Shown: piece by piece, positions 1 to 64,000 of the stretch
How positions within the stretch are numbered: position 1 is the stretch's first letter
How the letters are laid out: each line of letters opens with the position of its first letter
Assembly: GCA_008632985.1 (NCBI GenBank)
Contig: QPGO01000027.1
Coordinates: forward strand, 496,001 to 560,000
Source of the DNA: Psammoneis japonica
Taxonomy: Eukaryota
Reading direction: 5' to 3'
Length of the DNA: 64,000 bases
Made by a program: the position numbers and the translations under genes
The notes under the pieces: model-generated
Databases searched by the model: none
What the model saw: the letters and a program-made list of their open reading frames with translations, nothing else
What the model was told of the DNA's origin: nothing

Positions 1-589
1 ACACGGGTTCGAGACAATGCAAATCGGCGCATCCGGAGAAAATTCCAGTACCTTGGGGATGCTGAAGCATAGGTTTCAGATTATCAAAAACAGAACCTTG
101 AGCCTAGAAATGTGACACCAATAAAAAAGAATCTTCTGGAAGTACTTACATGGATTTCATGATTTTAACATTGCGTTCCAACAACGAAAGACGGGATTCT
201 CCAACTCGCTGGGCGACACCAGCGGTAACAATGACAAGGTGAGAATCCTGCGTAATACCATAGTCAGTGCTGGCCAAGATTCTGACAGTCTTGTGAAAGG
301 CCGACCCCTGACGCAAATCCTTGGCCTCGCCCTCGAGCTTTTCCCCATTCATATCCACGAGCGCAATCGCACCAGCCGTTTCTTGATTCAAAATGGAAAA
401 TGCAATAGCCATACCCACTTGACCACAACCGATAATTGAAACCTTTTTGTGCGTCGACTTGTGCTTCGGATCCGTGTGTTTCACAGGCGCTACATCGGCT
501 GAATAAGGACGAGGATTACGTGCTTCGGAGGAATCGGCGGTCTTTTCGACGTATTCCTGCAACGCCTCCTCAAAGCTGACTTCATGCAT
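1..589 (-). CDS. LDH: L-lactate dehydrogenase (5' part; runs off the window)
   Basis: KVSIIGCGQVG Rossmann motif, GEAKDL, VTAGVAQRVGESRLSLLERN. GT-AG intron 62-149 joins to IPKVLEFSPDAPICIVSNP. Confidence 0.9.
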
Positions 590-996
590 GATTGCGATTA
601 GGGAAGCTATTTCTCAACTGACACTTCGCAGATGCAGACACAAGATGCCGAAATCACAATCTTTCTCGTTCTCACGTGTTTTCTGAGCAAGAATCTCATT
701 GTGACGAAGTCTTCGTCGTGCCTTTGGCGCGAAAATGAAGCTAACCCGGATGTAAAAAGGTGACGTAGCTTGACCAATCGCATCTGTCCGCCGCCAGCCC
801 GTACTAAGGTACGTACATCCGAGGAATTCTTCGTCCGCCCGCCGCCACCTCATTTTTTGGCGCGAAGTGCCCATCATCCGTCCATCATCGTGTTGAAGGT
901 GGTGCGTTTCGCTACTAAGGTTACTGCAACTCTGGACACCTCAGACCCCACCCTTTGGGAACCTCTATATGTTCCGCCATATCCTTATTGCTTCAT

Positions 997-2406
997 AATG
1001 ATGAGTAGAACGTTTTTGGCTGCTTTGATGAGTGGTCTTCTGCTGCTTTCTCGAACGGAAAATGGGGATCAGCGTTTGTCCCAAGACCGCAAATAATGCA
1101 CCGACGCTTATTTTCAGCACCACCGAGTTGTCACAGCATGGTTGCAGGATTGGGGTGCGATTCTAACGTTCAAAAGGCGGGATGGAATCTATATGCCACT
1201 TCGACTCCAGAGGACACAGTAGGTCTTGAGGCACTGTCGTATGATTCAGAAGCAACCGATGACGAATCATCTGACGATTTTGATGAAGAAGAAAACGAGG
1301 AGCTAATAACTGAATTCAAACTATGGTCCAAGGCTGTAAAAAAGGCGATTAAAGTCTTGAAGAAGAAGCAGGCTTCATTACAATCCGAATGGACCAAGGC
1401 ACAAAATGTGGAGTCAACGAGTGCGCGAGCTCAACTCTTGGTGAACAATCTGTACCTTTTCACTTCACCCAGTGTCACCAGTGTTACTGTTCAAGACTGG
1501 GAAAACGATGGAAAGATGTTGAGCTGACATTGGACTCTCAGTACGAGTCTGCTTCGGCAGAAGCAGACGCACTCTTTGAGCAGGTGCGGAAACTTAAACG
1601 GGGATCACAAATTGTATCGAAACTGCTAGAGGAAGCATCCGATGCCCTGGAGCTCTTGACTGAAATTGAAATGGACTTGCTCGCATGTGAGACAGCCGAA
1701 GGAATTCACGAGGGAAGATTTCGTTTGATTCAAGATCGACTGGAACGAACGAGATCCACAACACAATTGAAATACCATCTTTCCAAGAACCAACTGCACA
1801 AAAGAAAAAGACGTCAAACTCTGTGGCCCGAAGAAGAGGGTATCACCTGATTCCAATGTTCGTAAGCTAACATCTCCGGGTGGGTGTCCGGTTTGGGTCG
1901 GTCGCAATCGACGTGGCAACGAGTACCTGTCCTTTCAAGTAGGACGAGGGCAGGATGTGTGGATGCACGCTCGTGGTTGTCCTGGAGCACATGTTATCGT
2001 CTTTCATCGCCGTGGTGGTCCTGAACCGACCGATGAATGTCTACAATTCGCTGCCAACTTGGCTGTATTCTATTCTGATTCTCGAAATGAAAAACGAGCA
2101 GCAGTGACGTTGGCAGAGCCAAAGCATTTGCTAAAACCACGCGGGGCGCCACTTGGCGCAGTCAAGCTGAGACAAGAACTACAAACACTCATGGGGCGGC
2201 CCGACGATGTGCCCAACGAGCTAAAACTCGCACGTGATGAATCAGGTTTGTCCGATGAATACCATCTTAATGATAAAGCGAAACACCGCCGAAGAACATT
2301 GGAGGTCGCCAAACAAGATAAAGCCAGGAGACGAACACAGCTTAGACAGAAACATCGTGCAAAGCGGAATAAGAGCAAGTCCCTGGATGATGAGAATGAA
2401 AAATGA
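997..2406 (+). CDS. NFACT/FbpA (Rqc2-like) RNA-binding domain protein, possibly organelle-targeted
   Basis: VGRNRRGNEYLS...DVWMHARGCPGAHV...AANLAVFYS of the NFACT-R domain, preceded by coiled coil. Split by apparent 1-bp frameshifts (~1515, ~1800); start uncertain. Confidence 0.75.
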
Positions 2407-2769
2407 GCTAGACCGTCCACCGTTCTAGGAAATACTAACGGTAAAATAGGTCATGAAGAAGTACCACGTCAAAAGACAACGTTGAATGCGACAATAAATG
2501 AAATCCGATCAGGGGTACACAGCATGGGAAAGGAGTCTAGAGAAACAGGGCCAGGTATAAGTGCCATGAATTCGTTGTGCATTCAATCTGTCGAGACGTG
2601 AAACAAGCAGTGCTGATGCATCTGATTCTTGTAATCTTTACGAATGACGTCAAAAGCACTTGTTGCACACCGTCATTTCTCACAGCTCCCTCAAGGAGGA
2701 AAATGAGCAAAACTCAACACAGAAGTGGGGTCTCCCAATGCATAGTAAGTATGCAACATTACATCACGA

Positions 2770-3420
2770 CTGCCCGGGCGGTCAATAATCACGGGACCCA
2801 TCCTATCTTCGAGTTGCCGCCCCCCTTCCAAAGTTCGAAATGTGGGTGAAGGACACCAAGAGAGGCTCAATAGGAAAGTTCTCTACGAATGAGCGACAGA
2901 GAGGATAGGTATTCTGCTCAGTGTTCAACCTTGATTCTTTGGGACAAGGCACCGGAGCCAAACGCATCGCAAAGCGTGTGAACTAGACTACGTTTTCAAA
3001 CAGCAGAGCCCACTTAGCACTATAATAATTCCCTCCCTCGACTTCGGGAACTTGAAGTAAAAGGCAAATTTGCAAGGCAAGGGCGGGATGGTAGAACACC
3101 GCTCCATCTATATTCTCGAACGATTGGAGGAAAGGAACGAGCTTAGTGATGAAACCAATCTCATCGAAGAGGTGCGATCCGCTGACGCCGAGTTCGACAG
3201 TGCGAGCGCGAGCTCAACCTTTGGGTCCATCTCATTTCTGTTGATGATGCAGATGCTATCTACCGTATGAGGGGAGCGAGCTCGAAACGAAACTTGCGGT
3301 TAACTGCTGTCGCGTTTGCAATGTCCGCAGTCCCTACGAGAAATCCAAAGATGGTTGCAGCCACGCCGTTAGGAATATGCAAAGAGTCGGAGTTGTCGAC
3401 GCTACTTGAAGCGAGACACC
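2770..3420 (-). pseudogene. Decayed paralog of the 7024-7917 gene
   Basis: Fragments AVNRKFRFELAPLI and FDEIGFITKLVPFLQSFE match TVNRKLRFDVTPLI and YDETGFITKLVPFLQSFE. Shared DNA ctcaataggaaagttctctac; stops and frameshifts present. Confidence 0.8.
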
Positions 3421-3845
3421 TTTTGATTCATGATGGAAAGGAAGAGGAGTCATTGGCGACTTCACGGTTGCTGCTGCAAAGGGCACATGTGATCGACGAG
3501 AACAGAAAAGGCCCATAGGAGGACCGTTGTTGACGTACCTTCCATAAGCGCAGCCATTTCGGCATCACGTTTGATTTGAATAGCCATGACGTTTCGTTGT
3601 GTTGCTTTGACAAACACGGTGTTCTCAAGAAATGAAAATTTCAAATCCAAAGCGAGTCGAATGAGTCATCCTAGTCACGCTTAGCCCGACCGCTTTCTTG
3701 ATCCGCGCTTTTCTCACGCACGACTGGGCCGAGCTCTCTACATACTTCTACTACTCTAGGGCCTCGTTTGAAGATGTGAGCAAGTCGTATCTTCGAATCC
3801 CACATGCGCATAAAACATTGAATCAAACTCAGACGCAGCTAAAGC

Positions 3846-6593
3846 ATGAAGTTCTGTCTCAGGTCACCATATTTGGCGTTGGCGTTGCTGCTTTGGCAGA
3901 GCAGGGCTGATGAGGCCGAGTTGAAACAAATCATGGACAAGGCGGAAAATGATGTCCGTGAGCAAGCTCGTGAGGCCGAGAAACAATACCTGAAGCGCTG
4001 TATGGATGATACCGTCCATTCGTGCCATCTCAACAACTTTGACGCGTGTCTAAGTGAATATCCCCAACCAAGCTGTCCTGGAGGAGATCACCTGCGGGGC
4101 GCTATTTGACTTCACTGCGTCTACGGTTAGACTTCCATCAGAGAACGCTTTAGGCCCCGACGGCAATCCTACTCATAAGGGAGTCATTGAGTCGGTGTGC
4201 TATACAAGACTGATGGACGAATACTTTGAAGCAAAGTTTGAAGCTGACAAGGAATATTACGCCTCCTATGGAGTCGACTCGCCACAAATGTATGTTGGAG
4301 CGTCGGATGGTACCTTCCGAATCTACCCCCCCGGCACTCGAGCGAGTGTGGTACCTATGATCCAAGAAAGCGGCCTTGGTACATTGCAGGATCGTCTGGA
4401 CCAAAGGATGTTGACCTTGTCTTGGACACATCAGGATCAATGAAGGACTACGGCCTCGCCCTTTTGAAAGAGGCGGCCAACAGAGTGATCGACACCCTTA
4501 CAGTCAGTGACCGAGTTGCTGTGATTGGATTCGCAACGGAGGCGAGATAACAGAGGAAAGTGGAATTCTAGTGGCAGCAACGGACGACAACAAAGTCAAG
4601 CTCAAGGAAGCAATCAATAATTTCGAAGCAGTTGGTACGTTGCGGCTCCGATAATATTTCGTCACATGAAAGCTTTTTGATTCTTCACTAACTCCCCCCC
4701 TACTCTCTTTTTTATTACTTATTCATTTCTCACAGGCGCAACAAATATACATGATGCCTTTCGAGCTGCGTTTGACGCACTCCAAAACACAACCGACCTG
4801 GAGCTACACACTGGTTGTAACGGAGCAATTCTTTTCTTCACAGATGGCGAAATGACAACCCCTGATGATGTCACTGAGGACGATGTCGTCCGACTAATCA
4901 AGAGCGGAAAGGACGCCGTCGAGAGCGAGACTGAGCGCCTCTTGACAATCTTCTCCTACAGCGTTGGTGACACCGATGCAACGCACACTCTTCCTCGACG
5001 TATTGTGTGTGAAACAGGAGGATTGTGGACGAGAATAAACGATGAGAGTGAGTTGTCTGATAGCATGTCGGCTTACTACAAGTTTTTCGCATTTGGGTTG
5101 GGCGAGGGTAGCAACGAAGAGGTCAGTGGGGGACAACAGTATCAGCTCCTATTTATGATCGAAGCGTTTCACCACCTTTGTTCATTGGAGTTGTTGGAAT
5201 TGACTTCACGTTAGCAGCAATTGACCAAGCTCTCGGAGTGGAAGCCGGAAATGTTGAAAGCTACGACGCGGTTATTAGGCGGTCCATTGCTAGATGCCCT
5301 TCGCTATTTTCAACGATTGTGAAATAGAAGCACTCCGTCGTCAAGCAGGTGGAGACGAGGCCTCTGTACAGATGAGTGCTCGAAATTAGTTGATATGGAA
5401 CCGGAGGTGTGCAAAGGCACGAGTGATTACCCCACAACGCTCTGGAATAACACAAACAACAAAGGAAAGTCGTACGAAGACAAAGTTTGTTGCTTAGTTG
5501 GTGACGACAAGCCGTCACAAGATTGCCCTACGAGTGTTCCGAGTTTTCAACCAAGCTCAGCTCCGAGCACTAGTGTGGCATTCTCACCAACATCATCGCC
5601 AAGCTTAACTCCGAGTATAACTTCTGAAACTTATGCACCGACAGACTTTTGTTATTTGGCTCCATACAAAAGCATTGGATTGCACAATGTTACGATTTGT
5701 GAGTTGGAGGATGCATTCACGAATTTCTCGTTGGCAATGGAAATGCTGATGGATGTCATCTCAGATATTCCTGAAAAACGCCGAAACCTCAGAGCCGGCG
5801 CACTGCAGCTCGTGAGTACCTTTTTGGCACCTTTCTCGGCCTCTCGTCTTCCGGCGACTCCATTCTCCAGCCTCTTCTAGACAAACTGCAAGACATCAAT
5901 GACAAAGCGGAGCAGCTTGGTGAGCAGACCGAAAAAGGATTCAGAGATCTGACCGTTGATTTGCAGGCAACAGATATGTTGAACGACCTCTCCAATCATC
6001 AAGTTCAGCTCGGTGAGGTATACAACTCGTACAAACTCTACTGTGAAAGCCGAACTAGTGGCTCCGCGTCTGCGGTGTACCGGAGCAAGTTTCGGGACGA
6101 TTGCAACTCACAGGGCTCCCGAGATCCGCACTTCTTTTTCCGTTGGTGGTACGGTCATGTATGCACCAACTGTACACTGCTCGAGTTTGATGGTAGGGAT
6201 TCGAAGAGGCTCGTTCAATACCTCGACATTGCAAAGGCTTCGTCAATACGCGACTTTGGGGCAAACTTTCGAAGTGGGTTTATGCGAATAATTATGTCCA
6301 CGCTCTCCCAAGCTTTGTTCTTGGAAGTCGTCTGCCTACCAAACTGCGATGGTGACGATTGCGAACAAGTTACGAACCGTTTTGAGGACCAAGCTTGGAT
6401 GGATCGAGTCAAGCGAATGGGAAATGCCCTCATTGACGTCGCGGAGACTCTTCATGACGCCTACCAGGAGCTATCTCGTACCCCGGCGCCAACTCCTGCT
6501 CCCACAACCAAGCCAAGTGCTTGTCCTGGTCAGTTCCTTAACACGGTATTCGTTGTAGCTGTTGCCTTTGTTGGCTGTCTGCTCATCTTTTAA
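3846..6593 (+). CDS. Secreted/membrane VWA protein, alpha2delta calcium channel subunit-like
   Basis: Signal peptide, DGTFRIYP, YDPRKRPWY, GPKDVDLVLDTSGSM (MIDAS), FFTDG, Ser/Pro/Thr linker, hydrophobic C-terminus. Intron 4635-4735; several frameshifts. Confidence 0.7.
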
Positions 6594-7023
6594 AGTTTAA
6601 TTGAGCTGCTCCGAGAGTGTTGCTTGCGCCAGCAATTGTCTTGTTGTGAAGGCGTAACAAAAAAATAATAATCAGTCAATATATGTCCTTTACTAATTCG
6701 TTATCGAGCACATTGTGGACGACGACAATCATACGTTCTGTCCGCTATTACTGCGTATGGGAGCTTTAGCCTGGAATAATTCTTGCTTAGAAACGGCGAA
6801 TGAACCACATTGACCATTTTTCTATCTTTGTGATAAGGATAGCAGAGGAAAAGCTTTTTGATTCAGTTCGTAGGAGGTACTTTACACGACTAGTATCATT
6901 TACCATCCTATCGTCTTACTGATTGATATAGAAAACATGAAAGGCCTTTCGCGGATCGACATGAAAATGAAAACCACTTTTCCAATAGAGAGCTCTGAAA
7001 GTAATGATTTGCGATTCGATCAT

Positions 7024-7917
7024 TTACGTAGAAGTGTTTTCTTGCAGGATATGGTAAATCCGAGTCATTACCTCGCGACCTCCAGGACGATTGATGATGG
7101 TTGGAATCATCCACTCTTCGATCTGCCTCGTCTGATCAAGCGAGCTGCTCATGTCAAGAAAGGACACCAAAATGTTGTCCGCAGTGACAGTAAGAAGGTG
7201 CTCAATAGGAAAGTTCTCTACAACGCAGCGACAAAGGCGACAAATCCCAGCATCGGGATGATGACGCCGAGGGCAGAACAAGTACTCAATTTTGATCCTG
7301 TTCGACAAGGCTCCAGAGCCGAAAGCGTCACAAAGGTTGTGAACGATGGTTGCGATAGGAAGAGCATACCTCTCGCTCTCGTGCTGGCCGCCTTCTACTT
7401 CTGGGACCTGAAGCACAAGGGCGAGCGTTATTTTGAGTGCGTCGGGAAATGAAGCGTTCTCCAAGTGCTCAAATGATTGTAGGAAGGGGACGAGCTTGGT
7501 AATGAAACCTGTTTCATCGTAGAAGTAGCCAGCTCTGCCGCCAAACTCAATGTTGCGAACATTAGGGAACAAATGGGCAACGCTATGCTCCATCTCCTTC
7601 ACCTGCGTGATTCGCAAGTGGTGAATGAGCGGGGTCACGTCGAAACGCAACTTTCGATTGACGGTGGTCGCGATGCCAATTTCTTTTGCCTCGAGAAACC
7701 CGAGTGCACTCGCAATCACGTCGTTGGGAAGTCCCTGAAGCGTAGGCTCAGGGGCTGGATCTTGGAGAGACACACCTGTCGAATCGTGAATGGGGAATGT
7801 GATCATACAGCAAGTAAGATACTCCGAACAGGAACAGAAAGCTACAATGATAAAAGTACTGGCCTCACCTTCCACATGAGCAGCCACGACAGCAACGCTT
7901 ACTTTGTTTGTAGACAT
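7024..7917 (-). CDS. Hypothetical protein with F-box-like N-terminal motif
   Basis: 297-aa ORF with LPNDVIASALGFL; conservation with the paralog at ~2770-3420 supports this frame. True start uncertain. Confidence 0.6.
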   Translation of the reverse strand: MSTNKVSVAVVAAHVEGEASTFIIVAFCSCSEYLTCCMITFPIHDSTGVSLQDPAPEPTLQGLPNDVIASALGFLEAKEIGIATTVNRKLRFDVTPLIHHLRITQVKEMEHSVAHLFPNVRNIEFGGRAGYFYDETGFITKLVPFLQSFEHLENASFPDALKITLALVLQVPEVEGGQHESERYALPIATIVHNLCDAFGSGALSNRIKIEYLFCPRRHHPDAGICRLCRCVVENFPIEHLLTVTADNILVSFLDMSSSLDQTRQIEEWMIPTIINRPGGREVMTRIYHILQENTST

Positions 7918-8309
7918 TTCGATCCTTTGATGCTGATTCAGCCCGTTTGTGTACCGAAAATGAGGCGGAGAAAGAGAGGCGCAAAACGACGAAGTGAGAG
8001 TTTGTCTGGTTAGGGCCTAGCTAGTACAGTAGCTAGAGTAGTAGGTGGGCGAGATCTTCTGCAACCTCAACCACGTCTCGGTGGCAAGTCCAAACAAGAC
8101 AAAATCGAAAACGCGATTCATAAATGACATTTCGGTACTTAAAGCTAAGTCCTGGATAGCGCTTTCATGAATTAACGAGTATTGCCCATGATACAACTAT
8201 GGATACACTGTGCGTTGTTGTGCGACCACTCCGGTCTGGGCGGGACCAAGCCGGTGCATGCTGACTCTCCGCGTGCTCTCACTTTTCACGTCACTCATCA
8301 ATCCTAACG

Positions 8310-8834
8310 ATGAAGTGTTCAACAAAAGTCAAACCGCCATCTCCACCAAGGATGCCATCACCGTACCCCCGAGATGAAGAAGTGGAAGCAGCTGAACTCC
8401 TTTTGTCAATGTCCGATGACGAGGAGGAGGAGGAATCAGAAGAGGAACTCATTGTACCTCAACCTCATGACGTGCTTATTACCCGTCGAGGTCGTGATGC
8501 AAACCGATCTCACGTGGGAAACATCATGTATAGAAAAGTCATTGAGCACAATGGAGAGTCGTACCAAACTTGCAAACGAAAGCACAAACCACTTCTTTGC
8601 CAATCGATTGTCTTTGCGGTGAAGATGCAAGATCCACCGGGACGATTCTAGGCTTTTGACGACAGCCAAAACAAGTGGTATGAAATCAAGACGGAAGAAG
8701 CTATTGAAAAGACGGCGCAAATGTTTCGAGACTGCCGCAAGGCTAGTCTGACGAACGTCATGGGGCACGGGATACCTCCAGGGGGGTGTAACCTTTCACT
8801 TTTGCTCGATTCCCTTGATCACTTGAATCAATGA
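8310..8834 (+). CDS. DUF6824-type diatom protein with internal TAG (possible pseudogene)
   Basis: PHDVL..RG....HVGN..YR...PPGRF*...WYE....AIEKTAQMFRD. The frame continues past TAG 8649-8651 to TGA at 8832-8834. Confidence 0.7.
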
Positions 8835-9154
8835 AGCATAGGTTAAAGCTTTATAAAGGATCGTCAAAGCGTGCATCTATCGCTATTTGCACACAGTTGC
8901 CGTAGTCAGCACAATCACCGTAGCTCTCGTGAGCATAACTAAGACTCTAGTTGTTTTTACGGGAGACGGTATTGCATAGAGAAAGCATAAGCAGGTACCG
9001 CAATATACCCCATTGGATCCTGACCGATCATTAAACCTCCACCATATGCACGTCCCCGCAGTATAACGTACAAGGTTTACACGAGCCGCTATCGAAGACA
9101 CTGCACGCAGTATCCGTTGCTCCAATCAACACTTTAGAAACCTCCAGCTGATCG

Positions 9155-9886
9155 TCACAAATCAAATTCATAGTCTGTCGAACCAAATAGCGTCAATGTC
9201 ATTGTGCTCGGTTCATAGCGTACCATGACGCTTTCGGCGATGATAGAAGTTACCGAAACGTCTTCTTCTTCTTGCTTCTCTCCGTCTTGGTCTGCTTTGC
9301 GTTTCAGGTCATCTTGTTCGCACCGAAACAATATTGTTGCAGGTACAGACTTGTAAAGTATCCCATCCTTTTCCTTGACTCGTTCCTTACTACCACTGCC
9401 TTTCATGAGTGCCGTGAAATATTTTTTCTCGCAAAAGGCTAATTCCACCTTCCAGTCGGTGGGTTGACCCGGAGCCGTGGGAAAGGACAATTGATCTCGC
9501 GCTTGTTTCAAGAGCGTTGCCGAAAGAGTCTTGATGGCGTTTGTATCTTTAGAGGATGCTTCTGCCTGCTTTCTTGTGGCGGGAACTTTTCGTTTGCGTG
9601 GTGCTTTTTGTTTTTGTTTCATCTTTTCAAACTCTTCCTTTCCGTGCTTGATGTGTGCCGCCTCGAGCAACACGTGTGAACTGTACAGCGCCGGTCGACG
9701 GCCCACCTTTTTCTCGCCTTCTTTTGGTTCTTCCAGTCTCGATGGAAGACTCATTAGATCTCGCGTTGTAAGAAAGAACGATTTTTTGGCATCTTGAGTT
9801 CGAAGCCATACCTCGGGTTCGACATTGCTGTCCTCGGTCTTGGCGGCAGTTGGTTGCTTGTTTGTATTGTTCTGAATAGCAGTCAT
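9155..9886 (-). CDS. Hypothetical protein with XPA C-terminal-like segment
   Basis: 243-aa ORF; AKKSFFLTTRDL...LY....LLEAAHIKHG resembles the XPA-C helical motif. Confidence 0.5.
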   Translation of the reverse strand: MTAIQNNTNKQPTAAKTEDSNVEPEVWLRTQDAKKSFFLTTRDLMSLPSRLEEPKEGEKKVGRRPALYSSHVLLEAAHIKHGKEEFEKMKQKQKAPRKRKVPATRKQAEASSKDTNAIKTLSATLLKQARDQLSFPTAPGQPTDWKVELAFCEKKYFTALMKGSGSKERVKEKDGILYKSVPATILFRCEQDDLKRKADQDGEKQEEEDVSVTSIIAESVMVRYEPSTMTLTLFGSTDYEFDL

Positions 9887-10029
9887 GTTTTTGTTTTTGG
9901 CGCGCAGAACGAATCACTTTCAATCACAATAAAGATAAAACATAAATTGATGCCTTTGCTACTCTGTAGAGAGGTACTCCCAACTCCCAATGCAAAACAC
10001 ATCAAAGTCTGAATGTCACAACAACGAAC

Positions 10030-10135
10030 TGCCTTGTGCGTTGTGCGTGTGTTGGCGTGTTGGGTGTGTCGTGGGGTCGTGTGTCGTGTCGTATCTCTGT
10101 TGTCTGTGTGTCTGTATGTATGTGTCGTGTGCTCC
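10030..10135. repeat. GT-rich low-complexity tract
   Basis: Degenerate gtgtc/gtgtg repeats upstream of the 9886 start codon. Confidence 0.6.
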
Positions 10136-10695
10136 CTGTGCACTGGCCAGTCTCAAGTCGCCCAACGGATTCGAACGTTTCCCGCCTTTTTTCAGTTGAA
10201 GGTGGAAACTGACGTGGTGAACAACGCGAACCCCAACGGAATTTCGTCAGTCGTTGTACTTGTACAGAAAGCTACGTGAAATGGACATTTCATTTCTTCC
10301 GAAGAAAATTGGGAACAATGATGCAATCGATTGGCTCACATTTTCGCATTCTTTTTTATGATCAATTACAGGGGCTATAACTATTCTTTCGTTAAGTACG
10401 TACGACGGTCGTCAGCTAAATAAAGTCGGCCAGGTGGGGTCTTGTGACGCTCTCTAATTATGGACGGTGTCAACTGTTTTACTTACGTCGTCTATGGGCA
10501 ATAGGTACATTACGTCGCCCAAAACGTTGAACCTGAATCCCTTGCGTAGAAATCATACGGAGTTCTTGAAAGAAGAGCGAAAATAGCTGATTTCTCGTGA
10601 TGGTCGTGGATTCTACGTAAAACGGTACCACAACCGGACAGAGTGGTGAGTGAATTCTCTCAAAATTTTCGTTGGGCACGTTGTTGTTTTGTGCC

Positions 10696-11277
10696 ATGAG
10701 TGCTCGTTCGACCATGATGAACTACAGCTCGTCACGAGGCTCCGCTAGCCGTGAGAAGGAGATTCGATCGAGGCTCTTAAACAAGCTGGGCATTTTTGAC
10801 TCGTCTAGCACACCGCAACAGCCCACGACGGCAGCACAGAACCGTCGTTTGCGAATTCTGCGAGGTATGGGTGTCGGGTACCCCATGTTGCGCCCAACGC
10901 CACCGGACGGTTCTGCCTCGAGACCACCACTGGGCGGAGCTGTTCCGTTTGAAGAACCACTAAAGTACAATGTCAACAAGGACGACGCACCCTCCCGGTC
11001 GAAACAACAACACGTTGAGAAGTCTACACGAATTGCCTTTGATGATACCGTCTCGGTCATTCCCATCCCAAAGCGAACCGAGTACAGCGACCGGATCAAG
11101 TCTCGCATCTGGAGCAACCGTCATGAGCTTCATGAGAATGCCCAACGAAACGCTGTCGAATTTGCAGCTGAAGGATGGAACTGGAGGAATGTTACGGAGG
11201 ACGAGGGCATGTACATTTGCAGTGCGACTGGGGACTTGGTTCACCCGGTACACTGCGAGCACCTTGCAACCGAATAA
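10696..11277 (+). CDS. Conserved-looking hypothetical protein
   Basis: Clean ORF with IAFDDTVSVIPIP..EYS..IKSRIW...NAQRN..EFAAEGWNWR motif. Confidence 0.6.
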   Translation: MSARSTMMNYSSSRGSASREKEIRSRLLNKLGIFDSSSTPQQPTTAAQNRRLRILRGMGVGYPMLRPTPPDGSASRPPLGGAVPFEEPLKYNVNKDDAPSRSKQQHVEKSTRIAFDDTVSVIPIPKRTEYSDRIKSRIWSNRHELHENAQRNAVEFAAEGWNWRNVTEDEGMYICSATGDLVHPVHCEHLATE

Positions 11278-11785
11278 TCGCACTGAACGCTATCATTAAT
11301 ATTATATGTCGATACAGGCGCCTCTGAGCCATTTGCTTGCGCCATTTCCATGAAACCGTCGTGTGTACCTGTACATACTTTTTCATCACGATACGTTTCA
11401 TTTTGTGTATTGTTTTTTTGAATGCATTATAAAGAACCGTAAACTAAAAAGAAATATTCATAAGTTACTCTAGCAAGTCTTTACCATAAGACATGTGCTA
11501 CATCTTCCAGACTCTAGGAAGATAGAGTTCTAAAAACTTATATGAGTTTGTATCTCTAGCTTTCTAGTCCTTGGTCCCAAGCACTCTAGCTAGTCTAGGC
11601 ATTGCAATTCAGAGAACACAGACTGAAGGACGGATTTGTGCTGGTGTGTAAGCGAATTGACTAGGGCACGCAACGGAGAACACAGTTCTTATAGAGCCAC
11701 AGGCTTAGAAGTTATGTTTATGATGTGCGCAATAAGTAATCGTTATGAAAGATGAATGTAAACCGAGAGTATTCTCCCGCCCACA

Positions 11786-13895
11786 CTACTCGTATTGATT
11801 GGTGTTGTACCTATCCACCGGAGGAGGGCCACTGTCGTCGTCGTCATCGTCATCAATATAGAGAGGCGCTTGCAGTCGTTGAACTGGCACCCGATCTTGG
11901 AGCTGGGGCTCGGGCTGAGAACTATCCAAGTTGAATCGTACCCGCTGCCATACTTCTTCGTTTGACGGAGCGTCCAGCTGTGTGTCCAGCTTTTCGTCCG
12001 ACCCAAGAACCGGAGATGGAGACCCTGTCGCTTCTTCTAGCTCGGCAACAATCTCTACGGCCTGGGATGGAGGCCCTGTCGCTTCTTCTACTAGCTCGAC
12101 GTCATCCTCTACGACATCATGGATGTGATCTGGTGGTGCTTCTGGTGCTTCTTCTACTTTGTGTTCCGTGTGAGGTGATTCCTCCGCCTCCTTCTCTTCC
12201 TCCCTTTTCTCTACCACGAGATCATTTTCCTTGTTCTTTCCTTTCTTTGATCGGCGCACAGACTTGCCAATGGATTTCAGTGACTGACGGGGAAAAAACG
12301 ACCTTGACTTTTGGGATGCTTCCTTCTTATCGTCTGGGGTCTTTGAGCTTGTATCAGTGCGCCGGCTTCGGCCGCGAAAGAATGATTTCCTTTTCTTCTC
12401 CTCGCCCGGAGAAGGCTCAACGGATGCTGCCGCTATCGTTGGAAGTTCGGAAGAAGACGAAGTTTTTTTGCTTGTTGAGCCGCTTCTTGTCATTTTGATG
12501 GAGCGTCGTCTGCTTTGAGACGTGTTCGAATGGCGTGATGAGTGTGAAATAGCCACTTCAGAATCAGCATCCTAAGTTTTGCGATATCAACAACACAGAA
12601 TCAGGTTAGAATGGCCAGAGCCATAGGGAGATCAAGAGAGTGAAACGATAAATCCTTACATCTTCGTTCGAGAGTTTCAAAACATCCTTCAGTCGCGTGA
12701 AACAAGTAAGAGAGTCCGCCACCTCATAGTTTGGAAGAAGACAAGCCTTCATATCATCTCCTGGATCAGAGGCTTCACTATCATCTATCGATTGTCGTGG
12801 CTGAATTTGAGAAGCATCAGTTATTGCAATTGTTGGATCTCGGCTTTCCACTCTGTTGTCATCGTGCTTTGGGGATTTGGAATTTCTTTTTGTCACAAGT
12901 TGGGATTGAGATACGTCCTCTCTGCGAGTTTTGGCTTTTTTCTCCCGTTTATACCTCGCCTTTTCATTCTTGACCCAAGCAGGCCAATCGTCTACAGTTT
13001 CTAAAGCCATTGCAACGAACGCAACCGATGAATTCATTGTTTCTTCGTCTAATGAATGCAGATTGGCGTGGTGCTTCAGATTTTTGGTAACAATCGTTGC
13101 TGCAGTACTCAGTCCTCGTTCGGTGTATTGCTCGGCTGTGTATCGGATAACAGCGTCATAAAAGAATACCAAGTTCCTTTCACTCATGTTGATGATATCG
13201 GGAACAAGCGTGTTGCTACTCTTTCGCTCTCGAAGGCATTCGAATACATCCGTCATTATTGCGCGTTGAATTCCAGGAGTGCCGTGATCGTGATCATCTT
13301 CTGTCCGTTTCATTGTTGCCATTCCTTCTCTCGCATCCTTCTCTGCGCTATCTTGTTCCAAAGTCTCCTTCTTCTCACATAAATCCTTGACCAAATCAGT
13401 AGCGTCATTGCAAACGTTTGGAAAGCCTCCTTCGTCGTCGTCCTCAAAACTATGGTCGTTTTCTTGAGCGCTTTGGAACGGCTTCTCGCATGTGCCATCA
13501 TTCCCGGCATTCTGTGTTGAGCTTTCTTGCTGCATATTCTCCTTATTCTCGCAGAAATCCGAGTGTTGCAACACCACGTCCGCAGCGTCAGTGCAAGCGT
13601 TTGGAATGTCTTTGTCGTCCCCAAAAAATCGATCGTTTGCTGGAGCGGTTCGGGGGGACAACTCGGATGAGCCAAAAGCACCCTCAGCTATCGCTTTTTC
13701 TGTTGGCCAAGAAGACCGTCGTGTCGATCTCGAACTGCTGTTCGTGGGAATTGCTTCTCCCATCTTGTCTCTTATTCCTTTTCTGTAGTGCCCATACCTG
13801 CTTTTATACGCCGTCTCTTGTTTATCTCTCTTGTTTTGCGATTTCGCCTGAGCCTCGTTGCTTCGACAAAAAGTGAGGACCTCGCCAACGACCAT
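11786..13895 (-). CDS. Hypothetical low-complexity protein(s), probably spliced
   Basis: Two long same-strand ORFs (429 and 256 aa) rich in charged residues and Ser; no recognisable domain. Confidence 0.45.
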
Positions 13896-14532
13896 GAATC
13901 CACGACAGCACTATCATAATAATAGATATATGTTCATGATAAAGAAATTTGTGCCTAAATATTATTACAGTACTGGTTATTGTTTGTCGAGTCGCCCTCT
14001 AATACAAAATTGAAACGACTGTTTTCTTATATAAGTAACTATAGATATATATGTGCGAAGGTGGTGTTTTTATGTACAGTAGTGTGACTTGCTATTGCCC
14101 TGCAGATTTCGACTTTTTCAGACCTCGCGCGCGCACCCAATTTTCAAATCTCATCTCGATCATCACCCGACGCGCTCACAACACGCAACAGCCAATAAAG
14201 GCCCGGCTTATATGCGTCGCTTAAACAGGTTGTCGAACCATCAGAAGCCTATCTCTCCAATAAAGTTGATCTTGTTTGCCGTAATAATCACATCGTTAAC
14301 GCTTAAAGTGTGTGCCTTTCAAGGAAAAGGAAGCGCTCCCACCATCAAACCGAGATACCGCGGAGCATCGGCTCGAACAAGTAGAAAGACACGGCTCGTG
14401 AGTGGGGAAACTGGTGCTGAAGATCTGCTCTTGGATAAGCTTCGCTTATCTGCTGGACGAAAAAAGAAATCCACGGAAAAGTCTGTCGTCAAAAAGAAGT
14501 CTACCAAAAAGAAAAAGTCAAACACCAAAAAC

Positions 14533-15537
14533 ATGGACGGCCGACAACGAAAAAAGCAAAAGCGAAACGAAGTCATTGACCTTACTGAAGACGACGAGGA
14601 TGGACGAAAGCCTGCCGCCGTCATTAATTCAAATGTTCCGAAAAACGGATCCAATCACAAGTTTTCATTGTGCTCGTACAATGTTTGGTTTGGACCGCCA
14701 CATCCGTTTGAGAGAATGAGTGCAATTTGTGAAGCTATCGCTGCTGAATCGCCCCTGTTTGTGGGCCTACAAGAAGTTACGCCGGAACTCTCCCAAATGC
14801 TCTTTCCATTGCTCGAATCGGTCGGATACCAGACCGTTGTTCAGGATATGTCGGGTATTGGATACGGATGTGCGGTTGCGATCAAGGAGAATGCATGTGA
14901 TGTTGTTGCTTCAGGTTTTCACCCATACAGAGACACAATCATGGGAAGAGGTATTGTTTGGGTGTTGGCAAAAGTGAGAGGTATAAATCGAGAAATTCTC
15001 TTTACGACGACCCACTTGGAAAGCTTTGTGCGAAATCATCCCTCTCCTGGACAAACATACGACGGAGGCAGAGAACGTGAACTACAAGTCAAGCAACTCG
15101 ACAAGTTTTGTCAGGATTGCATGACGAAGAGGGCTTCAGTCGTTATGGCAGTCATTACAGGAGATTTGAACTGGGACGATCAACGCAAACGCTCCTCGGG
15201 CATTGACAAACCGCTGCTTGACGTATTGGATGACAGTTGGTGTGATGCGTGGCTTGAAACGAATCCTGGAAAAGAAGGATACACTTATGATTCCAAAGAA
15301 AGCGCAATGTTAAGAGGAAATTTGCGTCGTCGTTTAGATCGTTGCCTCCTGAAAAGACGAAATTCAAACCAAATCTCTCTGGAGGAAACAGCTTTGATTG
15401 GAAAAGACCCAATTCCTGGACTGGAGTGGAGGAAACAACCACACCCCATGGCGCGGAGTCAGGCACCGGTGGTGGTACCAGTTCTTCCAAGCGATCACTT
15501 TGGTCTACTAGTCAAACTGCGAACAACACCATCGTAG
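14533..15537 (+). CDS. TDP2: Tyrosyl-DNA phosphodiesterase 2-like EEP nuclease
   Basis: SYNVWF, LQEV, TTHLES, GDLNW, DAW, RLDR, SDHFGL motifs; VIDLTEDD SIM-like motif. Start inferred at MDGRQRK. Confidence 0.85.
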   Translation: MDGRQRKKQKRNEVIDLTEDDEDGRKPAAVINSNVPKNGSNHKFSLCSYNVWFGPPHPFERMSAICEAIAAESPLFVGLQEVTPELSQMLFPLLESVGYQTVVQDMSGIGYGCAVAIKENACDVVASGFHPYRDTIMGRGIVWVLAKVRGINREILFTTTHLESFVRNHPSPGQTYDGGRERELQVKQLDKFCQDCMTKRASVVMAVITGDLNWDDQRKRSSGIDKPLLDVLDDSWCDAWLETNPGKEGYTYDSKESAMLRGNLRRRLDRCLLKRRNSNQISLEETALIGKDPIPGLEWRKQPHPMARSQAPVVVPVLPSDHFGLLVKLRTTPS

Positions 15538-15579
15538 TAACACTATTTTTTTATCAAATTTCCACTAGGACGAAAGCAT

Positions 15580-18407
15580 TTACTGTGCGGTAAGGAGAGA
15601 AGTCACGGCCTCTCGCTTTTCTTCGACGCCCATGGAGTTAAAAGGAAGCTTCCAGAAATCATTAACACGTTCCATTGCAGCCGAAATCGTTTCAGCGTTG
15701 TTGTGCTCATCACCGCTGCTGCCATCACCTTCCTGGTCGAACTTGCGCTTCTTCCTGTAGTCAAAATTCTCCAACTGCTGGGCCTTGCGCTTTGCATCGG
15801 CAATCACAGCCTTGGGCACGTGCGCCATTTCCGCTACCTGAATTCCAAAACTCTCCAGGCACGGGCCCGGCCTGACCTCGTACAAGAACGTCAAGCCGTT
15901 GCTACCGTCAGTGGCTCGTTGCGCCGTGACATGGCAGTTCTTTACAGAAGCTTCACGCTCTTCCAGGCGGTCAACTCGTGAAAATGCGTCGCAAAGACAG
16001 TCATGCACCCGACGCGCTGGACAATGTACTCGGAGATAGCAGTGGCCAGACCAAAACCATCAAAGGTGCTTGTGCCTCGACCTAATTCATCAATGACAAT
16101 GAGACTGCGCTTGGTGGCAGTTCGGAGAATGGAGGAAGCTTCCAGCATTTCCGCCATGAAGGTAGATATGCCGCGATCCTGTAAATCACCAGCTCCGACA
16201 CGAGCCAAAATGTGATGGACAATGTTGATCTTGGCAGAGGTGCAAGGAACGTACGACCCAATCTGTGCCATGGTGACAATGGCTCCGAGCGAACGGATAT
16301 ACGTACTCTTTCCTCCCATATTGGGCCCGGTCACTAGAAGAAACGAGGAAGAGCCATACACGAGGCTAATGTCGTTGGGGATAAAGTCTACAGAGTCCTG
16401 CAGCTCCACGCACGGGTGGCGAGCGTCCTTTAGCTATACGCAATAAAACAAAAAGACAGTTGAGCTTCGGAGACACGGCAATGACATTTTCTCGGCTGCC
16501 GTCGTAGCTTACCTCAATACCCATCCCATCCTCCTCACTATCTGTCATTTCCGGCTTGCAGTACCCGTTTTGACTGTATGCAGCTACATAGGCAAAACTC
16601 GCCAAGACGTCCAGCTCGGACACCAACGAGCTGACGCGTTCAATGACAGGCACGTAGGTTGCTGCAATCTTCATGGCATTCACCACAACGTCGCGCTGAA
16701 TCTTATCATACTCCACCATTAGGTCCTGTTTCTTGGTTCCCAACTGTCTAAGCTCCTTGGTACTGAAATAGACCCCGTTCTTCAAAACGCGATGAACCGT
16801 CACCTTGCCCTCAAGACGCGACTGCAAAATCTTTTGATCATTGGTGTTGCACAAACGAAACTGCCATTCGCAGGAAGAGTCGCCCACGGTTTCAAGACGG
16901 ACCGTGGGATGCTTGTCGGATCGAACCTGTTGTCCGCTCACTTCTGCCCACGAATCGTTCATTTCTTGGTGACACGTTTCCAACTCTGCATCGACTCCAT
17001 TCAAATCTTGCTTGATTTCATCCAAGCGTTCATCGTGAGAAGGGAGAATCATGAAATTGCGCGGCGCCTCGTCCATGTCTAGAACAGCTTCCACCAAGTG
17101 CTTAGCCTTGTCCAGATCCACAAGGACACGCTCCAATCCCTTCAAGGTCTCCTTCAATGCGCAAACTTCTGAGCTATCCGACGACGACTCTTGTCCATTC
17201 GGAAGAAAGTCTTGAAGAGACGCCGTAAGACTCGGGACTTGTTGATTCGCCAAGACATGGAGCCGATAGAGACTTTCAAGAGCACTGCTCGTACTGCCCA
17301 AGACACCGTCACGGTTCCCCGCCAACCGTCCTCCGAGTGCGTCCAAGTCGAGTCCGGCAAAGCCAGCCAATCCTTCGTCCCGCAGTCGGTCTCGTTCCAC
17401 ACCCTTCTCGACCAAGGCCGCAACGGCCGACTGCCGTTTCAGAATCTCTTGCAGATCCACCAGAGGTTGACGGAGCCACGCTTCCAGAGTCCGGCTGCCC
17501 ATTTTGGTGAGACACCGGTTCAGGACGCCAAAGAGAGAATTGTTGGCCGCGTGTCCTCCGACATTTTGCGCCGCATCCCGGGGTGGCAACAGATTGATAC
17601 ACTCGGATGCCGTCCGGTCCAAGGACAAGTGAGAATTTAAAACACCAGCCAGCACTTGATAAGTCCCTTCTGTGGTGGGACTTGCATTCTTGAGCAAATC
17701 TTGAGTGTACAAAAGAAAACCCAACACTTTTTTCAAGACGGGTTCTTCCGAGAGCCGGACATTGCCCCGATAAGCCAAGTAGGCTTCGGATGCTTCTCCT
17801 CCCAACAAGTGAATCATGGACGAATCAATACGAGACGTATCGTTTGCCATGGGAGGAAAAGTACCGTAGACTTGGCAGGCATCATCGCTGTCATTATCTG
17901 AAATATCGGTGCGAGACTGAATCATACCCGACAGCTTTACCAGCAAGTCCTCCACAGACTTGGCACGGCGGGTGGCTGCCATGCTTGATTTTTCAGAGGA
18001 TCCTTCGCGGGTGTTGACCTATGAATTATAAGTACAGAATAAATTATGGTTCAGAATGTATTTGCGGTGCACACTTAGAAGTCCGTACATAAACTTACCT
18101 CTGCACTCTCGGTACACGCCACATGAATGGAATCAATCGGCGCCAACCTTGTCAATAAGGAATCCAAATGCGAGAAGCGTCTCTTATCATCTAAAAAAGA
18201 CCAGTACTGAAGGGTAAACTCAATAGGATCGTCGGCATGAGTGCGTTTTCGAGGTATGCGTGCCGCCACTGCAACCTGTGCGGTCGATGCATAAACGTGT
18301 CCGTGTTTTCCACCCGTCGATCGAGCCACCAAGACAGCAACAGATGTGGTTGGCAACACGACAGCAGCAGCAGCAGCGGAACTATTGTCGTCGCTGTGAT
18401 GGCTCAT
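15580..18407 (-). CDS. MSH2: DNA mismatch repair protein MSH2
   Basis: [63 protein letters not shown]. Introns ~18020-18098 and ~16434-16512; 1-bp deletion near 15965. Confidence 0.92.
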
Positions 18408-18776
18408 GGTTATTGCAATCAATAATCTCAACAAAAATGAGTGCGCTGCTCGGTGCGAGTTGGATGAGCGACGAAAAAACGAGATCGAAAAATGGCGCGC
18501 AAGTGAGGCTTGCACGTAGCTTGTGGTACAGATTTTACGTAGTAGCCCACTTGGGCATTTGTTTACGAGCTTTTTCTTTTCACAGATACCCCCAGGTAAA
18601 GTAGTACAGAGTTTGTACAGAAACATGAGCTCAAATGGAGAAAAAAAGTAGTACTACCATCACAGTGCAACGATCCCCTTGCGAAACCTTCCACCTTAGT
18701 TGACATGACAGCGACAAAGACAACGTTCGAGTTGCTGTTGTTGCTAAAGACATAGCAGAGTTGTTTGTAAAACACA

Positions 18777-21700
18777 ATGCCTCCCACTGCTACGAAAAGT
18801 GCAAAGCCTCTTTCAGTGATTCCGGCATCCGAGATTGTCTACACGGAAAAACTACAGTCCGGCCTCAAGCGCGAGTACTATGATTCAGCTCATAGCGACG
18901 TTGGAAGCCATCGGTATGATGTCGATTTTGAACATATGGTTCCTACTACGTGGAAGATCGGCGTTGGTGATTTGATTGCCGTTCAGTGTAAGCAGTCGCT
19001 GCCTCCCAAACGCAAGCCATTGGCTCGAAAGGGTATTTGGTATCCCTTTACGAAAGCGTGGAGTCCCGGACAAGTGATTGCGATCTATCAAGACAAGGCT
19101 GCCAAGAAACGTGGAGAGCAGCATACTGCTATGACTATGCAAATACGATGGCTTTATCGAAGAGGTGATTTTGAACAAGTCGATGAGGATGGCAATTTTT
19201 TGCGACAACTGAGGGGTGAAGATCATCACCCAGACATGGTTTATGAAACAGACTCCACGGATGAACTTCCCGTGCACGATGCGATGGGTAAGATTGTATT
19301 GACCGCCTTTAAGCACAATTCACTCCAGGGTAAATACTTTGATCGTCGTACGGGCATGCCCCAAATGACCTTTGTTTGTCGATATCGTGTGGCGGCGGGG
19401 GACAAGATTGAGAGAACTCTGGATTGGGACGCCTATCATGACTGGAAGCCCGGTCTCTATTTGCCGGAACCCATTTTCAGAGGCCTCCGCTGCGAATTGA
19501 GCCTCGCGCATCGCAAGAAAGGGTTGGAGAATGCCTTACTCAATGCGGGTGTTGAGCGGTGGAAGGCAGAGTACGTGCCACACACTGCAGAGAATGCGGT
19601 GGATATCACGGGTGGCACTCCCGGACGGCTTTTGCAAAAGACAGGTCGAAAGGTTGACGACTCCAAGCCTGCAGCCAAGGAAAGAGTATCTGCAAAGAAG
19701 GAGCTGACTACTGACAAGAAGAAGAGCGATGCGCCTTCTGTGCAAGAATCATCGAAGAGGAAAGGTCGCGCGCCCAAAGCGAAAGCACCGACAGCGGAGG
19801 AAGAAAAGAAGCCAGCGGCCAAGAAGAGGAAGGACGTAGAAATACAAGCCAGCGACGCTGCTATTCGGCCAGCCAAACGGGCAAGTCTTGGCAGTTCTCA
19901 GACCAAGGGGGGATCAGAGGAGTCAAAGTTAGAAGCGCATCCCACGCAAAGAAAGCGGGCAGCCACCCAGACATTGCGCAAGAGCAGCGACGAGGCTCTC
20001 ACGCGGGCGGCTAAAGAGGCGCAAGGTGTTCCCAAGCACGGGGACAAGGCCAAAGACACGGTAACGACAAAGAAACGGGTCAAGAGGGACAAGTCAAGTA
20101 GGCCTAGTAAGGAGAAATCTGACAAGCCGTCGTTGACAGAAGGAGCCGAGCGCGATTATTCAGAGAAAAAGGTTGACGAAAGAGTCGCAACCAAGGGGGG
20201 TGCTGTCGATGAAGCCACGGTAGCAACGCGTGTGACACGAAGTGCTGACCATGTTCCCACGGCGGAACAAGCCAAAGCGAAGGATATGAAGAGTACATCG
20301 AAGGCGTCAAGTCGGTCTGCTGCTAAGCGAGACAAGAACGGAAAATCAAGCGCTACTACTGCCCCACGGCGTGCAACTCGAGTCGCCGACAAGGACTCGG
20401 TGAATCTTCCTCCCAAGAATATTATTGTTGTGGAACCTGTAACGACACCGGAGGGAGTGATTCGGAGTCTGGCAAAGGGCAGCATGTCGAAAAGGGGACC
20501 ACCCGACGACCTGGCGCCACGTGCGATTGGATATGCCGCCCATGATTCTGTGGCACGTACTACACAAAATAAAGAGGATGCCAAAGAGACCAAGAGAAAA
20601 TCAGGAACAACCGCCAAGTCCAAGGTACAAGAGCGTGCAGCCAGTGCGGACAAAGGTGGTCGACGTGCAGCATCATACGAAGCCCACGTTGCGACTTCAA
20701 CTACCAGCCGTAATCCTGAGACACTTGAGCAAGAGGCTGCTCTCAAGACTGCGAACCAGGCAAAAGCTGCTCCACCCACAATAGCGAAGAAACCGGATAG
20801 TCGTTCTGGCAGGAAGGGGCGAGCTTCGTCCAGCAAGGGAAAAGCTGGAAATGGTCTCACAACGAAGCAAAGCCTCGACCACAAACCCGACAAGCCAGCG
20901 CATGCTGCCGCAAATGACGCTGTCGAATCGAAAGCTTCGTCGAAGGCGAAATATGGTGTAGACCGTTCTGCTAACAAGGAGTATGATCGAAAAGCCAATA
21001 GCAGGAAGGACAAGTCTGAGGTTGAAGAATCTCAGCAGGTCCATGCCGAAGCCTTCGCACGGGAATCAGGGCCTTCAATCCCTCAAAGTTCCGACAATTG
21101 CGAGAAGGACAGCTCCGCAAAGGGTGTCCAAAGTAGCACAAAAGACACCATGGATGTAGAGCCGACTTCCTCGGCTTCAGATGCACCCCGTAAGAAGCGG
21201 AAGAAATCCTCCCTGGATGCCGAACCTGTTGGGAACGAAAAAAAGAAACGGGCGACAAAAAGGTTCGGGCGCAACGCGAATGCGCCAACAGATAGACCAT
21301 TGGTAAATTTTGGCGCTCAAACAGATGACGACGATCGAGAAGCCGCTCCCGTCGAAAGCGAAGCAGACAATGACGAGAGGCCAGACGCGACTCCGGCGGT
21401 TGCGAATGAGTCCACAGTTAGGACTGCGTTGACTGTCGTTGCGAAGCCGACGGAGTCTACGAGGAAGCACGATGATAATGTGGGACGCGTTGCAGCCTTT
21501 CAATCCGGGGATGGTCAAGAGTCCAAGTCGACAGATGAGCCACCTCCTTCCGAAATGCCTGCCGCTCCTCCGGCAGCTGCACGCGTACAAGGAAAGGTCA
21601 GTTCGGAGGCCAACCTCTTGTGCATCAAAAAGATGGGCAAAAAGCATCGGAATTACGTCTCTTCTACTAGCCTAGAGGTGAGGACTATCAACTGTGCACC

Positions 21701-24700
21701 AGGTGCGCTGCCCAAGGAAGGCGCAAAAGGCGACTCGTGGACGCTTCATGTGGGAGATATTGTTTGTGTTGAGTGCGCCGAAGCTGGTGACCAGGCGGAT
21801 CACATTCTGCAGCGTCATAATCACCTGCCGCTGGATGAAGCTAGTAGGAAGTGGTTTCCCTTCAACATACCATGGTCATATTGTCAGGTTCTGAGCATCT
21901 ACAGCGATGTCGACCAGAACGGTACTACGGGAGAAAGGATGATCGAATTGAGATGGTTTTACAGGAAATCAGAGTTGCAGTTGAGCGCGGACGACGTAAA
22001 GGGTATGGAAGAATTTGATGACAGTATCGAAGAGCTCATCGAATCAAAGCACGTCAACTTTAAAGATTGGGGTGCGTCGCTCGTCCTCGGCCGCGTGGAC
22101 GTATACTTTGGAGATCACGACCACATGCATACTACGATGGACAATGCAGATCGGTCCAGTGACAATGCTCCTGCCGTACAATGTCGGTGTCGTTGCTACG
22201 GAGAAGTGGACGAGATTCCTAATCGCTTGAGACACGGTTCGAATAATGGACCGGAAGTTTGGTACAGGTATATGATTGAACGAAGCCTTGAAGTCTCTAA
22301 ACACATGATGGCGTCGAAGAAATTGAAAAAGGCTACATCGGCGTTTTTGCTCTCAAAAGAAGAAGTTTCTACAACTCCGAGGAAGTATGTTGCGAGTGTC
22401 ACTCGTCAGCCTCGACTTCCGACACAAGGCAAGTCCAAGTCAGAAGAGAACGCATCTGATAGGCCATTTGTTCATTTTGGCTCGCAAATAGATGACGATG
22501 ATCAAGAAGAAGCGCCGTTCGAAAGCGCAGAAATCAACATCAATGGCAAGAAGACAGACTCGTCCTCGGAGGTTACGAATGAGTCGACTGTACTTTCTGG
22601 GTTTACTGTCGTTGCGAAGCCGACGGAGTCCACAAGAAACCACGATGACGCGGGTGGACGCATTTCAGGCGGTCAACTTAAAGATGATCAAGAGTCGAAG
22701 TCGATAGATGGACCACCTGCAGCTAAAACGCCCACCGCTCCTGCTGGAGTTACCAGCGAACAAGCAAAGGCCAGTTTAGAGGCCACCCTCTTGTGCAGCA
22801 AAAAGATGGGCAAAAAACATCGAAATTACTCCTCATCTGTGAGTGTAGAGGTAAGAACCGGCAATTGCGCACAAGGCGCACTGACCAAGGAAGCTATGAA
22901 AGGCGGCACATGGACGCTTCGCGTGGGAGATATTGTTTGTGTTGAGTGCGCCGAAGCTGGTGACCAGGCGGAACACATCCTCCGTCGAAATAAGGGCCGG
23001 TCGCTGAATGAAGCTAGCAGGAAGTGGTTTCCCTTCACCATACCATGGTCATATTGCCAGGTGCTGAGTATCTACAGTGATACCTACGAGTCTGGCGCTA
23101 CTGGAGAAACGATGATCGAAATACGATGGTTTTACAGAAAGTCAGAGTTGCAGTTGACTGAAGATGTGGAAAAGAAAATGACAATTGAATTTGACGACCG
23201 TATCGAAGAGCTCATCGAATCAAATCACGTCAACTATAAAGATTGGGCCGTGTCTCACGTCCTTGGCCGTGTGGACGTATTCTTTGGAAACCACGATCAC
23301 GACCGTAATCTAAAGGAAAATTCACCCTTTCCGAGTGACGGCGTTCCGGCGGTACCGTGCCGCTGTCGTTACTATGGCGAAATTCGCGAGATTCCGAAAC
23401 GACTGTTAGTATATCCAAATGAGCTCGATGTTTGGTACACGCAGCTGGCTAAACGAAGCCTCGATCTCTCTAAACACATGCGCTTCTCTCGGAAATTGAA
23501 AGATTCTACTTCAGGCTTGTTGCTTTCGCCGGAAGAAGTTACTCGTCGAACAGTTCATCAGAAATGTGTCGAGCCATCAGGCATGACCCGGTCAGAAGAT
23601 AAGGCCTCACAGGGCGTATATGGAGACTCTGCTCAAAGTGCCGCGGAGTGCGAGGGCGGCATCGATTTTCATGGTGGAGACGATCTGCCATGTGCGGATG
23701 ATAATGATGCAGGACAGCTAACTGAAACAAAGGAAGACCGGGTAGGACTTCGAGAGGCAGATATTTACCATTGCGATGTATCTTCGCGGAGGAGTTACTA
23801 CCGAGAGATTCACGTGATTCCTCCTTACGAACACTACGCATCAGGATTGTTTAATGGCGGAGAAAAGCATGGGGGTGTTTCAAACGAAGGCTGTAAGGAT
23901 CACTGGGGAGTGAGGATGGGTGACACTGCTGTAGTTCATTGGGCAGGGGAGTCGAGGTATCCTTTCAACGTTCCCTGGGCCGTCTGTGAAATTGTGACGA
24001 TATGGAGAGAGCACGGTAGCACGGAAGAAGTTGAGAACATGAAGAACAAACTTGAAATTGGTACTCTGGACAATGAACTGCAGTATCCAGTCTGCCAGGA
24101 AAGTATTATGTTGGAAATTCGGTGGCTTTACCGCAAGGACGAATTGCCAGGGTCTTACGCGTCTTCCACTTCGGCAAGCACAGATGACACGGAGCTTGAT
24201 GAAGTCTTGGAGACGGACCACTTTGATGACTGCGATGCAACCAGCTTGCTGGCTCCAGTAAAGTTGCACAGCAAGTCTGTCGTCGAAGAAAAGTCTTTGC
24301 CAATTTTGGGAATGCCGGTTTTAGACTATTACTGTCGTCGCTTTTGGTCCATCCACCGCAAGTCCCTTGTACCCTCTGGGAGTTTGGACGCCATGACTGA
24401 TCGTGGGCGGATGTACTCGTCGCATCTAGGAAAGAATCAAGTCCTCAGGGCTGCGTTGAATTTTAGAAAGGACGACGATGGTGAAGACGCAGCTTCTGCC
24501 AATGATTCGCAGTCTCCTTCCTCTCCCAGTTTGGCATTTCGTGAAGTCATAAAGAGGCTTTCACTTATTGATGCTTCCGAGACAACAGATGTCCATGGAC
24601 TGAAGCTTATTGGACGGGAAAGGGAGCAAGATAAAATCATGACGTTCCTTCGGTCGGCAATTCGTGGGATTGATGACGCAAACCGCGAAAAGAAGTCATC

Positions 24701-26032
24701 ATTGTTTATTGCTGGCCCCCCTGGTACAGGTAAGAACTGCTGTAGTGTCGCGACTGAAACGTAGTCCGTCCCTAAAATATTCTTTTTCCTTCGATCCGAG
24801 CAGGAAAGACAGCCTCTGTTAAGTCCGCCGTGGAAAGGCTTCGCCATGAGCAGGCAAATGGCGATATTCCAGAGTTCCACTTCGTATATCTCAATGGAAT
24901 GGAAATGCGCCATCCTTTTGAAACGTATGTGAAACTCTGGGAAGCAATAAGTGACCCTGCTAGGGATAAAAACTGTGCCACAAAGAAAGACAAGCGCACC
25001 CCTGGGAATGCTGCGCATCTGCTAGAGAGGTGGTTTACCCAGAGTAGGCCCACGGATAGTGAATTCCAACACTACCCCGTCACTGTTCTTCTTTTGGACG
25101 AGATCGACTATCTCTTGACCCGAAAGCAGACTGTTTTGTATAATTTGTTTGATTGGCCCGTCAGAACTGCAACGCGCCAAGATGGACCACGTTTGGTGGT
25201 TGTGGGAATTTCGAATACGCTTAACTTGCCTGATAGACTGAAGCCAAGCGTACGGTCGAGGCTGGGAGGAGAGAGATGCGATTTCTCTAGCTACAAAGTT
25301 GATGAAATGGTGCAAATACTTAAAATGAAGATCGCCCCCAATGATGTCGGTGGCTCTCGGGCGACTCCTGTCTTCGACGATGATGCAATTATGTTTGCTG
25401 CACGCAAAACGGGAGCCCTTTCTGGGGATGTGCGAAAAGCACTTCAAATGTGTAAGTCTGCCGCTGAAAATGTTCTGGCTGAACTCGAAGATAAGGAACA
25501 AGAAGGCACTCGGAGAATGGTGGTTAGTATCCGGGACGTTCAGAACGTCAGCCGCCAGTCATTTAGCTCTATTTTGTCAAAAGCAGTCTCAATGTCTACA
25601 CCATTCGAAGCTCTGCTCCTGGTTGCACTCGCTTCGCTGAGTATGGCGTCAGGAAAGGAGAAAGGAGAATTTGACATCAAGGAAGTGATGACGAAAATGG
25701 AGAGCGCTGCAGCAAGAAGTGGCGACCTTCAGTACATGCCACCACCGACGTTTGACGAAACTCTGGACATGTTGACCAACTTGGGAGAGGTGAGCAAATG
25801 ACTACCTTTTTCTTGCGTTCATCTAGTTTGCTTGAAAGCATGCTCACTTCCTTGATGTGTTTGCGATATGATTTAGGGACAACTTATCTCACTACGTACT
25901 CCAAAGAACTCCAATAGTCCTTGGCCGTTGATTTCACTGCCAATGGAAAGCACCACTGTGTTGAGTGCGTTGAGCGACTCGCCGCATAAGCAACTAGCAG
26001 AAAAAATCCTTGGCACTCTACGGCCTTGGTAG
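18777..26032 (+). CDS. ORC1: Origin recognition complex subunit 1 with four BAH-like domains
   Basis: GPPGTGKT (across intron ~24730-24802), LLLDEIDYL, VVGISNT, SGDVRKAL, C-terminal winged-helix region, second intron 25790-25876. BAH-like GD...W....V..I...RW.YR motifs occur four times. Confidence 0.88.
21291..23540 (+). repeat. Intragenic tandem duplication, period ~1167 bp
   Basis: DRPLVNFGAQTDDDD (21291) vs DRPFVHFGSQIDDDD (22458); identical gtgggagatattgtttgtgttgagtgcgccgaagctggtgaccaggcgga in both copies. Confidence 0.95.
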
Positions 26033-26204
26033 TTGTCGGTGCAGTAGTAGAACTTTAGTATAAAATCTTTGTGTTTTATCTCACTCTTGTAGAGAGTGCA
26101 TTGCACGACTCGAAGCAATCAACTAGCTAGCAGATACAATCCTTGTGACTCTACGAGTTAGGTAGTTATACAAAATCTTTTCTAGTGTGTTTCATGTATC
26201 TAGA

Positions 26205-27419
26205 CTACGAACTCTGTGATCCGAGTTCAACAACAAAGGGAATTCGTAGAGAAAGTTTGTTTGCTTCTGTCAGAGGCGCTTCTGGGAGAGACTCGTTTGG
26301 ATGTGTCTCAGCGTACCATCTCACCGTACGCTTGATCCCTTCCTCGAAACTCACGGACGATTTGTAGCCAAGCATCTCATGTGCCTTGGTTACATCCGCG
26401 CACGTATACGGCACATCACCCGGCTGATCCGGCAGTACCTTAATGTTTGCCTTCTTTCCAACGTATTTCTGAACAAGGCCGATAAATTCTTTGAGCGAGG
26501 TTCCAGATCCCTTTCCAAGATTAAAGATTTCATATTTGTGTCTCCGATCAATCGATCGCACAACGCCATCAACAATATCTGAGATGTAGGTGTAGTCACG
26601 TGACGACGACCCGTCACCAAATTGTTGCAATTCAAGTCCACGGCTAACTCTATCAATGAACTTGAAAGGCGCCATGTCAGGTCTGCCACGAGGTCCATAC
26701 ACAGTGAAGAATCGAAGACCGGTGACATTCAGCTTGTAGAGGTGATGGTAGGTATAAGCAAGAAGCTCGCATGCCTTTTTGCTGGCGGCGTACGGAGACA
26801 CTGGATGGTCGACATTCTCATCCTCGGAAAAGAACGTAGACTTGGATCCGCCGTAGACCGAGGAGGAGGATGCAAAGACAAAATTTTCAATGCCGTACTT
26901 GTGAGAGAGCTCCATCAGCCTCGTTGTCCCTTCGATATTTGAGTGGATGTATACATATGGATCAGCGATAGAGGGCCGGACACCAGCACGGGCTGCCATG
27001 TGGCAAACCCACTTGGGGCGCGTCGTCTCGAAAACGTCAGTAATAAAGGCTTCATCACAAATATCTCCACGGAAGATTGTGACTCTCTCTGGCCCGTACT
27101 TGTCAAGTAGGAGGGACAAGTTTGCTTCCTTGAGGTCGGTGTCGTAGTAATCGTTCATTTCATCAACAATTACGACATCGTCGCCTCGTTCCAAAAGGTG
27201 CTCAGCGACGTGGCTTCCGATAAAGCCTGCTCCTCCGGTCACAAGGACTTTCTTGTAGCCAACATGAGGCTTAACCTGCAACAAAGAATCATCGGTCTCC
27301 GCGTCCCATGACGACGTAGTGGAGATGGAAGAAGAGTCGGAATCAGTAGTAGCAGGTGTCGCGATGGACGTCAAACTGAGTTCGCTCATGGGCTTGGTGA
27401 TGCTTGGTGAGTTGAACAT
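26205..27419 (-). CDS. GAE: UDP-glucuronate 4-epimerase (extended SDR)
   Basis: VLVTGGAGFIGSH, HMAARAGVR, ASSSSVYG, YAASK, RFFTVYGPRGRPDMAP, RDYTY. Confidence 0.9.
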   Translation of the reverse strand: MFNSPSITKPMSELSLTSIATPATTDSDSSSISTTSSWDAETDDSLLQVKPHVGYKKVLVTGGAGFIGSHVAEHLLERGDDVVIVDEMNDYYDTDLKEANLSLLLDKYGPERVTIFRGDICDEAFITDVFETTRPKWVCHMAARAGVRPSIADPYVYIHSNIEGTTRLMELSHKYGIENFVFASSSSVYGGSKSTFFSEDENVDHPVSPYAASKKACELLAYTYHHLYKLNVTGLRFFTVYGPRGRPDMAPFKFIDRVSRGLELQQFGDGSSSRDYTYISDIVDGVVRSIDRRHKYEIFNLGKGSGTSLKEFIGLVQKYVGKKANIKVLPDQPGDVPYTCADVTKAHEMLGYKSSVSFEEGIKRTVRWYAETHPNESLPEAPLTEANKLSLRIPFVVELGSQSS

Positions 27420-27539
27420 CTTGTTGTTGTTGAAAGGTGTTGGCTCAGCAAAGAGAAAATTGAAATTGTGAACCAAGAGAGAGAGTGACAAGATGTTTCG
27501 CGTGATCTCAAGAGTCAGCATTTTTGGCAATTTTTTCAT

Positions 27540-29640
27540 GTTCGTGGCCGGTTAAAGGAAAAGAGAAAAAAAGAGGGGAATCAACCGTTGAACACACACA
27601 CACAATTGACCATGCAACCATGGCCAGAGTTGCACTGGCTTCTTTTGATCCAGGGTGGTTGCTGCAGGTGCAAAGAGTGGGGCACATTGCAGTTGCAGGA
27701 GGGTGACAATGTGGCACTGAGTGTGTGCCACCAGGCTGAGCAGCCCAGCTTGGGCATCAGCCAAGCCCTGCCAGGCCAGCTGCCCTGGCTCCAGCTGCTC
27801 TTCCCAGTGTGCGTGAGTTGTTGAAGGAGCACCACATTGACTCAAAGGCTGTGTTTTAAGTGGGGCAGAGAGAAAAAACTGTTGTCTTGGCTGGTGCTTG
27901 CTTCAGACCCTGCATCATGAGCGCAAGCTCCTCTTGAGAAATGAGCGAGAATGGCCATTTTTGGCGCCTCTCTTTGGTTGCCCACTTGGCATTGCCAACA
28001 AATCTTGAACCAAACTTCACTCACAGTTTCTTCACTCTTCAACCACAAAACCAGGTTCAACTTTTTGTTGGCTTCTTTGTGGCTGGGGTCACTGTTGCAG
28101 GCACAAATGGTGGGCACATGCCATGTGGCTGCTTGGCAACAAGAGTGTGATGCCAAGCATGTGCTGCACACCAAGGAGCCAAGCAGCCCAGCCCAGCTTT
28201 GAATGGAGCCCCAGGACAGCAGCCAACTCTGGGTGATCTCAGCATGGTGTGCTTGTTTGGGCTGTGCTGCACTCACCCCACAGTGCTCTGTGTTGTGGTG
28301 GCTTGTTGTGCAAGCCGTGTGGCTGAAGAGCCAGCAGCCAGCCAGGGCCCATCTTGCAAAGGCCACAAATGTTGACCCTGTGCAAAGCTGTGTGAGGGGG
28401 CAGGCACAGGGATTTGCAATGATGGCTTCACAGCCATTGGCCCCAAGTTGGCATTTGATTGGGATCCAGTGCTGAGGGGCTGTGAAGTGTGGGGTTGGGA
28501 GCCCAGCCAGCTCGCACTCTCTTTGTTGTCACAAAGTGCTGCCACAGCTGTCTTTGCATTGCAGCCAGCCAGGTGCGGTTGACCCCAAGTTGGCACTTGA
28601 TTTGGAGTGACTGCCAAGGAGCTGTGAAGTGTGGGGTTGGGCAGTCCAGCCAGCTCACACTCTTTGCTGACAGCAGAAAGCACTGTCGCAGCTGTCCTTG
28701 CGCACACATGGCCAGAGCAGCCTTGGCACATCCTGCTGACAAAACTGACAAAGACAGCGACTCTTGTGGTTGAGCCACTCAGCACGCAGGAGATCTGGGC
28801 ACACTCCTGGGAAGTCAAACAGGAAGGAGGGCTGAGCATTGCCGCCAGTGCCAGGCACAAATGTCAGCTTGTCTTGAGAGAGATTCGAGCCCACACAGCC
28901 CCGCGTTGGGCATCTTTGCTGGCAAAATGGAAAGCATTCTTGAGCACATTCTGGCATGTGGGCAGCACTGTCACCAAGAGGGCTGCTCTGCAGAGGAAGA
29001 GGGAAATGGGCAACAACATTTTGCAAGAACTGTTTTGTGTCAATGGTCGGGTGGGATGTGGCAGCATCATCTGGACTTTGATGGAGCATTTGGCGGACAA
29101 AGCTTGAGCACAGAGAGTTGTCCACGCAAGCTCCACAAGTGGCACTTTCCAAAGGTGACACCACACATGGGCCATGTGTTCATGCATCAACATGCCTCAA
29201 GCTGCAAGTCACACAAAAAAACCACCACCAACCTTTCAGCCAACCACCATCATGGACAGAACAGGTCAAGAGGTTCAAAACAAGAGCGATTCATTGACTC
29301 TCTTCTGGTTCCATGCATTCAAGAGCTTCTTGTCCTTCTCAAATGTTTGTTGTGCATTGTTGTCTCTTTTAATTCAAGTGCAAAGAGGAGTCACTTTTCT
29401 TGTTTCCATCTCTTGAGATGTTGTTGGTTGTTGAGTGATGCAACTTTTGTTGTCACATTTTTGGAAATGTTGGCAAACCCGATCACTGCTTGATTGTCAA
29501 CCCATTTGCTGTTTTAAGTCTCCATGGCATAAAATGCCATAATTCCAGAGCCCTCAATTGTTTCATCAAACGCAGTGCTTTGAAACACGTCCAACATCAA
29601 CTCGACTCAGTTGAAATCCCAGTTTGTGGGCGATGAAAAA
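27540..29640. other. TpA/CpG-depleted hypermutated island (decayed repeat or gene)
   Basis: Only a handful of TA dinucleotides in ~2 kb, few CG, strong TG/CA excess. Internal ~142-bp-period direct repeat (ccccaagttggca at 28441 and 28583). Confidence 0.85.
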
Positions 29641-29946
29641 TCACGAATGTCAAACAAATGGCTACTTTCGACATCAAGATCCCCGAGTTCAATCCAAATG
29701 TGACGGTACGCCTCACAGCTTATGGCCATGACACATACAAGCATGCCTCATTGTCATCGCGTCGAGCACTCGTATCGAAAATGCCGATAGATCAAAGTTC
29801 AGGAAAAGGATGGAATACAAATTCATTTGTGAATTCATTAGTGGCATTGGCGTAATGATATTTACGGCAGAAGCAATCTAAAATCCTTATTCATCATTGA
29901 CATTTCTGTATTGCTCAGATTTTGAAATCTGACCACTACCGTTAAG

Positions 29947-30079
29947 CATTTAGCTGTCTTTGTATGGAAGTGGAAATGACACTTAACGATTTACACTAAC
30001 CATTTAGCTTTCTTTGTGTCGAAGTGGAAATGACACTTAACGATTTACACTAACCATTTAGCTTACTTTGGCTCGAAGT
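29947..30079 (+). repeat. 54-bp tandem repeat, ~2.5 copies
   Basis: catttagct...gaagtggaaatgacacttaacgatttacactaac starting at 29947, 30001 and 30055 (partial). Confidence 0.9.
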
Positions 30080-30758
30080 CAGACAAAGAGATTGGGCTAT
30101 GGGCTTGTCGTTAACCAGCCACGAGCATGAAATCTTTACCGCATTTTTGGCGTGGCTTCCAGCGAAGTCGCATTGTCAGCATCTCTTTGCTGGCGAAACA
30201 GGGTGAAGTGCACAGTGCGGTGGGTGCACACGGTGCACAGGCAATTTTCTGATGAGTCATGAAACGCCAGCACACGTCATTTGTTTCGTGTCTCCAGTCA
30301 TGCCACACGTCGGAATTTCAGTGCCGGTCGGCTATGGCTGATAACCTGACAGCGTTGCGGTCTGATTGACACGTGAAAATCCACGTACGGAATGTAGGAG
30401 TCAGTCGTGCTTTGAGATAATGACGCGACGCAAGACGATGACTCGACACCGCACCTACCGGTACCATGCTCCGGGCTTCGATGAAGTTCTTAGCCGTACC
30501 ACCGACCTGGAACAACTGACGCAGGTGCGATGGTCCTCACAGGAGGAAGGAGGCGGGGAGACGTGGATCGACAGAAAACTAGGGTACATGTAGAGTGAAG
30601 AGCATGTAAGCCTCTATCTAGAGTAGAACTAGCTAAAGGGACTGGTGCCGGCAGTCTGCTTTGATGGTTCGTTCAGCGCACGTCTTGAGGGCATTGCGTG
30701 GTCTTGCGCAGATCTCAAACGACGGTAGCTGTCGTCCATTCACAGAAATGCTGGATTT

Positions 30759-33700
30759 TCAGGCGAGCATAACCTTCCATTGAGGCATATCATCGTAGTA
30801 GTAAGAAAGATCCAGTTTGCTTTCTTCATGAGCAGCCCCAAGATTCAGCTCCTCAACCCGTTTTACAAGCTTGCTGACGCCGTATGGATCTGATGAATCT
30901 ACCGGTTCATCTCGATTGTAATCCTGGTTGCCTTGTGCTCCGTCAGGCCCGATGATTCCATCATTTCGTTCAATATGCTCAATAAGTGCTGTCCAATAGG
31001 AGCCACTCGCCTTGAGATACTTTGCGTGTCCCACAACGATACATAAGGCGTGGGCTCTGGTTATCGCAACATTGAATCGCCGAGGATCGTGCATAAACCC
31101 GAGCTTGTTTCCTTCGACTTCGCTGCTGTCATCATTTCCACGACTCCATCGTTTGTGCTCTTGAGTCAAAACAGTACTGATCAACACAATGCTGAACTCT
31201 TGACCCTGAAAATCTTCGACAACGCCAACGTTGATGCTACCAAGCCCGACGTGGCGAAGTCTCGCGCGAAGCGTCAACACCTGTGCACGGAATGGAGTAA
31301 TGACACAGATTTCTTGGGTATTGATGCATTCATTCTCACTGAGCTTCTTGCTCTTTAGGAGGCCCTGAATAATCAAGACGGCTGCGTTGGATTCTTCCAA
31401 GTTGAAAAATGAAGGGGTGTCAAGCTTGCTTTGCTCCTCTCCCTTCCAGACATCGCACAAGAGTAAAGGAAAGCGTGCAGGACCCAAATTGCCCCAATCC
31501 GCATAAGGGTTTGCAACCTCGTCGCTAGCGAGACATTGCAACGTCCCGTTATAGAAAAGATTTGATGGCACAGTTAAAAGCGCATTGTGGGATCGATAAT
31601 TACCAACCAATGTCGTCATTACTCGGTATTTATCCGAGCGATAGATTGGTAGCTGCATTAGCCGATCCTGTACAGAAATGCCCAATCCCAGCTTTGCTGC
31701 TTCTGGATCACGAATTGTCGGACCAAGCTGCCGCGTGTCACCCGCAAGAATTATGGAACACGAATTTCCAACCTAACCGAGAAATAGTAAACAAAATTGG
31801 AATAATCAGTCAGCAATGTAGAACGGGAACATTACATTTCATGCAATAAGAAAACCGCAGAACACATAAGTGTCGTACTTTCAACAGCGGGATCAAGGCT
31901 TCACATTCCATCGCTTGACTACACTCGTCAACGAAAACGTGAGTAAAATGCTTCTCCATCCACGGCACAAGGCCATCGCTTTCTAAGCAACCAGCGACAA
32001 AACATTGGCACACCACTATGCTTGCAGAACAAATCTGACTCTTCGTAGGAATGATGAATGTCCCATTTTTGCTCATCGGCGTACAACGCAAAAGATTCGC
32101 AGGAAGCGACTCCGTTTTCCTGGACCACCAATTGACACGCATCAGGCTATGCGGCTTGGGTTCGCCGTCAAGAATCGGAAGAAGTCGAGTAGCCAGGACG
32201 TCACAGGCAGAATCAGATGGAGCACAAAGTAGAATCTTCGATTCTGGGTTTCTTCGGAGTAGTTGAATAATAGCTTCACACAGAGTAAGAGTCTTGCCAG
32301 TACCAGCAGGGCCATATAGAATATAAGGGGCTGCGCCATGACTTGAGTGAACAATATCAAAACAGGCAGTTGTCTGAGCAACATTTACTGGATGAACCCA
32401 ATCGGAGATCAGCTGTTGACTTGTAACAGGACGGTCTTCAACTTCTACAAAAGTGGGAGCGAGAACTCTATGCAACTGGAACATCTTGTGATCATTTCGC
32501 AGCTCTTTATGAAAAGGAACTGTCGATTGAAGGACTTTTCGAGCAATCTTGAACCCATCGCCACCTAAGAATCCAAAGCGCAAGTCAAACCTGTCGCAGT
32601 TTTGATATTGACCGACATTCTTACAAAAGACAAAATCAGGAACACGTAATCGCCACTCATCTTCCGTGCATAGAAATGCTTGAAGATAGGGAAATGCCGC
32701 CTCGTGCATGTTTCCGTGCAAGAAAGGCGGTGGCATGGCAATCGAGACATTTTCGGTCTTGACGATGACATCAACAACTTCTCCAATGACTTCCGTGGTA
32801 CCTACTCCTGAGAATCGAAAACGTACCAAATCCCCAACAGACACAAGAGGGAAGTTGTCTGCAACACCAGGCACATTTATTCTAACCACGATACGGTCCT
32901 CTAGAGGAGCAAATACAAGAACATTTGAGCACGTCACATTCTCGACGCACGCAGTGGTAAATGCTAGTGTTGTCGCTCACCTTGGCGCAAAAGACGAAGC
33001 CATTCAAAGAGTTTTTCTAGACCTTGTTTCGATGAGCGTCGCACCGTCTTTCGTTCCGCTCGCATCCGGTGAAACGCACATAGAAACTCACCGCTGGGAC
33101 AACCACACTCACAACAGGAGGGATGAGGTGTCCTAGGCGGGGGGATCTCTACATGTTGCCACCGAATAGAGTACATGTCATGTTGTTTCATATCTTCCAT
33201 GCACCTAAGGCGCTCCATCTCTGCCGCGACGAGTATCCTAGCAACGTAACCAACTATACAATCATGCATGTTTGTGGAGAATTTGGCTTTTTTCGCTTTT
33301 TCAAAACTTGTCTCTTCGTCAATCTCTCTGCACATCAATTCCAGTTTCATGACATTGGAGATACGAGAACTGGAAGTGTCTACGGAGGTGTTTTGATGGG
33401 GCATCGAATCAAAAGATAGCCTTCTTCTGCATTCGGAGACAACTTCCGATCTATTCTCCAGCAATTTCCTTTGTATGCTTCCAACAAACGCCCGAAAAGA
33501 GTAGTGCATATAGTTATGAATAATGAAGTGGTTGGAATAGACATCTGGTCCCATGTACAAAATGGCGTTTGCCAGGCACACATCATATCGGCATCTAAAG
33601 GTCACGACAACGGCACCATTCTTGAGACAAGCCACTACATGAAAACGACAAAAAAGGGATTCTCCCTTACCTCCTACGTTCTGGCTGCAACAGCCATTGA

Positions 33701-35205
33701 GACAACTCGACAGGAAGATGTGGATGAGGCGAAATCGAGATGAGTGCATGCGGCAGATCATCCCACTGCACCTTCTTCGCGTATGGGACGAACCGATTTG
33801 CGTTTATAAGGGCCAATCTAAGAAGCTGTTTAGATTTCGTTTCGTTGTCAAGTGCGTTGTCGTCGTCGTCGTCCTCGCTGAAACCATACTTTCTTCCAAT
33901 GAAGAACTGTTTGTAAGAAACGAAGCTTGAAAACGGATCCCGAGCGCCACCCCTTGCACAAACGTGCAAGGAGCTGAACTTAAACACTAGGACATCCGTC
34001 GAGTGGTTTGTCTGCGCGGGCAGAGTCTGAAACAACTCTTCATCTTTGGTAACAACAACGAGAAAACCATTACTCACAGAAACGGGAAGTGGTGCCGAGA
34101 CTACGGCCGTTAAGGCTTGCCTCGTAGCTTCGTATGACGGTGCATCATTCGACCTGAACATCTCAATGAACTCTGAACATGAGACGATCTTTACTGTGAG
34201 AGGGATTGGTGATTCATTCTTCACCGCCGTCACAAAGTCAAAATCATCGAGTCGAACTTGATTTTGGCCAATGGTGTTTACTTCAATGAGATAAAAGGGA
34301 GATTCTTGATTGCCTGTCACTCCATCTTCTTCATGCAAATCCTCGTATCCGACTGGCGTATACTCGTAACCAGCTTGTTTCAAGGAGCTGAATGTCATTG
34401 TAGAATTATTCTGCGACTTCAAACATGACAAGCTAAAGGGTCGCGTCTTGGTAATTGCTTCACCATCTTTGTATGTCGACACCGCCTTCTCGAAAGACCG
34501 AAATGTATCTAAAGACAATTTGAAGGGAGCAGAGATATTCACTTTCTCGCGACCTTCACACAACGTTTCGGTCGTTCTCAACGGGTCGCCCTTTTGAAAG
34601 ACTGTTTCCAAGTCCTTCACCCACTGCGCCCTTGGCGCAAACTCCGGTTCTGAGTTCGTCGTGGAGCTACTTTTCGAGTCCATGTAGTTCTCCATCACAC
34701 GCACCACATGCTCATCACTCATTTTTGGTAGTGGAGGAGCGCCTGGAGAAGAAATCATGGTTTCCGGATTGGAAGTACCACCCGGGAAAAGTACTGGATG
34801 CGGTGAATTCATTTGCGGCATGTTTCGAGGAGGCATTGGCGACAGAAGGACATCAGGCGGAAAAGGACGCGGAGGCGGAGGTGGTGGCGGAGGCGGAGGT
34901 ATTGGCGCCTGATTTGCGGGCGCTCCAGAAAAAGGAAGTTGTTGGGCGGACCACGGATTTTGAGGTGGAGGCGGCGGTGGCGGTGGTGGGATGCCCGGGG
35001 GAGGAGGAAGATTATTCATAGGATAGCCTTGCACGCTGTTTGCTATCGGGAGATTTGATTGCATCACAGAAGAATATAATGGCTGAACTTGTTGTCCAGA
35101 AGGAGGAGGAGGAGGCAAACGAGTGCGGGTTTGATGGCTAGCCCATGCTCCCGCATTGCCACCATGATAATCGCCGCTCCCGCGGTCTTGCTTGTATCCA
35201 TTCAT
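30759..35205 (-). CDS. MOV10/SDE3/Armitage-like SF1 RNA helicase with Pro-rich N-terminus
   Basis: YGPAGTGKT, APSDSACD, FTHVFVDECSQ, LAGDTRQLGP, NYRSH, ITPFRAQV, VEDFQGQE, RRFNVAITRA. Introns 31773-31878 and ~32901-32980, another likely near 33.5-33.8 kb. Confidence 0.8.
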
Positions 35206-35582
35206 TCCAATCTTCCATTCGCTACACTATAGACAAGTGACACGTAGCTGGTCAACCAAAGCCTTTCTACTACTAGAGGACGGAACCTATCACACTGCAT
35301 AAAGTGGAAGGTTGACGGTAGCAAGAGTGCAAGCGATCAACGACCATTGTGATCGTTGATAGTCGAATAGCGTGTCGAGCGAGGATGCCGAGACCAAAAT
35401 TCCAAAAAAGTTCGAAGATGACGCAAGGAGTTCTCATTCTTGCGTAGAAATGTCACGTGAGGCTGCTCATACCGACCGTTCGTCGCCTCTTGTGCGGTTC
35501 AGGTGGTCCGCGCGGTTCGCTTTTCTAAACCACAGGGCAATGACACCGGCCCATTTCAGCACCGTCAGTCACAATTTTAGCC

Positions 35583-36398
35583 ATGGGAAACGCGTGTCGA
35601 TCATCCCACAACGATGTAAGCCCTATTCGGAAGAATTCTGGGAAATCGAAAAGTTCTAGAGGAGCGCAAGAGCCGATCAATAATTCGTCGACATTAAGAC
35701 GCCAACACTTGACTAGACTCGCAACGTTTCAGATTTCGTCGTGCGAGACTCGACTGGTGATATTATCAGGCCCAATCGTAGAGTTTTCGTATCCACCTAA
35801 TCCTGACCGAGCTGCTATAGTAAACGCTACCAACAAACTTTGCTTGGGCGGAGGTGGCGTTGATGGCGCAATCAACAGGTCAGGGGGGCATTCGCTGAGG
35901 CAAGATCGTGCGGCTCTGCCTGTTCTTTCCGGAAGCATTCGCTGTCAAACAGGGGATGCAAAAGTGAATGGACCGGGTGACTATGGAAAACTACACGCGC
36001 CATTTGTAATCCACGCCGTTGGACCAAACTATGAAGAGTATTCCAATTTTGACGAGCCAGATCGACTGCTCGCAGCTGCGTACTGTACAAGTCTAGATTG
36101 TGCGCTGCAACAAGATATAGAAGGCGTCGCATTTTCTCTCATTTCTGCTGGAAACTATCGTGGTCGACGGAGTTTGGAAGATATCCTTCGTATCGCTGTC
36201 ACTACAATTTGCAATCATCTCAAAGAAAAGGAAGCCGAAGAGGACAATTGCATCGAGGATGTTTTCTTGTGTGCGTTTAGACCTGTAGAAGCCCAGATAC
36301 TAGTCAAACTTGCTCAAGAAATGGACCTGGAAAGAATAGAAGAGGAAAACGACAATCGAATCTATAATAATCCCACCGCGAAAGCGGAAAATCAGTAA
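35583..36398 (+). CDS. MacroD-type macrodomain protein (ADP-ribose hydrolase-like)
   Basis: AIVNATN..CLGGGGVDGAI, VIHAVGP, AFSLISAGNY. Confidence 0.88.
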   Translation: MGNACRSSHNDVSPIRKNSGKSKSSRGAQEPINNSSTLRRQHLTRLATFQISSCETRLVILSGPIVEFSYPPNPDRAAIVNATNKLCLGGGGVDGAINRSGGHSLRQDRAALPVLSGSIRCQTGDAKVNGPGDYGKLHAPFVIHAVGPNYEEYSNFDEPDRLLAAAYCTSLDCALQQDIEGVAFSLISAGNYRGRRSLEDILRIAVTTICNHLKEKEAEEDNCIEDVFLCAFRPVEAQILVKLAQEMDLERIEEENDNRIYNNPTAKAENQ

Positions 36399-36773
36399 AG
36401 AAGAAGTTCAATATCCCATCTCTGCTCTGATTTGTGTTCAATGTTCCTCTTGCACCCCCGTGAAAACGAGTATCATTTGGTACCAGATCATGCTCTACTA
36501 GAGATCCGCTCAAGCTGTAGCCGTTTCACCGGTTCGAGTTGATCTGTTCTCTGGCGTAATGGTGAAAGGCTGCAGCAACTCTCAGAAAATGGGATAGTTG
36601 TACACTCACAATCCTCTTGTCTACTAGGCCACCTTTTAATGTCACGGTTCTCCTAGGAAGTTGAACCTAAAAACATAAGGTATGTCATGCCGATACAAAT
36701 ACAATGGTGTTGCGATCGAAACAACTGCCTTCTCGAAAGCAAGTGGGCCACCCCTATTCAACTGTGTTTTGGA

Positions 36774-37432
36774 TTACACGTCACCACGATGAAAAGGTCC
36801 CGAAGGAAAAATCTTGTTCCAATCTGTTGAAGGCCCATGGTATTCCGTATCCATTAACTCGACATTCCCAATCGAATCAATCAGTGCATCAATTTTCTGA
36901 TACTTGTTGTCGCGCAACAAGTCTTCAAGATCTGATTCTGCTATTACTTTTTTCCGAGCAACCGGGGCGGCTGGAGGATTAAATGGGTGTACAGCATCAC
37001 GTTCTTCTTGCGAAAGATCGTTCTCAAAGATACGGCGTTGAATTGGTAAAAGTTTGTAGTCATGGTAAAGAGTGAGCACGGCTGGAGAAGGATAGCTGAC
37101 AATTCTCAAACCCTGATATGCTGGATGGTCCCCCGCAAGGCATGTAAAGCAGCATTTCGCTACCAAACGGCGTGTGTTGTAACCTTGATTGATTAAATAA
37201 CAACCCAAATGCTCGGCTCCTTTCTCGACACGTAGTGCATTCGGAAAGTAACCAAGTCAGGGAGAGGCGCTGGCATTGGACCACCCTTTTCATGGCACCA
37301 CGCTAAAGCCTTACGGCAATCCTTGCAACAGCATTCTAATCGATACAACGGTGGGGCCGCAAGCGATATTGCCACCTTGCTGCAGTTACACTTGAGCGAA
37401 GCGAATGCTGACCGTTGTGTAGGAGCAGACAT
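36774..37432 (-). CDS. GFA/CENP-V-like Cys-zinc protein
   Basis: CNCSKV...CCCKDCRK...WCHEKGG...YFPNAL...RRLVAKCCFT; 1-bp deletion ~37250; paralog at 60377-61000. Confidence 0.65.
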
Positions 37433-37589
37433 GAGAGTAAGTACAAAGATCAATGGGACAACAAGGCAACTATGGTCAGGTATCGAATGCTTTTCTGTCG
37501 GCTTACCGCCATTTTTTCTTTTCCTCACTTCCGACTTCATGATTTCATTGTCGGGCGACCATGCTCTGGGAGTGGTAGAACCTCTCTAT

Positions 37590-37814
37590 CGAGTAAATCT
37601 AGCTGCCGAATAGGCTCAGCCACTCACAGTCTTAGTACGATAGCGCGAATACAACCAATAAGATGCTTCTAGGCCTGTTACAACTACGACAGATGCAACA
37701 AGTGAAAAAACCATTCCGTGGTCATCGGCATTTTAGTCCGCACACCAGTCATAGTTTCTCCACAGCACCTCCTAGAGCACACTAGACAGTCTCTGATACA
37801 TCGGATTTCACTCG
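37590..37814 (-). repeat. Copia 3' LTR (225 bp)
   Basis: Direct repeat of 44022-44245; preceded on the minus strand by PPT-like GAGGGGAC. Confidence 0.95.
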
Positions 37815-40800
37815 GTCCCCTCGAAATGTACCTGACTCGTAAGGCACAATTCGATCCAATGCTGCATCAGTAGTCCAACTCAAACAATCTTGACTTATCG
37901 ATCGACGTAAAAACCCTTGCTAGGGAAAAGTCGCCAATCCTCTGTGCATGGTGTAAACCCTCACTAGGGAAGAAACTCACCACCGCTCCACGTGTCCGTC
38001 TCAATGCGTGAACTTGTCTAACAGAAAAATTCCGTCTGATGGACGACATGACCTTTGTGAACAGATCGCAAAGGTTTGTCTCTGTTCCCTCCTTTGCAAT
38101 CCTAACAGTCCCCACAGCAACAGCTTCGCGGTTGCGGTGATGCGCAATGGAGTGATGCTTCTTCTTGAGTGTAGACTCAGGAATGGAGCAATTCTTGCAG
38201 ACGGCCTCATTGTCACAGAAGACATTTGTTGGCCCTTCGATCGGTGCCCCAAACATTCGAAGCTCACGTCGTAGACCCTCTATGAGCTCGATGGCATTCT
38301 TGAGTGCAATGATCTCAGCCCCAAATGTGCTAGCCTCCACGGCATTCTGACGCTTCGAGTGCCGCACGATGGGTGCCCAATCAACAAACATCAAGATGCC
38401 TGCATGGCTGCGACGATCGGCAACATTTCCGGCATGGTTGGCATCCACAAAACAATGTGTCGATGCCACATTACCTCGGGCTGGCGGTGCATTTGTCGGG
38501 ATGGCTTCTCTTGCATCTTGGTGGAAGTCACACCAGCCGCACTTCACGAATCGCGATTCATCGATCTTGGGATGAGCCGGATCAAATGCCACTTGGCGCT
38601 TTGGAACCTGTTTGAGGTGTGCAAAGATGTGCAACACCTGTTCCAGATGACCAATGCGAGGAAGAGCAAGGTGAGCAGACATTGACGAAACCTCCAAATG
38701 GACGTCCACTCCACCGAGTTCCACAGCCCAAACCAGTGCACCAATCAGCTCTTGATGGCAGTGAAGTCCTTCAGCATCCAGTTCGCCAGCAGTGTCTAGC
38801 TCGGGTTTGCATCCACTGCTCAATGGGGTTGTCGCCTTGCTGGGCAGACGTTTCCCCTCCTTGCCAAGCCTGTCCTCTACATTTTGGACAGCGGACTTGC
38901 AGCACTTCTCCGCAGACATTGCCCAACAGGTGGTCCCATCGGCTAAAGTCATCTTGGAAAGCGCATCACCGAGATGAGAATCCGGTTCGGCTACCTTGTC
39001 ACCCTTGAGCTTGAACTTGGACCTGATGCCGTCCATCGTCTTCATGGGTTCGTGACCAATTGACAGCACGTCGTCCACATAAACTGGAACGTGTTCGCAG
39101 CACTCGAATCCATCGGGTTTCACCGCAGGTTGCATCCACACATCCGGATCAGCCTTGCTCGGTTTGCACCCTAGATCATAAAGCGTCTCCGCTGGGAATG
39201 CCCCGAACGCTGCTCCGGAGCTCTTCAATCCGTGTGGAGCCCTGACCACAATCATGATGCAACCTTCATCCTCGCCAAACTCGGAACCTGCCCTGGTCCA
39301 AATCTTCTCCCTGCAAGGGGCAGCAAGGTGGGCGTTCTGGACATCACACGCAAAAGACTTGCAAGTCATTGAGCACAGCAAGCGTCAGTGCAATCCTTGC
39401 CAAATCCCGAGAGATGACAGAGGAGCAAGTGATGTGTGCGGGGGGTTTCAGCAGTGTGGCCTCCAGCCACCATGCGAGCTTTGCGGCGGAAGTTTTCTCC
39501 CAATTTGATGTCAAAAATCACACGGCACTTCACTTCCTGGAAACCAGGCGCCATGTCCTTAAGCTCCCCTTCACACTTGTCAAAAGCAACCCGCACATTC
39601 TTCATCTCCACACAAATGGCGTCCCACCATGGGGTGTTGCCATTTGCGCGATCGATCTGGATCGCCTCCTCGACACTCTTTGGGATCCGTGTGCCAAATT
39701 TGTGTGTTCGTAGCCAATGCTTCGACTTGACCTTCGCAATGGAACGCTTGCAGGTTTTCATGACATGAGGAACCCACCAAGCAAACGCTGCCTCATTCGA
39801 GATCTTGCGCTGAATGGCAAACTCGGCAACTTGGACTGGGAAGCTCTCCTTCACAATCTTCAAGTCGGTCCAAGTCGCACTTCCGTCCTTCCATTGGAAC
39901 AGGAGTTCCCATCCTTTGGTGGTCTTGCGCCTCTTCCGAACGCCTTGCTCGGTCTCAAAGAACTCGGATTCAGGAACGTCCCCATTGGTGCGGCAATCAA
40001 CGATCTCGTCAAATGAGACATGCCGGTTTCCGTCCTCGTCGATCTGAGCAAACACATTCATGGCAATGGAGTCAGCAGAGAGCGCAGCATGGTGCCCATC
40101 AGGGTGCTCTACCTCATGCATCCTTGCACCAAGGATGGGATTGTCATTGGCTGTTCCTGTCGGAATGCCATTGGCGTCTCTCAACCTCTTCGTGACACGA
40201 GCAAACTCAGGACCGTTGTCATCTCTTGGAAGCGCAACTTCCATGTTAAGGTGTCCCCAGTCCACCGCCTCCGGTGAGGCTTCCTCGTCTTTCTCATCGT
40301 CATCGTCATTTGTCACCTCCTCTGAGGACATGACACGATCACACTCATCAAGGAATTCATTGTCACATCCAAGGCAGTCTTTCCAGTCTTCGGGACTGAT
40401 CTTGCGATCCTCGTCATCGGGAAAGTCTTGCTCCTTCAACCGGCACTTGATCTCCTCGTCAAAACTGTCAAACTTTGCCTTTTTCTCTTGAGCAGCGGCT
40501 TCTAAATTGGTGACTCGTTGAACAGAAGTTCTCAAAATGACACTGCCTGTCTGTGTCAAAACGCAACACGACATGAGACTCCCTGTTCTGTGAGATGCAC
40601 CAAGCCACCTGCCGAGCTTCTCGTCCCCTGGACCGGCATTCTCCCTGCACCAGACCCAATCATAAAATCCAAAGTCAAGGTGCTCCAAGACATCCACGGT
40701 CTCTCCGAGAATGTTCTCCAGTGGTGCTCCAGCATCCAAATGATGGGCTCCAAGGAATGTGCGAGACATGGTCTCACATGTCCACATGAATCCGCAGTCC

Positions 40801-43800
40801 CATGGTCGCCGCGGCACTTGCTTCTTGACCATGATGCGGAGCCACTTGCGTCCAACCTCGCGCACAACCCCTTCTGCAGGATTCTGGTTGTGTCGATCGG
40901 GTTTGATGATGTGACAATCCATGCCCTCCTTGCGCACGGTCTTCATGAACTCCGTGCCAGGTTTCATTTGCTCCTTAGATCCATCCATCAGGAGTTTCTC
41001 TGGCACGCCAAATTCCTGGCAAAACATCTTGAGAGCCTCGCCAGCCTTGCTCTTCTTGTCCATGGGATAAATCGCAGCAAAGCATTGCTTGTTTGTAAAG
41101 ATCTGGGCATGTCGATTGCCCTCCAACGAAACCACCTTGCCATCGACCGTGTTGGTTGCCCATTCACCCCGTAACCTGGGCTTCGTGAACATCCGATCGG
41201 CCCGGTGGCGTCGACCCATTGGCATCAATGCTGACCTGATGAGCTTTTGTGCAGTCTTCTTGAGCATGTTTGCTGCTTGCTTGAGTCCTGTGCACCATCG
41301 TTCACTTGAGTCAGCAGCCAACACATCACTGTGTCTCTCCTTGGACATGAATGTCTTCGGGAGTGCTGAGTCTTTGGGTCATTCGCCGATTGTTTCCGTG
41401 GCAGAGATCTGGACTGTTGGCTCCGATTCCACATTGATGGCAGCTGTGAGCCTCGATTGGACTTGATCGACTCCACAAATGAATTGCTCATCGCAACAGT
41501 CCCCGGATTGAGGGTTGCTGAGGCAGGATCGGCTTTGAACTCGTGTGTCAGATTGGTGTGGATCGTCGCAATTGACCGAACTAGCTCCATTTCCTCCTCC
41601 GCAGATCGTCTAGTTCCAACAGATTTGAACTTGACGGTCTGTGGATCCCAAGGTTGTTGGGAGGTCATCTGGATCTTGGGGCATCAGTGCAACTCCTGTT
41701 CTGCAGGAGCATGAGTCACCGCAACGACATTGGTCCCCATGGCTTCAAGCGGCATCATGAAAGATCTGTCCTCTGTGAGGACACACAGTGGTGAATCGGA
41801 GCAGGGGTTGTCCTGAACCTTAGCACCAAAGTGCCGCAGCTGGTTTGGGTTAACCAGCGAGTGCTCCATGGACTCCGGCATCCACAAGCCCTCGTGGAAG
41901 ACCAGAATAAAAGTTGCTCCCGATGTCGGTGACGTCCACGCCGTGGCTGCCGAGACAATTGGGACACACTTGATGGAATCGCATCCCTCGTTAAAAGGCG
42001 ATGCGTCACATTCTCGTCCAGAACAACCTGAGAGGGTAAAGTTTTGACCAAAAACAGTGGTGTCAGCATGCGAATCCATTTCAAGGCATCCATGTTGTGC
42101 CTTTCTCATGTCACGGATGTGAGTGATTCGTGTGGTGTCAGACCGCATTGCCGAGACACGCCGTGTCGAGGCAACGACCTCACAGACGCGTTTGTTGCAG
42201 CCACGTGGATGCTGCTCCTTTGATCGATGCGGCTGTCCCCCGCCCCATTGTGGCAACCACAACAAGAAGTTTGTGATGCAACAAAGCAGGGTCCAGCTTG
42301 GCAGTCATTTGTTCTTTCCTCTGCACTTTTTGCTGCGACCACCGAATGCGTCTCCGGCATTGTCTCCGTCTTTGCCGCCAGCCCTTGATTCATCATTGCC
42401 AGAATCGGCGCTGGCATTAGTGTTCAGGGCGGAGATTTTGAGGTTCGCTTCTTTAAGCTGCGACGACAGCTTCCGATTCTTCTTCTTGAGCGACTTTACG
42501 GATGCAGCACGGCGTTTGGTTGGTTTGGGTTGTTTGGCAACACCTGGACGCACGCGCTCGTCGACAACCTTCTGTTTGTCCTCCTTGCTCAACTGGTGCC
42601 AATTTTTGTGGCATCCAGTGTCAATGGATCCATCCTCATCATAGATGGTTCCACCCTCTTTTCCTCCTCCAGAGGCGACTGCGGCAATCGCACGACGATG
42701 CACAATCGTCTCTGGAAGGGTGGCGACTTTGGCAGCAAGATGATTGGCCGCCGTGGTGAACGTGATGCCTCCTCCAAACTCATTCTGTGCCTTCAAGGTC
42801 TCAACCACTGCTTGCAGTGATTGGTGCTGCGTCTTCTCAAAAAGGATCCGCAATTTCTGGGCCTCCGTTTTCGGTTCGTCGTTCTCCTCAAAAATGTCAA
42901 ACATTTCTTGGAGCTTGTCAACAAACGATTCAAACGGCATGGCGCGCTCACTCTTGCAATGGAGGGTGTTCTCCATGTGCTCGGCTTCAGAGATGCGGCG
43001 GGAGGCACTTCCTTCTCCCTGGCAATGGTCACACAACGCCCTAAAGTCAACTCATCCATTCTGCTCATTCTTGTGGTCTTTCAACCATTGCTCACTGGGT
43101 GTGCCCGTGGTGAGGGACTCAATGAGCAAATGAACCGCACGAGTGTCAGCCTCGAAAGCTGGGCCTTGGAGGGGTGCACATGCAATGCACTTCTGGACAA
43201 AAGTGTTGTGGCCTTGGGGTCTGGGTGCATCGTTTTGACGCATGCAATGCACTGACGGCACGCCAGAGACTCCTGGCACAATGCCAAGCATGTTCGTCAA
43301 GCCGGTGCTCCACTTGACCCAATCCTTTTCGCTCTCTGACATCCCGGGTGACGCCTCTTTACTGAGAGAGTCAGCAGTGGTCTTGGTCAGGGAACGGATC
43401 TCGGCACGACTGAGTGCTGTCTGGAGAGCAGCACGGAAAGTTGCCTGGTCAAGCCCATCCAGAGCAGGGTTCTTGCTCACACGACCAAAGTCCTGCACCC
43501 AATGGATGAGAGCTTTGAGTCGACGACCACGGGCCAAACCAAAATGAATGCGCCCTTCAGCAACCGTCCTCCTGGCGTGTGATGACGCGAGAGAATCGAT
43601 GTCCTCTTCCTTGAGGTCTTCTAAATCGTCAAAAGATGCAAAGTCTGCCATGAGCGAGACTCGTTGAGCTGGATCAACAAATCCAATCCATTCAAGTGCT
43701 GTCTCGATGGGATCCGGAGGAGCAGCCGCCATGGTGGCACCCACACCAGCAGGAAAACAGAGTCATGTGAGAAATCATAAATTAAAAGGATGTCTCGGTC

Positions 43801-44007
43801 TGTGTTGACGACAACACATGGCCATCAGAAGCACGGAGACTGGCCATGTCTCCTCACTGCTTGTGCACTCACTGATGCCAGGCGACGACAATCATCGTGC
43901 ACCCTTCGATCGACCGGCGTTCATCGTCATGACCCTGCCACATTGGTGCGATCGTCTCTTCACAGTTGTCCAATGCTTTTCGTCAAACCAAACCTGAGTT
44001 GATGACT

Positions 44008-44018
44008 TGGCTCTGATG
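44008..44018 (-). other. Primer-binding site core, tRNA-iMet-like
   Basis: Minus strand CATCAGAGCCA, 3 nt inside the 5' LTR, versus canonical TGGTATCAGAGCCA. Confidence 0.65.
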
Positions 44019-44021
44019 GAG

Positions 44022-44245
44022 CGAGTAAATCTAGCTGCCGAGTGGGCTCAGCCACTCACAGTCTTAGCACGACAGCGCGAACACAACCAATGAGATGCTT
44101 CCAGGCCTGTTGCAACTACAACAGATGCAACAAGTGAAAAACCATTCCGTGGTCATTGGCATTTTAGTCTGCACACCAGTCACAGTTTCTCCACAGCACC
44201 TCCTAGAGCACACCAGACAGTCTCTGATGCATCAGATTTCACTCG
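44022..44245 (-). repeat. Copia 5' LTR (224 bp)
   Basis: Direct repeat of 37590-37814 with 15 transitions and one 1-bp indel. Confidence 0.95.
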
Positions 44246-44282
44246 CTGTCGCTCTCTGCTAGCTGGCCAGCTGCTCCACTAG

Positions 44283-44810
44283 CTAGAGAGCTGTCTGCGC
44301 TGCCTGCACTGCACTGCAGCATCTGCCTGGCTGGCAGCCCAAAACGTTTGCAGCACATTCTTCCTTCTCTCTTCTTGTGAAATGGCATGTTTGGAGAACC
44401 CCATTTGTGTCGAACGCCGTTGCACGAGTGAGCCAAACCTCAGTCAGAAAAGCACCAAAAGGCACAAGAAATCGCAACAAGGCAAACAGCACTTGACATC
44501 TCGCTGCTTCCATTGCCCGTGCCCCACCCAGGATCTGCCCCATCATCATCCCTGGAGTGGAAACCAAACCAATCACTGCCATGGAGTTCACCATGGGTGC
44601 CCCAGCCAGCAGCTCACACTGCTTCCCAAATTCTGCTCGCCCCAACAACAACAGCCACCGGCCCATGCCAAGCACAACAAAGAGCTCAACCTCGCTCGTC
44701 TTCTGCTCCAACAGACACCTGCAAGCATCACATTTGGCGACAGTGCAGTGGCATTGATGCAACAACCAAAGAAGCACTCCAGCAGCTGGGACAATGTGGC
44801 AGGAGCACCA
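44283..44810 (-). pseudogene. UPF0014/YbbM(FetB)/STAR2-type ABC permease remnant
   Basis: PMVNSMAVIGLVSTPGMMMGQILGG...AARCQ matches the family motif GLVSLPGMMTGQILGG...AARYQ; frameshifted. Confidence 0.8.
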
Positions 44811-44811
44811 G

Positions 44812-47800
44812 CAAAGCATGTGTTGTCAAGTGGATGAAATCACACTTGTTCACAATTGCACATTGTTGCTCACGTCAATCACGCGACAATCGTGGATGTG
44901 CGCAATGGTCAGATTGGTCACACAGAAAAGATCAGAAGTTTAAAATTGCAAACACAATTGGCAGATGATGTTGAAATACAAGATTTCAATTTCAGTGCAT
45001 CTGGACAATCTGTTGTCACGATTGGATCATCCGAAAGGCCTTTGCTCTCTGCAGGAGCAGCGCAGCAGCTTTGGGCCATTGAGAGCTCCTTAAGAGTGTC
45101 CCAAAATGGCAGCAAAGGATCTGTCTCACAATTTTCCACTTTTCATGATTTGTTCTGCTTTTGTTTGTGCTCATTCTTTGAGCATGGTGCATTGTGCACA
45201 CACACCAGAGAAGGTAAAAACACAAAAATGAAGCTTTTGCCTCATGCAACCAACGGCAAGTCCATTGTCAAGCAGGACAAGATCACACCTCAACCGCTGG
45301 AGTCAATTTCTGAGCCCAAGACTCTCAAATTGAGCCATTGCATGAAGATGGAGCAGTGTTTTTATCCCAGAAACAAGAAGAGCGGCGCATGCATGATCAA
45401 CATCGAGCACTGCAACAAGCAGGGAGCTCCAAAATGCATCGCATTTATGAAGACTGCACAAAACTTTTGATCAGACAGAACATCAAGGAGCAAGCTGATG
45501 AGTTCCACAAGATGCTTGTGTTGTTGCAGGGAGACACTTTTCAAGTTTTGGAGACAAGGCAATGAACATTGACAAAAAAGCCGAAAGAGCCTTCAAAAAG
45601 TGCCTGCATTGTCTCTCAAGCCATGCACTCCCAAAAAATGCACTTCAGAATCAGAAATGACATCTGCGTCATGATCTCAAAAAGCCAGACTTGACAAAGA
45701 TCTGAGAACTTGCAACCTGGGCTCAGGAGGTCAATGAAGATTTCAAGCTCTGTTCTCCCTTCAAGTCTGACCAGAATCTGGACAAAGATGAGCTCAAGGA
45801 CATTGTCCACAACCTTGCACCTTGCAAGTGGTGTCACCAGTCAACGCCACAAGGTTTTGAAATTCTGAATCATGTGTTTGATGAGTTGGTTGAGTTTTTG
45901 GAACATCTGGAGGTTGCAGGAGACACACTCAACAAATCCATTTCAAGGATGACAGCAAAGGCAAGCCTGGTTCCAAAACCAAAGGTGGCTCCAGAAATTG
46001 TTCCAAAAATGGTCATCTCTCTGGCACAAAATAGACTGAGTCCAATGAGCACCAGTGCAGTTGTTTTGCAAGAAAAACACTCACATCATGGATCAGTGCT
46101 GGGTCATCAAACATCTGGCAAAAGAATGCCAAGACAATGCTGAAAATGCAACTCAAAGCAACAGTGCACCAATGGCAATTGCATGTGGCAGTCTCGCAGC
46201 AACATTAAAATGCCACTCCAAAAGGAAATTGAATGCTGTGATCAAACAGGTGGTTGACAATTCTCTCAAGGCAAGTTCCAATGTAAAGAATTTGAAGCGC
46301 AAGAGCAAAGAGAATGTGACTCTGACACCCTCAGCAAGGAAAACTGTCAATTTGAGAAAATCATGCACAGCGACTCTGAAGAATGACTGGTGCCACTCGA
46401 GGAGTCTTGTGCACTGCTGGATGTTGGGAAGCCCAAAAAGGGCCAAAGCAATTCATGCCAGTCCAGCAGTCATTGTTTGTGTGAACACCTGCTCCTTGGA
46501 CAAAGCAAAAAACAAGCCTCTGTGCATTCTCCTCAACAGTGGAACATTGTCTGCCACAATTTTGTGCAATTTGTTCATGCAGAAACTGAGATCAAAACAA
46601 TCGTCTTCATGACTGACAGCGAGCACACTAAAATCCAGTTCACATCACCTGAATTGATTGAGTCAAAATGACACATGTTGACAACACCCCTCTTCTTCTT
46701 TGAGTTGTTGTGATGTGATCATGGGATGCAACTTGATGTCCAGTCATGGGATCAGACCAGACTTTGCAATCAAAGAAATCAAATGAGAGGACGCAACTGC
46801 ACCCATGAAGAGTGTTGATGCACTCTTCAATGCTGTTGTTTTCAAGTTGATTGCGGATCACATTGAGGCCTCTCATGCTGTGATTGGCCTCAATGACAGG
46901 GTCAGTTGGATCCTTGACTCAGATTGTCATTCTCCTGACCTTGATGATGTGACTGCAGCAGCAACTCATCCAACTCCAGAGGAGCAGAAACAGCCAAACT
47001 TTCTCCTGGAAAGATTTGAGAACCTTTTTGATGGTTCTCTGGGCAAATGGATTGGGAGAAACCTGTGGATCTCAAGTTGAAATTGGGCACAAATCCGTGT
47101 CTGGCAAAGCCATTTCCTGTGCCACAAGAATTGGATGCAACTGCTCAAAAGGAAGTTGAAAGACCATGCAAGTTGAAAGTCACAAGAAAAACATTCTGAG
47201 TGGGCAGCTCCAACCTTCACTCAGCCCAAGAAAAATGGTGGAGTTTGGTTTTTGTCCAACTTCTGTGAGCTTGACAAATGGTCAGAAGCTGGATGGAGGG
47301 TTTTGTGTGTGCAACCTCACTGGATTTGAATGTGGGACATTGCCACATTGAATTGACACCACATGCACATCGCTTGTGCACACTCATGATGCCACGGGGC
47401 AAATGCAAGCACTCACTGCAGACTCCCTGTGGGAATCTCTGGAGCTCCAGACATTTTTCAGGAGCATGTGAGCAAGCTTGTGGCAGGCTTGGAGTTTGTC
47501 AGAATTCATGCTGATGACATGCAATGCCTGACAAAAGGTGACTTCAAAGATCATCTCAGAAAGCCTGAGATGATGCTCGTGTGGCTCCAACAAGCCGGGT
47601 TAAAGGTCAGTTTTTGCCAAGCCAGAAGTGGGCTGTCTGGGCTTTCACATTGCGCAAAATGGTGTCAGACCAATGCCTGAGAAAGTGGAGACAATCCCAG
47701 CAACTGCAATGCCTGCAACTTGCCAGGAACTGCAATGCTGCATTGTGGTGTGATCAGCTGTTGTTGAGACATGTGGCCTTGAGGATCATCCAAGGTGAAG

Positions 47801-50800
47801 TGGCAACGGATCAAAAAGGAACAAAAAGCCTTCAAAAACATGAAGCAAATTGTGTCAAAAGACATGTCATTGTCACATCCGACCCTTTGAGACATGCGCT
47901 GATGTGAGTGATTCTCAATTGGGGGCAGTCATTGCACAGAACAACTGGCCTGTTGCTTTCTGCAGTCATCAAATGGAGTGCAGACATGCCACACTGCAAC
48001 TGAAAAAGACTTCTGTCCACAGTGGAAACACTCAAAAAATTCCAGAATGTGCTGTTTGGCCAACAGATTGACAAACACGGATCGCAAAAATCTCACTCAT
48101 GAGAACTTCACAACAGACAGAGTCATGCGTTGGTGACTGACAACAGAAGAATGCAGCCCCGAATTGGCTCATCTCAAGGGCAAGGCAAACATCATCGCAG
48201 ATGCAGTCAGCTGACTTGCTGTGAAGAAAATTGAGCCCATGGAAAAATCTCAGCAACGAAGATCCAGCTGCAAAGGTTGCACTCAAATCCTGTGACAATG
48301 TCTTTCTGTTGACACACAAAGCTCTTGATGCTGAACAAAAATGGGACAAAGACATTCTCTCCAAATTGTTGGATGCAATGTGTCATGCAAAGACTTTTCT
48401 TGGAGGTGAGTGAGACCAGTTGCTCACATGCAACAAGCACAAATTTGTTGCACCAAAGACATTGCAAAGAAAGTCGGCAATGCAATCAGCCGACTTGCTG
48501 TGAAACAAACTGGGACATTGCCGAAAATGACTGAGTTGGTCACCTCGCACATTTGTGCCACATTGAAGATTGCGAGCACAAACGGAACAGTGTGATGCAC
48601 ATGGAGCCATTTGAGAAACTTTTTCCAATGTTGCTTGCAATGTCCAAACAATGTCTTTCAGACATGTTGCTCATTTCCCACTCTTAAACCAAGAATGCTC
48701 AATCTCAAACTGCACAGTTTGAGATTTGCAAAAATGCCAAACCAGCCAGTTTAAGATTTGTCACAATCTCAAACTGTTTTGTCACAATCTGAAATCATCT
48801 CTAAATCTGAAGCAAGGCAATTGTGAGCTGACAAAGCATTTGAAAGGAAACACACATGTGAAATGCATTGAGAGAGCAGAGTCCATTGTTCGTCAACAAG
48901 ACAATTTGAAATTGTCCATTGGCAAAACATGATGTGCCTCTTTTTAAAGAGGGCAGTGGCTGTTTTTCAGTGACGACTTCTCACAAGTCATGACAAGTGT
49001 TTCAAAAACAATGAAAGCAAAAAGCACATCAGGGCAGTTTCTGACTTCATCAACAGGTTTGGCAAGACCCCAATGGAGTCTTGTCAGTGCCACAGGTGTT
49101 TTGTGCATTCAAAAACCCCAACACAGCACTGTCTTTCTCATTGCTGTTGATGGGGCAAACACACTCATGCAAGCAAGCCCAAGCACCCTGCTTTCAACAA
49201 GAATGCAAAATGTCCCTGTCACAAATTCAAGCAAGTGGTGTTGTCATGCAAACTCAGGATGTCAATTTTTACAAACAACCTTGCAAAACAAGCCAGGTTG
49301 TGCGCCATTGACAACTGACAAGAAGGGCTGCATTGTGGCCACTGCGTTGTTTCTGTTGGATTGTGGCTCACATGATTGTGAGTGCTGCAAAGACTCTGCA
49401 ACAGCACTTTCTGAAAAACTTTCACAGCCAAGGTCTGCGCATCAACAAAGCAGTTGTTTGCACATGACGACTCTTTCAATGGAAGGGATTGGGAACCAGC
49501 GCATGTTGCATGGGGCCAGCTCTTTATGCGGTCAAAGGGACCTGTCACAAATGGCAAAGATCCCATTGCCGTTTGTCATCTCGATGGCTTTGTCAATCTT
49601 GTTAAAGTGTGTTGTCAAAATCTTAAACTGTGTCATCGAAAATCGCACTGTGTTGTCTAAATCTTAAACTGTGTCATGAAAAATTGCAAAATCTTGAAGA
49701 AAACGTCAAAATCTTAAACTGTTTTGTCCAAATTTAAACTGTGCAGTTTAAGATTTGTCTGAATCTTAAACCACACAGTTTGAGATTCGCAAATCTTAAA
49801 CTGGAACTGTCCACTCTGAAACTGCGAGTTGTCTTGTAGAAGGGACAAACTGTGAATGGCCAAAGTGCTCTTTTGTGGCATTCGCACTTGACGACATTTT
49901 TGGCCAAAAGACTTTTTCATTTGACAATTTTTTTTAACATGGTCACATGACACATCATGAAATGACTGTTTCAGGTCATTTCCAGGATGTTCCAGAACCT
50001 GTGGAAAACCTCAGCAGCTCTGAAGAGTTGGCAGCAAAGGTGACCCCCAAATCCTGCAACAATGTCTTTCCATTGACATGCAAAGTTCTGACGCAACATG
50101 TTGTCCAAAGACTTTTTGTGGAGGTGAGCAAGATCAAATGCTCACGTGTCACAAGGAAAAAATTGCCACACCAAAGATGCTGCAAAAAATGGTGACAGAT
50201 TGGTGTCATGTGCACCTTCTGCATCCTGGCACAAATTGAGTTGAAGAGACAATCTCACAACACTTGTGGTGGTCACCTTGTGTGATGACATGCAAAAACA
50301 CATGTCAAAATGTGGCGCATGCCAGACATTCAAGAAGAAACAAAAGAAGGAAATGTGGACATTTGCCACCTGAGTGTGCAGAGTCAGTGCCACGGGAAGT
50401 GGAGACCTTGTTGAACCATGCAAGATGCATCGCAAGGGCAAAAAGAAACCCCAGTCCTGAAATGTTCAACAATGGCAGATCCAGCAACAGGATGGTTTGA
50501 AGTGGTGGAAACTCCAATGAGGGGTCAACAACCATTGCTGGATTGTCAAAAGGAGCATGGTCAAGCAGACATCCTTGGCCACATCATTGATTGCTTGTGA
50601 TTGTGGAAGTGAGTTCATCGGACATCAATTTAGAACAATGCAGCCCAAGATGATTGTGGCATCAAGTGCAGCCCCACAACTGCACAAAATCCTCAAGCAA
50701 ATGCCATGGTTGAGCACATGCATCAAGTGCTGGTTTGCATGACACACACACTTTTGATTTACAAAATGCACCCCTGGATGCTCAGAACCCATTTGAGGGA

Positions 50801-51533
50801 ATGCTGTCAGCAGTGCAGCCTTTGCAGTGCATTTGACATGTTCAACCGAAACATGATTTTCAGTGTGTCCAACACGTTGCTGACTGGAAGTTTGTCCAGA
50901 AATGCAAACAAAATGTTGCAAATAAAAATGACGCAAGAGAGAATGCATGGCACACTCTTTGCACATGCGGCGTGGGAGAAAAGATCCCACTCAAAAACAA
51001 TTCTCAAAAATTAGAACAGCCCTGTGCTGGGCCTTGCATCACAACAACTGCACACACCAATGGCGCAGTGCAGATCAAAAGTGGTGATGTTGTTGACACC
51101 ACCAACATCCTTTGAATGAATCCATTTGATGAATGACTCCAATGTGCAATTGGGGAGGTGAGTGCAGCATGCTTTGTCAAAGAGATGAAATTGCGCACAT
51201 TCACAATTGCACATTGTTGCACATGTCAATCATGTGACAATCATGGATGCATGCAATGGTCAGATTGATCACACAGAATTGATCAGAAGTCTAAAATTGC
51301 AATGCAATTGGTGAACAATGTTGACACATGAGATGTCAATGCAATTGCACCCGAACAATCTGTTGTCATGATTAGATCATCTGAAAGGCCATTGCTCTGC
51401 AGGAGCAGCACAACAGCTTTGGGCCATTGAGAGCTCCTTGGGAGAATCCCAAAACTGCAGCACAGAATCTGGTCTCACAATTTTTCACTTTTCATGATTT
51501 GTTCCACTTTTGTTTGCACTGGTCCTTTGAGCA
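44812..51533 (+). mobile_element. Heavily decayed, composite Ty3/Gypsy LTR retrotransposon
   Basis: Diverged LTRs ~44812-45184 and ~51163-51533; TGG after the 5' LTR; PPT tggggaggtgag at 51151. SEWAAPTF..PKKNG, GISGAPDIFQE, IHADD (YxDD), DVSDSQLGAVI, KGKANIIADAVS, integrase remnants. Confidence 0.85.
48680..49830. mobile_element. Insertion bounded by AATCTTAAACTG motif/palindrome clusters
   Basis: Motif clusters at ~48680-48810 and ~49617-49825 in both orientations; interrupts Gypsy pol. Confidence 0.55.
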
Positions 51534-54500
51534 CAGTGCAAGTGAGGTTGAGGCCAAACAATTTCACAGAGCACCAAAGTTGGCACACAAGTGCAGCTCT
51601 TGTCAAAAGTGCAGCCAACATGCCCAAGAGCCTGGCCTTGAAAAACTCACCCAAGGCTGTCAAGAGATGCTGATGGCTTGAGATTGATTGACTCTGGACA
51701 ATTTAAGATGGCAGGATTCTTTGTGCAGGTGCTGTTGATTTCTTTTGACTTGCTCCACATGGGGTTTGTTCTCACCCACACCATCATTGACAACTTGCCA
51801 CTCATTGCCAGGTCATCCATGCAGCAGATCAAAGAGAAAGGAAAGCAGTCCATGGCTTTGCACCATTGCTTGCTTTCAAGCTTGGCTCCATCAGTGCTCA
51901 ACTTTCTTGCAATGAAAAGCAAGACACTTGGAAGATTGGCAGTGGGTGAAGCAAAAGCAAAAGTTGAGTTCTCTGTGGCTTTGGAAGCAACATGCAACAT
52001 CAGACATGCCTCCATTGTGACTTGCCTTTTTCATTGACAGCATGCCAAAAACATGCCATTGAAAACAACAAGTGTGGTGCCTGATGTTCTGGCAGACATT
52101 GGCTTTGTTGGGTGACGAGCCATTGTGCCATGATGAGTCTGGTGTGATTTCTGCACAGAGGCCACAAACAAGCCAGGTCTGTGGCTGCAGGGGGGGGGGG
52201 GGGGCATTTCACACAGCAGCATGCATGCTTAGATGCCAATGTGGGCAATGGCAACGCAGGGTGTTGGAGCTTCACAGCTTGCTGACCAGTGCGCGTTTGG
52301 TCTTGCCATCACTGAACTCTCTGTGTGGCTTGCAAACACATCACCATTTTGCTGTCAACTGGGCGCAGAAGCTAAAAAGTGTGAGCACAAGACCTGCAAC
52401 TCAACCCAAGCTGCAAACACAAACTTGCCACATTGTCCACAATTGTCAGTGCATCTTTCCACTGCAACTTTGCCTCTCCTGCAAAAACCACCTCTGGCCC
52501 CAATGTTCCAACACACTTCTCATGAGCCATCAATTGATTGGCCTTGTGCAAATCAAGAAGCATGGAAGGATGACATTTGGAGTCCATGCCACCCAATGCC
52601 ACATCAACTGTTCTGCCAGTTTCCATGGTCCGCATCATCCAACTCCAACAAAAAATGAACATTGTCAGGGCAATTCATTCTCACATGCCTGACCCAACCA
52701 CATTTCCAGCATGCAATGCGCTCCTTCTCTTGCTCTGCATGAAACTTGTGAGGCAGGTTTCCTGCCATGCAGGTGCCCTCCAACACCTGTGGTGCCTCCT
52801 TGGCTGACTTGGGACAAATGTCAACCCCCGGTGTGAACTGCTGATGTGGGTCTTTGAAGACTTGCCAATGTTCCTTGGTGCCTTCCATTGGCATCACCAA
52901 CAGCAACTTGTTCCTTTCTTCATTCTGGGTGTGTCATCAGCATCCTTGCCAAACCCATCTTCCTTTCTTGGTGATTTCTTCTGGGTTGACCCTGCCATGG
53001 GACATTTGTGCTGCTTCAACCATGCTCACAAACCAACTGCAACAGGAGTCTTGAAGTGACAAATGAGCCCCAATTGCTTCCAAGCCTTGACCACCTGAAC
53101 ATGTGGGGGTTTGTCTTCTCATTTGCATCAAACAAGATCAACTTGAGAACATCCAGCAGTGCTGCCACATCCCACTCCTTTGCAACTCTTGAAAACTCAG
53201 TCACTTCTTCAAGTTTGTGACAAAAACCTTTGCTTTCTGCATCTTGCAGATTGCACTCTGTTTCGCACTTGTCCCAGATTGACTTCTCCTTCTCTCACAA
53301 AGCAACATTGCTGTTGACTGCTGTCACCGTGTCAACTGGTGCAGATTCTAAAAAGTGAGCACAAGACCTGAAACTCAATCCAAGGCTGCAAAGACACAAA
53401 CACACCACATTGTTCACAATCATCAATGCATCTTTCCACTGCAACTTTGTCTGTCTGTCCTGTGAAAACCACCTCCAACCCTGATGTTCCAACAGCGGGT
53501 GAAAGAGTGGAAGATGGACATGGATGGGTGGGGACAGACTGGATTGATTGGAGCAACAAGGTGAGTGCACCAGTTGAGATTTTTTTTGCAACACTTCAAC
53601 AGCTGCACACATCTGCAGCACCTGTGTGTGGGGTTGTTCTGCAAAGCTTTTAGACCACAAACTGCGGGGTGGGAAGAAGCTTCCCAAAGTGCAGGACAGC
53701 CCACCCAACAAGGAGCTGTCATGGACTTCAGCACCCACATGGCCACACCCTCTCTTCAACCATGTTGGTCTCATCTGAACATTCAACAATTGACTTCAAC
53801 GGCCCTCAATGACAGGTGGTTCACATGCCAACCAGTGCTTTCAAGTGTCCTCAAAAGGCAATCTGACAGCTTTGCATTCTTTCAAGATGGCTTGCTGCTT
53901 TCTGCCAGGGACCAGGAGACCCCAAGCTGCTTGACACTTTGTCTCTTAGCTGCAAGAAGCATTTGAGCAGCCCCCTTTCAAGGCCCACACACTGCTGTTT
54001 TCTGGCCCTGTGAGATGGTTGGCTGATGCCCAAAGAGCACTCCACACCACCCATCTTGGGCCGCCACACTTCTCCATTGCTTGGAGGATCTAAAATCTGC
54101 AACTTCAGAGCCTCCAGAGAAAGTGGCAGATGATGAACTCAGCAAGAGCAGCAGCAACTTGCCACTTGTTGCTTGCTGTGCAGCACGACTTGTCCTTCTT
54201 GCAACAACTTGTGCTTTGACAGCCAAGCACAAGGGGCAGAGCCTGGCCAGCTCTGAGCAGCTGCTGCAGCAATGAATGTCATTTCATCAGTCAATGCTTT
54301 TTCACCTGCATGAGCAAGAGTGCCACTTCATTCAATCTTTGTTGCCTGCTCTGACTGTCATGACATTGCACCAAGTTTGATTTTCCTTTCCTCCAAAATT
54401 TTGCAATCTGTGGCTCCACCCCCTCACTGCATTTTGATTTTCCTTTCCTCCAAAATTTTGCAATCTGTGGCTCCACCCCCTCACTGCATTTTCTGCATTA

Positions 54501-57500
54501 GATGATGCTGTTTTTAGATGCACATGTCCAATCTCTTCACTTGCTTCATCATGCTTGTTTTAGTCACACTGTTTGGTTGCACCGCCACTCCATTCTCTGG
54601 TCATTTTTGCAATGATGCAGCCAGATTCTTTTGTTTGCCCTCAGTGCCAACATGCCAGATTTGCTCAGTCTTGCTGCCATCACTGTGATGCAGCAACTGG
54701 CCCAGTGAAGGCTTTCTGTTGTCTTTGTTGTGTGGACAAGGTGTTTTGACTCTGAAAGCCAGGTGCAGTGTGTCACCTTTCCCGCCACTGCACTGGCTTC
54801 ACTTCAATTCCATCCATCACAGAGTGCAGTCATCATCAAGAGCTTTTGCCTTGCTGTTGTCCCCAGCTTCTTTTTGCAATGTTGCCCAGCACCTCCAGAA
54901 GTGTGCCCCCTGCCATGACTTGGAGGACCTTTCATGCCGAGGATCAAGTTCAATGCTTCATGGTGCACTGCTGTTGGGCACACCAGTTTCTTGTCAGCAT
55001 CACAAAACCAATGTTGTCATGGGGAGAGACAGCCAAGAGGTTTTTTTGGTTAAAAAGAAGTCCCACAGTGAATGCAGAACCAAGCTCACCACTGTGTGAG
55101 CAAGTGCCTCCACCAGAAATGCAGCCAAGTTGATGTTCCTCAGTGTGAGCCATGTGGCATTTTCTGGCACAACAAAAGGGACAGGCTTGTCTGCAGTTGT
55201 GGTGGGGCATGACAGGGAAACAAACAATGCAGCACCAGCACTGTCAAAATGGTTTGGCACAGGCACATTGAACAAAAGCAATGTGAGAAGAAAAACAAAA
55301 CACTGCCAATGCTTTGTGGGTGGACATTGAGCCAAAGTGATCATTGAAAATTGGGTCTGCTTTCTGAGTGACAGAAATGTCAGCTGCAAAGATGGCACAT
55401 GTGTCACTTTTGTTGAGCATCACATCAAAATGCAAAACTGGTTGTCAAGAAAAAATGATTGACACAGCACAACTTGGAATGAAGCTGGACATTGTCCCAG
55501 GTGGGCAAGGTGCCAGTGTCACAGAATGTGATGAAAAAGGCACTCAGCTGTGAAATTTTGATCCTGGGTTTGAAAAAATGAACACACACACACCCGGGAG
55601 CACTCATCACTTGTTGCAGCACCATGTTGAAACAGAGAAAATGCAACAAAATGTGCTCAAACAGGAGGCACCTGCAAATGTTTTACAAAATCAAAAATGG
55701 GAGCATGCCAATGACAACAAACAAAGACACTTCATTTCACCACATCACTCCTGGTGTCACAAACAAGAGAAGACAAGGCAAAAAATGCAGAAACAAGATG
55801 TGGTGTGGCAGGTCAAAGAAATGGAAGGAACAGTGTTGACAGGTGTGCCAGAACAAGATGGTGTCAGCACAATGTCAAGCAGCACGTGATGACACAGCAT
55901 GACACACACTGCAATGACAGAGAAACTGGCATGTTTGCTGCTTCTGTTGTGATTGTGGATTGTGGCTGCTTTGGGCCAAATTGCACTGCCACAAGCCCTG
56001 CACTGGTGGATTGTTGGCAGTGCAAACAAACAAACAAACAAACAAACATGGAGAGATGAGCCATTTCTGGCTGGGGCAGGCCTCCCCCCAGCAGCAGGAG
56101 CACTGACAACATGCTCAAATGTTGGCTGACAGTGTCATCCAAGGTCTTTGCCATGTCAACGCACTTAAAAACTTTGTGACAAGACTGTTGACAAAGCTGA
56201 GAAATTGGAGAAGGATGATTGCAGCACAGGAAACTTGCAGTGAAGATGTGAAGAACACAAAGCATGCAGCTCAAGGCAGGGGCAAAGCAGCAAAGCAGAG
56301 CCAAGGCTGGAGCAAAAAAGAAGGAGCACAGAAGTTCAACAAGCTGTGTGTGTGTGGATCAAGCAAGACAGAGAGAGCAATGAGGGCTTCAGTCTGTGGC
56401 TCAAGGAATGGAGGTGACAAAGGCAAGCTTGTGAAAGGAAGAAAAGAAGAAACAAAAGAGGAGCAAGGCAAGGAAGGAGAGAGAGAGGAAGGGTGGGCCA
56501 AGAGCCAGTGGGGGGCAATCTGCCACTGCAGCTGGTGGCTGCAGGAGTGGCAGCTGAGGCAACAAACCAAACGAGTGTTCAAGCAAACATTCAAGAGTTG
56601 GCTGCAATCTGGATCATGGTGAAAACACCAAGCAAGAAATGGGAATTTGGTTTTGTGTCATGGATGGATGGCAGGTTAAAAGGGTGCTTTTGAAGCAGAC
56701 AGGACAAACAAAAAATGCAGAAGGACACTCCAGGTCACATGGCTGCCTCAAATGCAAGTGAGAGCTGCCAAAGAAACAAGAAAGCACAGTTGTGACACAA
56801 GGTGAGCTTTCAGATTTTAAATCCAGGAACATGGGACAAAAGGCAAGAGTGCCCAATGCTGAAAGTCAGGTGCAATTTAGAGTCAGGGATGCCATGAACC
56901 TGGCCAGTTTTGAGCTGAAAAGAAAGCCGAAACCCAACTTGTCAAGTGACACTGTCCTGAGATTTCAGCTGGGAAATTGCCAGATCACATTGATGGCCGG
57001 CGGTCAGAGCCAGAATGCTGGCATCCCAGATGCGCTGCCAAGGAGCTGGACATTAATTTGCTGAACCCCCACAAAGGCCAAAGTGTCTGGTTGTTGTGTT
57101 GTTGCAAGTCACTTCAAGCTTGCAAGAGCCCCTCTTCCATGTTCTTTTCACCGGATGAGGCACAAAGCTTCACACAGAGAAACATTGAACAAGCTTTCTC
57201 ATTGTGTGCTGCTGGAGGGAAAAAGCACCACCACAAATTGTGCTTGAATCAGCAAAGGACTTTTTTGCACACCCCCACGTCGTTCACTCCTCTTGCAATG
57301 CCAACTTGTTGGCAAACAACCCAGCTTGAGAGGAAGCCACAGGCAGGCCTGGCCACACAGCCTGCAGTGACAGCTGCAAGGAATGAACCAAAAGGAGGCA
57401 TTGCAATTGTGCTGTGAGCAAAACCAGTGCATCTGGCAGTGCATTGACACACAAAAATCCACATGGTGTGTCGTGCTCCCCTCTCTTTTTCCTCTCTTCA

Positions 57501-57560
57501 TCATCCAGCCACAAAACATTGCAAAATTTTGCTTGCAGGACTTTGATTTGCTCCTTCATG
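51534..57560. other. Mosaic of unidentifiable hypermutated repeats
   Basis: TA and CG nearly absent. ~150-bp diverged direct repeat at ~52352-52495 and ~53329-53477; GWS..EG..KFN.L-like remnant near 56310. Confidence 0.7.
54376..54492 (+). repeat. Perfect 57-bp tandem duplication
   Basis: tttgattttcctttcctccaaaattttgcaatctgtggctccaccccctcactgcat at 54376 and 54433. Confidence 0.95.
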
Positions 57561-57836
57561 TGATCTACTTCTACATGAGAAACTTCTTGGCTCTACAAAA
57601 CACGAATTCCCTCCATCTTTGGAGGTGCCCAGACCACTGGCCAGCTAGAGACTGGCAGACAAGTGATGAATGCGTCCAACGCTCCAAGTAAAAAATTGTG
57701 CGATCATCCCCTCCTCTTTTTTCTCTTTTATTTATATTCAAACACGAATACACTGCCTGAAAAATTGCACCACAACACGATCAGTGATGGATGCAGGATA
57801 CAGGTGGGGTATAAGACGATAAGACAACAGACAACC

Positions 57837-59360
57837 ATGACCACCTCACCCTCGTCTCCTTTGTTCGATATTCGTTGTGGTTTGTTCTCATGGTTTGTAT
57901 GGATTGCGGTCTTTTCGACTCTTACCAATCAGGTTGTTATTGTGGAAGCGGCCTCAGGGGATTTGGGTGATTTTTGTCTCACCTCGTCGTTGCCTTTTTC
58001 GTGTAATGGCCGTTTTTGTTCACCCGGTGCTTGCTGTTGCAGCCGTAATCTCCAGTGCGTCTTGGGGGCTTCGATAAGTCCAGGGAATGCTGAATGTGCC
58101 GGAGATGTGGAGCAACCGTGTGATTTGGATGGTCTGGGTCAAAACTGTACCGGAGGGAGTTGTCAGCCAACGCTTGGAGAAAATTCACCCTGTTGTTGCG
58201 GCAATGCTGGCGGGGGCGGGGGACGTTGTTATCCCAAGTCACTTCCAGAAAGTGGGCAAGATGATGGAGGGGCATGTGCCGATAGAGGTGGACTGGATGG
58301 TCCCTGCAATTCGGAAAATACTTCGGATAAATGTTCAGCGGCGGCCTTTTGTGACGATTCAAGCGAAAGCTGCTGCTGTGATGTCCAGTCGAGTACCAGC
58401 GATGAAGGCGTTTGTCGGGCTCAACCACCCCAAGACACCAATGATCGAGGTAGTAGATGTTATGAGCCAGGAACGCTTGGGGGGGCTTGTGGTGAAGAAT
58501 TTGGAAATTGCAATGTAGACCCAGGATGCGACGTAGCTGGCGGTGCTGGCGGAGTGTGTTGTTGCGATGTTGTCACCAACACGTGCCGAGCTGGAATTCC
58601 AGCTCCATCTGAAGCTCAGGATGGAGGTTTTTGCCAAGCTCGACGTGATGTTGATGGAATTTGCTCTCCAAGTAGGCGTTGCAATCGAGGAGCCTGCAAC
58701 AATGTGGAGTGCTGTTGCGACATTCGCTCCTTTGATAATTCTACGCTTGGAAGGTGTGTTTTGGGTCTGTCCAATCCCATAACGGCGGCGCGAGGAGGAG
58801 CTTGTCCCCTGCCGGGAAATCAAGGCGCGCCCTGTGACGGACATGAGCTCCTGTGCCTCAATGGGAGTTGCGATCCCAGCCAGAGTGATCCCGACGCGAC
58901 GGAATGCTGCTGTGACAATGACACCAAGACTTGCGTTCCTGGCATTGCCTCGGGACTGGGTGGTAACGTACCGGTGGGAGGCTTTTGTCCGTTGCCGCTC
59001 AATGGTACCTTGGGTTTGCCCTGCGCTGATGGAACATGCCAGACGGCCAGCTGCAATCCCACTGTGGCGGGAGGTGTGGAATGCTGCTGTAACAGCGCGG
59101 GCGTTTGTGAGGCTGGTTCAGCAGCCAATTTAGCCGGGACGACGTGCTCTCCGGCCGTGGGGGATTTGGGTGGAGACTGTTCCACGGTGAACTGCACGAC
59201 GGGTCTTTGTGGCTTGGTGGACTGCTGTTGCAACACGGCCAATGTCACATGTGTACAAGGCCCATCGGACCAGAACGGCCAGTGTGTGTCCAAAGATGGT
59301 TGCCACAAGTCGAGCTCGAAGAGCAAGACTGCCAAGAGCAAAGGTTCAAAAGGGCATTAG
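57837..59360 (+). CDS. Secreted Cys/Gly-rich repeat protein with Lys/Ser tail
   Basis: Hydrophobic N-terminus, eight CCC-containing modules, C-terminal KSSSKSKTAKSKGSKG. Confidence 0.8.
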   Translation: MTTSPSSPLFDIRCGLFSWFVWIAVFSTLTNQVVIVEAASGDLGDFCLTSSLPFSCNGRFCSPGACCCSRNLQCVLGASISPGNAECAGDVEQPCDLDGLGQNCTGGSCQPTLGENSPCCCGNAGGGGGRCYPKSLPESGQDDGGACADRGGLDGPCNSENTSDKCSAAAFCDDSSESCCCDVQSSTSDEGVCRAQPPQDTNDRGSRCYEPGTLGGACGEEFGNCNVDPGCDVAGGAGGVCCCDVVTNTCRAGIPAPSEAQDGGFCQARRDVDGICSPSRRCNRGACNNVECCCDIRSFDNSTLGRCVLGLSNPITAARGGACPLPGNQGAPCDGHELLCLNGSCDPSQSDPDATECCCDNDTKTCVPGIASGLGGNVPVGGFCPLPLNGTLGLPCADGTCQTASCNPTVAGGVECCCNSAGVCEAGSAANLAGTTCSPAVGDLGGDCSTVNCTTGLCGLVDCCCNTANVTCVQGPSDQNGQCVSKDGCHKSSSKSKTAKSKGSKGH

Positions 59361-59599
59361 TGTACTTGCAGGACCAAGGCCAAACGCGACAAAGTGAAAC
59401 TCGGTGATAAGGTCCTTCCGAGACGTGATTGTCACAAGTCATTCGTAGTCAATAAGAACTTGTTACCATCCTACCTGCACATAGTGATAAAAAGCTAAGT
59501 ACTAGGGCAAACTCATCTAGGGCTTCATGTCATGCATTATTGAGTTTGACTTCAAGATGACGTACCTTCGTATATCATACTACGAAACGAGTGTTCTTG

Positions 59600-59990
59600 G
59601 TCAATTTTTGATTATCTTAAGCAATATGGCAAGGTCAAGTAGAAAGAGCGTGTATGCGAAACACTCAAAGAAGGTGCACAAGACAATCAAGATTTTGGTT
59701 CAGAAAGACAATCCAAATGTCCACAATCCTGTTGGACGCTGAACTTGCAGCACTCAACGGCAAACTGGATAAAGCCGAGGGTCTGTACCAAAGTGCAATC
59801 GCGTCAACGCGCCAGGGCTTATTACTCACGAGAGTACATTGCTGAGTGCTAATTGAAAGAGCAGGATGATACGGAAGAAGTAATGCACAAGCTCTCTGAT
59901 GCGATGCGACGTTACAAAGAATGGTTCGATACCGGGAAAGATGATATGATACGCAAGAAACACCAGCAACTGTGGCAAAAGCATACCGAA
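59600..59990 (+). pseudogene. Fragment of a TPR-like C-terminal domain of the large diatom AAA/cyclase-like family
   Basis: KDNPNV / LLDAELAAL....AEGLYQSAI..TRQG in broken frames. Confidence 0.45.
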
Positions 59991-60376
59991 GCAGTGCTCT
60001 AGAGAGTTTCACACTTTCAAGAAGGAGGACGCAAGCAGGAGCAGCTCGGAATCTTTTAAATGAGTTTGCCATTCAGCTTATAGTTGGCAGCTGTAATGTG
60101 GATGGCTACGTCGTGGTATTCTCTTGGTTGTGAAAGTGCTCACGCCGATGCATCATTTGCGCTTTTGTCTTTTGACTGTGCTTCAAGTTCGTCCGTGCAC
60201 ACAGTGCATAGCTAGAAAAGGTGGCGTTATTGCATAGAGAAAGCAGTGAGTCAGGAAAGACGAACTAGCGCTCTTCGCTTGATTCAGTAGTGCTCGAACC
60301 ATCAACGCAGTTACTACAAGCTTCGGGGGCATTTTGTTGCTATACACATGTAAGAGTTCTTGAGTGTTCCTTTCTC

Positions 60377-61000
60377 TTATTCTCCAGACTTCTCTTTCAA
60401 CATCTTTGTCCATATTGTCGCTGGTCCAACGTAGTCGGGATCCATATACTGGACGCCCCCCAACGATTCCATAAGAGTTTGAATTGTAATGTATTTACCT
60501 CCTGCAAGCAAGGTTTCGACCTCCTCCTTTGTCGGCATTACAGCAGGCGTGCCGTGGAACTCTGGCATTGGCGGAAACGTTGCCAACTCCTCCTCGGTCC
60601 TATCATCCAAAAAATAACGCCCCTCCACAGGTGGAATCTCTGCATTATCTTGTAGCTTAAGATCGCACGTTGGAGGAAAACAAGAAAACCTCAAGCCTTC
60701 ATACATGGGATGGTCAGACAAGATCTGCGTCCAACAACAATCCGTTACGATGCGATATGTGTCATATCCCTCCTTTAACTTGTAACACTTCAAGCGATCC
60801 ATACCCTTTCTAACCTTGAGAGCATTGGGAAAATAGACCGCCGTTGACACTAGCGGTGGCGACTGGCCTCCCTTTTCCTCGCACCACTTGTAACACCTGC
60901 GGCAATCCACACAAACACACTGAAGCGACTGAAAGGGCGGGGCAGGCACATCAATCACCACCTCTTTGCACTTGCAGGAAATCGTTGAACAAGCCGACAT
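60377..61000 (-). CDS. GFA/CENP-V-like Cys-zinc protein
   Basis: CKCKEV...CVCVDCRR...WCEEKGG...YFPNAL...RIVTDCCWT; intact 207-aa ORF. Confidence 0.75.
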   Translation of the reverse strand: MSACSTISCKCKEVVIDVPAPPFQSLQCVCVDCRRCYKWCEEKGGQSPPLVSTAVYFPNALKVRKGMDRLKCYKLKEGYDTYRIVTDCCWTQILSDHPMYEGLRFSCFPPTCDLKLQDNAEIPPVEGRYFLDDRTEEELATFPPMPEFHGTPAVMPTKEEVETLLAGGKYITIQTLMESLGGVQYMDPDYVGPATIWTKMLKEKSGE

Positions 61001-61371
61001 ATGTTGAATATGATGTGATGAGCCAATGATTTATACTAGTGTGATGTGAGAACTGAGACAGTTCAATAGCAACGCGACACTCGACGCCATTTTGACAGGA
61101 GACAGCATCCAGCATGCGGGATTCAGGATTCAGGGGTTCGCGCGAACGTTGAAGGTCGCGCAGGAGGCCAACGTCATGCCCGTGACGTGGTTGTGACATC
61201 ATGAGATAGATGATTGCGCGAACGAACGCGCGCAGCGGTTCCATGCTTCACTCTTTCCCGCCATCAGCCATCAACGGTTCATAATGGCATCAGTGTTACT
61301 TGTACTCTCTTGCGAGTAACACCAACAGGAAAACCGACACACTGTTTCCGTGTATGAGATTCAAGCAGAGA

Positions 61372-62443
61372 ATGAATCGAAAAATTCAAAATCTTATCAT
61401 GTTTTTTGCGGCCTCCTTTTGGACGGGAGCTTTGGCGTTTGTTCCGCAAAGATTGTTGCACTCCTTGTCGTGGTCATCATCATCAAGCCGGGTTTCATCA
61501 AACGTAGTAATTTTCATGGCAAAAAAGAAAAAGCTATCCTTTGCTGAAAAGAAGAAACGTCGTGCCGAAAAACAAAGACAACAGCAGAGGTGCCGTCGAC
61601 CCCCGCCAATATCAAGTTTTATTCCACACCACAAGAAGAACAAGAAGTAGCATCGCGCCTGTCAGCGATGATGATGCTCCCGAGAAGCAACGTGCCAAAG
61701 AGATTTTAGCGGCACAACGAGAATCGGTAAACATGTTGACTCATATACGCAAATGTGTAGATAGTTTGGATGCGGATGCCATTTGTCAATCCCTCGAATC
61801 GGTCGGGTATGCCGTGATTGATGACTTTTGCAAGGACAGTGACATTATTAGTACTTTGCAAGACGAAGGAACATTCTTACAAGAAAATGATCACATGGAG
61901 CTTGATCTGTCTCATGGAATTGGAAGTGGCGAATATGTGGTAAAAATTGAGGGTGGACAAGAACAGTATAAATACTGCCCGAGGACGGTTGAATGGATTG
62001 TTGGCGTGACGAAACAGCTACCCCCAAAGCTGGAAGAATTCGCAAAGCTCGATTCATCTGCGTCCATGGGGAGTATGAAAACGTATAGTCGCAAGGCAAG
62101 AATGGCTTCGATTGCGCTCCTGACGGGAAAGGAAGAGGAGGCTGATTTGGGAACAACCGAGCGTGAATACAATGTCATTGTGCCAGAGTCAGAAGCGGAA
62201 AGCGATTTCAGACGCTTGACTCTCCTGTATTATCCTGTTTCTCAGGAGTGGGACGAGGAATGTGGAGGTGGGATAACCTTTGAAGCCAGCAAGTCTTTTG
62301 TGCAAGCAAAGCGAGATCGACTTGTTCTTCTCAAATCAGATACTTGCCGACACCGACAAGAGCCATACAAAGGAAGAGAGGCTGACGGCTTGGAGACGTC
62401 TAGTTGCATTGAGCTCCATCTAGTTCAACAAGCATCGTCATGA
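61372..62443 (+). CDS. 2OG-Fe(II) oxygenase/prolyl hydroxylase-like protein, probably plastid-targeted
   Basis: Signal peptide ending ALA-FVP, GYAVIDDF, RRLTLLYY, W...CGG, DRLVLLKSD..RH; frameshift ~61600. Confidence 0.65.
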
Positions 62444-62819
62444 TAAACAATGTTCAACATACAAAACACAAATTATACAGACCAAACGATACCTAAAGTA
62501 GATGAAGGAACAGAATCTGGGTCGCGCCAAAGATTTGTGTGTGAAACGAGCAGAAACGCTGACGCCTGATGACCACACAAATCCATCTCTACGTAGGTCA
62601 GTACCAATCCCTACGTAGAAAGCGCAGAATCCACTCATCATCCCGATCTTGAATCTTCGTCGGCATGGGCATTCTCAGCGCTTGCTGCTGTTGTTGTCCT
62701 GGTCCATCACACCACATTCTTGTAGCGGTTCGTGTTACATGCTAACTACCCTCACGGTCCTTCTTAGTATCGTTTCTGCCTCATCGAAGAATACCGACGT
62801 TTGTAGTTCAGAAAACACC

Positions 62820-63983
62820 ATGACGGACAGTAACAGTTTTGTCGCCAAACTCGAGGCTCGTGTCAAAAACGCAGACAGCCTCCTCTGTGTCGGTCTCGAT
62901 CCGCACTTAAAAGAACTATTTCCCGATATTCAGGATGCAAGTAGTACTGTTTCGGAAGAGGACCGATGCGATGCAGCCTACACGTTTTGCAAGACGTTGA
63001 TTGATGCGACCGCACCTCACGCGGCGTGCTACAAACCGAATGCGGCCTTTTTTGAAGCGCTGGGAAGCAACGGCGGGGGCATGAAAACATTGAAACGAGT
63101 TATAGCGCAGGTGCCGTCGGATATTCCGATTTTATTAGATGTCAAGCGTGGTGATATCGGAAGTACAGCCGCTGCTTATGCTGATGCGTGTTATGACGTG
63201 GGTGCTGATGCTGTCACGCTCAGCCCACTCATGGGTTGGGATTCTGTTAGCCCGTTTGTTACAGGTAGGGTATAATGGACTTTCTATTCACTAAGAATCT
63301 CATGTTTGTGCACTTATACACGTTCTTTGTTATTTTTCTTACACGATATAAGGAAAATACGCCAGTAAGGGGGCATTTGTTCTGTGTAAGACATCAAATC
63401 CTGGTTCAAACGAAATTTTGGCGCTCAATCTGGGATCGGGACAGACCGTATTTGAAAGAATTGCACAATTGGCCAACACGTGGTCGTCGGAATCTAACGC
63501 AACACTTGGTCTTGTCGTGGGTGCTACCGATCCGGTTGCCATGAAGCGTGCACGACAGGCAGCGGGGCCAAATGTTTGGATTTTGGCGCCGGGTGTTGGC
63601 GCGCAAGGTGGAAACTTGCAAGAGGCAGCCGAAGCTGGTATGAATGCAGACGGCACTCACTTGTTACTTCCTGTGTCACGCGGTATTTCTCAGGCTTCGA
63701 ATCCAGGGGAAGCAGCAAAGCAACTAAAAGAACAAATCAACGAAGCAAGAAAAGCTGTCGTGTCGTCGCAAGACAAAGCGGAAGAGTCTGGAACGCTAGA
63801 GCCCTACCAGCAAGAGTTTTTGGAATTCAGTTTATCAGAGGGAGTATTAAAGTTTGGATCCTTTGTCCTGAAAAGTGGGCGAACGTCTCCTTACTTTTTC
63901 AATGCTGGTTTGTTTGCGTCTGGCGGTGCTCTTCACACGCTCGGATCAGCATATGCGGCAGCCATTATGGCGTCATCGGAATT
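62820..63983 (+). CDS. UMPS: UMP synthase, ODC-OPRT domain order (5' part)
   Basis: [35 protein letters not shown], then [17 protein letters not shown]. Intron 63265-63352; next intron starts at 63984. Confidence 0.93.
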
Positions 63984-64000
63984 GTAAGTAGAGTGGAAAA

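Follow-up and report, generated by a model that had tools for sequence, protein, structure and literature searches.

A mutator acting at the DNA level has most probably converted TpA into CpA or TpG in situ, affecting both strands, in a bounded block of Psammoneis japonica DNA, and a copia-type retrotransposon lies across the edge of this block; we assign this reading a probability of about 0.75. The window analysed here is the whole stretch of 64,000 nucleotides (contig QPGO01000027.1, positions 496,001 to 560,000), and all coordinates count from its first letter. Depletion of dinucleotides is given as the ratio of observed to expected counts (O/E). The features of the retrotransposon are as follows.

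37586-37589 (left, CTAT) and 44246..44249 (right, CTGT), no strand: putative 4-bp target duplication, sequence match 3/4
37590..37814, minus strand: 3' LTR, unmutated, with 16 TpA (O/E 1.02) and 11 CpG, outside the hypermutated domain
37815..37970, minus strand: inner edge of the element, with 8 TpA (O/E 0.73), the purine run adjoining the 3' LTR, and the pol stop at 37867-37869
37867..39384, minus strand: RT/RNase H frame, 65% identical to its best relatives, which carry PF07727
39366..41378, minus strand: integrase-containing frame, whose two ends each overlap the adjacent frame in a different reading frame
41684..42304, minus strand: protease-region frame, parted from gag by an in-frame TGA
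42305..43762, minus strand: gag-like frames in two pieces with an in-frame TGA at 43052 between them, their role assigned by position only
44009..44021, minus strand: putative PBS-like stretch adjoining the 5' LTR, reading CTCCATCAGAGCC on the minus strand
44022..44245, minus strand: 5' LTR, in the domain, with 6 TpA (O/E 0.44) and 7 CpG, carrying all 14 TpA/CpG changes of the pair

The element is a dead copy of a diatom copia-type (Ty1/copia, CoDi-like) LTR retrotransposon, and exhibits the LTR pair, the sides of the PBS and PPT, and the gag-PR-INT-RT order of the Ty1/copia group. The gag-PR-INT-RT frames, the purine run beside 37815 and the PBS-like stretch beside 44021 all place it on the minus strand; therefore, the changed LTR is the 5' LTR and the unchanged LTR is the 3' LTR. 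Relatives carrying PF07727 were found for the integrase and the reverse transcriptase, and few homologs aligned with the gag-like frames. The element's own ORFs matched no Pfam family at E ≤ 0.01 and returned just noise at E ≤ 10. The proposed change in the PBS would depend on comparison with a canonical 12-mer, which has 0 occurrences across the loci of 79 relatives; the three bases preceding the stretch are CTC, not TGG, and no tRNA gene was found in the window. No second copy of the element lies within the window, and the read depth in a public sequencing run (X1) was 1200-2500 over the element versus about 58 for single-copy DNA, indicating that the element is multicopy. In addition, ordinary decay is seen, in the form of three in-frame TGA stops and frame shifts; the premature TGA stops probably arose from CGA via CpG deamination.

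The LTRs were located at 37590-37814 and 44022-44245 by a repeat search and then aligned with MAFFT. The alignment contains 16 differences, namely 15 substitutions, all of which are transitions, and one single-base indel in an A run. The substitutions comprise six TA to CA, four TA to TG, two CG to TG, two CG to CA, and one AA to AG, and the script-based tally reproduced exactly the 15 transitions, single indel and context split of the original prediction. The LTR at 37590 has 16 TpA and 11 CpG, as compared to 6 and 7 in the LTR at 44022. Between the two copies, 10 of the 16 TpA and 4 of the 11 CpG differ, with the TA or CG always in the 37590 copy, and these counts bear out the earlier statement that all of the losses lie in the inner LTR.

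The probability that at least 10 of the 15 substitutions fall on the 32 of 225 bases within TpA is 5e-6, and the corresponding value for at least 14 of the 15 falling on TpA or CpG bases is 2e-8. A two-sided sign test for the occurrence of 14 of 14 changes on one side gives 1.2e-4. These results exclude chance as the source of the TpA/CpG pattern. By simple arithmetic, 10 of 16 TpA changed versus one substitution across the remaining 171 bases; the LTRs are 7% apart, and all but one of the 15 substitutions fall in TpA or CpG. The proposed target duplication, CTAT versus CTGT, is present, and is weak evidence, since a 3-of-4 match is expected by chance about once in 20.

The TpA process outpaces CpG decay, as shown by the LTR (10/16 versus 4/11) and by the body of the element (O/E 0.12 for TpA versus 0.75 for CpG), in agreement with the expectation that it would be at least as fast.

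The direction of change was determined against 270 related proteins, using 323 columns in PR, INT, and RT that are covered by at least 20 homologs and conserved in at least 80% of them. The element departs from the consensus at 49 of the 323 columns, and 42 of these departures are single-base changes: 14 TA to CA, 13 TA to TG, 4 CpG to TpG or CpA, 5 other A to G or T to C, 4 transversions, and 2 ambiguous cases. TA to CA or TA to TG makes up 27 of the 42, whereas RIP-type changes (H to Y, C to Y, Q to stop, W to stop, and M to I) numbered 0 at 29 conserved H, C, Q, W, and M columns. These results indicate that TpA was lost, a polarity which the original prediction had assumed without an outgroup. 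The 5 A-to-G or T-to-C changes outside TpA show that the specificity is not absolute.

The conserved tyrosine was kept at 2 of 16 columns, and the others have become H (8), C (4), R (1), and F (1). In the RT/RNase H frame (37867..39384), H, C, or R has replaced 10 of the 12 conserved tyrosines. In a control set of 160 homologs, the number of tyrosine columns with H or C was zero in 141, one in 16, and two in 1, and the database proteins P0105 and P0037 have H or C at 6 and 10 of the conserved tyrosine columns, respectively; the pooled homologs have H or C in 34 of 2114 tyrosine-column cells. Both strands were used, as shown by the 14 TA to CA versus 13 TA to TG changes on the coding strand and the 6 versus 4 in the LTR. 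The polarity of the 15 LTR sites follows by extension from that of the body and the domain. Copies elsewhere, when compared with the window, exhibited 4 adjacent CA/TG pairs among the 40 rows shown; such double differences were considered as proof of an ancestral TA and rejected, because an ancestral CG is equally possible.

The LTR pair lies at the border of a much larger region. The tracts and remnants concerned are as follows.

27553..29515, no strand: second tract, about 2 kb, with TpA O/E 0.02 and CpG O/E 0.16
37971..57565, no strand: domain nearly without TpA, a block of about 20 kb delimited by TpA density
44286..44825, minus strand: remnant of a UPF0014 (PF03649) membrane-protein gene of host type, E 6e-15, beside the 5' LTR and in the domain
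47390..47677, plus strand: RVT_1-type reverse transcriptase remnant of a second element, in the older part of the domain

Control DNA (41.6 kb) has a TpA O/E of 0.57, as compared to 0.12 for the copia body and 0.05 for 12.8 kb of the older domain. The copia body has a CpG O/E of 0.75 and a GC content of 0.53, versus 0.48 in control DNA. In the older domain (44250-57560), the O/E is 0.05 for TpA, 0.16 for CpG, and 1.76/1.93 for CpA/TpG, and across the domain CpA and TpG rise up to 1.4-2.0, a near doubling. The 500-bp windows from 44501 to 57001 have TpA O/E of 0.00-0.26 and CpA/TpG of 1.56-2.18, which is the footprint described for the alga Bigelowiella natans, discussed below; the copia body passes the TpA cut-off of this footprint, but has a lower CpA/TpG of 1.34-1.57. 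No tract with excess TpA exists anywhere in the window. The stretch 49500-49950 was considered as a protected TpA island and rejected, as it is a short repeated motif with resistant TTAA and a TpA O/E of 0.28.

At the left edge, TpA density stays normal as far as 37965 and is low from 38019 onwards, a switch located about 155-205 bp into the element past the 3' LTR, and the TpA O/E falls across this edge in stages, from 0.73 to 0.23 and then to 0.11. At the right edge, normal TpA density resumes from 57566, 100 bp ahead of an ORF at 57666-59360. The second tract (27553..29515), which gave no family match, starts where a UDP-glucuronate 4-epimerase ORF (26205-27539, minus strand) starts. An exact look-up of four host ORFs gave no match.

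The domain contains the copia-type element, the RVT_1 remnant, which has HADD where the YxDD motif is expected, and the host-type UPF0014 remnant, and thus both a target of mobile origin and host-type DNA. The UPF0014 remnant is single-copy and has 0 TpA in 540 bp; by this absence of TpA, single-copy host-type DNA in the block is affected too. A word-based homolog search and the PDB yielded no outgroup for this remnant.

These edges account for the difference between the two LTRs. With the 5' LTR within the domain and the 3' LTR beyond its edge, the LTR asymmetry reflects the position of the domain edge, and is not a property of the LTRs themselves. The loci of the relatives have TpA O/E of 0.53-1.05 in 78 of 79 cases (median 0.69). 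The 3' LTR (1.02) and its flank (0.66) are within this range, whereas the body (0.11-0.12) is far below it, indicating that the TpA-rich 3' LTR represents the normal state.

A comparable case was found in L037, an environmental relative on a metagenome contig, in which 11 of 12 conserved tyrosines read H or C. As compared to the 88%-identical L033, L037 exhibited 105 TA to CA or TG changes versus 17 in the reverse direction, whereas CpG was untouched (270 versus 271) and the other transitions were balanced too. Because L037 loses TpA without CpG, TpA loss and CpG loss are separable processes, and the CpG decay alongside TpA loss in the window may be mere co-location. In L037, 44 of 47 RTAY sites were changed, versus 4 of 21 YTAR sites (Fisher P 1e-9). 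In the window, the surviving TpA are enriched in TTAA (7.7-fold), CTAA (3.6-fold), and CTAG (1.9-fold), and ATAT and GTAC are absent. The window and L037 therefore share a context rule, in which RTAY is targeted and YTAR is spared.

A per-strand form of this rule, in which the edited A is the one followed by a pyrimidine, is weakly supported in L037 (33 versus 18). L033 and L018, which show mild signs at 5 and 4 of 13 tyrosines, respectively, and no clear tract, were not counted as hypermutated cases.

In silent DNA, base modifications at TpA and CpG might have misled the base caller, in which case the real sequence would be TA and CG. The small indels between the window and the X1 contigs (8 gaps in 2.5 kb) suggest a long-read assembly. 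However, word-based contigs from X1, up to 315 kb at a depth of about 58, are nearly identical to the TpA-free sequence where it is single-copy: 12 letters differ and 8 gaps occur over 54463-57000, as compared to 3 letters and 1 gap over 44342-45021; X1 is one public run of one sample, and may be the data behind the assembly itself. The original prediction had raised such an artefact and named TA in amplified reads of these sites as its sign; for the single-copy stretches of the domain, the contigs returned TpA-free DNA. The same signature is also present in the L037 metagenome contig, from different projects, and in the database proteins P0037 and P0105; misreads on opposite strands would presumably give mixed calls, including TA and CG, rather than a clean absence; and the element shows ordinary decay as well, in its TGA stops and frame shifts. 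An artefact is thus very improbable. The LTR pair taken alone is most cheaply read with the reverse polarity, since all 15 substitutions can be written as C:G to T:A, a single chemistry: a RIP-like C-to-T change at CpA/TpG would have made the TpA of the 3' LTR, with CpG decay in the 5' LTR. The outgroups, in contrast, show TpA loss, with 14 of 16 conserved tyrosine codons changed and 0 RIP-type changes at 29 columns, and the 3' LTR and its flank lie within the TpA range of the relatives, with the body far below and no TpA-excess tract, which leaves this reading with hardly any probability.

Two further explanations retain the loss of TpA and place it differently. Animal deaminases are well known to edit retroelements, and the RNA or cDNA of the retrotransposon could have been edited in an ADAR-like (A-to-I) or APOBEC-like manner before an edited copy was inserted. 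APOBEC3 and ADAR are deaminases that mutate retroelements in a context-dependent manner, as is observed here, and the preference for a 5' T is similar to that of ADAR for a 5' U, as given in the main text of a preprint (10.64898/2026.01.13.699255). These enzymes, however, act on RNA or single-stranded cDNA before integration, on one strand, and LTRs made from the same templates are expected to be alike, whereas here the strands are equally affected (14 TA to CA versus 13 TA to TG) and 14 such sites differ between the LTRs. Moreover, the TpA-free state runs unbroken into the flanking UPF0014 remnant and other elements, and its edge lies within the element, so that editing before integration is highly unlikely. 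Alternatively, the whole element might have been hypermutated, and the 3' LTR and 150-200 bp then replaced from an intact family copy through gene conversion or recombination, which would leave an identical pattern. Consistent with this, the family is multicopy (depth 1200-2500 versus about 58), the TpA density switches within the element (about 37970-38020) and not at its end, and the LTRs outside the TpA and CpG sites differ by just one substitution and one indel. However, the domain edge at 57566 and the second tract (27553) also end beside genes, where there is no LTR; the staged TpA fall (0.73, 0.23, 0.11) resembles an edge more than a conversion junction; and the target duplication is still 3/4 identical, the mismatch itself being TA versus TG. 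Conversion is therefore unlikely, and a mutator acting in place up to a block edge is the preferred reading.

The in-place mutator resembles RIP in ascomycetes, a dinucleotide-specific transition mutator that acts in place and on both strands, in sharp blocks, and spills into single-copy DNA. The ruin of transposons in place, the use of both strands, the sharp boundaries, and the involvement of adjacent single-copy DNA are common to RIP and the window. The chemistry is opposite: RIP converts CpA to TpA and leaves AT-rich DNA, whereas here TpA is destroyed and GC is raised, and the C-to-T change at CpA that marks RIP is not what is seen, as TpA is lost, not gained. With regard to duplication as a trigger, the element is multicopy, but the single-copy stretches of the domain, which may be old diverged repeats, are equally TpA-free. 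Deamination of 5mC at CpG explains 4 of the 15 LTR substitutions and the CpG O/E of 0.16 in the older domain; it cannot yield T to C or A to G.

With respect to the enzyme, the tRNA adenosine deaminases TadA and ADAT2-ADAT3 naturally target A34, which comes after the invariant U33, and UAC is the sequence read by bacterial TadA. This preference would fit the T before and the pyrimidine after the edited A, making a TadA/ADAT enzyme a candidate. Amphioxus BjADAT2 has reportedly been found to edit DNA.

The original prediction knew of no described pathway for such changes, a statement that is now outdated. In mutation-accumulation lines of B. natans, de novo TpA to TpG or CpA mutations were reported in viral DNA that is integrated and silent, at a rate of about 6e-7 per site per generation (Mettrop et al., 10.64898/2026.01.13.699255). 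Our literature search found no report of TpA hypermutation in diatoms, and the B. natans preprint was the only precedent it returned; the terms for this process do not occur in a second preprint (10.64898/2026.07.24.739820). According to its main text, the B. natans process is like that in the window in that A:T to G:C changes occur almost only at TpA, giving TpG or CpA by strand, and in that it is confined to blocks of foreign, silent DNA; its long-term footprint, as here, is a clustered TpA depletion with CpA and TpG enrichment. The TpA-poor coding sequences of B. natans are described there as enriched for reverse-transcriptase and DDE Pfam domains. The window likewise has A to G or T to C at TpA, both TpG and CpA outcomes, and a foreign or mobile target.

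Conversely, the two cases differ in several respects, as far as the preprint's main text describes them. The host is a diatom (stramenopile) here and a chlorarachniophyte (rhizarian) in B. natans; the targets are LTR retrotransposons and a host-type gene remnant here, versus giant-virus and virophage inserts; and the depletion is near complete here (O/E 0.02-0.12), versus 0.45 for the B. natans NCLDV region. The block here has lost CpG as well, whereas the main text of the preprint does not mention CpG and describes no CpG loss alongside the TpA process. The B. natans feature of virtually no G:C to A:T changes, as described there, is absent from the window (4 of 15 LTR substitutions; older domain CpG O/E 0.16) and present in L037. 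We read the CpG loss of the window as a second, separate process. The preference for RTAY over YTAR does not appear in that main text. The evidence is direct in B. natans, from the mutation-accumulation lines, and comparative here.

In the proposed mechanism, the mutator would target a bounded block of diatom DNA, mostly dead transposons, which would have lost CpG as well, like methylated DNA. The copia-type element would have inserted across the block edge, or been engulfed by the edge, leaving the 5' LTR and the body inside, where most TpA would have been lost, and the 3' LTR with the adjoining 150-200 bp outside, where the insertion-time sequence would have been kept. With the edge splitting the LTR pair, the pair would serve as a before-and-after record. 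The changes occur in the TpA context, at RTAY over YTAR, in the A:T to G:C direction, with equal use of the strands and sharp limits. The chemistry may be adenine deamination, by a TadA/ADAT-like enzyme acting where a T precedes the A, the targeting may follow silent, methylated chromatin, and the role may be genome defence.

On a broader and more tentative view, to which we give somewhat less than even odds, diatoms would share with Bigelowiella a TpA-directed DNA editing defence. This defence would be old and SAR-wide, a counterpart to fungal RIP in which the chemistry is reversed. An adenine deaminase of the TadA/ADAT type with a T-A-Y (RTAY) preference would be recruited to silent methylated chromatin, erase transposons faster than CpG decay, and stop within about 200 bp of the borders of active genes, sometimes taking a host neighbour.

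The preference for RTAY over YTAR provides a biochemical test for candidate deaminases and predicts the context of the published B. natans mutations. In such genomes, dating by LTR divergence and transposon annotation go wrong, as seen here from ORFs without a Pfam match and LTRs that are 7% apart. Some diatoms have established genetics, which makes a search for the enzyme by knockout feasible. The window would add a diatom to a system reported, as far as our literature search showed, in one unrelated alga, in one 2026 preprint. The recurrence of this signature in a diatom, and of the flanking-base preference in an unrelated environmental element, suggests a genome defence that is widespread and not peculiar to a single species.

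The element carries direct repeats of 225 and 224 bp at 37590-37814 and 44022-44245 (repeat search and MAFFT), and in their alignment they differ by 15 substitutions, every one a transition, and a single indel. Six substitutions are TA>CA, four are TA>TG, four lie at CpG and one is AA>AG. At the TpA and CpG difference sites, the TA or CG state is always carried by the 37590 copy, which retains 16 TpA and 11 CpG, compared with 6 and 7 in the 44022 copy. The scripted count over this alignment reproduces exactly the counts of the original prediction, and the one-sided loss that it described is borne out. The probability that at least 10 of 15 substitutions fall on the 14% of bases in TpA is 5e-6, and that of 14 of 14 on one side is 1.2e-4 (sign test); both exclude chance as the cause of the pattern.

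The long frames of the element are all encoded on the minus strand and run gag-like, protease region (PR), integrase (INT), reverse transcriptase (RT). The RT frame has 983 relatives, the best of which are 65% identical, and the integrase frame has 8560; the named RT-frame relatives are from the diatom Fragilaria, and nearly all RT-frame relatives among the matches listed carry PF07727. The frame order and these relatives make the element a copia-type (CoDi-like) LTR retrotransposon, and the Fragilaria matches, together with the diatom hits of a neighbouring housekeeping ORF (the epimerase below), show that the host is a diatom. With the element on the minus strand, 44022-44245 is the 5' LTR and 37590-37814, which a purine run adjoins, the 3' LTR. 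The ORFs overlap out of frame and contain three in-frame TGA stops, and the copy is dead. No Pfam model matched the element's own ORFs, searched at E<=0.01:
37867-39384 (-), RT frame
39366-41378 (-), integrase frame
Either hypermutation (including Y>H/C and L>P) defeated the profile, or the scan missed the match. In the public sequencing run X1, the depth over the element is 1200-2500 versus ~58 for single-copy DNA, and the family therefore has roughly 20-40 copies.

In the LTR pair alone, TA>CA/TG in one LTR is indistinguishable from a RIP-like CA/TG>TA change in the other. As an outgroup for polarity, 270 homologs were stacked on the PR, INT and RT frames, a column counting as conserved if it was covered by at least 20 homologs and 80% or more of them agreed. 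There are 323 such columns; the element differs at 49 of them, in 42 cases by a single base.

Single-base departures from conserved columns (of 42)
TA>CA, 14
TA>TG, 13
CpG>TpG/CpA, 4
Other transitions (all A>G or T>C), 5
Transversions, 4
Ambiguous, 2

The conserved tyrosine (TAY) is kept at 2 of 16 columns, the others reading H (8), C (4), R (1) and F (1). The 29 conserved H/C/Q/W/M columns show none of the changes that RIP would cause (H>Y, C>Y, Q>stop, W>stop, M>I). Among 160 homologs examined as a control, 141 lack H and C at the tyrosine columns and 16 have one. The direction assumed in the original prediction, loss of TpA, is thus right, as shown by the 27 of 42 departures that are TA>CA or TA>TG and by the homolog control. 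The coding strand shows these two changes equally often, so both DNA strands are hit.

The whole-window dinucleotide profile shows that the special unit is not the element but the surrounding block.

Observed/expected (O/E) dinucleotide ratios
Control DNA, 41.6 kb: TpA 0.57; CpG 1.00; CpA/TpG 1.13/1.17
Copia body: TpA 0.12; CpG 0.75; CpA/TpG 1.48/1.43
Older domain, 44250-57560, 12.8 kb counted: TpA 0.05; CpG 0.16; CpA/TpG 1.76/1.93
Second tract, 27553-29515: TpA 0.02; CpG 0.16; CpA/TpG 1.99/1.72

At single-base resolution, the left edge falls between 37965, up to which TpA density is normal, and 38019, from which TpA is sparse; on the right, normal density resumes at 57566, 100 bp before the next ORF. 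The TpA O/E steps from 1.02 in the 3' LTR to 0.73 in the next 156 bp and 0.23 in the next 530 bp, and is 0.11 in the remaining body and 0.44 in the 5' LTR. The LTRs differ because the block is sharply bounded and its edge leaves the 3' LTR just outside, with the 5' LTR within. Loss of CpG is equally one-sided (0/11 in the 3' LTR versus 4/11 in the 5' LTR). In 78 of 79 loci of relatives from metagenomes, the TpA O/E is 0.53-1.05 (median 0.69), which confirms that the LTR rich in TpA represents the normal condition.

A Pfam search of 122 stop-to-stop ORFs of the two tracts gave a weak RNase H-like match and two remnants:
44286-44825, host-type UPF0014 membrane-protein gene remnant (E 6e-15), immediately next to the 5' LTR
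47390-47677, RVT_1 remnant, in which the expected YxDD reads HADD
The UPF0014 remnant is single-copy by depth and has 0 TpA in 540 bp; judged by this absence of TpA, the process follows the block and not the element.

Several further features lie in and beside the tracts:
16366-17982 (-), MutS domain III ORF, among ordinary host genes left of the block
18777-25801 (+), 1995-aa BAH-domain ORF, then an ORC/Cdc6-type AAA ORF, also ordinary host genes left of the block; the two may form one ORC1-like gene with an intron between them
26205-27539, UDP-glucuronate 4-epimerase ORF; named hits all diatoms, 72-83% identity
49500-49950, AT-rich run of ~8 imperfect repeats of a short motif containing TCTTAAACTGTG, with 12 of the block's few remaining TpA, nearly all as TTAA
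57666-59360 (+), 564-aa cysteine-rich repetitive ORF beginning 100 bp past the right edge, with no Pfam match
The first ~200 bp of the epimerase ORF (27350-27553, the non-conserved N-terminal end) have no TpA, so the second tract may extend a little way into this gene, which looks intact, and include the promoter side. The region 48510-49992 is absent from other copies of the surrounding repeat, as shown by a joint in run X1 contigs, and is therefore an insertion into an older element.

Read support came from one sample's public runs, whose contigs were compared over 37001-57000. Over 54463-57000, single-copy contigs differ from the window by 12 other letters and 8 gaps, and over 44342-45021 by 3 other letters and 1 gap; variant places are overwhelmingly transitions (288 versus 33 transversions). 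TpA-free DNA is thus reproduced nearly letter for letter in run X1, which speaks against the base-calling artefact raised in the original prediction, a support that is only partial because the library type is unrecorded and the run is possibly the assembly's own data. The same signature is present in contigs of other projects, which excludes a platform quirk as the cause. Within the block, the 13 listed differences from run X1 at single-copy places are all transitions, five at CpG, at places including 44738, 48258, 48293, 48476 and 49430; they may reflect differences between alleles or strains, or decay that is still going on.

In two homologous proteins from other assemblies, P0037 and P0105, H or C stands in place of a conserved tyrosine at 10 and 6 columns, respectively; both are probably translations of hypermutated copies. 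In a test of 12 conserved tyrosines, 11 are H or C in the metagenome locus L037 and 10 in the window's element; 71 of the 79 metagenome loci score 0. L037 is TpA-poor from ~800 bp into its contig onward; its relatives L033 and L029 (88-91% identical, of a copia-type environmental family) are not TpA-hypermutated. Against L033 (88% identical), 105 sites are TA>CA/TG and 17 the opposite, with CpG changes (34 versus 39) and other transitions balanced; against L029, the counts are 32 and 1. L037 and its relative have equal CpG counts (270 versus 271), indicating that TpA loss does not need CpG loss. In L037, 44 of 47 RTAY, 51 of 64 mixed-context and 4 of 21 YTAR sites are changed (Fisher P 1e-9). 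Among the 83 TpA that survive in the window's block, TTAA (7.7x), CTAA/TTAG (3.6x) and CTAG (1.9x) are over-represented, and ATAT and GTAC do not occur. The same context rule is seen in two unrelated data sets.

A full-text literature search returned one relevant work, a preprint on Bigelowiella natans (bioRxiv 10.64898/2026.01.13.699255). According to its main text, 231 of 302 new point mutations in mutation-accumulation lines fell in two integrated viral regions, at ~1000-fold over the background rate; of the 231, 230 were A>G or T>C changes, every one of them at TpA. Reverse-transcriptase and DDE domains were enriched in TpA-poor, CpA+TpG-rich clusters and coding sequences, and an ADAT2-like adenine deaminase was proposed. 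A text search of that main text gave no mention of diatoms, CpG or flanking context. The statement that no pathway had been described is therefore out of date, and the present case extends a known, very recently described kind of process to a new host lineage and adds detail to it.

Overall, the original observation is confirmed and its interpretation supported. The data establish the context, the direction, the use of both strands, the bounded extent and the inclusion of single-copy host-type DNA. We favor, with a probability of about 0.75, a reading in which both strands would be edited in place at TpA inside a silent block whose edge the LTR pair straddles. The chemistry may be adenine deamination, methylated heterochromatin may provide the targeting, and the process may have a defence role. 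TadA/ADAT enzymes target U33-A34 and UAC, which the preference here for T before and a pyrimidine after appears to resemble.

Conversion of the 3' end of the element from an intact copy, with the mutator still real, is unlikely. Editing before integration is contradicted by the difference between the LTRs, the strand symmetry and the affected flanks, and is very improbable; so is an artefact, given the recurrence in other contigs. A reverse, RIP-like polarity is contradicted by the outgroups and seems the least probable.

The phenomenon of TpA hypermutation is real and striking. Hypermutated copies like this element would probably be overlooked by annotation pipelines. What this window contributes is a host among the diatoms, a sharp edge beside genes, damage to a host-type gene nearby and a sequence rule that can be tested.

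Follow-up and report, generated by a model that had tools for sequence, protein, structure and literature searches.

Why should TpA and CpG nearly disappear from a transposon-filled interval between two genes of a diatom, and what sets the limits of the loss? The locus lies in a 64,000-nt stretch of Psammoneis japonica DNA (assembly GCA_008632985.1, contig QPGO01000027.1, positions 496,001–560,000 of the forward strand), referred to here as the window. From 37,970 to about 57,560 of the window, TpA stands at 5–12% and CpG at 17–75% of the base-composition expectation; in ordinary parts of the window the observed/expected (o/e) ratios are about 0.55 for TA and 1.0 for CG.

Composition and edges of the depleted block

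Measured per kb, TA o/e is 0.09–0.20 and CG o/e 0.67–0.90 across 38–44 kb, which is occupied by a Copia element. Across the older DNA at 45–57 kb the ranges are 0.01–0.15 and 0.04–0.34, and CA/TG reaches 1.65–2.11. An earlier reading, made from the sequence only, had held that TA is rare through the Copia and that both TA and CG are almost absent from about 44.3 to 57.5 kb, and the counts bear this out. With the window's normal TA and CG densities taken as the expectation for all surpluses and deficits, Copia (37970–44245) has 46 TA against 237 expected and 323 CG against 368, and the old block (44246–57560) has 54 TA against 503 and 122 CG against 780. Within Copia, the per-kb values give no sign that the loss of CG or TA changes steadily with distance from the old block. 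The losses are offset almost one-for-one by a gain in CA and TG: TA and CG deficits of 449 + 658 = 1107 in the old block and 191 + 45 = 236 in Copia face CA+TG excesses of 1118 and 237, respectively, and the corresponding values are 355 and 338 in the single-copy part of the block. A second, smaller island in the window behaves likewise (deficit 174, excess 176), with 3 TA against 79 expected, 25 CG against 123 and 477 CA+TG against 301. All three of its surviving TA are of the form YTAR.

On the left, TA had been said to thin out gradually over about 37.9–38.5 kb. Counts per 190-bp bin from 37590 run 14, 10 and then 2, 4, 1, 0, 2, 3, 2, 0 and 1, and the gradient proved to be mainly a step at about 37,970 (37966–38018), 155 bp into Copia beyond the LTR, followed by a shoulder (37970–38499) with 7 TA against 3.2 expected at the interior rate (Poisson P = 0.043). 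The sharp right edge described near 57560 was found as claimed, since the last kilobase inside (56560–57559) holds 4 TA and 9 CG and the first outside (57560–58559) holds 31 and 46. The final TA inside lies at 57054, and the first one outside is followed by others at 57572 and 57594. In purine/pyrimidine code, a CT-rich tract at this edge resembles positions 27541–27581 at the edge of the second island.

Of the four block sides seen, three end no more than a few hundred bases upstream of where a flanking gene starts; the distances, about 430–540 bp, 280 bp and 0–80 bp, depend on ATG positions read by eye. The candidate ATGs of the left-hand gene (about 37432 or 37540) lie 50–160 bp from the Copia LTR, in the same orientation. 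The 'GFA-like' label given to this gene in the earlier reading is weak, its Pfam score falling under the cut-off, and the protein encoded beyond the right edge matched no Pfam family. From the edges alone, we infer that they are chromatin edges and that the block may be a silent or methylated chromatin domain; selection on promoters could have sharpened them. By eye, the left step falls where the pol frame ends (about 38005), a structural landmark of Copia; such a coincidence is not predicted by a chromatin edge.

Features of the window, in order of position (o/e, observed/expected)
Feature	Position	Strand	Basis or remark
Second, smaller hypermutated island	27400–29500		Between 5' end of UDP-glucuronate 4-epimerase gene and next gene
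First exon, Cys-rich 'GFA-like' flanking gene	37196–37585	-	ORF; PF04828 (GFA) E = 0.0057, below cut-off
Candidate 4-bp target-site duplication, left copy (CTAT)	37586–37589		Sequence
Copia 3' LTR (outer, left), unmutated	37590–37814	-	16 TA
Copia 3' non-coding end, unmutated, purine tract adjoining LTR	37815–37969	-	8 TA in 155 bp, one RTAY (GTAC)
Putative Copia (diatom CoDi-like) interior, TA-depleted	37970–44021	-	TA o/e 0.12, CG o/e 0.75
Copia 5' LTR (inner, right), mutated	44022–44245	-	6 TA
Candidate target-site duplication, right copy (CTGT)	44246–44249		One TA>TG difference from left copy
UPF0014-family membrane-protein gene fragment, C-terminal half only, hypermutated	44286–44825	-	PF03649 E = 6.2e-15
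Gypsy-like left LTR	44800–45191	+	Pairs with 51151–51540
Gypsy-like interior, heavily decayed	45192–51150	+	RVT_1 and RT_RNaseH_2, both below cut-off
Gypsy-like right LTR	51151–51540	+	Pairs with 44800–45191
Third, short multi-copy element	52340–53494		175-bp direct repeats, 52340–52513 and 53317–53494
Single-copy (by depth) unannotatable DNA, most depleted part of block	53466–57499		Contigs of depth 58
Right edge of block	57473–57565		Last inside CG 57472, first outside TA 57566; about 280 bp upstream of next gene's ATG
Flanking gene, Cys-rich repetitive protein	57837–59360	+	ORF; TA and CG normal

The spectrum of change in the Copia element

The left-hand element has the characters of the Ty1/copia group (diatom CoDi-like) as far as its sequence goes, with an LTR pair, a candidate 4-bp target-site duplication (chance of at least 3 of 4 matches about 0.05) and the order gag–protease–integrase–RT with an apparent RVT_2-type RT. 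In the translations, integrase-like sequence precedes the RT motif YVDD, and the gag-pol frame is broken by three in-frame stops and at least one frameshift. The name Copia, also taken from the earlier reading, stands through homologous proteins that are 58–60% identical and carry PF07727 (E down to 1e-258); the mutated ORFs themselves gave no Pfam match.

The two LTRs of one element are identical at insertion. As had been noticed, the outer LTR beside the 'GFA-like' gene retains its TpAs, whereas most are missing from its twin (table). The LTRs differ at 16 of 225 positions, and 15 of these differences are transitions; in purine/pyrimidine code 224 of the 225 positions are identical. Ten differences are TA in the left LTR and CA or TG in the right, four are CG in the left and CA or TG in the right, none has the reverse direction and only two fall outside the TA/CG class. 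Among the 12 changes at A:T pairs, 11 are A>G or T>C, 10 of those at TpA, and one is a transversion. Since the differences run in one direction and belong to the TA/CG class, the changes were made in place, on DNA, on both strands and after insertion. That 10 of 16 TA changed, compared with a single transversion per 225 bp, gives the rate as an indirect ratio only.

Comparison with relatives indicates that the scarcity of TA in Copia is a loss and not an ancestral poverty. Among 79 related Copia loci from metagenomes, TA o/e ranges from 0.40 to 0.94, and all 1404 one-kb windows reach 0.31 or more; a scan of viral contigs for relatives returned none. At 21 columns with a conserved Tyr, the copy studied here has His nine times, Cys five, Tyr three, Phe three and Ser once. 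Of 173 differences in conserved columns, 41 fit TA>CA/TG (22 CA and 19 TG) and eight fit CG>CA/TG.

The TA sites that survive are not a random sample. At baseline 34% of TA are RTAY and 18% YTAR; among survivors RTAY accounts for 0 of 46 in Copia and 1 of 54 in the old block, and YTAR for 52% and 78%, respectively (chi-square P = 2e-10 and 2e-28). Hence RTAY is wiped out, and YTAR (TTAA, CTAG) is the form least removed. YTAR is also below baseline, with survival of 0.45 and 0.375, and the flank rule therefore concerns rate and is not absolute. The AA and AG classes are unaltered (1.13 and 0.96, compared with 1.07 and 0.97 in relatives). The strands are balanced in Copia (CA 550, TG 530), and no same-strand runs of changes were detected (z = +0.5 and +2.9). 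Between the window and run X1, 15 of the 27 differences listed, selected from 2052 and including two adjacent pairs that each represent one event, are of the TA/CG/CA/TG class.

A three-base motif read on one strand (RTA or TAY) was considered separately. At sites with one favourable flank, the changed base pair lay beside that flank eight times and away from it nine times, and the motif is ruled out by this equal treatment of either base pair.

Position, homology and age

To the right of Copia lies older material. The Gypsy name proposed for the larger element has weak support from its LTR pair and from matches to RVT_1 (47390–47677, E = 1.9e-5) and RT_RNaseH_2 (47844–48068, E = 0.008) that score below the curated cut-offs; no integrase was matched by Pfam in ORFs of at least 70 aa, and we call the element Gypsy-like. 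Its LTRs are 94.1% identical in purine/pyrimidine code. As nucleotides they differ at 79 of 398 positions (58 transitions, 21 transversions), including 12 sites with CA in one copy and TG in the other, which reflect independent changes at one ancestral TA or CG. The interior contains a copy-specific stretch of 1.8 kb (about 48.2–50.0 kb), and other copies skip 48216–49995. The short repeat element has a summed depth of 1350–2350, and some contigs skip 979–981 bp between its repeats. Over 37.4–57.8 kb, neither the long ORFs nor any of all 150 ORFs of at least 70 aa matched a transposon Pfam family above the cut-offs.

The block also holds DNA that is not recognizably transposon. The UPF0014 fragment has no TA where 19 are expected, shows Tyr>His, Tyr>Cys and Thr>Met in conserved columns and is single-copy by depth (contig depth 69.8 over 44342–45021). 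An exhaustive search returned 528 relatives; a search for longer homologues found nothing. With tblastn, 36 homologues matched only through their residues of about 137–300, the N-terminal half being absent throughout the window, and a gene split by the Gypsy-like element is therefore not demonstrable. The terminal 4 kb (53466–57499) has 13 TA against 152 expected and 20 CG against 236. It aligns to the depth-58 contigs with 4 differences in 940 nt and with 12 differences and 8 gaps in 3037 nt, and its ORFs of at least 70 aa matched no Pfam family fitting a gene. In a purine/pyrimidine-coded self-comparison, the second island and 53.5–57.5 kb matched nothing else in the window.

Transversions are not products of the TA/CG process and were used as a measure of age. 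They number 1 in 225 positions in the Copia LTRs and 21 in 398 in the Gypsy-like LTRs, and CpG loss falls in the same order. The earlier suggestion that load reflects residence time thus holds for CpG, whereas TA is no simple clock; with TA almost exhausted in the two elements alike, only CG tracks age.

We then compared position with homology as determinants of the load. Most of the block consists of multi-copy families (summed depth 700–3200 compared with about 60), and the Copia LTR family itself has a summed depth of about 1900 against about 60 for single-copy DNA in one sample. Nevertheless, the multi-copy left LTR is spared, and four stretches of single-copy depth (44342–45021, 48349–49969, 51271–52410 and 53466–57499), as well as the UPF0014 fragment, are fully mutated. 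Here 'single-copy' means single-copy at 80% likeness or above in contigs of one sample, possibly the sample from which the window was assembled, and two old copies mutated independently, which would diverge by more than 10% through the TA/CG process alone, could evade this test. An old tandem 1-kb duplication outside the block (21291–23480, 78% identical) is unaffected. Mutated single-copy DNA and an intact multi-copy LTR together indicate that position outweighs homology, in agreement with the earlier claim that the load does not follow homology alone.

Taken together, the locus is probably a transposon island of the diatom nuclear genome in which two transition processes, both acting on double-stranded DNA, altered the sequence where it lay, to an extent set by position. 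The island would comprise a young Copia, an older Gypsy-like element, a short repeat, a fragment of a host gene and 4 kb of unique DNA. The first process would be a fast, TpA-specific A:T>G:C change, turning TA into CA or TG with equal chance and removing RTAY completely, sites with one favourable flank largely and YTAR least; it may be an enzymatic deamination of adenine, the mechanism proposed for Bigelowiella natans. The second would be a slower decay of CpG to TpG/CpA, presumably separate from the first, dependent on 5mC and most simply read as deamination of methylated cytosine. Both would act on anything within the block, repeated or unique. As both appear blind to repeats and the block ends near gene starts, its extent would be set by position, most likely by the contrast between silent and promoter chromatin.

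The best-surviving alternative, although an unlikely one, is a mechanism like fungal RIP, in which repeats are paired and mutated, the process leaks into unique DNA and selection on neighbouring genes or promoters sharpens the edges. RIP of ascomycetes is a homology-triggered C>T change at CpA (or CpG) that creates TpA through CpA>TpA and depends on a RID/DNMT4-type enzyme; its leakage beyond repeats is known. It shares with the island an in-place transition hypermutation of transposons that destroys frames, prefers a dinucleotide and leaves a strong compositional footprint. The largely multi-copy make-up of the block would suit such a mechanism, its unique parts could be old repeats that have drifted past 80% likeness, and DNMT4 enzymes, relatives of the RIP factor RID, occur in diatoms (according to the accessible text of PMC9998398). 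However, RIP makes TpA where the island loses it, and only the CG part of the island's change is C>T; A:T>G:C at TpA, the main change, is not a RIP product. The extent of RIP follows duplication, whereas the island spares one LTR of a pair although both members share one multi-copy sequence, is most depleted over 4 kb of single-copy depth and lacks same-strand runs. If changes arise singly and independently, selection would be unable to protect 24 TA and 18 CG in 380 unmutated bases. The Bigelowiella natans target discussed below is also single-copy, as far as the accessible preprint text describes it (bioRxiv 10.64898/2026.01.13.699255).

It is distinctly improbable that the LTRs came to differ secondarily, through gene conversion by, or recombination with, an unmutated sister copy that restored the left LTR and the adjoining 155 bp or so; their asymmetry would then carry no information on position. 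In support, the step falls within the element, close to where pol ends, and the many sister copies are possible donors. Against this, the two LTR differences outside the TA/CG class are so few that a donor would need identity with the ancestor of this very copy, and the candidate target-site duplication, which matches apart from one TA>TG change, argues against an inter-element recombinant. Nor would such an event account for the three remaining sharp edges or for the mutations in unique DNA.

We consider very improbable an artefact of sequencing or assembly, in which a long-read basecaller misreads modified bases of silent chromatin (5mC at CG and a modification at TA), so that the apparent mutations trace an epigenetic domain instead of a true change of sequence. 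In its favour, the two targets resemble methylation motifs in being palindromic dinucleotides, and the only run containing the stretch may be the assembly's own sample. However, the depleted unique DNA is matched by contigs that reach 12 kb at a depth of about 58, which noisy reads would hardly yield, CG loss rises with element age as measured by transversions, and similar TpA>CpA/TpG mutations were called from Illumina data in B. natans, according to the accessible preprint text.

Repair collateral is a highly improbable source of the TA changes. It would require G:T mismatches from 5mC deamination to recruit non-canonical mismatch repair, with error-prone Pol eta miscopying T at WA, a hotspot with A>G changes known from somatic hypermutation. 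The losses of TA and of CG would then be linked within a single methylated block, and TA could disappear faster than CG. Yet there is neither a shortage of AA nor a surplus of AG, A:T transversions are nearly absent, and the accessible text on B. natans describes a TA process free of GC>AT changes. The Pol eta/WA idea was rejected on the untouched AA class.

Scarcely credible is a pre-integration origin, by ADAR-type editing of RNA, APOBEC-type editing of cDNA or selection against UpA/CpG in the element RNA: deaminase-hypermutated retroelement copies are known in animals (accessible text of PMC4866542) and ADAR prefers a 5' U (accessible text of bioRxiv 10.64898/2026.01.13.699255), but the LTRs of one copy differ, as do the flanking duplicated host bases, non-element DNA is affected too, and the destruction of conserved residues argues against selection on element RNA. 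RNA or cDNA editing is ruled out by the LTR differences together with the balance of CA and TG.

Relation to known hypermutation systems

The closest parallel to in-place rewriting by position comes from the chlorarachniophyte B. natans, where, in the accessible text of a preprint (Mettrop et al., bioRxiv 2026, 10.64898/2026.01.13.699255), mutation-accumulation lines showed TpA-only A/T>G/C hypermutation at about 1000 times background in a single-copy, transcriptionally silent viral insert. The long-term footprint described there is a depletion of TpA and an enrichment of CpA and TpG in clusters of windows rich in reverse-transcriptase and DDE domains. Like that process, the one recorded in the island consists almost wholly of A>G/T>C transitions, at TpA, giving TpG or CpA depending on the strand, and changes chromosomal DNA in place; its targets may likewise be foreign, single-copy and silent. 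The differences, again within the accessible preprint text, are as follows. The island belongs to a stramenopile diatom and B. natans is a rhizarian; the targets are LTR retrotransposons with adjacent unique and host-derived DNA in the former and integrated viral DNA in the latter. TpA o/e is 0.05–0.12 in the island, near saturation, and 0.45 in the NCLDV region of B. natans. The rate was measured directly in B. natans, whereas here only the indirect ratio bears on it. The hypermutable region of B. natans has no GC>AT component, while CpG>TpG/CpA change accompanies TA loss in the island.

Two further systems each share part of the pattern. CpG methylation of diatom transposons is described in the accessible text of PMC2806351 and PMC9998398. 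The 5mC-driven CpG decay of animals and plants resembles the island in its CG>TG/CA changes, confined to transposon DNA and rising with element age, but leaves the faster TA>CA/TG component unexplained. APOBEC3 (on cDNA) and ADAR (on dsRNA) likewise produce deamination-type transitions clustered in retroelements; their edits fall on one strand, before integration and alike in both LTRs, whereas in the island the LTRs differ, the strands are equal and flanking DNA is included.

To date a single report, a 2026 preprint on one rhizarian alga, describes TpA-only DNA hypermutation, and the literature searched (including PMC2806351, PMC8147415, PMC9998398 and PMC3145265) yielded no description of it in diatoms or on retrotransposons. 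The island extends a process of this type to a diatom and to retrotransposons, and adds a flank rule, edges close to three flanking gene starts and an accompanying, slower CpG decay, none of which appears in the accessible preprint text. The preprint raises the question of guidance, on which the LTR pair, the single-copy stretches and the gene-start edges bear; position looks weightier than homology or viral origin. Saturation in a diatom, a member of a group that dominates marine primary production, suggests a widespread and perhaps ancient defence. Tentatively, diatoms and chlorarachniophytes may share such a defence, in which an enzyme that reads double-stranded DNA and prefers RTAY would convert the adenine of TpA on either strand in silent chromatin, guided by chromatin state instead of homology; whatever lands in a silent block would be erased, and active promoters would fence the process off. 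If so, it would be a natural, position-guided A-to-G DNA editor doing the job that RIP does in fungi, and such an enzyme would interest the base-editing field. The RTAY/YTAR rule provides a specificity with which candidate deaminases can be tested. Furthermore, hypermutated copies of this kind evade Pfam-based transposon annotation, but purine/pyrimidine code still allows their alignment and dating.

Loss of TA and CG after insertion

In ordinary parts of the window the observed/expected ratio (o/e) is about 0.55 for TA and about 1.0 for CG. Composition shifts from ~37,970 to ~57,560, a hypermutated island comprising a Copia part (37970–44245) and an old part (44246–57560). Per kilobase, TA o/e is 0.09–0.20 and CG o/e 0.67–0.90 at 38–44 kb; at 45–57 kb the ratios are 0.01–0.15 for TA, 0.04–0.34 for CG and 1.65–2.11 for CA/TG. 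With the normal densities of the window as reference, 46 TA are found against 237 expected in the Copia part and 54 against 503 in the old part, in agreement with the depletion described in the sequence-only reading; the CG counts are 323 against 368 and 122 against 780. The gain of CA/TG very nearly equals the joint loss of TA and CG, with 449 + 658 = 1107 lost and 1118 gained in the old part, and 236 lost and 237 gained in Copia.

Features of the transposon island and of the genes flanking the two islands (window coordinates)
Feature	Position	Strand	Remarks
UDP-glucuronate 4-epimerase gene, flanking second island	26205–27551	minus	
Cys-rich 'GFA-like' gene, left flank	37196–37585	minus	ATG 50–160 bp from Copia LTR, by eye; weak match
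Copia element	LTRs 37590–37814 and 44022–44245	minus	
UPF0014-family gene, C-terminal fragment	44286–44825	minus	E = 6e-15; matches homologue residues ~137–300 only
Older Gypsy-like element	LTRs 44800–45191 and 51151–51540		LTR pair and weak RT/RNase H matches
Short element bounded by 175-bp direct repeats	52340–53494		Highly repeated
About 4 kb without annotation	53.5–57.5 kb		
Cys-rich protein gene, right flank	57837–59360	plus	

The two LTRs of a Copia element are identical at integration. In the present pair 16 of 225 aligned positions differ, 15 of them by transition, and the LTRs are 224/225 identical in purine/pyrimidine code. The differences run in one direction: ten are TA in the left (outer 3′) LTR and CA or TG in the right (inner 5′) LTR, four are CG on the left and CA or TG on the right, and none is the reverse. 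The element has CTAT at its left side and CTGT at its right; these four bases plausibly represent a 4-bp target-site duplication with one TA to TG change (chance match ~0.05), and a duplication of this length has been reported in a diatom Copia (PMC2806351). Between the two Gypsy LTRs, 79 of 398 positions are different, 58 of them by transition. At twelve sites one LTR carries CA where its partner carries TG, the pattern left when a single ancestral TA or CG has been hit independently in each; the remaining double-transition dinucleotide pairs are each seen only once or twice. We conclude that the changes arose in place, on DNA, after insertion.

Among 79 related Copia loci from metagenomes, a sample skewed to intact, abundant copies, TA o/e is 0.40–0.94 and CG o/e 0.38–1.30, and none of 1404 one-kb windows has a TA o/e below 0.31. 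Alignment with ten homologues gave 608 conserved columns, and the window departs from the homologues at 173 of them; one TA to CA/TG step explains 41 of these (22 CA, 19 TG) and one CG to CA/TG step explains eight. The 21 conserved Tyr columns now read His (9), Cys (5), Tyr (3), Phe (3) and Ser (1). Judged by these sequence comparisons, the TA and CG poverty of Copia is a loss and not an ancestral trait. On translation, the gag-pol frame proves to be interrupted by three in-frame stops and by one or more frameshifts. Pfam searches with the Copia ORFs gave no match; a protein homologue search returned 517 relatives, the best 58–60% identical and carrying PF07727, with Fragilaria as the source of the named ones. 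The named relatives of the epimerase are from diatoms only, at up to 84% identity; the window derives from a diatom nuclear genome.

Spectrum, flanking context and relation to known systems

Change at A:T pairs is restricted to TpA. The AA and AG classes match those of the related Copia loci, evidence against a polymerase signature of the WA type. The two strands are equally mutated (CA 550 and TG 530 in Copia, 1589 and 1411 in the old part), and a search for same-strand runs of changes found none. Survival of TA depends strongly on the flanking purine (R) or pyrimidine (Y). RTAY makes up none of the 46 surviving TAs in Copia and one of 54 in the old part, against a 34% baseline, whereas YTAR accounts for 52% and 78%, against 18% (P = 2e-10 and 2e-28); TTAA (22) and TTAG or CTAA (17) are prominent among the survivors of the old part. 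Relative to related loci, survival in Copia and the old part is 0 and 0.005 for RTAY, 0.16 and 0.04 for sites with one favourable flank, and 0.45 and 0.375 for YTAR. At one-flank sites the changed base pair adjoins the favourable flank eight times and lies away from it nine times, and a count by eye in the LTRs gave three and two. Recognition of the context thus seems to involve the duplex rather than a single-strand motif of three bases. Context effects at surviving CGs are weak.

Transversions, which are not made by the TA/CG process, served as a measure of age. There is one in 225 positions between the Copia LTRs and 21 in 398 between the Gypsy LTRs, so that Gypsy is much older than Copia. 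CG loss follows this order, with about one-quarter lost in Copia and ~85% in the old part; in both, TA has almost reached its minimum. The younger element has therefore lost TA several times faster than CG, and two processes fit better than one.

By its sequence signature, the TA process is of the kind described very recently in Bigelowiella natans (10.64898/2026.01.13.699255). In mutation-accumulation lines of that alga, two integrated viral regions mutate ~1000-fold faster than the remaining genome, one of them being present in a single copy and transcriptionally silent. Nearly all of the changes are A>G/T>C, and every one is on TpA, matching the TA component in the window. The same preprint reports 124 genomic clusters of TpA-poor, CpA+TpG-rich windows and an enrichment of reverse-transcriptase and DDE domains in TpA-depleted coding sequences, and its authors propose an ADAT2-like adenine deaminase; the portion of its text available to us makes no mention of flank, trinucleotide, context, diatom or CpG. 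To this the window adds a diatom as host, targets that comprise LTR retrotransposons and the unique DNA beside them, depletion close to saturation, the RTAY/YTAR rule, the unequal mutation of paired LTRs, edges near three flanking gene starts and concurrent CpG decay. Fungal RIP differs in that it makes TpA and is triggered by homology. Diatom DNMT4, related to RID and with no function known according to the sections available of PMC9998398, and the stramenopile-specific deaminase families, which include a deaminase-SAM-Tudor clade (PMC3239186), are candidates for the process, as leads only. The TA/CG to CA/TG signature was not found described in literature on diatoms, including four diatom papers.

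Homology, position and copy number

Copy number was estimated from contigs of one DNA sample (contig sets X1–X3; perhaps the assembly's own sample) at ≥80% likeness, a threshold under which two old copies might drop, since independent mutation makes them differ by ~10% through the process alone. Summed contig depth is 1600–3200 over Copia, 700–2700 over most of Gypsy and 1350–2350 over 52.2–53.5 kb, and ~58–70 over 44342–45021, 48349–49969, 51271–52410 and 53466–57499. The stretches of single-copy depth are depleted as much as the repeats or more. The last of them holds 13 TA against 152 expected and 20 CG against 236, and its balance is 355 TA and CG lost to 338 CA/TG gained. The UPF0014 fragment has no TA against 19 expected, and shows Tyr to His, Tyr to Cys and Thr to Met changes at conserved columns. 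A diverged paralogue of its core elsewhere in the sample (86% over 112 bp, 44488–44599 versus X2/X1 contigs) has flanks with normal TA and CG, and is probably a functional gene of which the fragment is a dead piece.

The multi-copy left Copia LTR is unmutated. Taken with the mutated DNA of single-copy depth, this indicates that homology is neither sufficient nor, apparently, necessary. An old linked repeat also escaped the process: a ~1-kb tandem duplication in an A-rich coding region (21291–23480; 78% identical, transitions and transversions similar at 85/174) has normal TA and CG. The proposal that position and residence time, not homology alone, shape the mutation load is thus upheld in part by the sequence data, through the mutated single-copy-depth DNA, the spared LTR and a CG loss that tracks transversion age.

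Miscalls at modified bases could in principle mimic both the TA and the CG changes, but we consider such an artefact very improbable: contigs of depth ~58, up to 12 kb long, reproduce the depleted unique DNA with 12 differences and eight gaps in 3037 nt, CG loss scales with transversion age, and mutations of this kind were called from Illumina data in another alga. Genuine mutation may also be recent or ongoing. This is hinted at by a comparison with X1 in which 27 differences are listed outside the paralogue stretch, a selection from 2052 places with two adjacent pairs each counted as one event. Of the 27, 15 are of the TA/CG/CA/TG class, and two of these 15, at 43528–9 and 54678–9, are CA-versus-TG sites.

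Sample contigs skip 979–981 bp between the 175-bp repeats of the short element, a pattern that solo forms among the other copies would produce. Within the Gypsy-like element, a 1.8-kb stretch (48200–50200) with direct repeats on either side (48251–48471 and 50015–50189) has single-copy depth and is skipped by other copies; its short repeats with TTAA cores hold most surviving TAs of that kilobase.

Edges of the islands and the flanking genes

The sharp right edge noted from sequence alone is confirmed by counts of 4 TA and 9 CG for the final kilobase within the island and 31 TA and 46 CG for the first beyond it; the switch lies between 57472 and 57566, ~280 bp upstream of the next ATG. The left edge, previously read as a gradient, is mainly a step between 37965 and 38019, with TA counts per 190 bp of 14 and 10, then 2, 4, 1, 0, 2, 3, 2, 0 and 1; the gradient comes down to a shoulder at 37970–38499 (7 TA against 3.2 expected, P = 0.043). 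This step lies 155 bp inside Copia and ~430–540 bp from the left gene's ATG, and coincides by eye with the end of the pol frame. The spared segment, consisting of the 3′ LTR and the 155 bp upstream of it, is directed at, and lies directly upstream of, the left gene start, and so may serve as, or sit within, the promoter of that gene.

A second island (27400–29500; 2.1 kb) has the same TA/CG to CA/TG signature and sharp edges, with 174 TA and CG lost and 176 CA/TG gained. It contains internal tandem repeats (28436–28559/28578–28703 and 27606–27731/28039–28167), and a search of the island for protein domains found none recognizable. Its left edge lies 0–80 bp from the epimerase ATG. Similar CT-rich tracts are present at edges of both islands (27541–27581 and 57475–57515), on opposite strands, oriented as the adjacent genes and 120–360 bp upstream of the flanking ATGs; these may be boundary-marking core-promoter elements.

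The product of the right-flank gene, for which Pfam gave no family, is long, Cys-rich, Gly/Asp-rich and repetitive, with recurring CCC/CCCD motifs. Weak GFA-domain matches, both below the cut-off, occur in two separate genes, one at 60380–61030 on the minus strand (E = 0.0011) and the other being the left-flank gene (E = 0.0057), and this genome may harbour several diverged members of the GFA-like family.

Follow-up and report, generated by a model that had tools for sequence, protein, structure and literature searches.

The question raised by this locus is why a Copia-type coding region in a window of 64,000 nucleotides (the whole stretch of DNA that was analysed) reads histidine or cysteine where its relatives read tyrosine, and whether this reading is native to the lineage or was imposed on it by mutation. 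The element (37591-44245, minus strand) is an LTR retrotransposon of the Ty1/Copia type that is no longer intact; it sits in the nuclear genome of a diatom, at the left margin of an island of transposon relics ~20 kb long. Two direct LTRs of 224 and 225 nt, 93% identical, enclose the coding region, and a putative target-site duplication and a polypurine-like tract are present, as expected of a Ty1/Copia LTR retrotransposon (Table 1). The two copies of the putative duplication match at four of five bases, the sole mismatch being TA in the left copy and TG in the right; such a match is expected by chance with a probability of ~0.03, and its statistical weight is modest. LTRs, tract, putative 5-bp duplication and diatom host, together with 50-60% identity between the window ORFs and intact homologues of 1200-1400 aa carrying RVT_2, recall the CoDi groups of diatom Ty1/Copia elements as far as the accessible text on these describes them (PMC2806351). 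Unlike those elements, the window copy is dead and heavily recoded.

Table 1. Coordinates of the features discussed (window positions).
Feature	Position	Strand	Details
Second, separate block low in both TA and CG	27553..29370		1 TA, 20 CG in 1801 bases
Putative 5-bp target-site duplication, left copy	37586..37590		CTATC
3' LTR of the minus-strand element	37591..37814	-	not hypermutated: 16 TA, 11 CG
Polypurine-tract-like purine-rich tract	37815..37822	-	GAGGGGAC (minus-strand reading); adjoins 3' LTR; read from sequence
ORF, 505 aa, C-terminal part of RT and downstream pol	37867..39384	-	aligns with P0001 residues 934-1374
TA-depleted domain	38000..57565		left edge gradual, ~37965-38472; right edge sharp, 57054-57566
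ORF, 670 aa, central pol to start of RVT_2	39366..41378	-	aligns with P0001 residues 236-907
N-terminal region of pol, different frame	41477..42163	-	P0001 residues 18-242
Upstream gag-like ORFs, 248 and 236 aa	42305..43762	-	in-frame TGA codons between
5' LTR	44023..44245	-	hypermutated in part: 6 TA, 7 CG
Putative target-site duplication, right copy	44246..44250		CTGTC
UPF0014 host-type gene fragment, pseudogene-like	44286..44825	-	PF03649, E = 6.2e-15, profile positions 145-236 of 242
Older degenerate element	44815..51540	+	LTR-like repeat pair 44815-45191 / 51166-51540, 81% identical
RVT_1 relic in older degenerate element	47390-47677

With E values up to 1 allowed, Pfam still matched none of the window ORFs to RVT_2 (PF07727). 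In the intact homologue P0001 this domain occupies residues 869-1065 (E = 2.8e-18), and the window stretch that matches it is spread over three frames. Pfam detected no integrase domain, whether in the window or in the intact homologues P0001 and P0030, and the gag-like part is covered by one long homologue only (P0030). All nine peptides quoted in the earlier note are present on the minus strand: APHGLKSSG, GFECCEHVPVYVDD, SGCKPELD, HCHQELIG and SIAHH in the 505-aa ORF, and PWDCG, EHLDFGFYDWVWC, MHEVEHPDG and KSKHWLRTHKFG in the 670-aa ORF. The same note held that conserved residues had been destroyed while long frames were left open. The ORFs are indeed long, because TAA and TAG have vanished and every ORF-bounding stop is TGA, but the polyprotein is broken by three frameshifts (frame changes near 41480, 39440 and 39353) and by TGA stops.

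Recoding was assessed at 546 conserved columns, defined by at least 90% agreement among 60-120 intact homologues. Tyrosine is retained in the window copy at only 3 of 26 such columns, compared with 449 of 520 for other residues (Fisher p = 4e-16), and is replaced by His at 12 columns and by Cys at six, which bears out the proposed Tyr to His/Cys recoding; the Leu to Pro change (CCA) proposed alongside it is real but minor, affecting 3 of 38 conserved Leu. Active relatives lack these residues, the mean His plus Cys content at the 26 Tyr columns being 0.3% among 120 long homologues (maximum 8%). The motifs that had been expected agree overall with the majority reading of the 60-120 homologues (LWDYG, EYLDFGFYDwVWY, mYEVEYlDG, KSKYWtRTHKFG, ALYGLKSSG, GFkYYEYVLCYVDD, sGYkPELD and SIAYH), with the exception of YYQELIG, where homologues read Q-w-Y-QELIG and just the third residue of HCHQELIG corresponds to a conserved Tyr. 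Substitutions are concentrated at TA-containing sites, as claimed: the 94 replaced columns include 36 unambiguous single TA>CA or TA>TG changes (21 and 15, respectively) and three ambiguous ones, 11 CG>TG/CA changes, and eight unambiguous other transitions, five of which are A>G or T>C away from TA. The coding footprint of TpA loss is Tyr to His/Cys (TAY to CAY or TGY), together with Leu to Pro, Val to Ala, Ile to Thr or Met, and changes at codon borders.

At the DNA level the ratio of observed to expected TA (o/e) is 0.06-0.11 in the ~20 kb island, compared with a background of 0.57; across 27560-29360 and 38500-57500 it is 0.01-0.11, and 0.57 elsewhere in the window. The Copia internal region (38500-44021) contains 33 TA, compared with 209 expected from the window background density (Poisson p = 7e-52). 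CA and TG are enriched to about the same degree in depleted DNA, which has a GC content of 0.53 (background 0.48). Many CpGs remain in the element, as the earlier note remarked, and the drop is mild: internal CG o/e is 0.74, compared with 1.00 in the background and with a TA o/e of 0.11 in the same region. In an old block CG o/e is 0.17. Depletion is confined to regions of mobile DNA, the flanking genome being normal, and involves non-Copia sequence (the RVT_1 relic, the UPF0014 fragment and the separate 27.5-29.4 kb block) as well as the Copia element.

The direction and timing of the change are recorded in the LTR pair, which differs by 15 substitutions and one indel over 224 aligned bases. 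Ten of these substitutions pair TA in the left LTR with CA (six) or TG (four) in the right, four pair CG in the left with CA or TG in the right, and the fifteenth is a further A>G; the 14 TA/CG differences all share one direction. As the LTRs were identical at insertion and their differences are now one-directional, the loss post-dates insertion and TA is ancestral, as had been proposed. The right LTR has lost 10 of 16 TA and 4 of 11 CG, and the pair implies 0.98 events per TA site, compared with one substitution over ~170 other positions. Here, as in the internal o/e values, TpA loss outpaces CpG loss, and the decay of CpG to TpG or CpA in the same domain is slower per site by a factor of 2-5. 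The internal region is depleted more strongly than the right LTR, and its TA loss could partly precede this insertion. The escape of the left LTR may reflect later exchange with an unmutated copy.

Relatives and other copies give a consistent picture. Loci L001 and L002 encode 96-98% identical relatives of the intact homologue P0002 and have TA o/e values of 0.57-0.76 and CG o/e values of 0.93-0.96, so the family does not natively lack TA. The pattern recurs in four other database proteins: they share 41-58% identity with the window copy, contain 0-0.9% Tyr, and have His/Cys in place of 86-100% of the conserved Tyr residues; which of the two is used agrees with the window at only 18 of 35 columns. 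Repeats show independent CA or TG outcomes at the same positions: nine CA-versus-TG doublets occur among the 67 mismatched positions of the older repeat pair, and, relative to other copies in run X1, the window reads TG rather than CA at 40803/40804, CA rather than TG at 41710/41711, and CA rather than TG or CG at 41717/41718. The depleted block is recovered in contigs of this run (single-copy word depth ~58, lengths to 315 kb), each piece differing by 2-10 letters, and, as such contigs need accurate reads, the depleted sequence is real; X1, for which the library type is unrecorded, may be the sample behind the window assembly, so this support is not fully independent.

A Copia lineage that natively avoids TA, whether through codon usage or a TA-cutting nuclease, and in which His and Cys are functional, would accord with the mild under-representation of TA across the window. 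Intact relatives nevertheless retain Tyr at the columns in question, and the element carries frameshifts and stops. With the TA content of L001 and L002 normal and that of the LTRs unequal (16 on the left, six on the right), this explanation is refuted and we give it practically no credence. It is also very improbable that modified TpA and CpG in silent chromatin were misread as CA and TG by a long-read base-caller. The pattern is symmetric, regional and restricted to two palindromic dinucleotides, and small indel differences between the window and the X1 contigs suggest a long-read window assembly, but these contigs reproduce the depleted block, the three frameshifts and TGA stops represent real decay, the His/Cys pattern recurs in four independent database proteins, and the same spectrum in Bigelowiella natans came, according to the preprint discussed below, from Illumina reads. 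Editing before integration, in which A-to-I changes in a UA context were made on transcript or cDNA by ADAR- or ADAT-like enzymes and the insertion was TA-poor from the start, would leave marks that lie on one strand and are identical in both LTRs. RNA editing enzymes favour U 5' of the edited A (bioRxiv 10.64898/2026.01.13.699255; PMC11156358, in the sections available), the family is many-copy, and the internal region is lower in TA than the right LTR. This explanation is largely refuted by the single direction of the 14 LTR differences within one insertion, and is just as improbable as misreading: the target-site copy and neighbouring non-Copia sequence are also affected, sense and antisense changes are nearly equal, and depletion fades within the element near 38000 rather than stopping at its boundary.

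What happened to the DNA of the element, once inserted, is a dinucleotide-specific and strand-symmetric A:T to G:C hypermutation that converts TpA to CpA or TpG. We put at roughly 80% the probability of the joint reading in which strand-symmetric TpA hypermutation after insertion, through enzymatic adenine deamination, combines with methyl-CpG decay as a genome defence. An enzyme would act at TpA in DNA whose chromatin is silenced or repeated; the likeliest route would be deamination of the adenine that follows T to hypoxanthine, read as G, as has been proposed for B. natans, although the deaminase step is one that we purely infer. CpG decay would be ordinary 5-methylcytosine deamination in methylated transposons, and the two changes together would constitute a mutational defence that wrecks transposon reading frames.

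The survival of TA depends on its flanking bases. Relative to counts expected for each flank class from the genic background, rather than from the ancestral element, survival is 4% without a 5' T or 3' A (18 vs 442 expected), 18.5% with one such flank (47 vs 254) and ~100% for TTAA (28 vs 23.7). One-flank survival corresponds to the square root of no-flank survival in both sub-regions (0.244 vs 0.265 and 0.147 vs 0.139); a single flank roughly halves the rate of TA loss, which is consistent with the two strands being independent single-strand targets, each of the form 5'-T-A-(not A)-3'. All three retained conserved Tyr codons are preceded by T, and His is found at 12 of 23 codons after A, C or G compared with one of six after T (Phe cases excluded). 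The per-strand rule is broken by seven of 56 polarised events (four TA>CA with 5' T and three TA>TG with 3' A) and by one LTR site, where ATAA has become ATGA. The same hypermutation after insertion could instead have a different chemistry, the thymine of TpA being enzymatically modified (e.g. to 5-hydroxymethyl- or 5-formyluracil) such that it pairs with G and gives T>C. Base-pair spectrum, strand symmetry and flanking-base rule would be the same as for adenine deamination, and TA and CG are both palindromic steps, typical of symmetric DNA-modification sites. Thymine modification favours TpA in some protists; we know of no such report from diatoms. The sequence gives this chemistry no preference over adenine deamination, and for B. 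natans, the sole experimental precedent, the suggested enzyme is an ADAT2-like adenine deaminase (a proposal there as well); we consider thymine modification unlikely.

In the literature searched, the only precedent for TpA hypermutation is a 2026 preprint on B. natans (Mettrop et al., bioRxiv 10.64898/2026.01.13.699255), and we read the diatom case as a further instance of this type. According to the accessible text of the preprint, mutation-accumulation lines show A>G/T>C hypermutation at TpA only, TpA changes to TpG or CpA on both strands in integrated viral DNA, and low-TpA coding sequences are enriched in reverse-transcriptase and DDE domains. The two cases share A>G/T>C changes on both strands almost exclusively at TpA (in the window 36-39 TA>CA/TG compared with five elsewhere), an effect on foreign or mobile DNA with the adjoining genome normal, and low TpA combined with high CpA and TpG. 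In contrast to the chlorarachniophyte B. natans, the host here is a diatom (a stramenopile), the targets are LTR-retrotransposon relics, and depletion is near saturation (the B. natans giant-virus insert has a TA o/e of 0.45). The diatom case is also set apart by its flanking-base effect, with TTAA immune, and by its parallel CpG decay; the terms "flank", "trinucleotide", "CpG" and "diatom" have zero occurrences in the main text of the preprint. Finally, the diatom case is known from its historical footprint, whereas the B. natans rate was measured in mutation-accumulation lines.

Fungal RIP changes C to T mainly at CpA, makes TpA and lowers GC. It is likewise a mutational defence with transitions in one dinucleotide context of repeated or mobile DNA, ruined reading frames, shifted base composition and sharply bounded tracts, but the direction here is the opposite, CpA and TpG being made; with TpA lost rather than gained and GC raised, the mutations are not those of RIP. 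ADAR and APOBEC mark retroelements strand-specifically and before integration, and enzymes of the ADAR type prefer an A that follows U. Transition clusters in retroelement copies are common to such editing and to the present case, but here the LTRs differ, both strands are changed and flanking non-retroelement DNA is changed too. The CG>TG/CA component (11 of 94 replaced codons and 4 of 15 LTR substitutions) has the signature of methylation-driven CpG decay, and CpG methylation has been reported for LTR elements of diatoms (PMC2806351), but such decay cannot account for TpA loss, the quicker process here.

It is possible, though on present evidence doubtful, that a diatom defence system steers a DNA adenine deaminase or an equivalent to silent transposon-rich chromatin, acting per strand at the target given above, and that this system is shared with chlorarachniophytes and possibly ancient in SAR. 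If so, it would mirror fungal RIP in the A:T to G:C direction and would erase the Tyr codons and TAA/TAG stops of mobile DNA faster than methyl-CpG decay does. More generally, the finding suggests that mobile DNA is countered by a mutational defence that is still little known.

The hypermutation may be directed either by chromatin domain or by sequence homology. In run X1 the Copia region is present at 20-50 times single-copy depth. The left LTR and ~400 adjacent bases escaped depletion, though they are multi-copy in this run, and the stretch 53764-56400 is single-copy at present, yet fully depleted. The UPF0014 fragment has a diverged second copy in a contig of run X2.

All nine peptides quoted in an earlier note, which had claimed that Tyr residues of the Copia polyprotein were recoded to His or Cys by loss of TpA, are found in the window. 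Taking the majority residue among 60-120 intact homologues as the standard, Tyr is conserved where that note expected it, except that in HCHQELIG only the third residue corresponds to a conserved Tyr. At least 60 homologues cover 1329 codon columns, of which 546 reach 90% conservation or more; within this subset Tyr is retained in 3 of 26 columns compared with 449 of 520 for all other residues (Fisher p = 4e-16). The replacements of Tyr are His (12 columns, CAY), Cys (6, TGC), Phe (4) and Arg (1, CGT). Ile (9/18) and Thr (15/25) show the next lowest retention, and their replacement codons (ACA, ATG, GTC and GCN) are those predicted from loss of TA within codons and across codon borders. When substitutions were tabulated per codon against the intact homologues, the 94 replaced conserved columns divided into several classes: 21 represent TA to CA and 15 TA to TG (with 3 more ambiguous), while 11 are CG to TG or CA, 8 are other unambiguous transitions, 2 are ambiguous (other transition or transversion), 17 are transversions and 17 need more than one base change.

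The element is an LTR retrotransposon on the minus strand at ~37.6-44.2 kb. Its coding part is in pieces, comprising ORFs of 236, 248, 206, 670 and 505 aa that are each bounded by TGA. Frame changes lie near 41480, 39440 and 39353, as located by tblastn of 120 long homologues on the element; this was chosen over MAFFT add-fragments with 60 homologues, which misplaced the gag ORFs. The suggestion that long frames were left open is correct as regards ORFs of up to 670 aa, but the polyprotein itself is broken by the frame changes. The 670-aa ORF has 525 long relatives at E <= 0.001, the best of which are 1200-1400 aa in length with 52-60% identity and possess RVT_2, and for the 505-aa ORF the representative library contains 19,795 relatives. 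A Pfam search of the element's own ORFs gave no match; the stretch that forms RVT_2 in the intact homologue P0001 (residues 869-1065) is spread over three frames in the window. Further Copia fragments were sought across the window and none was found outside 37500-44300. The 7.5 kb from 37000 to 44500 contain 41 stop-to-stop ORFs that are 80 aa or longer, on both strands and in every frame, and TAA and TAG occur at 3.4 and 1.6 per kb compared with 7.9 and 7.7 in the background. Loss of TA removes both of these stop triplets and so yields transposon relics with long open frames in all six frames; the long ORFs seen here on the antisense strand arise as a side effect of that loss and are not genes.

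The LTRs of one insertion are identical at the start, and those of the Copia element are now 15 substitutions and one indel apart. In ten of these substitutions the left (3') LTR has TA and the right (5') LTR has CA (6) or TG (4), in four the left has CG and the right CA or TG, and the remaining one is another A to G change, beside a mutated TA. All 14 TA and CG differences share one direction (two-sided sign test p = 1e-4), and the left LTR contains 16 TA and 11 CG compared with 6 TA and 7 CG in the right. This asymmetry indicates that TA and CG are ancestral, in agreement with the earlier note as regards TA, that the change took place after insertion and that the left LTR was not reached. 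The two loci encoding close relatives (96-98% identity) of a second intact homologue, P0002, which are all that a metagenome scan gave as a control for DNA composition, have observed/expected (o/e) ratios of 0.57-0.76 for TA and 0.93-0.96 for CG, so this Copia family is not natively TA-poor. The older repeat pair (81% identity) contains 9 CA-versus-TG sites among 67 mismatched positions, as expected if a single ancestral TA or CG was resolved independently in the two copies.

The Copia internal region has 33 TA where 209 are expected at background density (p = 7e-52), and its GC content is 0.53 (background 0.48). That TpA loss runs ahead of CpG loss, as had been proposed, is borne out by the o/e ratios in this region (0.11 for TA versus 0.74 for CG) and by the event figures, which are 0.98 for TA versus 0.45 for CG in the right LTR and about 1.65 versus 0.30 in the internal region. 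At the left edge of the depleted domain TA density is normal across the left LTR to ~37965 and then declines over ~500 bases, and at the right edge normal density is regained between 57054 and 57566, next to an ORF that begins at 57579. A separate block (27553-29370; 1 TA and 20 CG in 1.8 kb) starts at the start codon of an epimerase gene (gene start 27539), with normal sequence again from ~29500. A Pfam search of the 11 ORFs in this block gave no match.

Features and composition of the window (o/e, observed/expected)
Feature	Position	Strand	Details
BAH ORF	18777-25801	+	1995 aa, with BAH domain; internal repeat of ~1.1 kb at 21291-22370 and 22458-23543, 75% identity
Separate block	27560-29360		1,801 bp; TA 1; o/e TA 0.01, CG 0.16, CA 1.98, TG 1.76
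Short tandem pair in separate block	28437-28557 and 28579-28701		79% identity
Copia LTR pair	37591-37814 and 44023-44245	-	direct repeats of 224/225 nt, 93% identity
Purine-rich tract	adjoins left LTR of Copia element
Possible 5-bp target duplication	flanks of Copia element		CTATC vs CTGTC
Copia internal region	38500-44021		5,522 bp; TA 33; o/e TA 0.11, CG 0.74, CA 1.49, TG 1.42
Older island	44250-57500		13,251 bp; TA 54; o/e TA 0.06, CG 0.17, CA 1.75, TG 1.92
UPF0014 fragment	44286-44825	-	PF03649, E = 6.2e-15, profile positions 145-236 of 242 (C-terminal part)
Older element	44815-51540	+	LTR-like pair 44815-45191 / 51166-51540, 81% identity
RVT_1 relic	47390-47677		inside LTR-like pair; E = 1.9e-5
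ORF at right edge of depleted domain	57579-59360	+	593 aa, no Pfam match; o/e TA intermediate (0.33-0.52), CG 0.72-0.86; GC high (0.53-0.56)
Background			41,602 bp; TA 1576; o/e TA 0.57, CG 1.00, CA 1.13, TG 1.17

Survival of TA within 38500-57500 follows a flanking-base rule that goes beyond the earlier note. Relative to expectation from the background, TTAA survives at about 100% (28 observed, 23.7 expected), TA with one protecting flank (5' T or 3' A) at 18.5% (47 observed, 254 expected) and TA with no protecting flank at 4% (18 observed, 442 expected); ATAT, GTAC, GTAT and CTAT have zero survivors. If each strand independently offers a T-A-(not A) target, one-flank survival should be the square root of no-flank survival, and the observed versus predicted values are 0.244 versus 0.265 in the Copia part and 0.147 versus 0.139 in the old island. 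A polarised check on Tyr codons was made at 34 columns that are at least 70% conserved. Of nine such codons preceded by T, three are kept and the others have become His (1), Cys (2) or Phe (3), with no Arg, whereas none of the 25 preceded by A, C or G is kept (12 His, 10 Cys, 1 Arg and 2 Phe). The rule is a strong preference and not absolute, with exceptions at 7 of 56 polarised events and one LTR site.

The flanking ORFs represent ordinary eukaryotic genes, encoding a MutS domain protein, a BAH/ORC-like protein, an epimerase, helicase domains and a Macro domain. Every named homologue of the epimerase is from a diatom (best identity 83%), which identifies the host as a diatom. Among 67 ORFs of the depleted blocks there are only two Pfam matches, UPF0014 and RVT_1. 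The UPF0014 fragment lies ~40 bases from the Copia 5' LTR within the TA- and CG-depleted domain, and appears to be a host-gene duplicate that has decayed; a homologue search with it gave no match, and in a contig from sequencing run X2 a second copy aligns to 44488-44599, with differences at 16 letters. The RVT_1 relic lies within what appears to be an older element, different in type and nearly stripped of TA and CG. Depletion of both the fragment and the relic indicates that the process does not depend on Copia sequence. Among 140 representative proteins covering at least 5 conserved Tyr columns, the combined His and Cys share at these columns is bimodal, being at most 0.29 in 136 and at least 0.86 in four. 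These four proteins show 41-58% identity to the window copy, contain 0-0.9% Tyr overall compared with 3.5% in intact homologues, and have the same residue as the window at 18 of 35 columns. They are independent hypermutated copies, from this or other genomes.

The process at TpA acts at the DNA level after insertion, is strand-symmetric and context-specific in converting A:T to G:C, and is restricted to a domain made up of transposon relics. CpG decay accompanies it, with a per-site rate 2-5 times lower. The observation in the earlier note is confirmed and its interpretation is supported. Most probably an enzyme deaminates adenines that follow a T in silent chromatin, the route also proposed for Bigelowiella natans, and the CpG part would represent 5-methylcytosine deamination; CpG methylation of diatom LTR elements has been reported in PMC2806351. 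A less likely route, in which thymine is modified and mispairs, predicts an identical pattern and would be indistinguishable from adenine deamination in these data. Editing of the element before integration is contradicted by the asymmetry between its LTRs.

A base-calling artefact at modified bases could be envisaged, but contigs of run X1 (possibly the source sample of the window; library type not recorded) reach 315 kb at a depth of ~58-60, which implies accurate reads and argues against it. In these contigs the word depth is ~58-60 in the single-copy flanks, and the depleted island is matched at single-copy depth, each piece differing by 2-10 letters. Summed depth amounts to 1100-2970 across the Copia element, corresponding to ~20-50 genomic copies, among which there are 776 transitions versus 185 transversions. 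For example, among the 40 of 961 variant places listed, other copies have CA versus TG in the window at 40803/40804, TG versus CA at 41710/41711, and TG or CG versus CA at 41717/41718. X1 contigs of other copies also show one-base indels relative to the window at 38025, 39440 and 41520; two of these three sites are at or near frameshifts of the window copy (~39440 and ~41480). Of the other runs, X2 matched the window in four pieces and X3 in none.

The closest precedent is TpA hypermutation in B. natans, and the window is best classed with this recently described phenomenon, here in a diatom. Of 231 mutations that arose in two integrated viral regions of B. natans mutation-accumulation lines, 230 are reported to be A>G/T>C, every GC-biased one being at TpA with a rate about 1000-fold the base rate, and low-TpA coding sequences are enriched in reverse-transcriptase and DDE domains (10.64898/2026.01.13.699255). 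None of the terms flank, trinucleotide, CpG and diatom occurs in the main text of that preprint. What the diatom adds to the B. natans case is a footprint close to saturation, a target rule that extends to the flanking bases, and a domain with defined edges. Fungal RIP has a similar way of working but the opposite direction, and the changes in the window do not run in the RIP direction. Targeting in the diatom may follow either chromatin or homology: the left LTR escaped depletion despite being multi-copy, and full depletion is seen in a stretch that now exists as a single copy. Our literature search brought up no account of TpA being lost from transposons of diatoms, and a term look-up in PMC2806351, PMC4504042 and 10.1101/2025.10.24.684338 gave no mention of it.

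The sole report of TpA-specific hypermutation of foreign DNA found so far is this one 2026 preprint on one rhizarian alga. If a diatom carries a saturated footprint with the same spectrum, the phenomenon would be no mere curiosity but one spread more widely among eukaryotes. Any mechanism must account for the immunity of TTAA, the half rate at one-flank sites, the strand symmetry, the sharp domain edges beside genes and a rate 2-5 times that of CpG decay; with target rule, symmetry, edges and rate in hand, the search for an enzyme becomes a testable question. Gene finders will predict false genes in TA-depleted relics and profile searches overlook their domains, as with RVT_2, which is no longer detected; transposon content and LTR-divergence ages will come out wrong in such genomes.

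The 593-aa ORF at the right edge could be either a gene or a younger element that is affected only in part. Depletion within the island is weakest at 49400-50000, where 9 of 12 surviving TA are in TTAA (the bin 49501-50000 contains 12 TA and 10 CG). The BAH ORF is followed by a 65-base gap and then by an ORF with Cdc6/ORC lid domains, and the two together look like an ORC1-like gene with one short intron.

Follow-up and report, generated by a model that had tools for sequence, protein, structure and literature searches.

In the diatom Psammoneis japonica, A/T>G/C transitions in repeat DNA fall almost exclusively at TpA, on both strands, and the best reading of this pattern, to which we give a probability of roughly 0.6, is an adenine deaminase that prefers TAY (Y, pyrimidine) and works through a window of 3-5 bases. 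A host activity directed at repeat domains would turn genomic adenine straight into a G-coding base after insertion, most likely by deamination to hypoxanthine, which replication would fix as A>G. The activity would read 5′-TA almost absolutely, favoring sites in which a pyrimidine follows the A and another A precedes the T, would be slowed by runs of A or T and by an abutting CpG, and would attack either strand at random. At each encounter about 3-5 bases of one strand would be opened or flipped, an opening that could explain the conversion, on the same strand, of about 2% of non-TA neighbor adenines and, in TATA, of about half of the adjacent partners.

The window, a 64,000-nucleotide stretch of contig QPGO01000027.1 (assembly GCA_008632985.1, positions 496,001 to 560,000, forward strand), contains an island in which both TpA and CpG have been erased:

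44250..57560, no strand: nested relics of mobile elements, forming an island from which TpA and CpG have been erased; nearly all surviving TAs lie in TAA/TTA
44815..51540, + strand: decayed LTR retrotransposon, 70-72% identical to a young family included in the spectrum, with L060 as its reference copy
44815..45191, + strand: 5′ LTR of this relic, with TTAA retained at 45090-45093
51166..51540, + strand: 3′ LTR of this relic, with TTGG at 51438-51441 opposite the TTAA of the 5′ LTR
48640..49850, no strand: inserted repeat element in which the TCTTAAAC motif is reiterated; it is the source of 9 of the 22 TTAA survivors (pseudo-replication)
51700..57540, no strand: more TpA-erased DNA, of which 51700-53300 is a multi-copy relic

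The relic at 44815..51540 is presumably of Gypsy type, judging from its layout and motifs, and two island repeats have only old or short relatives. The island holds 54 TA (O/E 0.057) and 122 CG (O/E 0.17), compared with O/E values of 0.57 and 1.02 in the segment 1-27000. By O/E, and in comparison with the gene-bearing flanks, TpA erasure is confined to transposable-element and island domains. Short-read contigs (run X1, possibly the source sample) differ from eight island pieces by 2-5 letters per 550-1000 bases, and by 12 letters in 2938, so the depletion is no assembly artefact.

The first-pass annotation had noted that surviving TAs sit mostly in A/T-tract contexts, with ATA, TAT, TAC and GTA rare, and both observations hold. 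With both strands counted, the 54 TAs comprise TTAA (22), CTAA/TTAG (17), GTAA/TTAC (5), ATAA/TTAT (4), CTAG (3) and 3 others, giving trinucleotide counts of TAA 70, TAG 25, TAC 7 and TAT 6. Within 44300-57540, 48/51 TAs are contained in TAA/TTA compared with 578/1518 in the flanks, and TTAA plus CTAA make up 39/51 compared with 171/1518 (OR 26, p=1e-25). One repeated motif block supplies 11 of the 51 survivors (9 TTAA, 2 CTAA); with the block removed, the share of TTAA plus CTAA is 28/40 (p=2e-17).

A context-resolved spectrum from many transposable-element copies, the check that had been proposed, demonstrates that the survivor bias is a real difference in rate. Among 69 retrotransposon copies from four families, TTAA was retained at 359/564 sites and ATAT at 28/568, and the retention order of pre-existing TAs is identical in all four families. 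At 470 isolated sites, the log-hazards for the +1 base are A -0.67, G -0.32, C +0.50 and T +0.49, with further terms for A at -2 (+0.29), T at -3 (-0.43) and A at +2 (-0.41). These data support the view that survivor contexts are a mechanistic fingerprint that arises from mutation rates set by the flanking bases; TTAA, CTAA and TTAG would survive because each is a poor site on both strands. Extrapolated to the island, young-copy retention predicts 30% TTAA and 23% CTAA among survivors (32 and 38 seen), while over-predicting CTAC (14 versus 2 seen) and CTAG (7 versus 0). A pyrimidine at +1 is also favored among non-TA A>G changes far from any TA (113/34933 versus 72/43304, p=8e-6), though the Copia families show this bias only weakly (58/23687 versus 47/26501).

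Single changes at TA in the 69 copies are transitions in 5823/5854 cases (99.5%) and transversions in 31/5854, and the hazard ratio of TA to AA is about 160:1. Polymerase eta, the source originally suggested, makes errors at WA motifs and should leave a secondary excess at AA. Away from TAs, AA changes no more often than GA (63/22886 and 71/29356, p=0.49; CA 51/25999), and the excess of AA>AG over GA>GG at all sites (OR 1.48, p=0.001) is attributable to TA neighbors, although it falls only to 1.14 once these are taken out. Since the window's own Copia family (15/17 aligned copies) has no TA-intact reference, it was limited to a singleton test, which gave AA 39/8557, CA 45/10494 and GA 39/10828. 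The same site differs between copies (median pairwise concordance 0.61, site homogeneity 0.65), and because copies resolve one site differently and LTR pairs differ, the hits must have arisen after insertion. There is no transcription-strand bias (-0.05±0.06). The copies are 4-10% diverged, largely at TA sites, so transposon dating and annotation are distorted in such genomes.

Changes of this kind are also seen in a younger element adjacent to the island:

37590..44245, - strand: younger Copia-type LTR element with ORFs on the - strand and RT/RNase H motifs recognized by eye
37590..37814, no strand: left LTR, TAs retained
44022..44245, no strand: right LTR, with 10 TA transitions, 4 CG transitions and 1 tandem A>G
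44040..44045, + strand: GAGTGG (GAATAG in the left LTR), where A>G at 44044 is a TA hit and A>G at 44042 a same-strand bystander at -2

The element has O/E values of 0.19 for TA and 0.75 for CG, and no Pfam profile matched the Copia ORFs in the window at 1e-3. Its LTR pair lies just outside the interval that the first-pass annotation described (44250-57560). The pair differs by 15 substitutions, 15/15 of them transitions (10 at TA, 4 at CG and 1 AAT>AGT), and every change is a TA, CG or A lost from the right LTR, where all six ATA sites are altered as had been claimed. The single AA>AG change, formerly read as a WA signature, is instead a same-strand tandem two bases 5′ of a TA hit, and the tandem class as a whole shows no dependence on the base 5′ of the bystander A. 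The TTAA to TTGG change in the 3′ LTR of the island relic is likewise a same-strand tandem A>G, at +1.

Same-strand conversion of the neighbors of hit TAs, together with one-strand resolution of TATA, is new here. Neighboring A>G changes at -2, +1 and +2 on the same strand were found at 79/3286 positions beside a new TG and at 63/20105 beside an old TG (p=3e-31); the old-TG control excludes sequencing error or an inherently mutable TG context as their source. The 79 counts represent 76 distinct events, which fall at 65 sites and involve 43 copies. They are spread over -2 (35/1452), +1 (25/895) and +2 (19/939), and all 79 are A>G, with no A>C or A>T and no excess of other substitutions. In the discovery set, bystanders were seen at 35/1522 positions for a same-strand hit and 12/2187 for an opposite-strand hit, and in an independent replication at 34/1802 and 4/2339 (p=4e-9). 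No bystander effect was found beyond ±3 in the 69 copies. TATA settled on one strand in 151/202 cases, whereas independent hits, one after the other, would give 45% (p=8e-18). Strand coordination reaches z=6.0 at 2 nt, stays at |z|≤2.2 at 3-12 nt and is absent for TA pairs 3-200 nt apart; pooling distances 2-5 hides the TATA effect, which is visible once they are split. About 2% of non-TA neighbors are altered compared with about half of TA neighbors, and the second event is thus still dependent on the TA motif. C>T changes near hits are few (18/4246), and co-deamination of CpG cytosines on the same strand was not seen (hit strand 34/1169, other strand 39/1031).

TA loss is independent of CpG at fine scale. 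TA loss of 61-88% is found alongside CpG loss of 3-25%, and the two co-vary at kilobase scale in shared tracts. The predicted clustering of TpA changes near CpGs did not appear: the hazard terms are -0.06±0.11 for a CpG within 3-10 nt and -0.19±0.10 per 5 for CpG density, and an abutting CpG lowers TA loss (-0.54 and -1.12). TA hits match the strand of mutated CpGs about 50% of the time (192/409, 455/887, 1533/3113). TA loss is slightly raised near mutated CpGs (+0.025±0.012 within 10 nt) and, at sites with an abutting CpG, stands at 112/130 versus 945/1579; this association of TA loss with the loss of an abutting CpG is absent at gaps 1 and 3 and partial at gap 2, and at gap 0 it fits release from a protective context. 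CpG decay would be a process of its own that affects the same domains more slowly.

Damage to the A and damage to the T of the partner strand give an identical sequence outcome, and the adenine is only the probable target. In a thymine-centered chemistry, the T of TpA would be oxidized or adducted to a G-pairing base (e.g., 5-formyluracil, made by a TET/JBP-like dioxygenase), with same-strand Ts occasionally hit. Because A>G at TA reads as T>C at TA from the opposite strand, all counts fit equally, and a lesion that mispairs with G would yield nearly pure transitions. We nevertheless regard this chemistry as unlikely: we know of no sequence-specific thymine mutator of this kind, a Tet_JBP profile search of the genome gave no match (though the control search was blank as well), and the order TAY>TAR is that of a TadA-type enzyme in the accessible part of its description (PMC12528748).

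Very-short-patch repair, in which an iota-like polymerase, inserting G opposite template T, refills 1-5 bases once a glycosylase or nickase has acted at TpA, predicts a short same-strand window with A>G bystanders, and one of the genome's five Y-family polymerase loci scores alike to eta and iota. This explanation is improbable, as bystanders are equally frequent on the 5′ and 3′ sides, none is a transversion, and the second event requires the TA motif. Still less probable is a two-step route that begins with the marking of TpA by an adenine methyltransferase in repeats and ends with deamination of the modified adenine, whether by an enzyme or spontaneously. Such a route predicts extreme TA specificity and pure transitions, and the flank rule could be the writer's, but spontaneous decay of separate marks gives neither same-strand tandem pairs nor changes at non-TA neighbors. 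Eukaryotic 6mA as described lies at ApT in transcribed genes, which also counts against it.

The first-pass annotation proposed that T:G mismatches from deaminated 5mC provoke MSH2-MSH6/EXO1 excision and refilling by Pol eta, with A>G errors at WA. Some of the parts are there: the genome encodes a Pol eta homologue (L093, E=2e-50 to Pol eta structures) and C5 methyltransferases, and an MSH2-like MutS gene lies inside the window. TA and CpG loss share kilobase tracts, the overall AA excess is in the expected direction, and, in the accessible parts of the sources, A>G in somatic hypermutation is likewise commonest at TA, with ATA the top context, and occurs on both strands (PMC6423074, PMC7884765, 10.1101/783118). 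However, the same sources describe AA as a hotspot too, errors in excised patches and about half of A:T changes as transversions; at the BCL6 target A>G accounts for 28% of mutations, A>C for 13% and A>T for 12%, transversions being 25 of these 53 points (10.1101/783118). Here, AA is at background, transitions are 99.5%, coordination ends at 2 nt and CpG proximity brings no gain, so this model is contradicted and very improbable. What stands of that interpretation is the survivor contexts as a mechanistic fingerprint; Pol eta in MSH2-MSH6 patches does not. For tandem errors by Pol eta, our literature search yielded no figure that could be used. Finally, that the survivor bias reflects new-TA creation or selection rather than resistance has almost no probability left: of the 17 island survivors that align to L060, only 4-5 stand opposite a TA there, and one motif supplies nine TTAA, but as sole cause it is contradicted by retention of old TAs in young copies, in the same order in four families, and by TG>TA gains of about 2 per 1000 (80/39617) versus TA losses of hundreds per 1000, and new TAs last only where the hazard is low.

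For the adenine deaminase, the deamination part of the annotation's own alternative (deamination of a modified adenine) fits the spectrum, and the enzyme may be of the TadA/ADAT type. Counting against this reading are the AA>AG excess over all sites, the kilobase-scale co-variation of TA and CpG loss, the slight rise in TA loss near mutated CpGs and the weak +1 pyrimidine bias in the Copia families. Profile matches in the genome number nine for PF00383 and five for PF14437, and those examined look like housekeeping genes; the ADAT2 and TadA-like genes resemble ordinary tRNA editors. The TadA-like protein has Asp at the D108-equivalent position, where, in the accessible part of one study, Asn is conserved in all eukaryotic ADAT2 (PMC10354150). 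A deaminase-dioxygenase fusion (L101) was rejected because it matches a free-base guanine deaminase and a thymine dioxygenase, and Atlas matches in the candidate-enzyme search were all below 0.8. Tentatively, and at slightly worse than even odds, we hypothesize a diatom genome-defense enzyme that deaminates TpA adenine in duplex DNA, opening about 3-5 bases, aimed at silenced repeats independently of CpG decay and shared with Bigelowiella across SAR.

The spectrum removes the obvious repair-error explanation and leaves a signature for testing candidate enzymes, knockouts and the list of Bigelowiella mutations: a preference for 5′-TAY, either strand at random, changes that are purely transitions, and co-conversion of same-strand neighbors within 2 nt. 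If the hypothesis is true, this would be the adenine equivalent of RIP/APOBEC and a naturally occurring A-to-G editor of double-stranded DNA, with relevance for the evolution of genome defense and for base editing. In our literature search TpA erasure in diatoms was unreported, and one published case of TpA-only hypermutation was found (a 2026 preprint).

Fungal RIP is a repeat-targeted, DNA-level process of saturating transitions with a dinucleotide rule, and in these respects resembles what we see here. In contrast, RIP creates TpA from CpA, while here TpA is removed. TadA/ADAT enzymes, in the accessible parts of their descriptions, share pure A>G, conversion of nearby adenines as bystanders and a YAY > YAR order, the last in engineered TadA ABE8e-YA (PMC12528748), and natural amphioxus ADAT2/3 deaminates DNA adenine (PMC10354150). 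These enzymes accept CA, are known to act on DNA as single strands or hairpin loops and, in the case of BjADAT2, also deaminate C (PMC10354150); here CA changes at the background rate, the window spans about ±2 nt and C>T is rare near hits. A close parallel is Bigelowiella natans, in which hypermutation restricted to TpA affects integrated DNA of NCLDVs and virophages (Mettrop et al., bioRxiv 10.64898/2026.01.13.699255). In the accessible portion of that preprint, 230/231 changes are A/T>G/C at TpA, which also argues against Pol eta, the de novo rate is about 1000x background and active in some lines only, and an ADAT-like deaminase is proposed; 'context', 'tandem', 'adjacent', 'polymerase', 'CpG' and 'diatom' are absent from its main text as accessible. 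The diatom differs in that LTR retrotransposons are affected, erasure is near saturation and CpG decay runs alongside, and the two systems are alike in near-pure A>G/T>C change at TpA, on both strands, in foreign or repeat domains only.

The TpA dinucleotides that survive in the island carry a real mechanistic fingerprint, and the observation behind it is confirmed. The window (G000:C24:496001-560000) lies within a 91-Mb assembly, and the readable named relatives of its flanking epimerase are diatoms (Seminavis, Mayamaea, Trieres, Attheya and others, 72-83% identity). Observed/expected ratios are 0.57 for TA and 1.02 for CG in the gene-bearing flanks, and 0.057 and 0.17 in the island at 44250-57560. 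The features needed here are:

16366-18018, minus strand: gene with MutS domain III, best solved match MSH2 (E=2e-22)
37590-44245: younger Copia-type element, adjoining the island
44815-51540: decayed LTR element with a Gypsy label, inside the island
Inside the island: inserted repeat with a reiterated motif
Inside the island (44250-57560): further relics

We take the two elements to be Gypsy and Copia from their layout and motifs. Short-read contigs of run X1, possibly the source sample, reproduce the island sequence; the 15 differences listed (45481-45482 plus 13 other sites), among them one CA/TG swap and six CpG-type changes, are alleles or strains with sites resolved differently. A second small TpA/CpG-erased block lies between genes at 27500-29400, where all three surviving TAs are TTAA, and tandem duplications occur at 54376-54489 (exact, 57 nt) and 29943-30050 (near-exact, 54 nt).

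Forty relatives of the island relic were fetched. L060, a real Gypsy-type copy that still has 277 TA and 272 CG, served as reference for aligning 18 copies of 90-95% identity; older copies and one near-duplicate were left out. Replication used 14 of 15 further Gypsy copies (L120, at 89%, was excluded) and three other Copia families of 9, 9 and 19 copies, located with PF07727 and each compared with its own most TA-rich real copy, giving 69 copies in four families that are the best matches among those listed and not a random sample. Little-changed kilobase tracts of the Gypsy family were masked by a two-state model in which TA loss is itself an input; the Copia families were left unmasked, and their sites with one outcome common to all copies were dropped from context counts. 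At a given site, the outcome in one copy is independent of that in another (median concordance 0.61, site homogeneity 0.65), and most hits therefore postdate insertion.

The tetranucleotide-resolved spectrum proposed by the first-pass annotation orders TA retention across all families from TTAA (359/564) to ATAT (28/568), with CTAA 525/843, CTAG 258/550, GTAA 430/1021, CTAC 667/1604, GTAC 248/835, ATAC 188/819, ATAA 306/1361 and ATAG 191/909 between them; the top and bottom of the ranking are identical in every family. A per-strand hazard model of 470 isolated TA sites, with positions counted from the mutated A, gave log-hazards at +1 of -0.67 for A, -0.32 for G, +0.50 for C and +0.49 for T, together with -0.41 for A at +2, +0.29 for A at -2 and -0.43 for T at -3 (site-bootstrap sd 0.07-0.11). 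The target is thus roughly A-T-[A]-Y, TTAA survives because it is a poor site on both strands, and the flank rule is a difference in mutation rate. Extrapolated to 5.6% survival, the young-copy rule gives 30% TTAA (observed 32) and 23% CTAA (observed 38), and predicts CTAC and CTAG in excess of those observed. TAC-context sites at L060 element positions 643, 3274 and 343/5142 are retained in 60-100% of copies; the context is otherwise mutable, and their retention falls outside the model's account.

Survivors were said to sit mostly in A/T-tract contexts, and they do: TAA/TTA accounts for 48/51 (44300-57540) vs 578/1518 in the flanks, and for 37/40 once the repeated motif block is removed. By tetranucleotide, the 54 island survivors comprise TTAA 22, CTAA/TTAG 17, GTAA/TTAC 5, ATAA/TTAT 4, CTAG 3 and other 3. 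Aligned to L060 (70% identity), only 4-5 of 17 stand opposite a TA, so part of the survivor set consists of newer TAs or reflects differences between lineages. Between the two Copia LTRs (37590-37814 vs 44022-44245) there are 10 transitions at TA, 4 at CG and one AAT>AGT, and for this pair the report that all six ATA sites had changed holds (6/6). All 15 differences are losses in the island-side LTR, the distal LTR having kept its TAs; one TA-rich end is seen also in several other copies.

Private non-TA A>G changes are concentrated on the strand carrying a TA hit, at positions -2, +1 and +2 relative to it. In the first set such bystanders numbered 35/1522 beside same-strand vs 12/2187 beside opposite-strand hits, and in the independent set 34/1802 vs 4/2339 (p=4e-9); beyond 3 nt the same/opposite ratio is 1.0. 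With a slightly looser definition of a private change, they occur beside new TG in 79/3286 vs 63/20105 beside always-TG (p=3e-31), which rules out sequencing error or context change as their cause. The new-TG bystanders represent 76 events at 65 sites in 43 copies of all four families, are exclusively A>G (79, with 0 A>C and 0 A>T) and are indifferent to their own 5′ base (at -2, A 13/620, C 14/471, G 8/361). TATA double losses end as TGTG or CACA in 151/202, where sequential hits would give 45%, and same-strand outcomes predominate at 11 of 12 sites; about half of these double losses would thus be single events. In the window, TTAA becomes TTGG at 51438-51441, and the single AA>AG formerly read as a WA-type error is part of a same-strand tandem, GAATAG to GAGTGG, at 44040-44045.

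Pol eta filling mismatch-repair patches at deaminated 5mC, the mechanism first suggested for TA loss, is not supported: the spectrum does not fit it in transitions, TA:AA ratio, strand runs or CpG proximity. The genes could be there: the genome has a Pol eta homologue, an MSH2-like gene and C5 methyltransferases. Neighbours of the MutS gene include an exo/endo/phosphatase ORF as well as BAH and Cdc6/ORC-like AAA ORFs, and the 27 PF00145 matches in the assembly include several that are broken, clustered on contigs C297, C10 and C28. At a somatic hypermutation target, A>G, A>C and A>T make up 28, 13 and 12% of all mutations (10.1101/783118); transversions at A are common there, whereas 5823/5854 single changes at diatom TA are transitions. 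Per-strand hazard is 0.67 at TA and the AA rate 0.0042, a ratio of about 160:1. The predicted secondary AA->AG excess over GA at first favours the polymerase (OR 1.03 in the first set, 1.70 in replication, 1.48 overall, p=0.001), but it falls to 1.14 (p=0.49) once adenines within 3 nt of a TA-class site are set aside. An excised patch refilled by Pol eta, as outlined in PMC6423074 and PMC7884765, predicts same-strand runs, and mutated TA pairs show no strand coordination at 3 to 200 nt.

Copies have lost 61-88% of TAs and 3-25% of CpGs; because CpG would be retained after mismatch repair, proximity is the better test. The expected clustering of TpA changes near CpGs did not appear: TA log-hazard terms are -0.06±0.11 for a CpG at 3-10 nt, -0.19±0.10 per five CpGs for density, and -0.54±0.15 and -1.12±0.20 for an abutting CpG, and TA hits fall on the strand of a nearby CpG change in about half of cases. 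Close to mutated CpGs, TA loss rises by 0.01-0.04, and it is clearly raised where these abut (112/130 vs 945/1579; 0.78-0.88 lost vs 0.70-0.73 expected from the copy rate), which fits release from a protective context. Low-change tracts are spared both losses (CpG 26/3166 vs 535/13000), and the two processes therefore have domains or age in common. In these tracts the CpG and non-TA A>G changes are about 5-fold lower and other classes about 2-fold; young copies acting as gene-conversion donors, a protected domain and an assembly effect are alternative explanations. Such tracts, about 1 kb long with abrupt edges and next to no TA loss, recur at particular element positions in independent Gypsy insertions: about 2850-4100 (L054, L069, L071, L082, L106-L112, L114, L115) and about 4250-5060 (L064, L065, L072, L073, L075, L108, L112). 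The tracts have rare substitutions in common, and the choice of query biases the L106-L115 set.

A base-modifying enzyme whose footprint spans 3-5 bases may be responsible, because changes are pure transitions on a random strand, strictly require a 5′ T, favour a 3′ pyrimidine by degrees and come with same-strand co-conversion to either side within 2 nt; the rare non-TA changes also prefer a 3′ pyrimidine (OR 1.95). Adenine deamination would be the simplest chemistry, by analogy with known deaminases, and damage to A or to T on the partner strand leaves the same sequence signal. The deaminase genes examined look like a housekeeping ADAT2, a TadA-like protein whose residue 108 is Asp, and deaminases of free bases. 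A single open frame (L101:313-1785, minus strand) joins guanine-deaminase-like and thymine-dioxygenase-like 2OG-Fe(II) domains and probably serves nucleobase salvage.

An engineered TadA shows the preference YAY > YAR (PMC12528748), the same order as in the diatom process, and amphioxus ADAT2/3 acts on adenine in DNA as a deaminase (PMC10354150). Published reports of the process in diatoms were not found in a search short of most subscription journals. A/T>G/C at TpA accounts for 230/231 changes in Bigelowiella natans, where an ADAT has been proposed (bioRxiv 10.64898/2026.01.13.699255); the main text of that preprint is silent on context, tandem changes, polymerases, CpG and diatoms, and its supplements may bear on the tandem claim. 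Diatom TA erasure is a variant of this recently described, unexplained TpA-only hypermutation.
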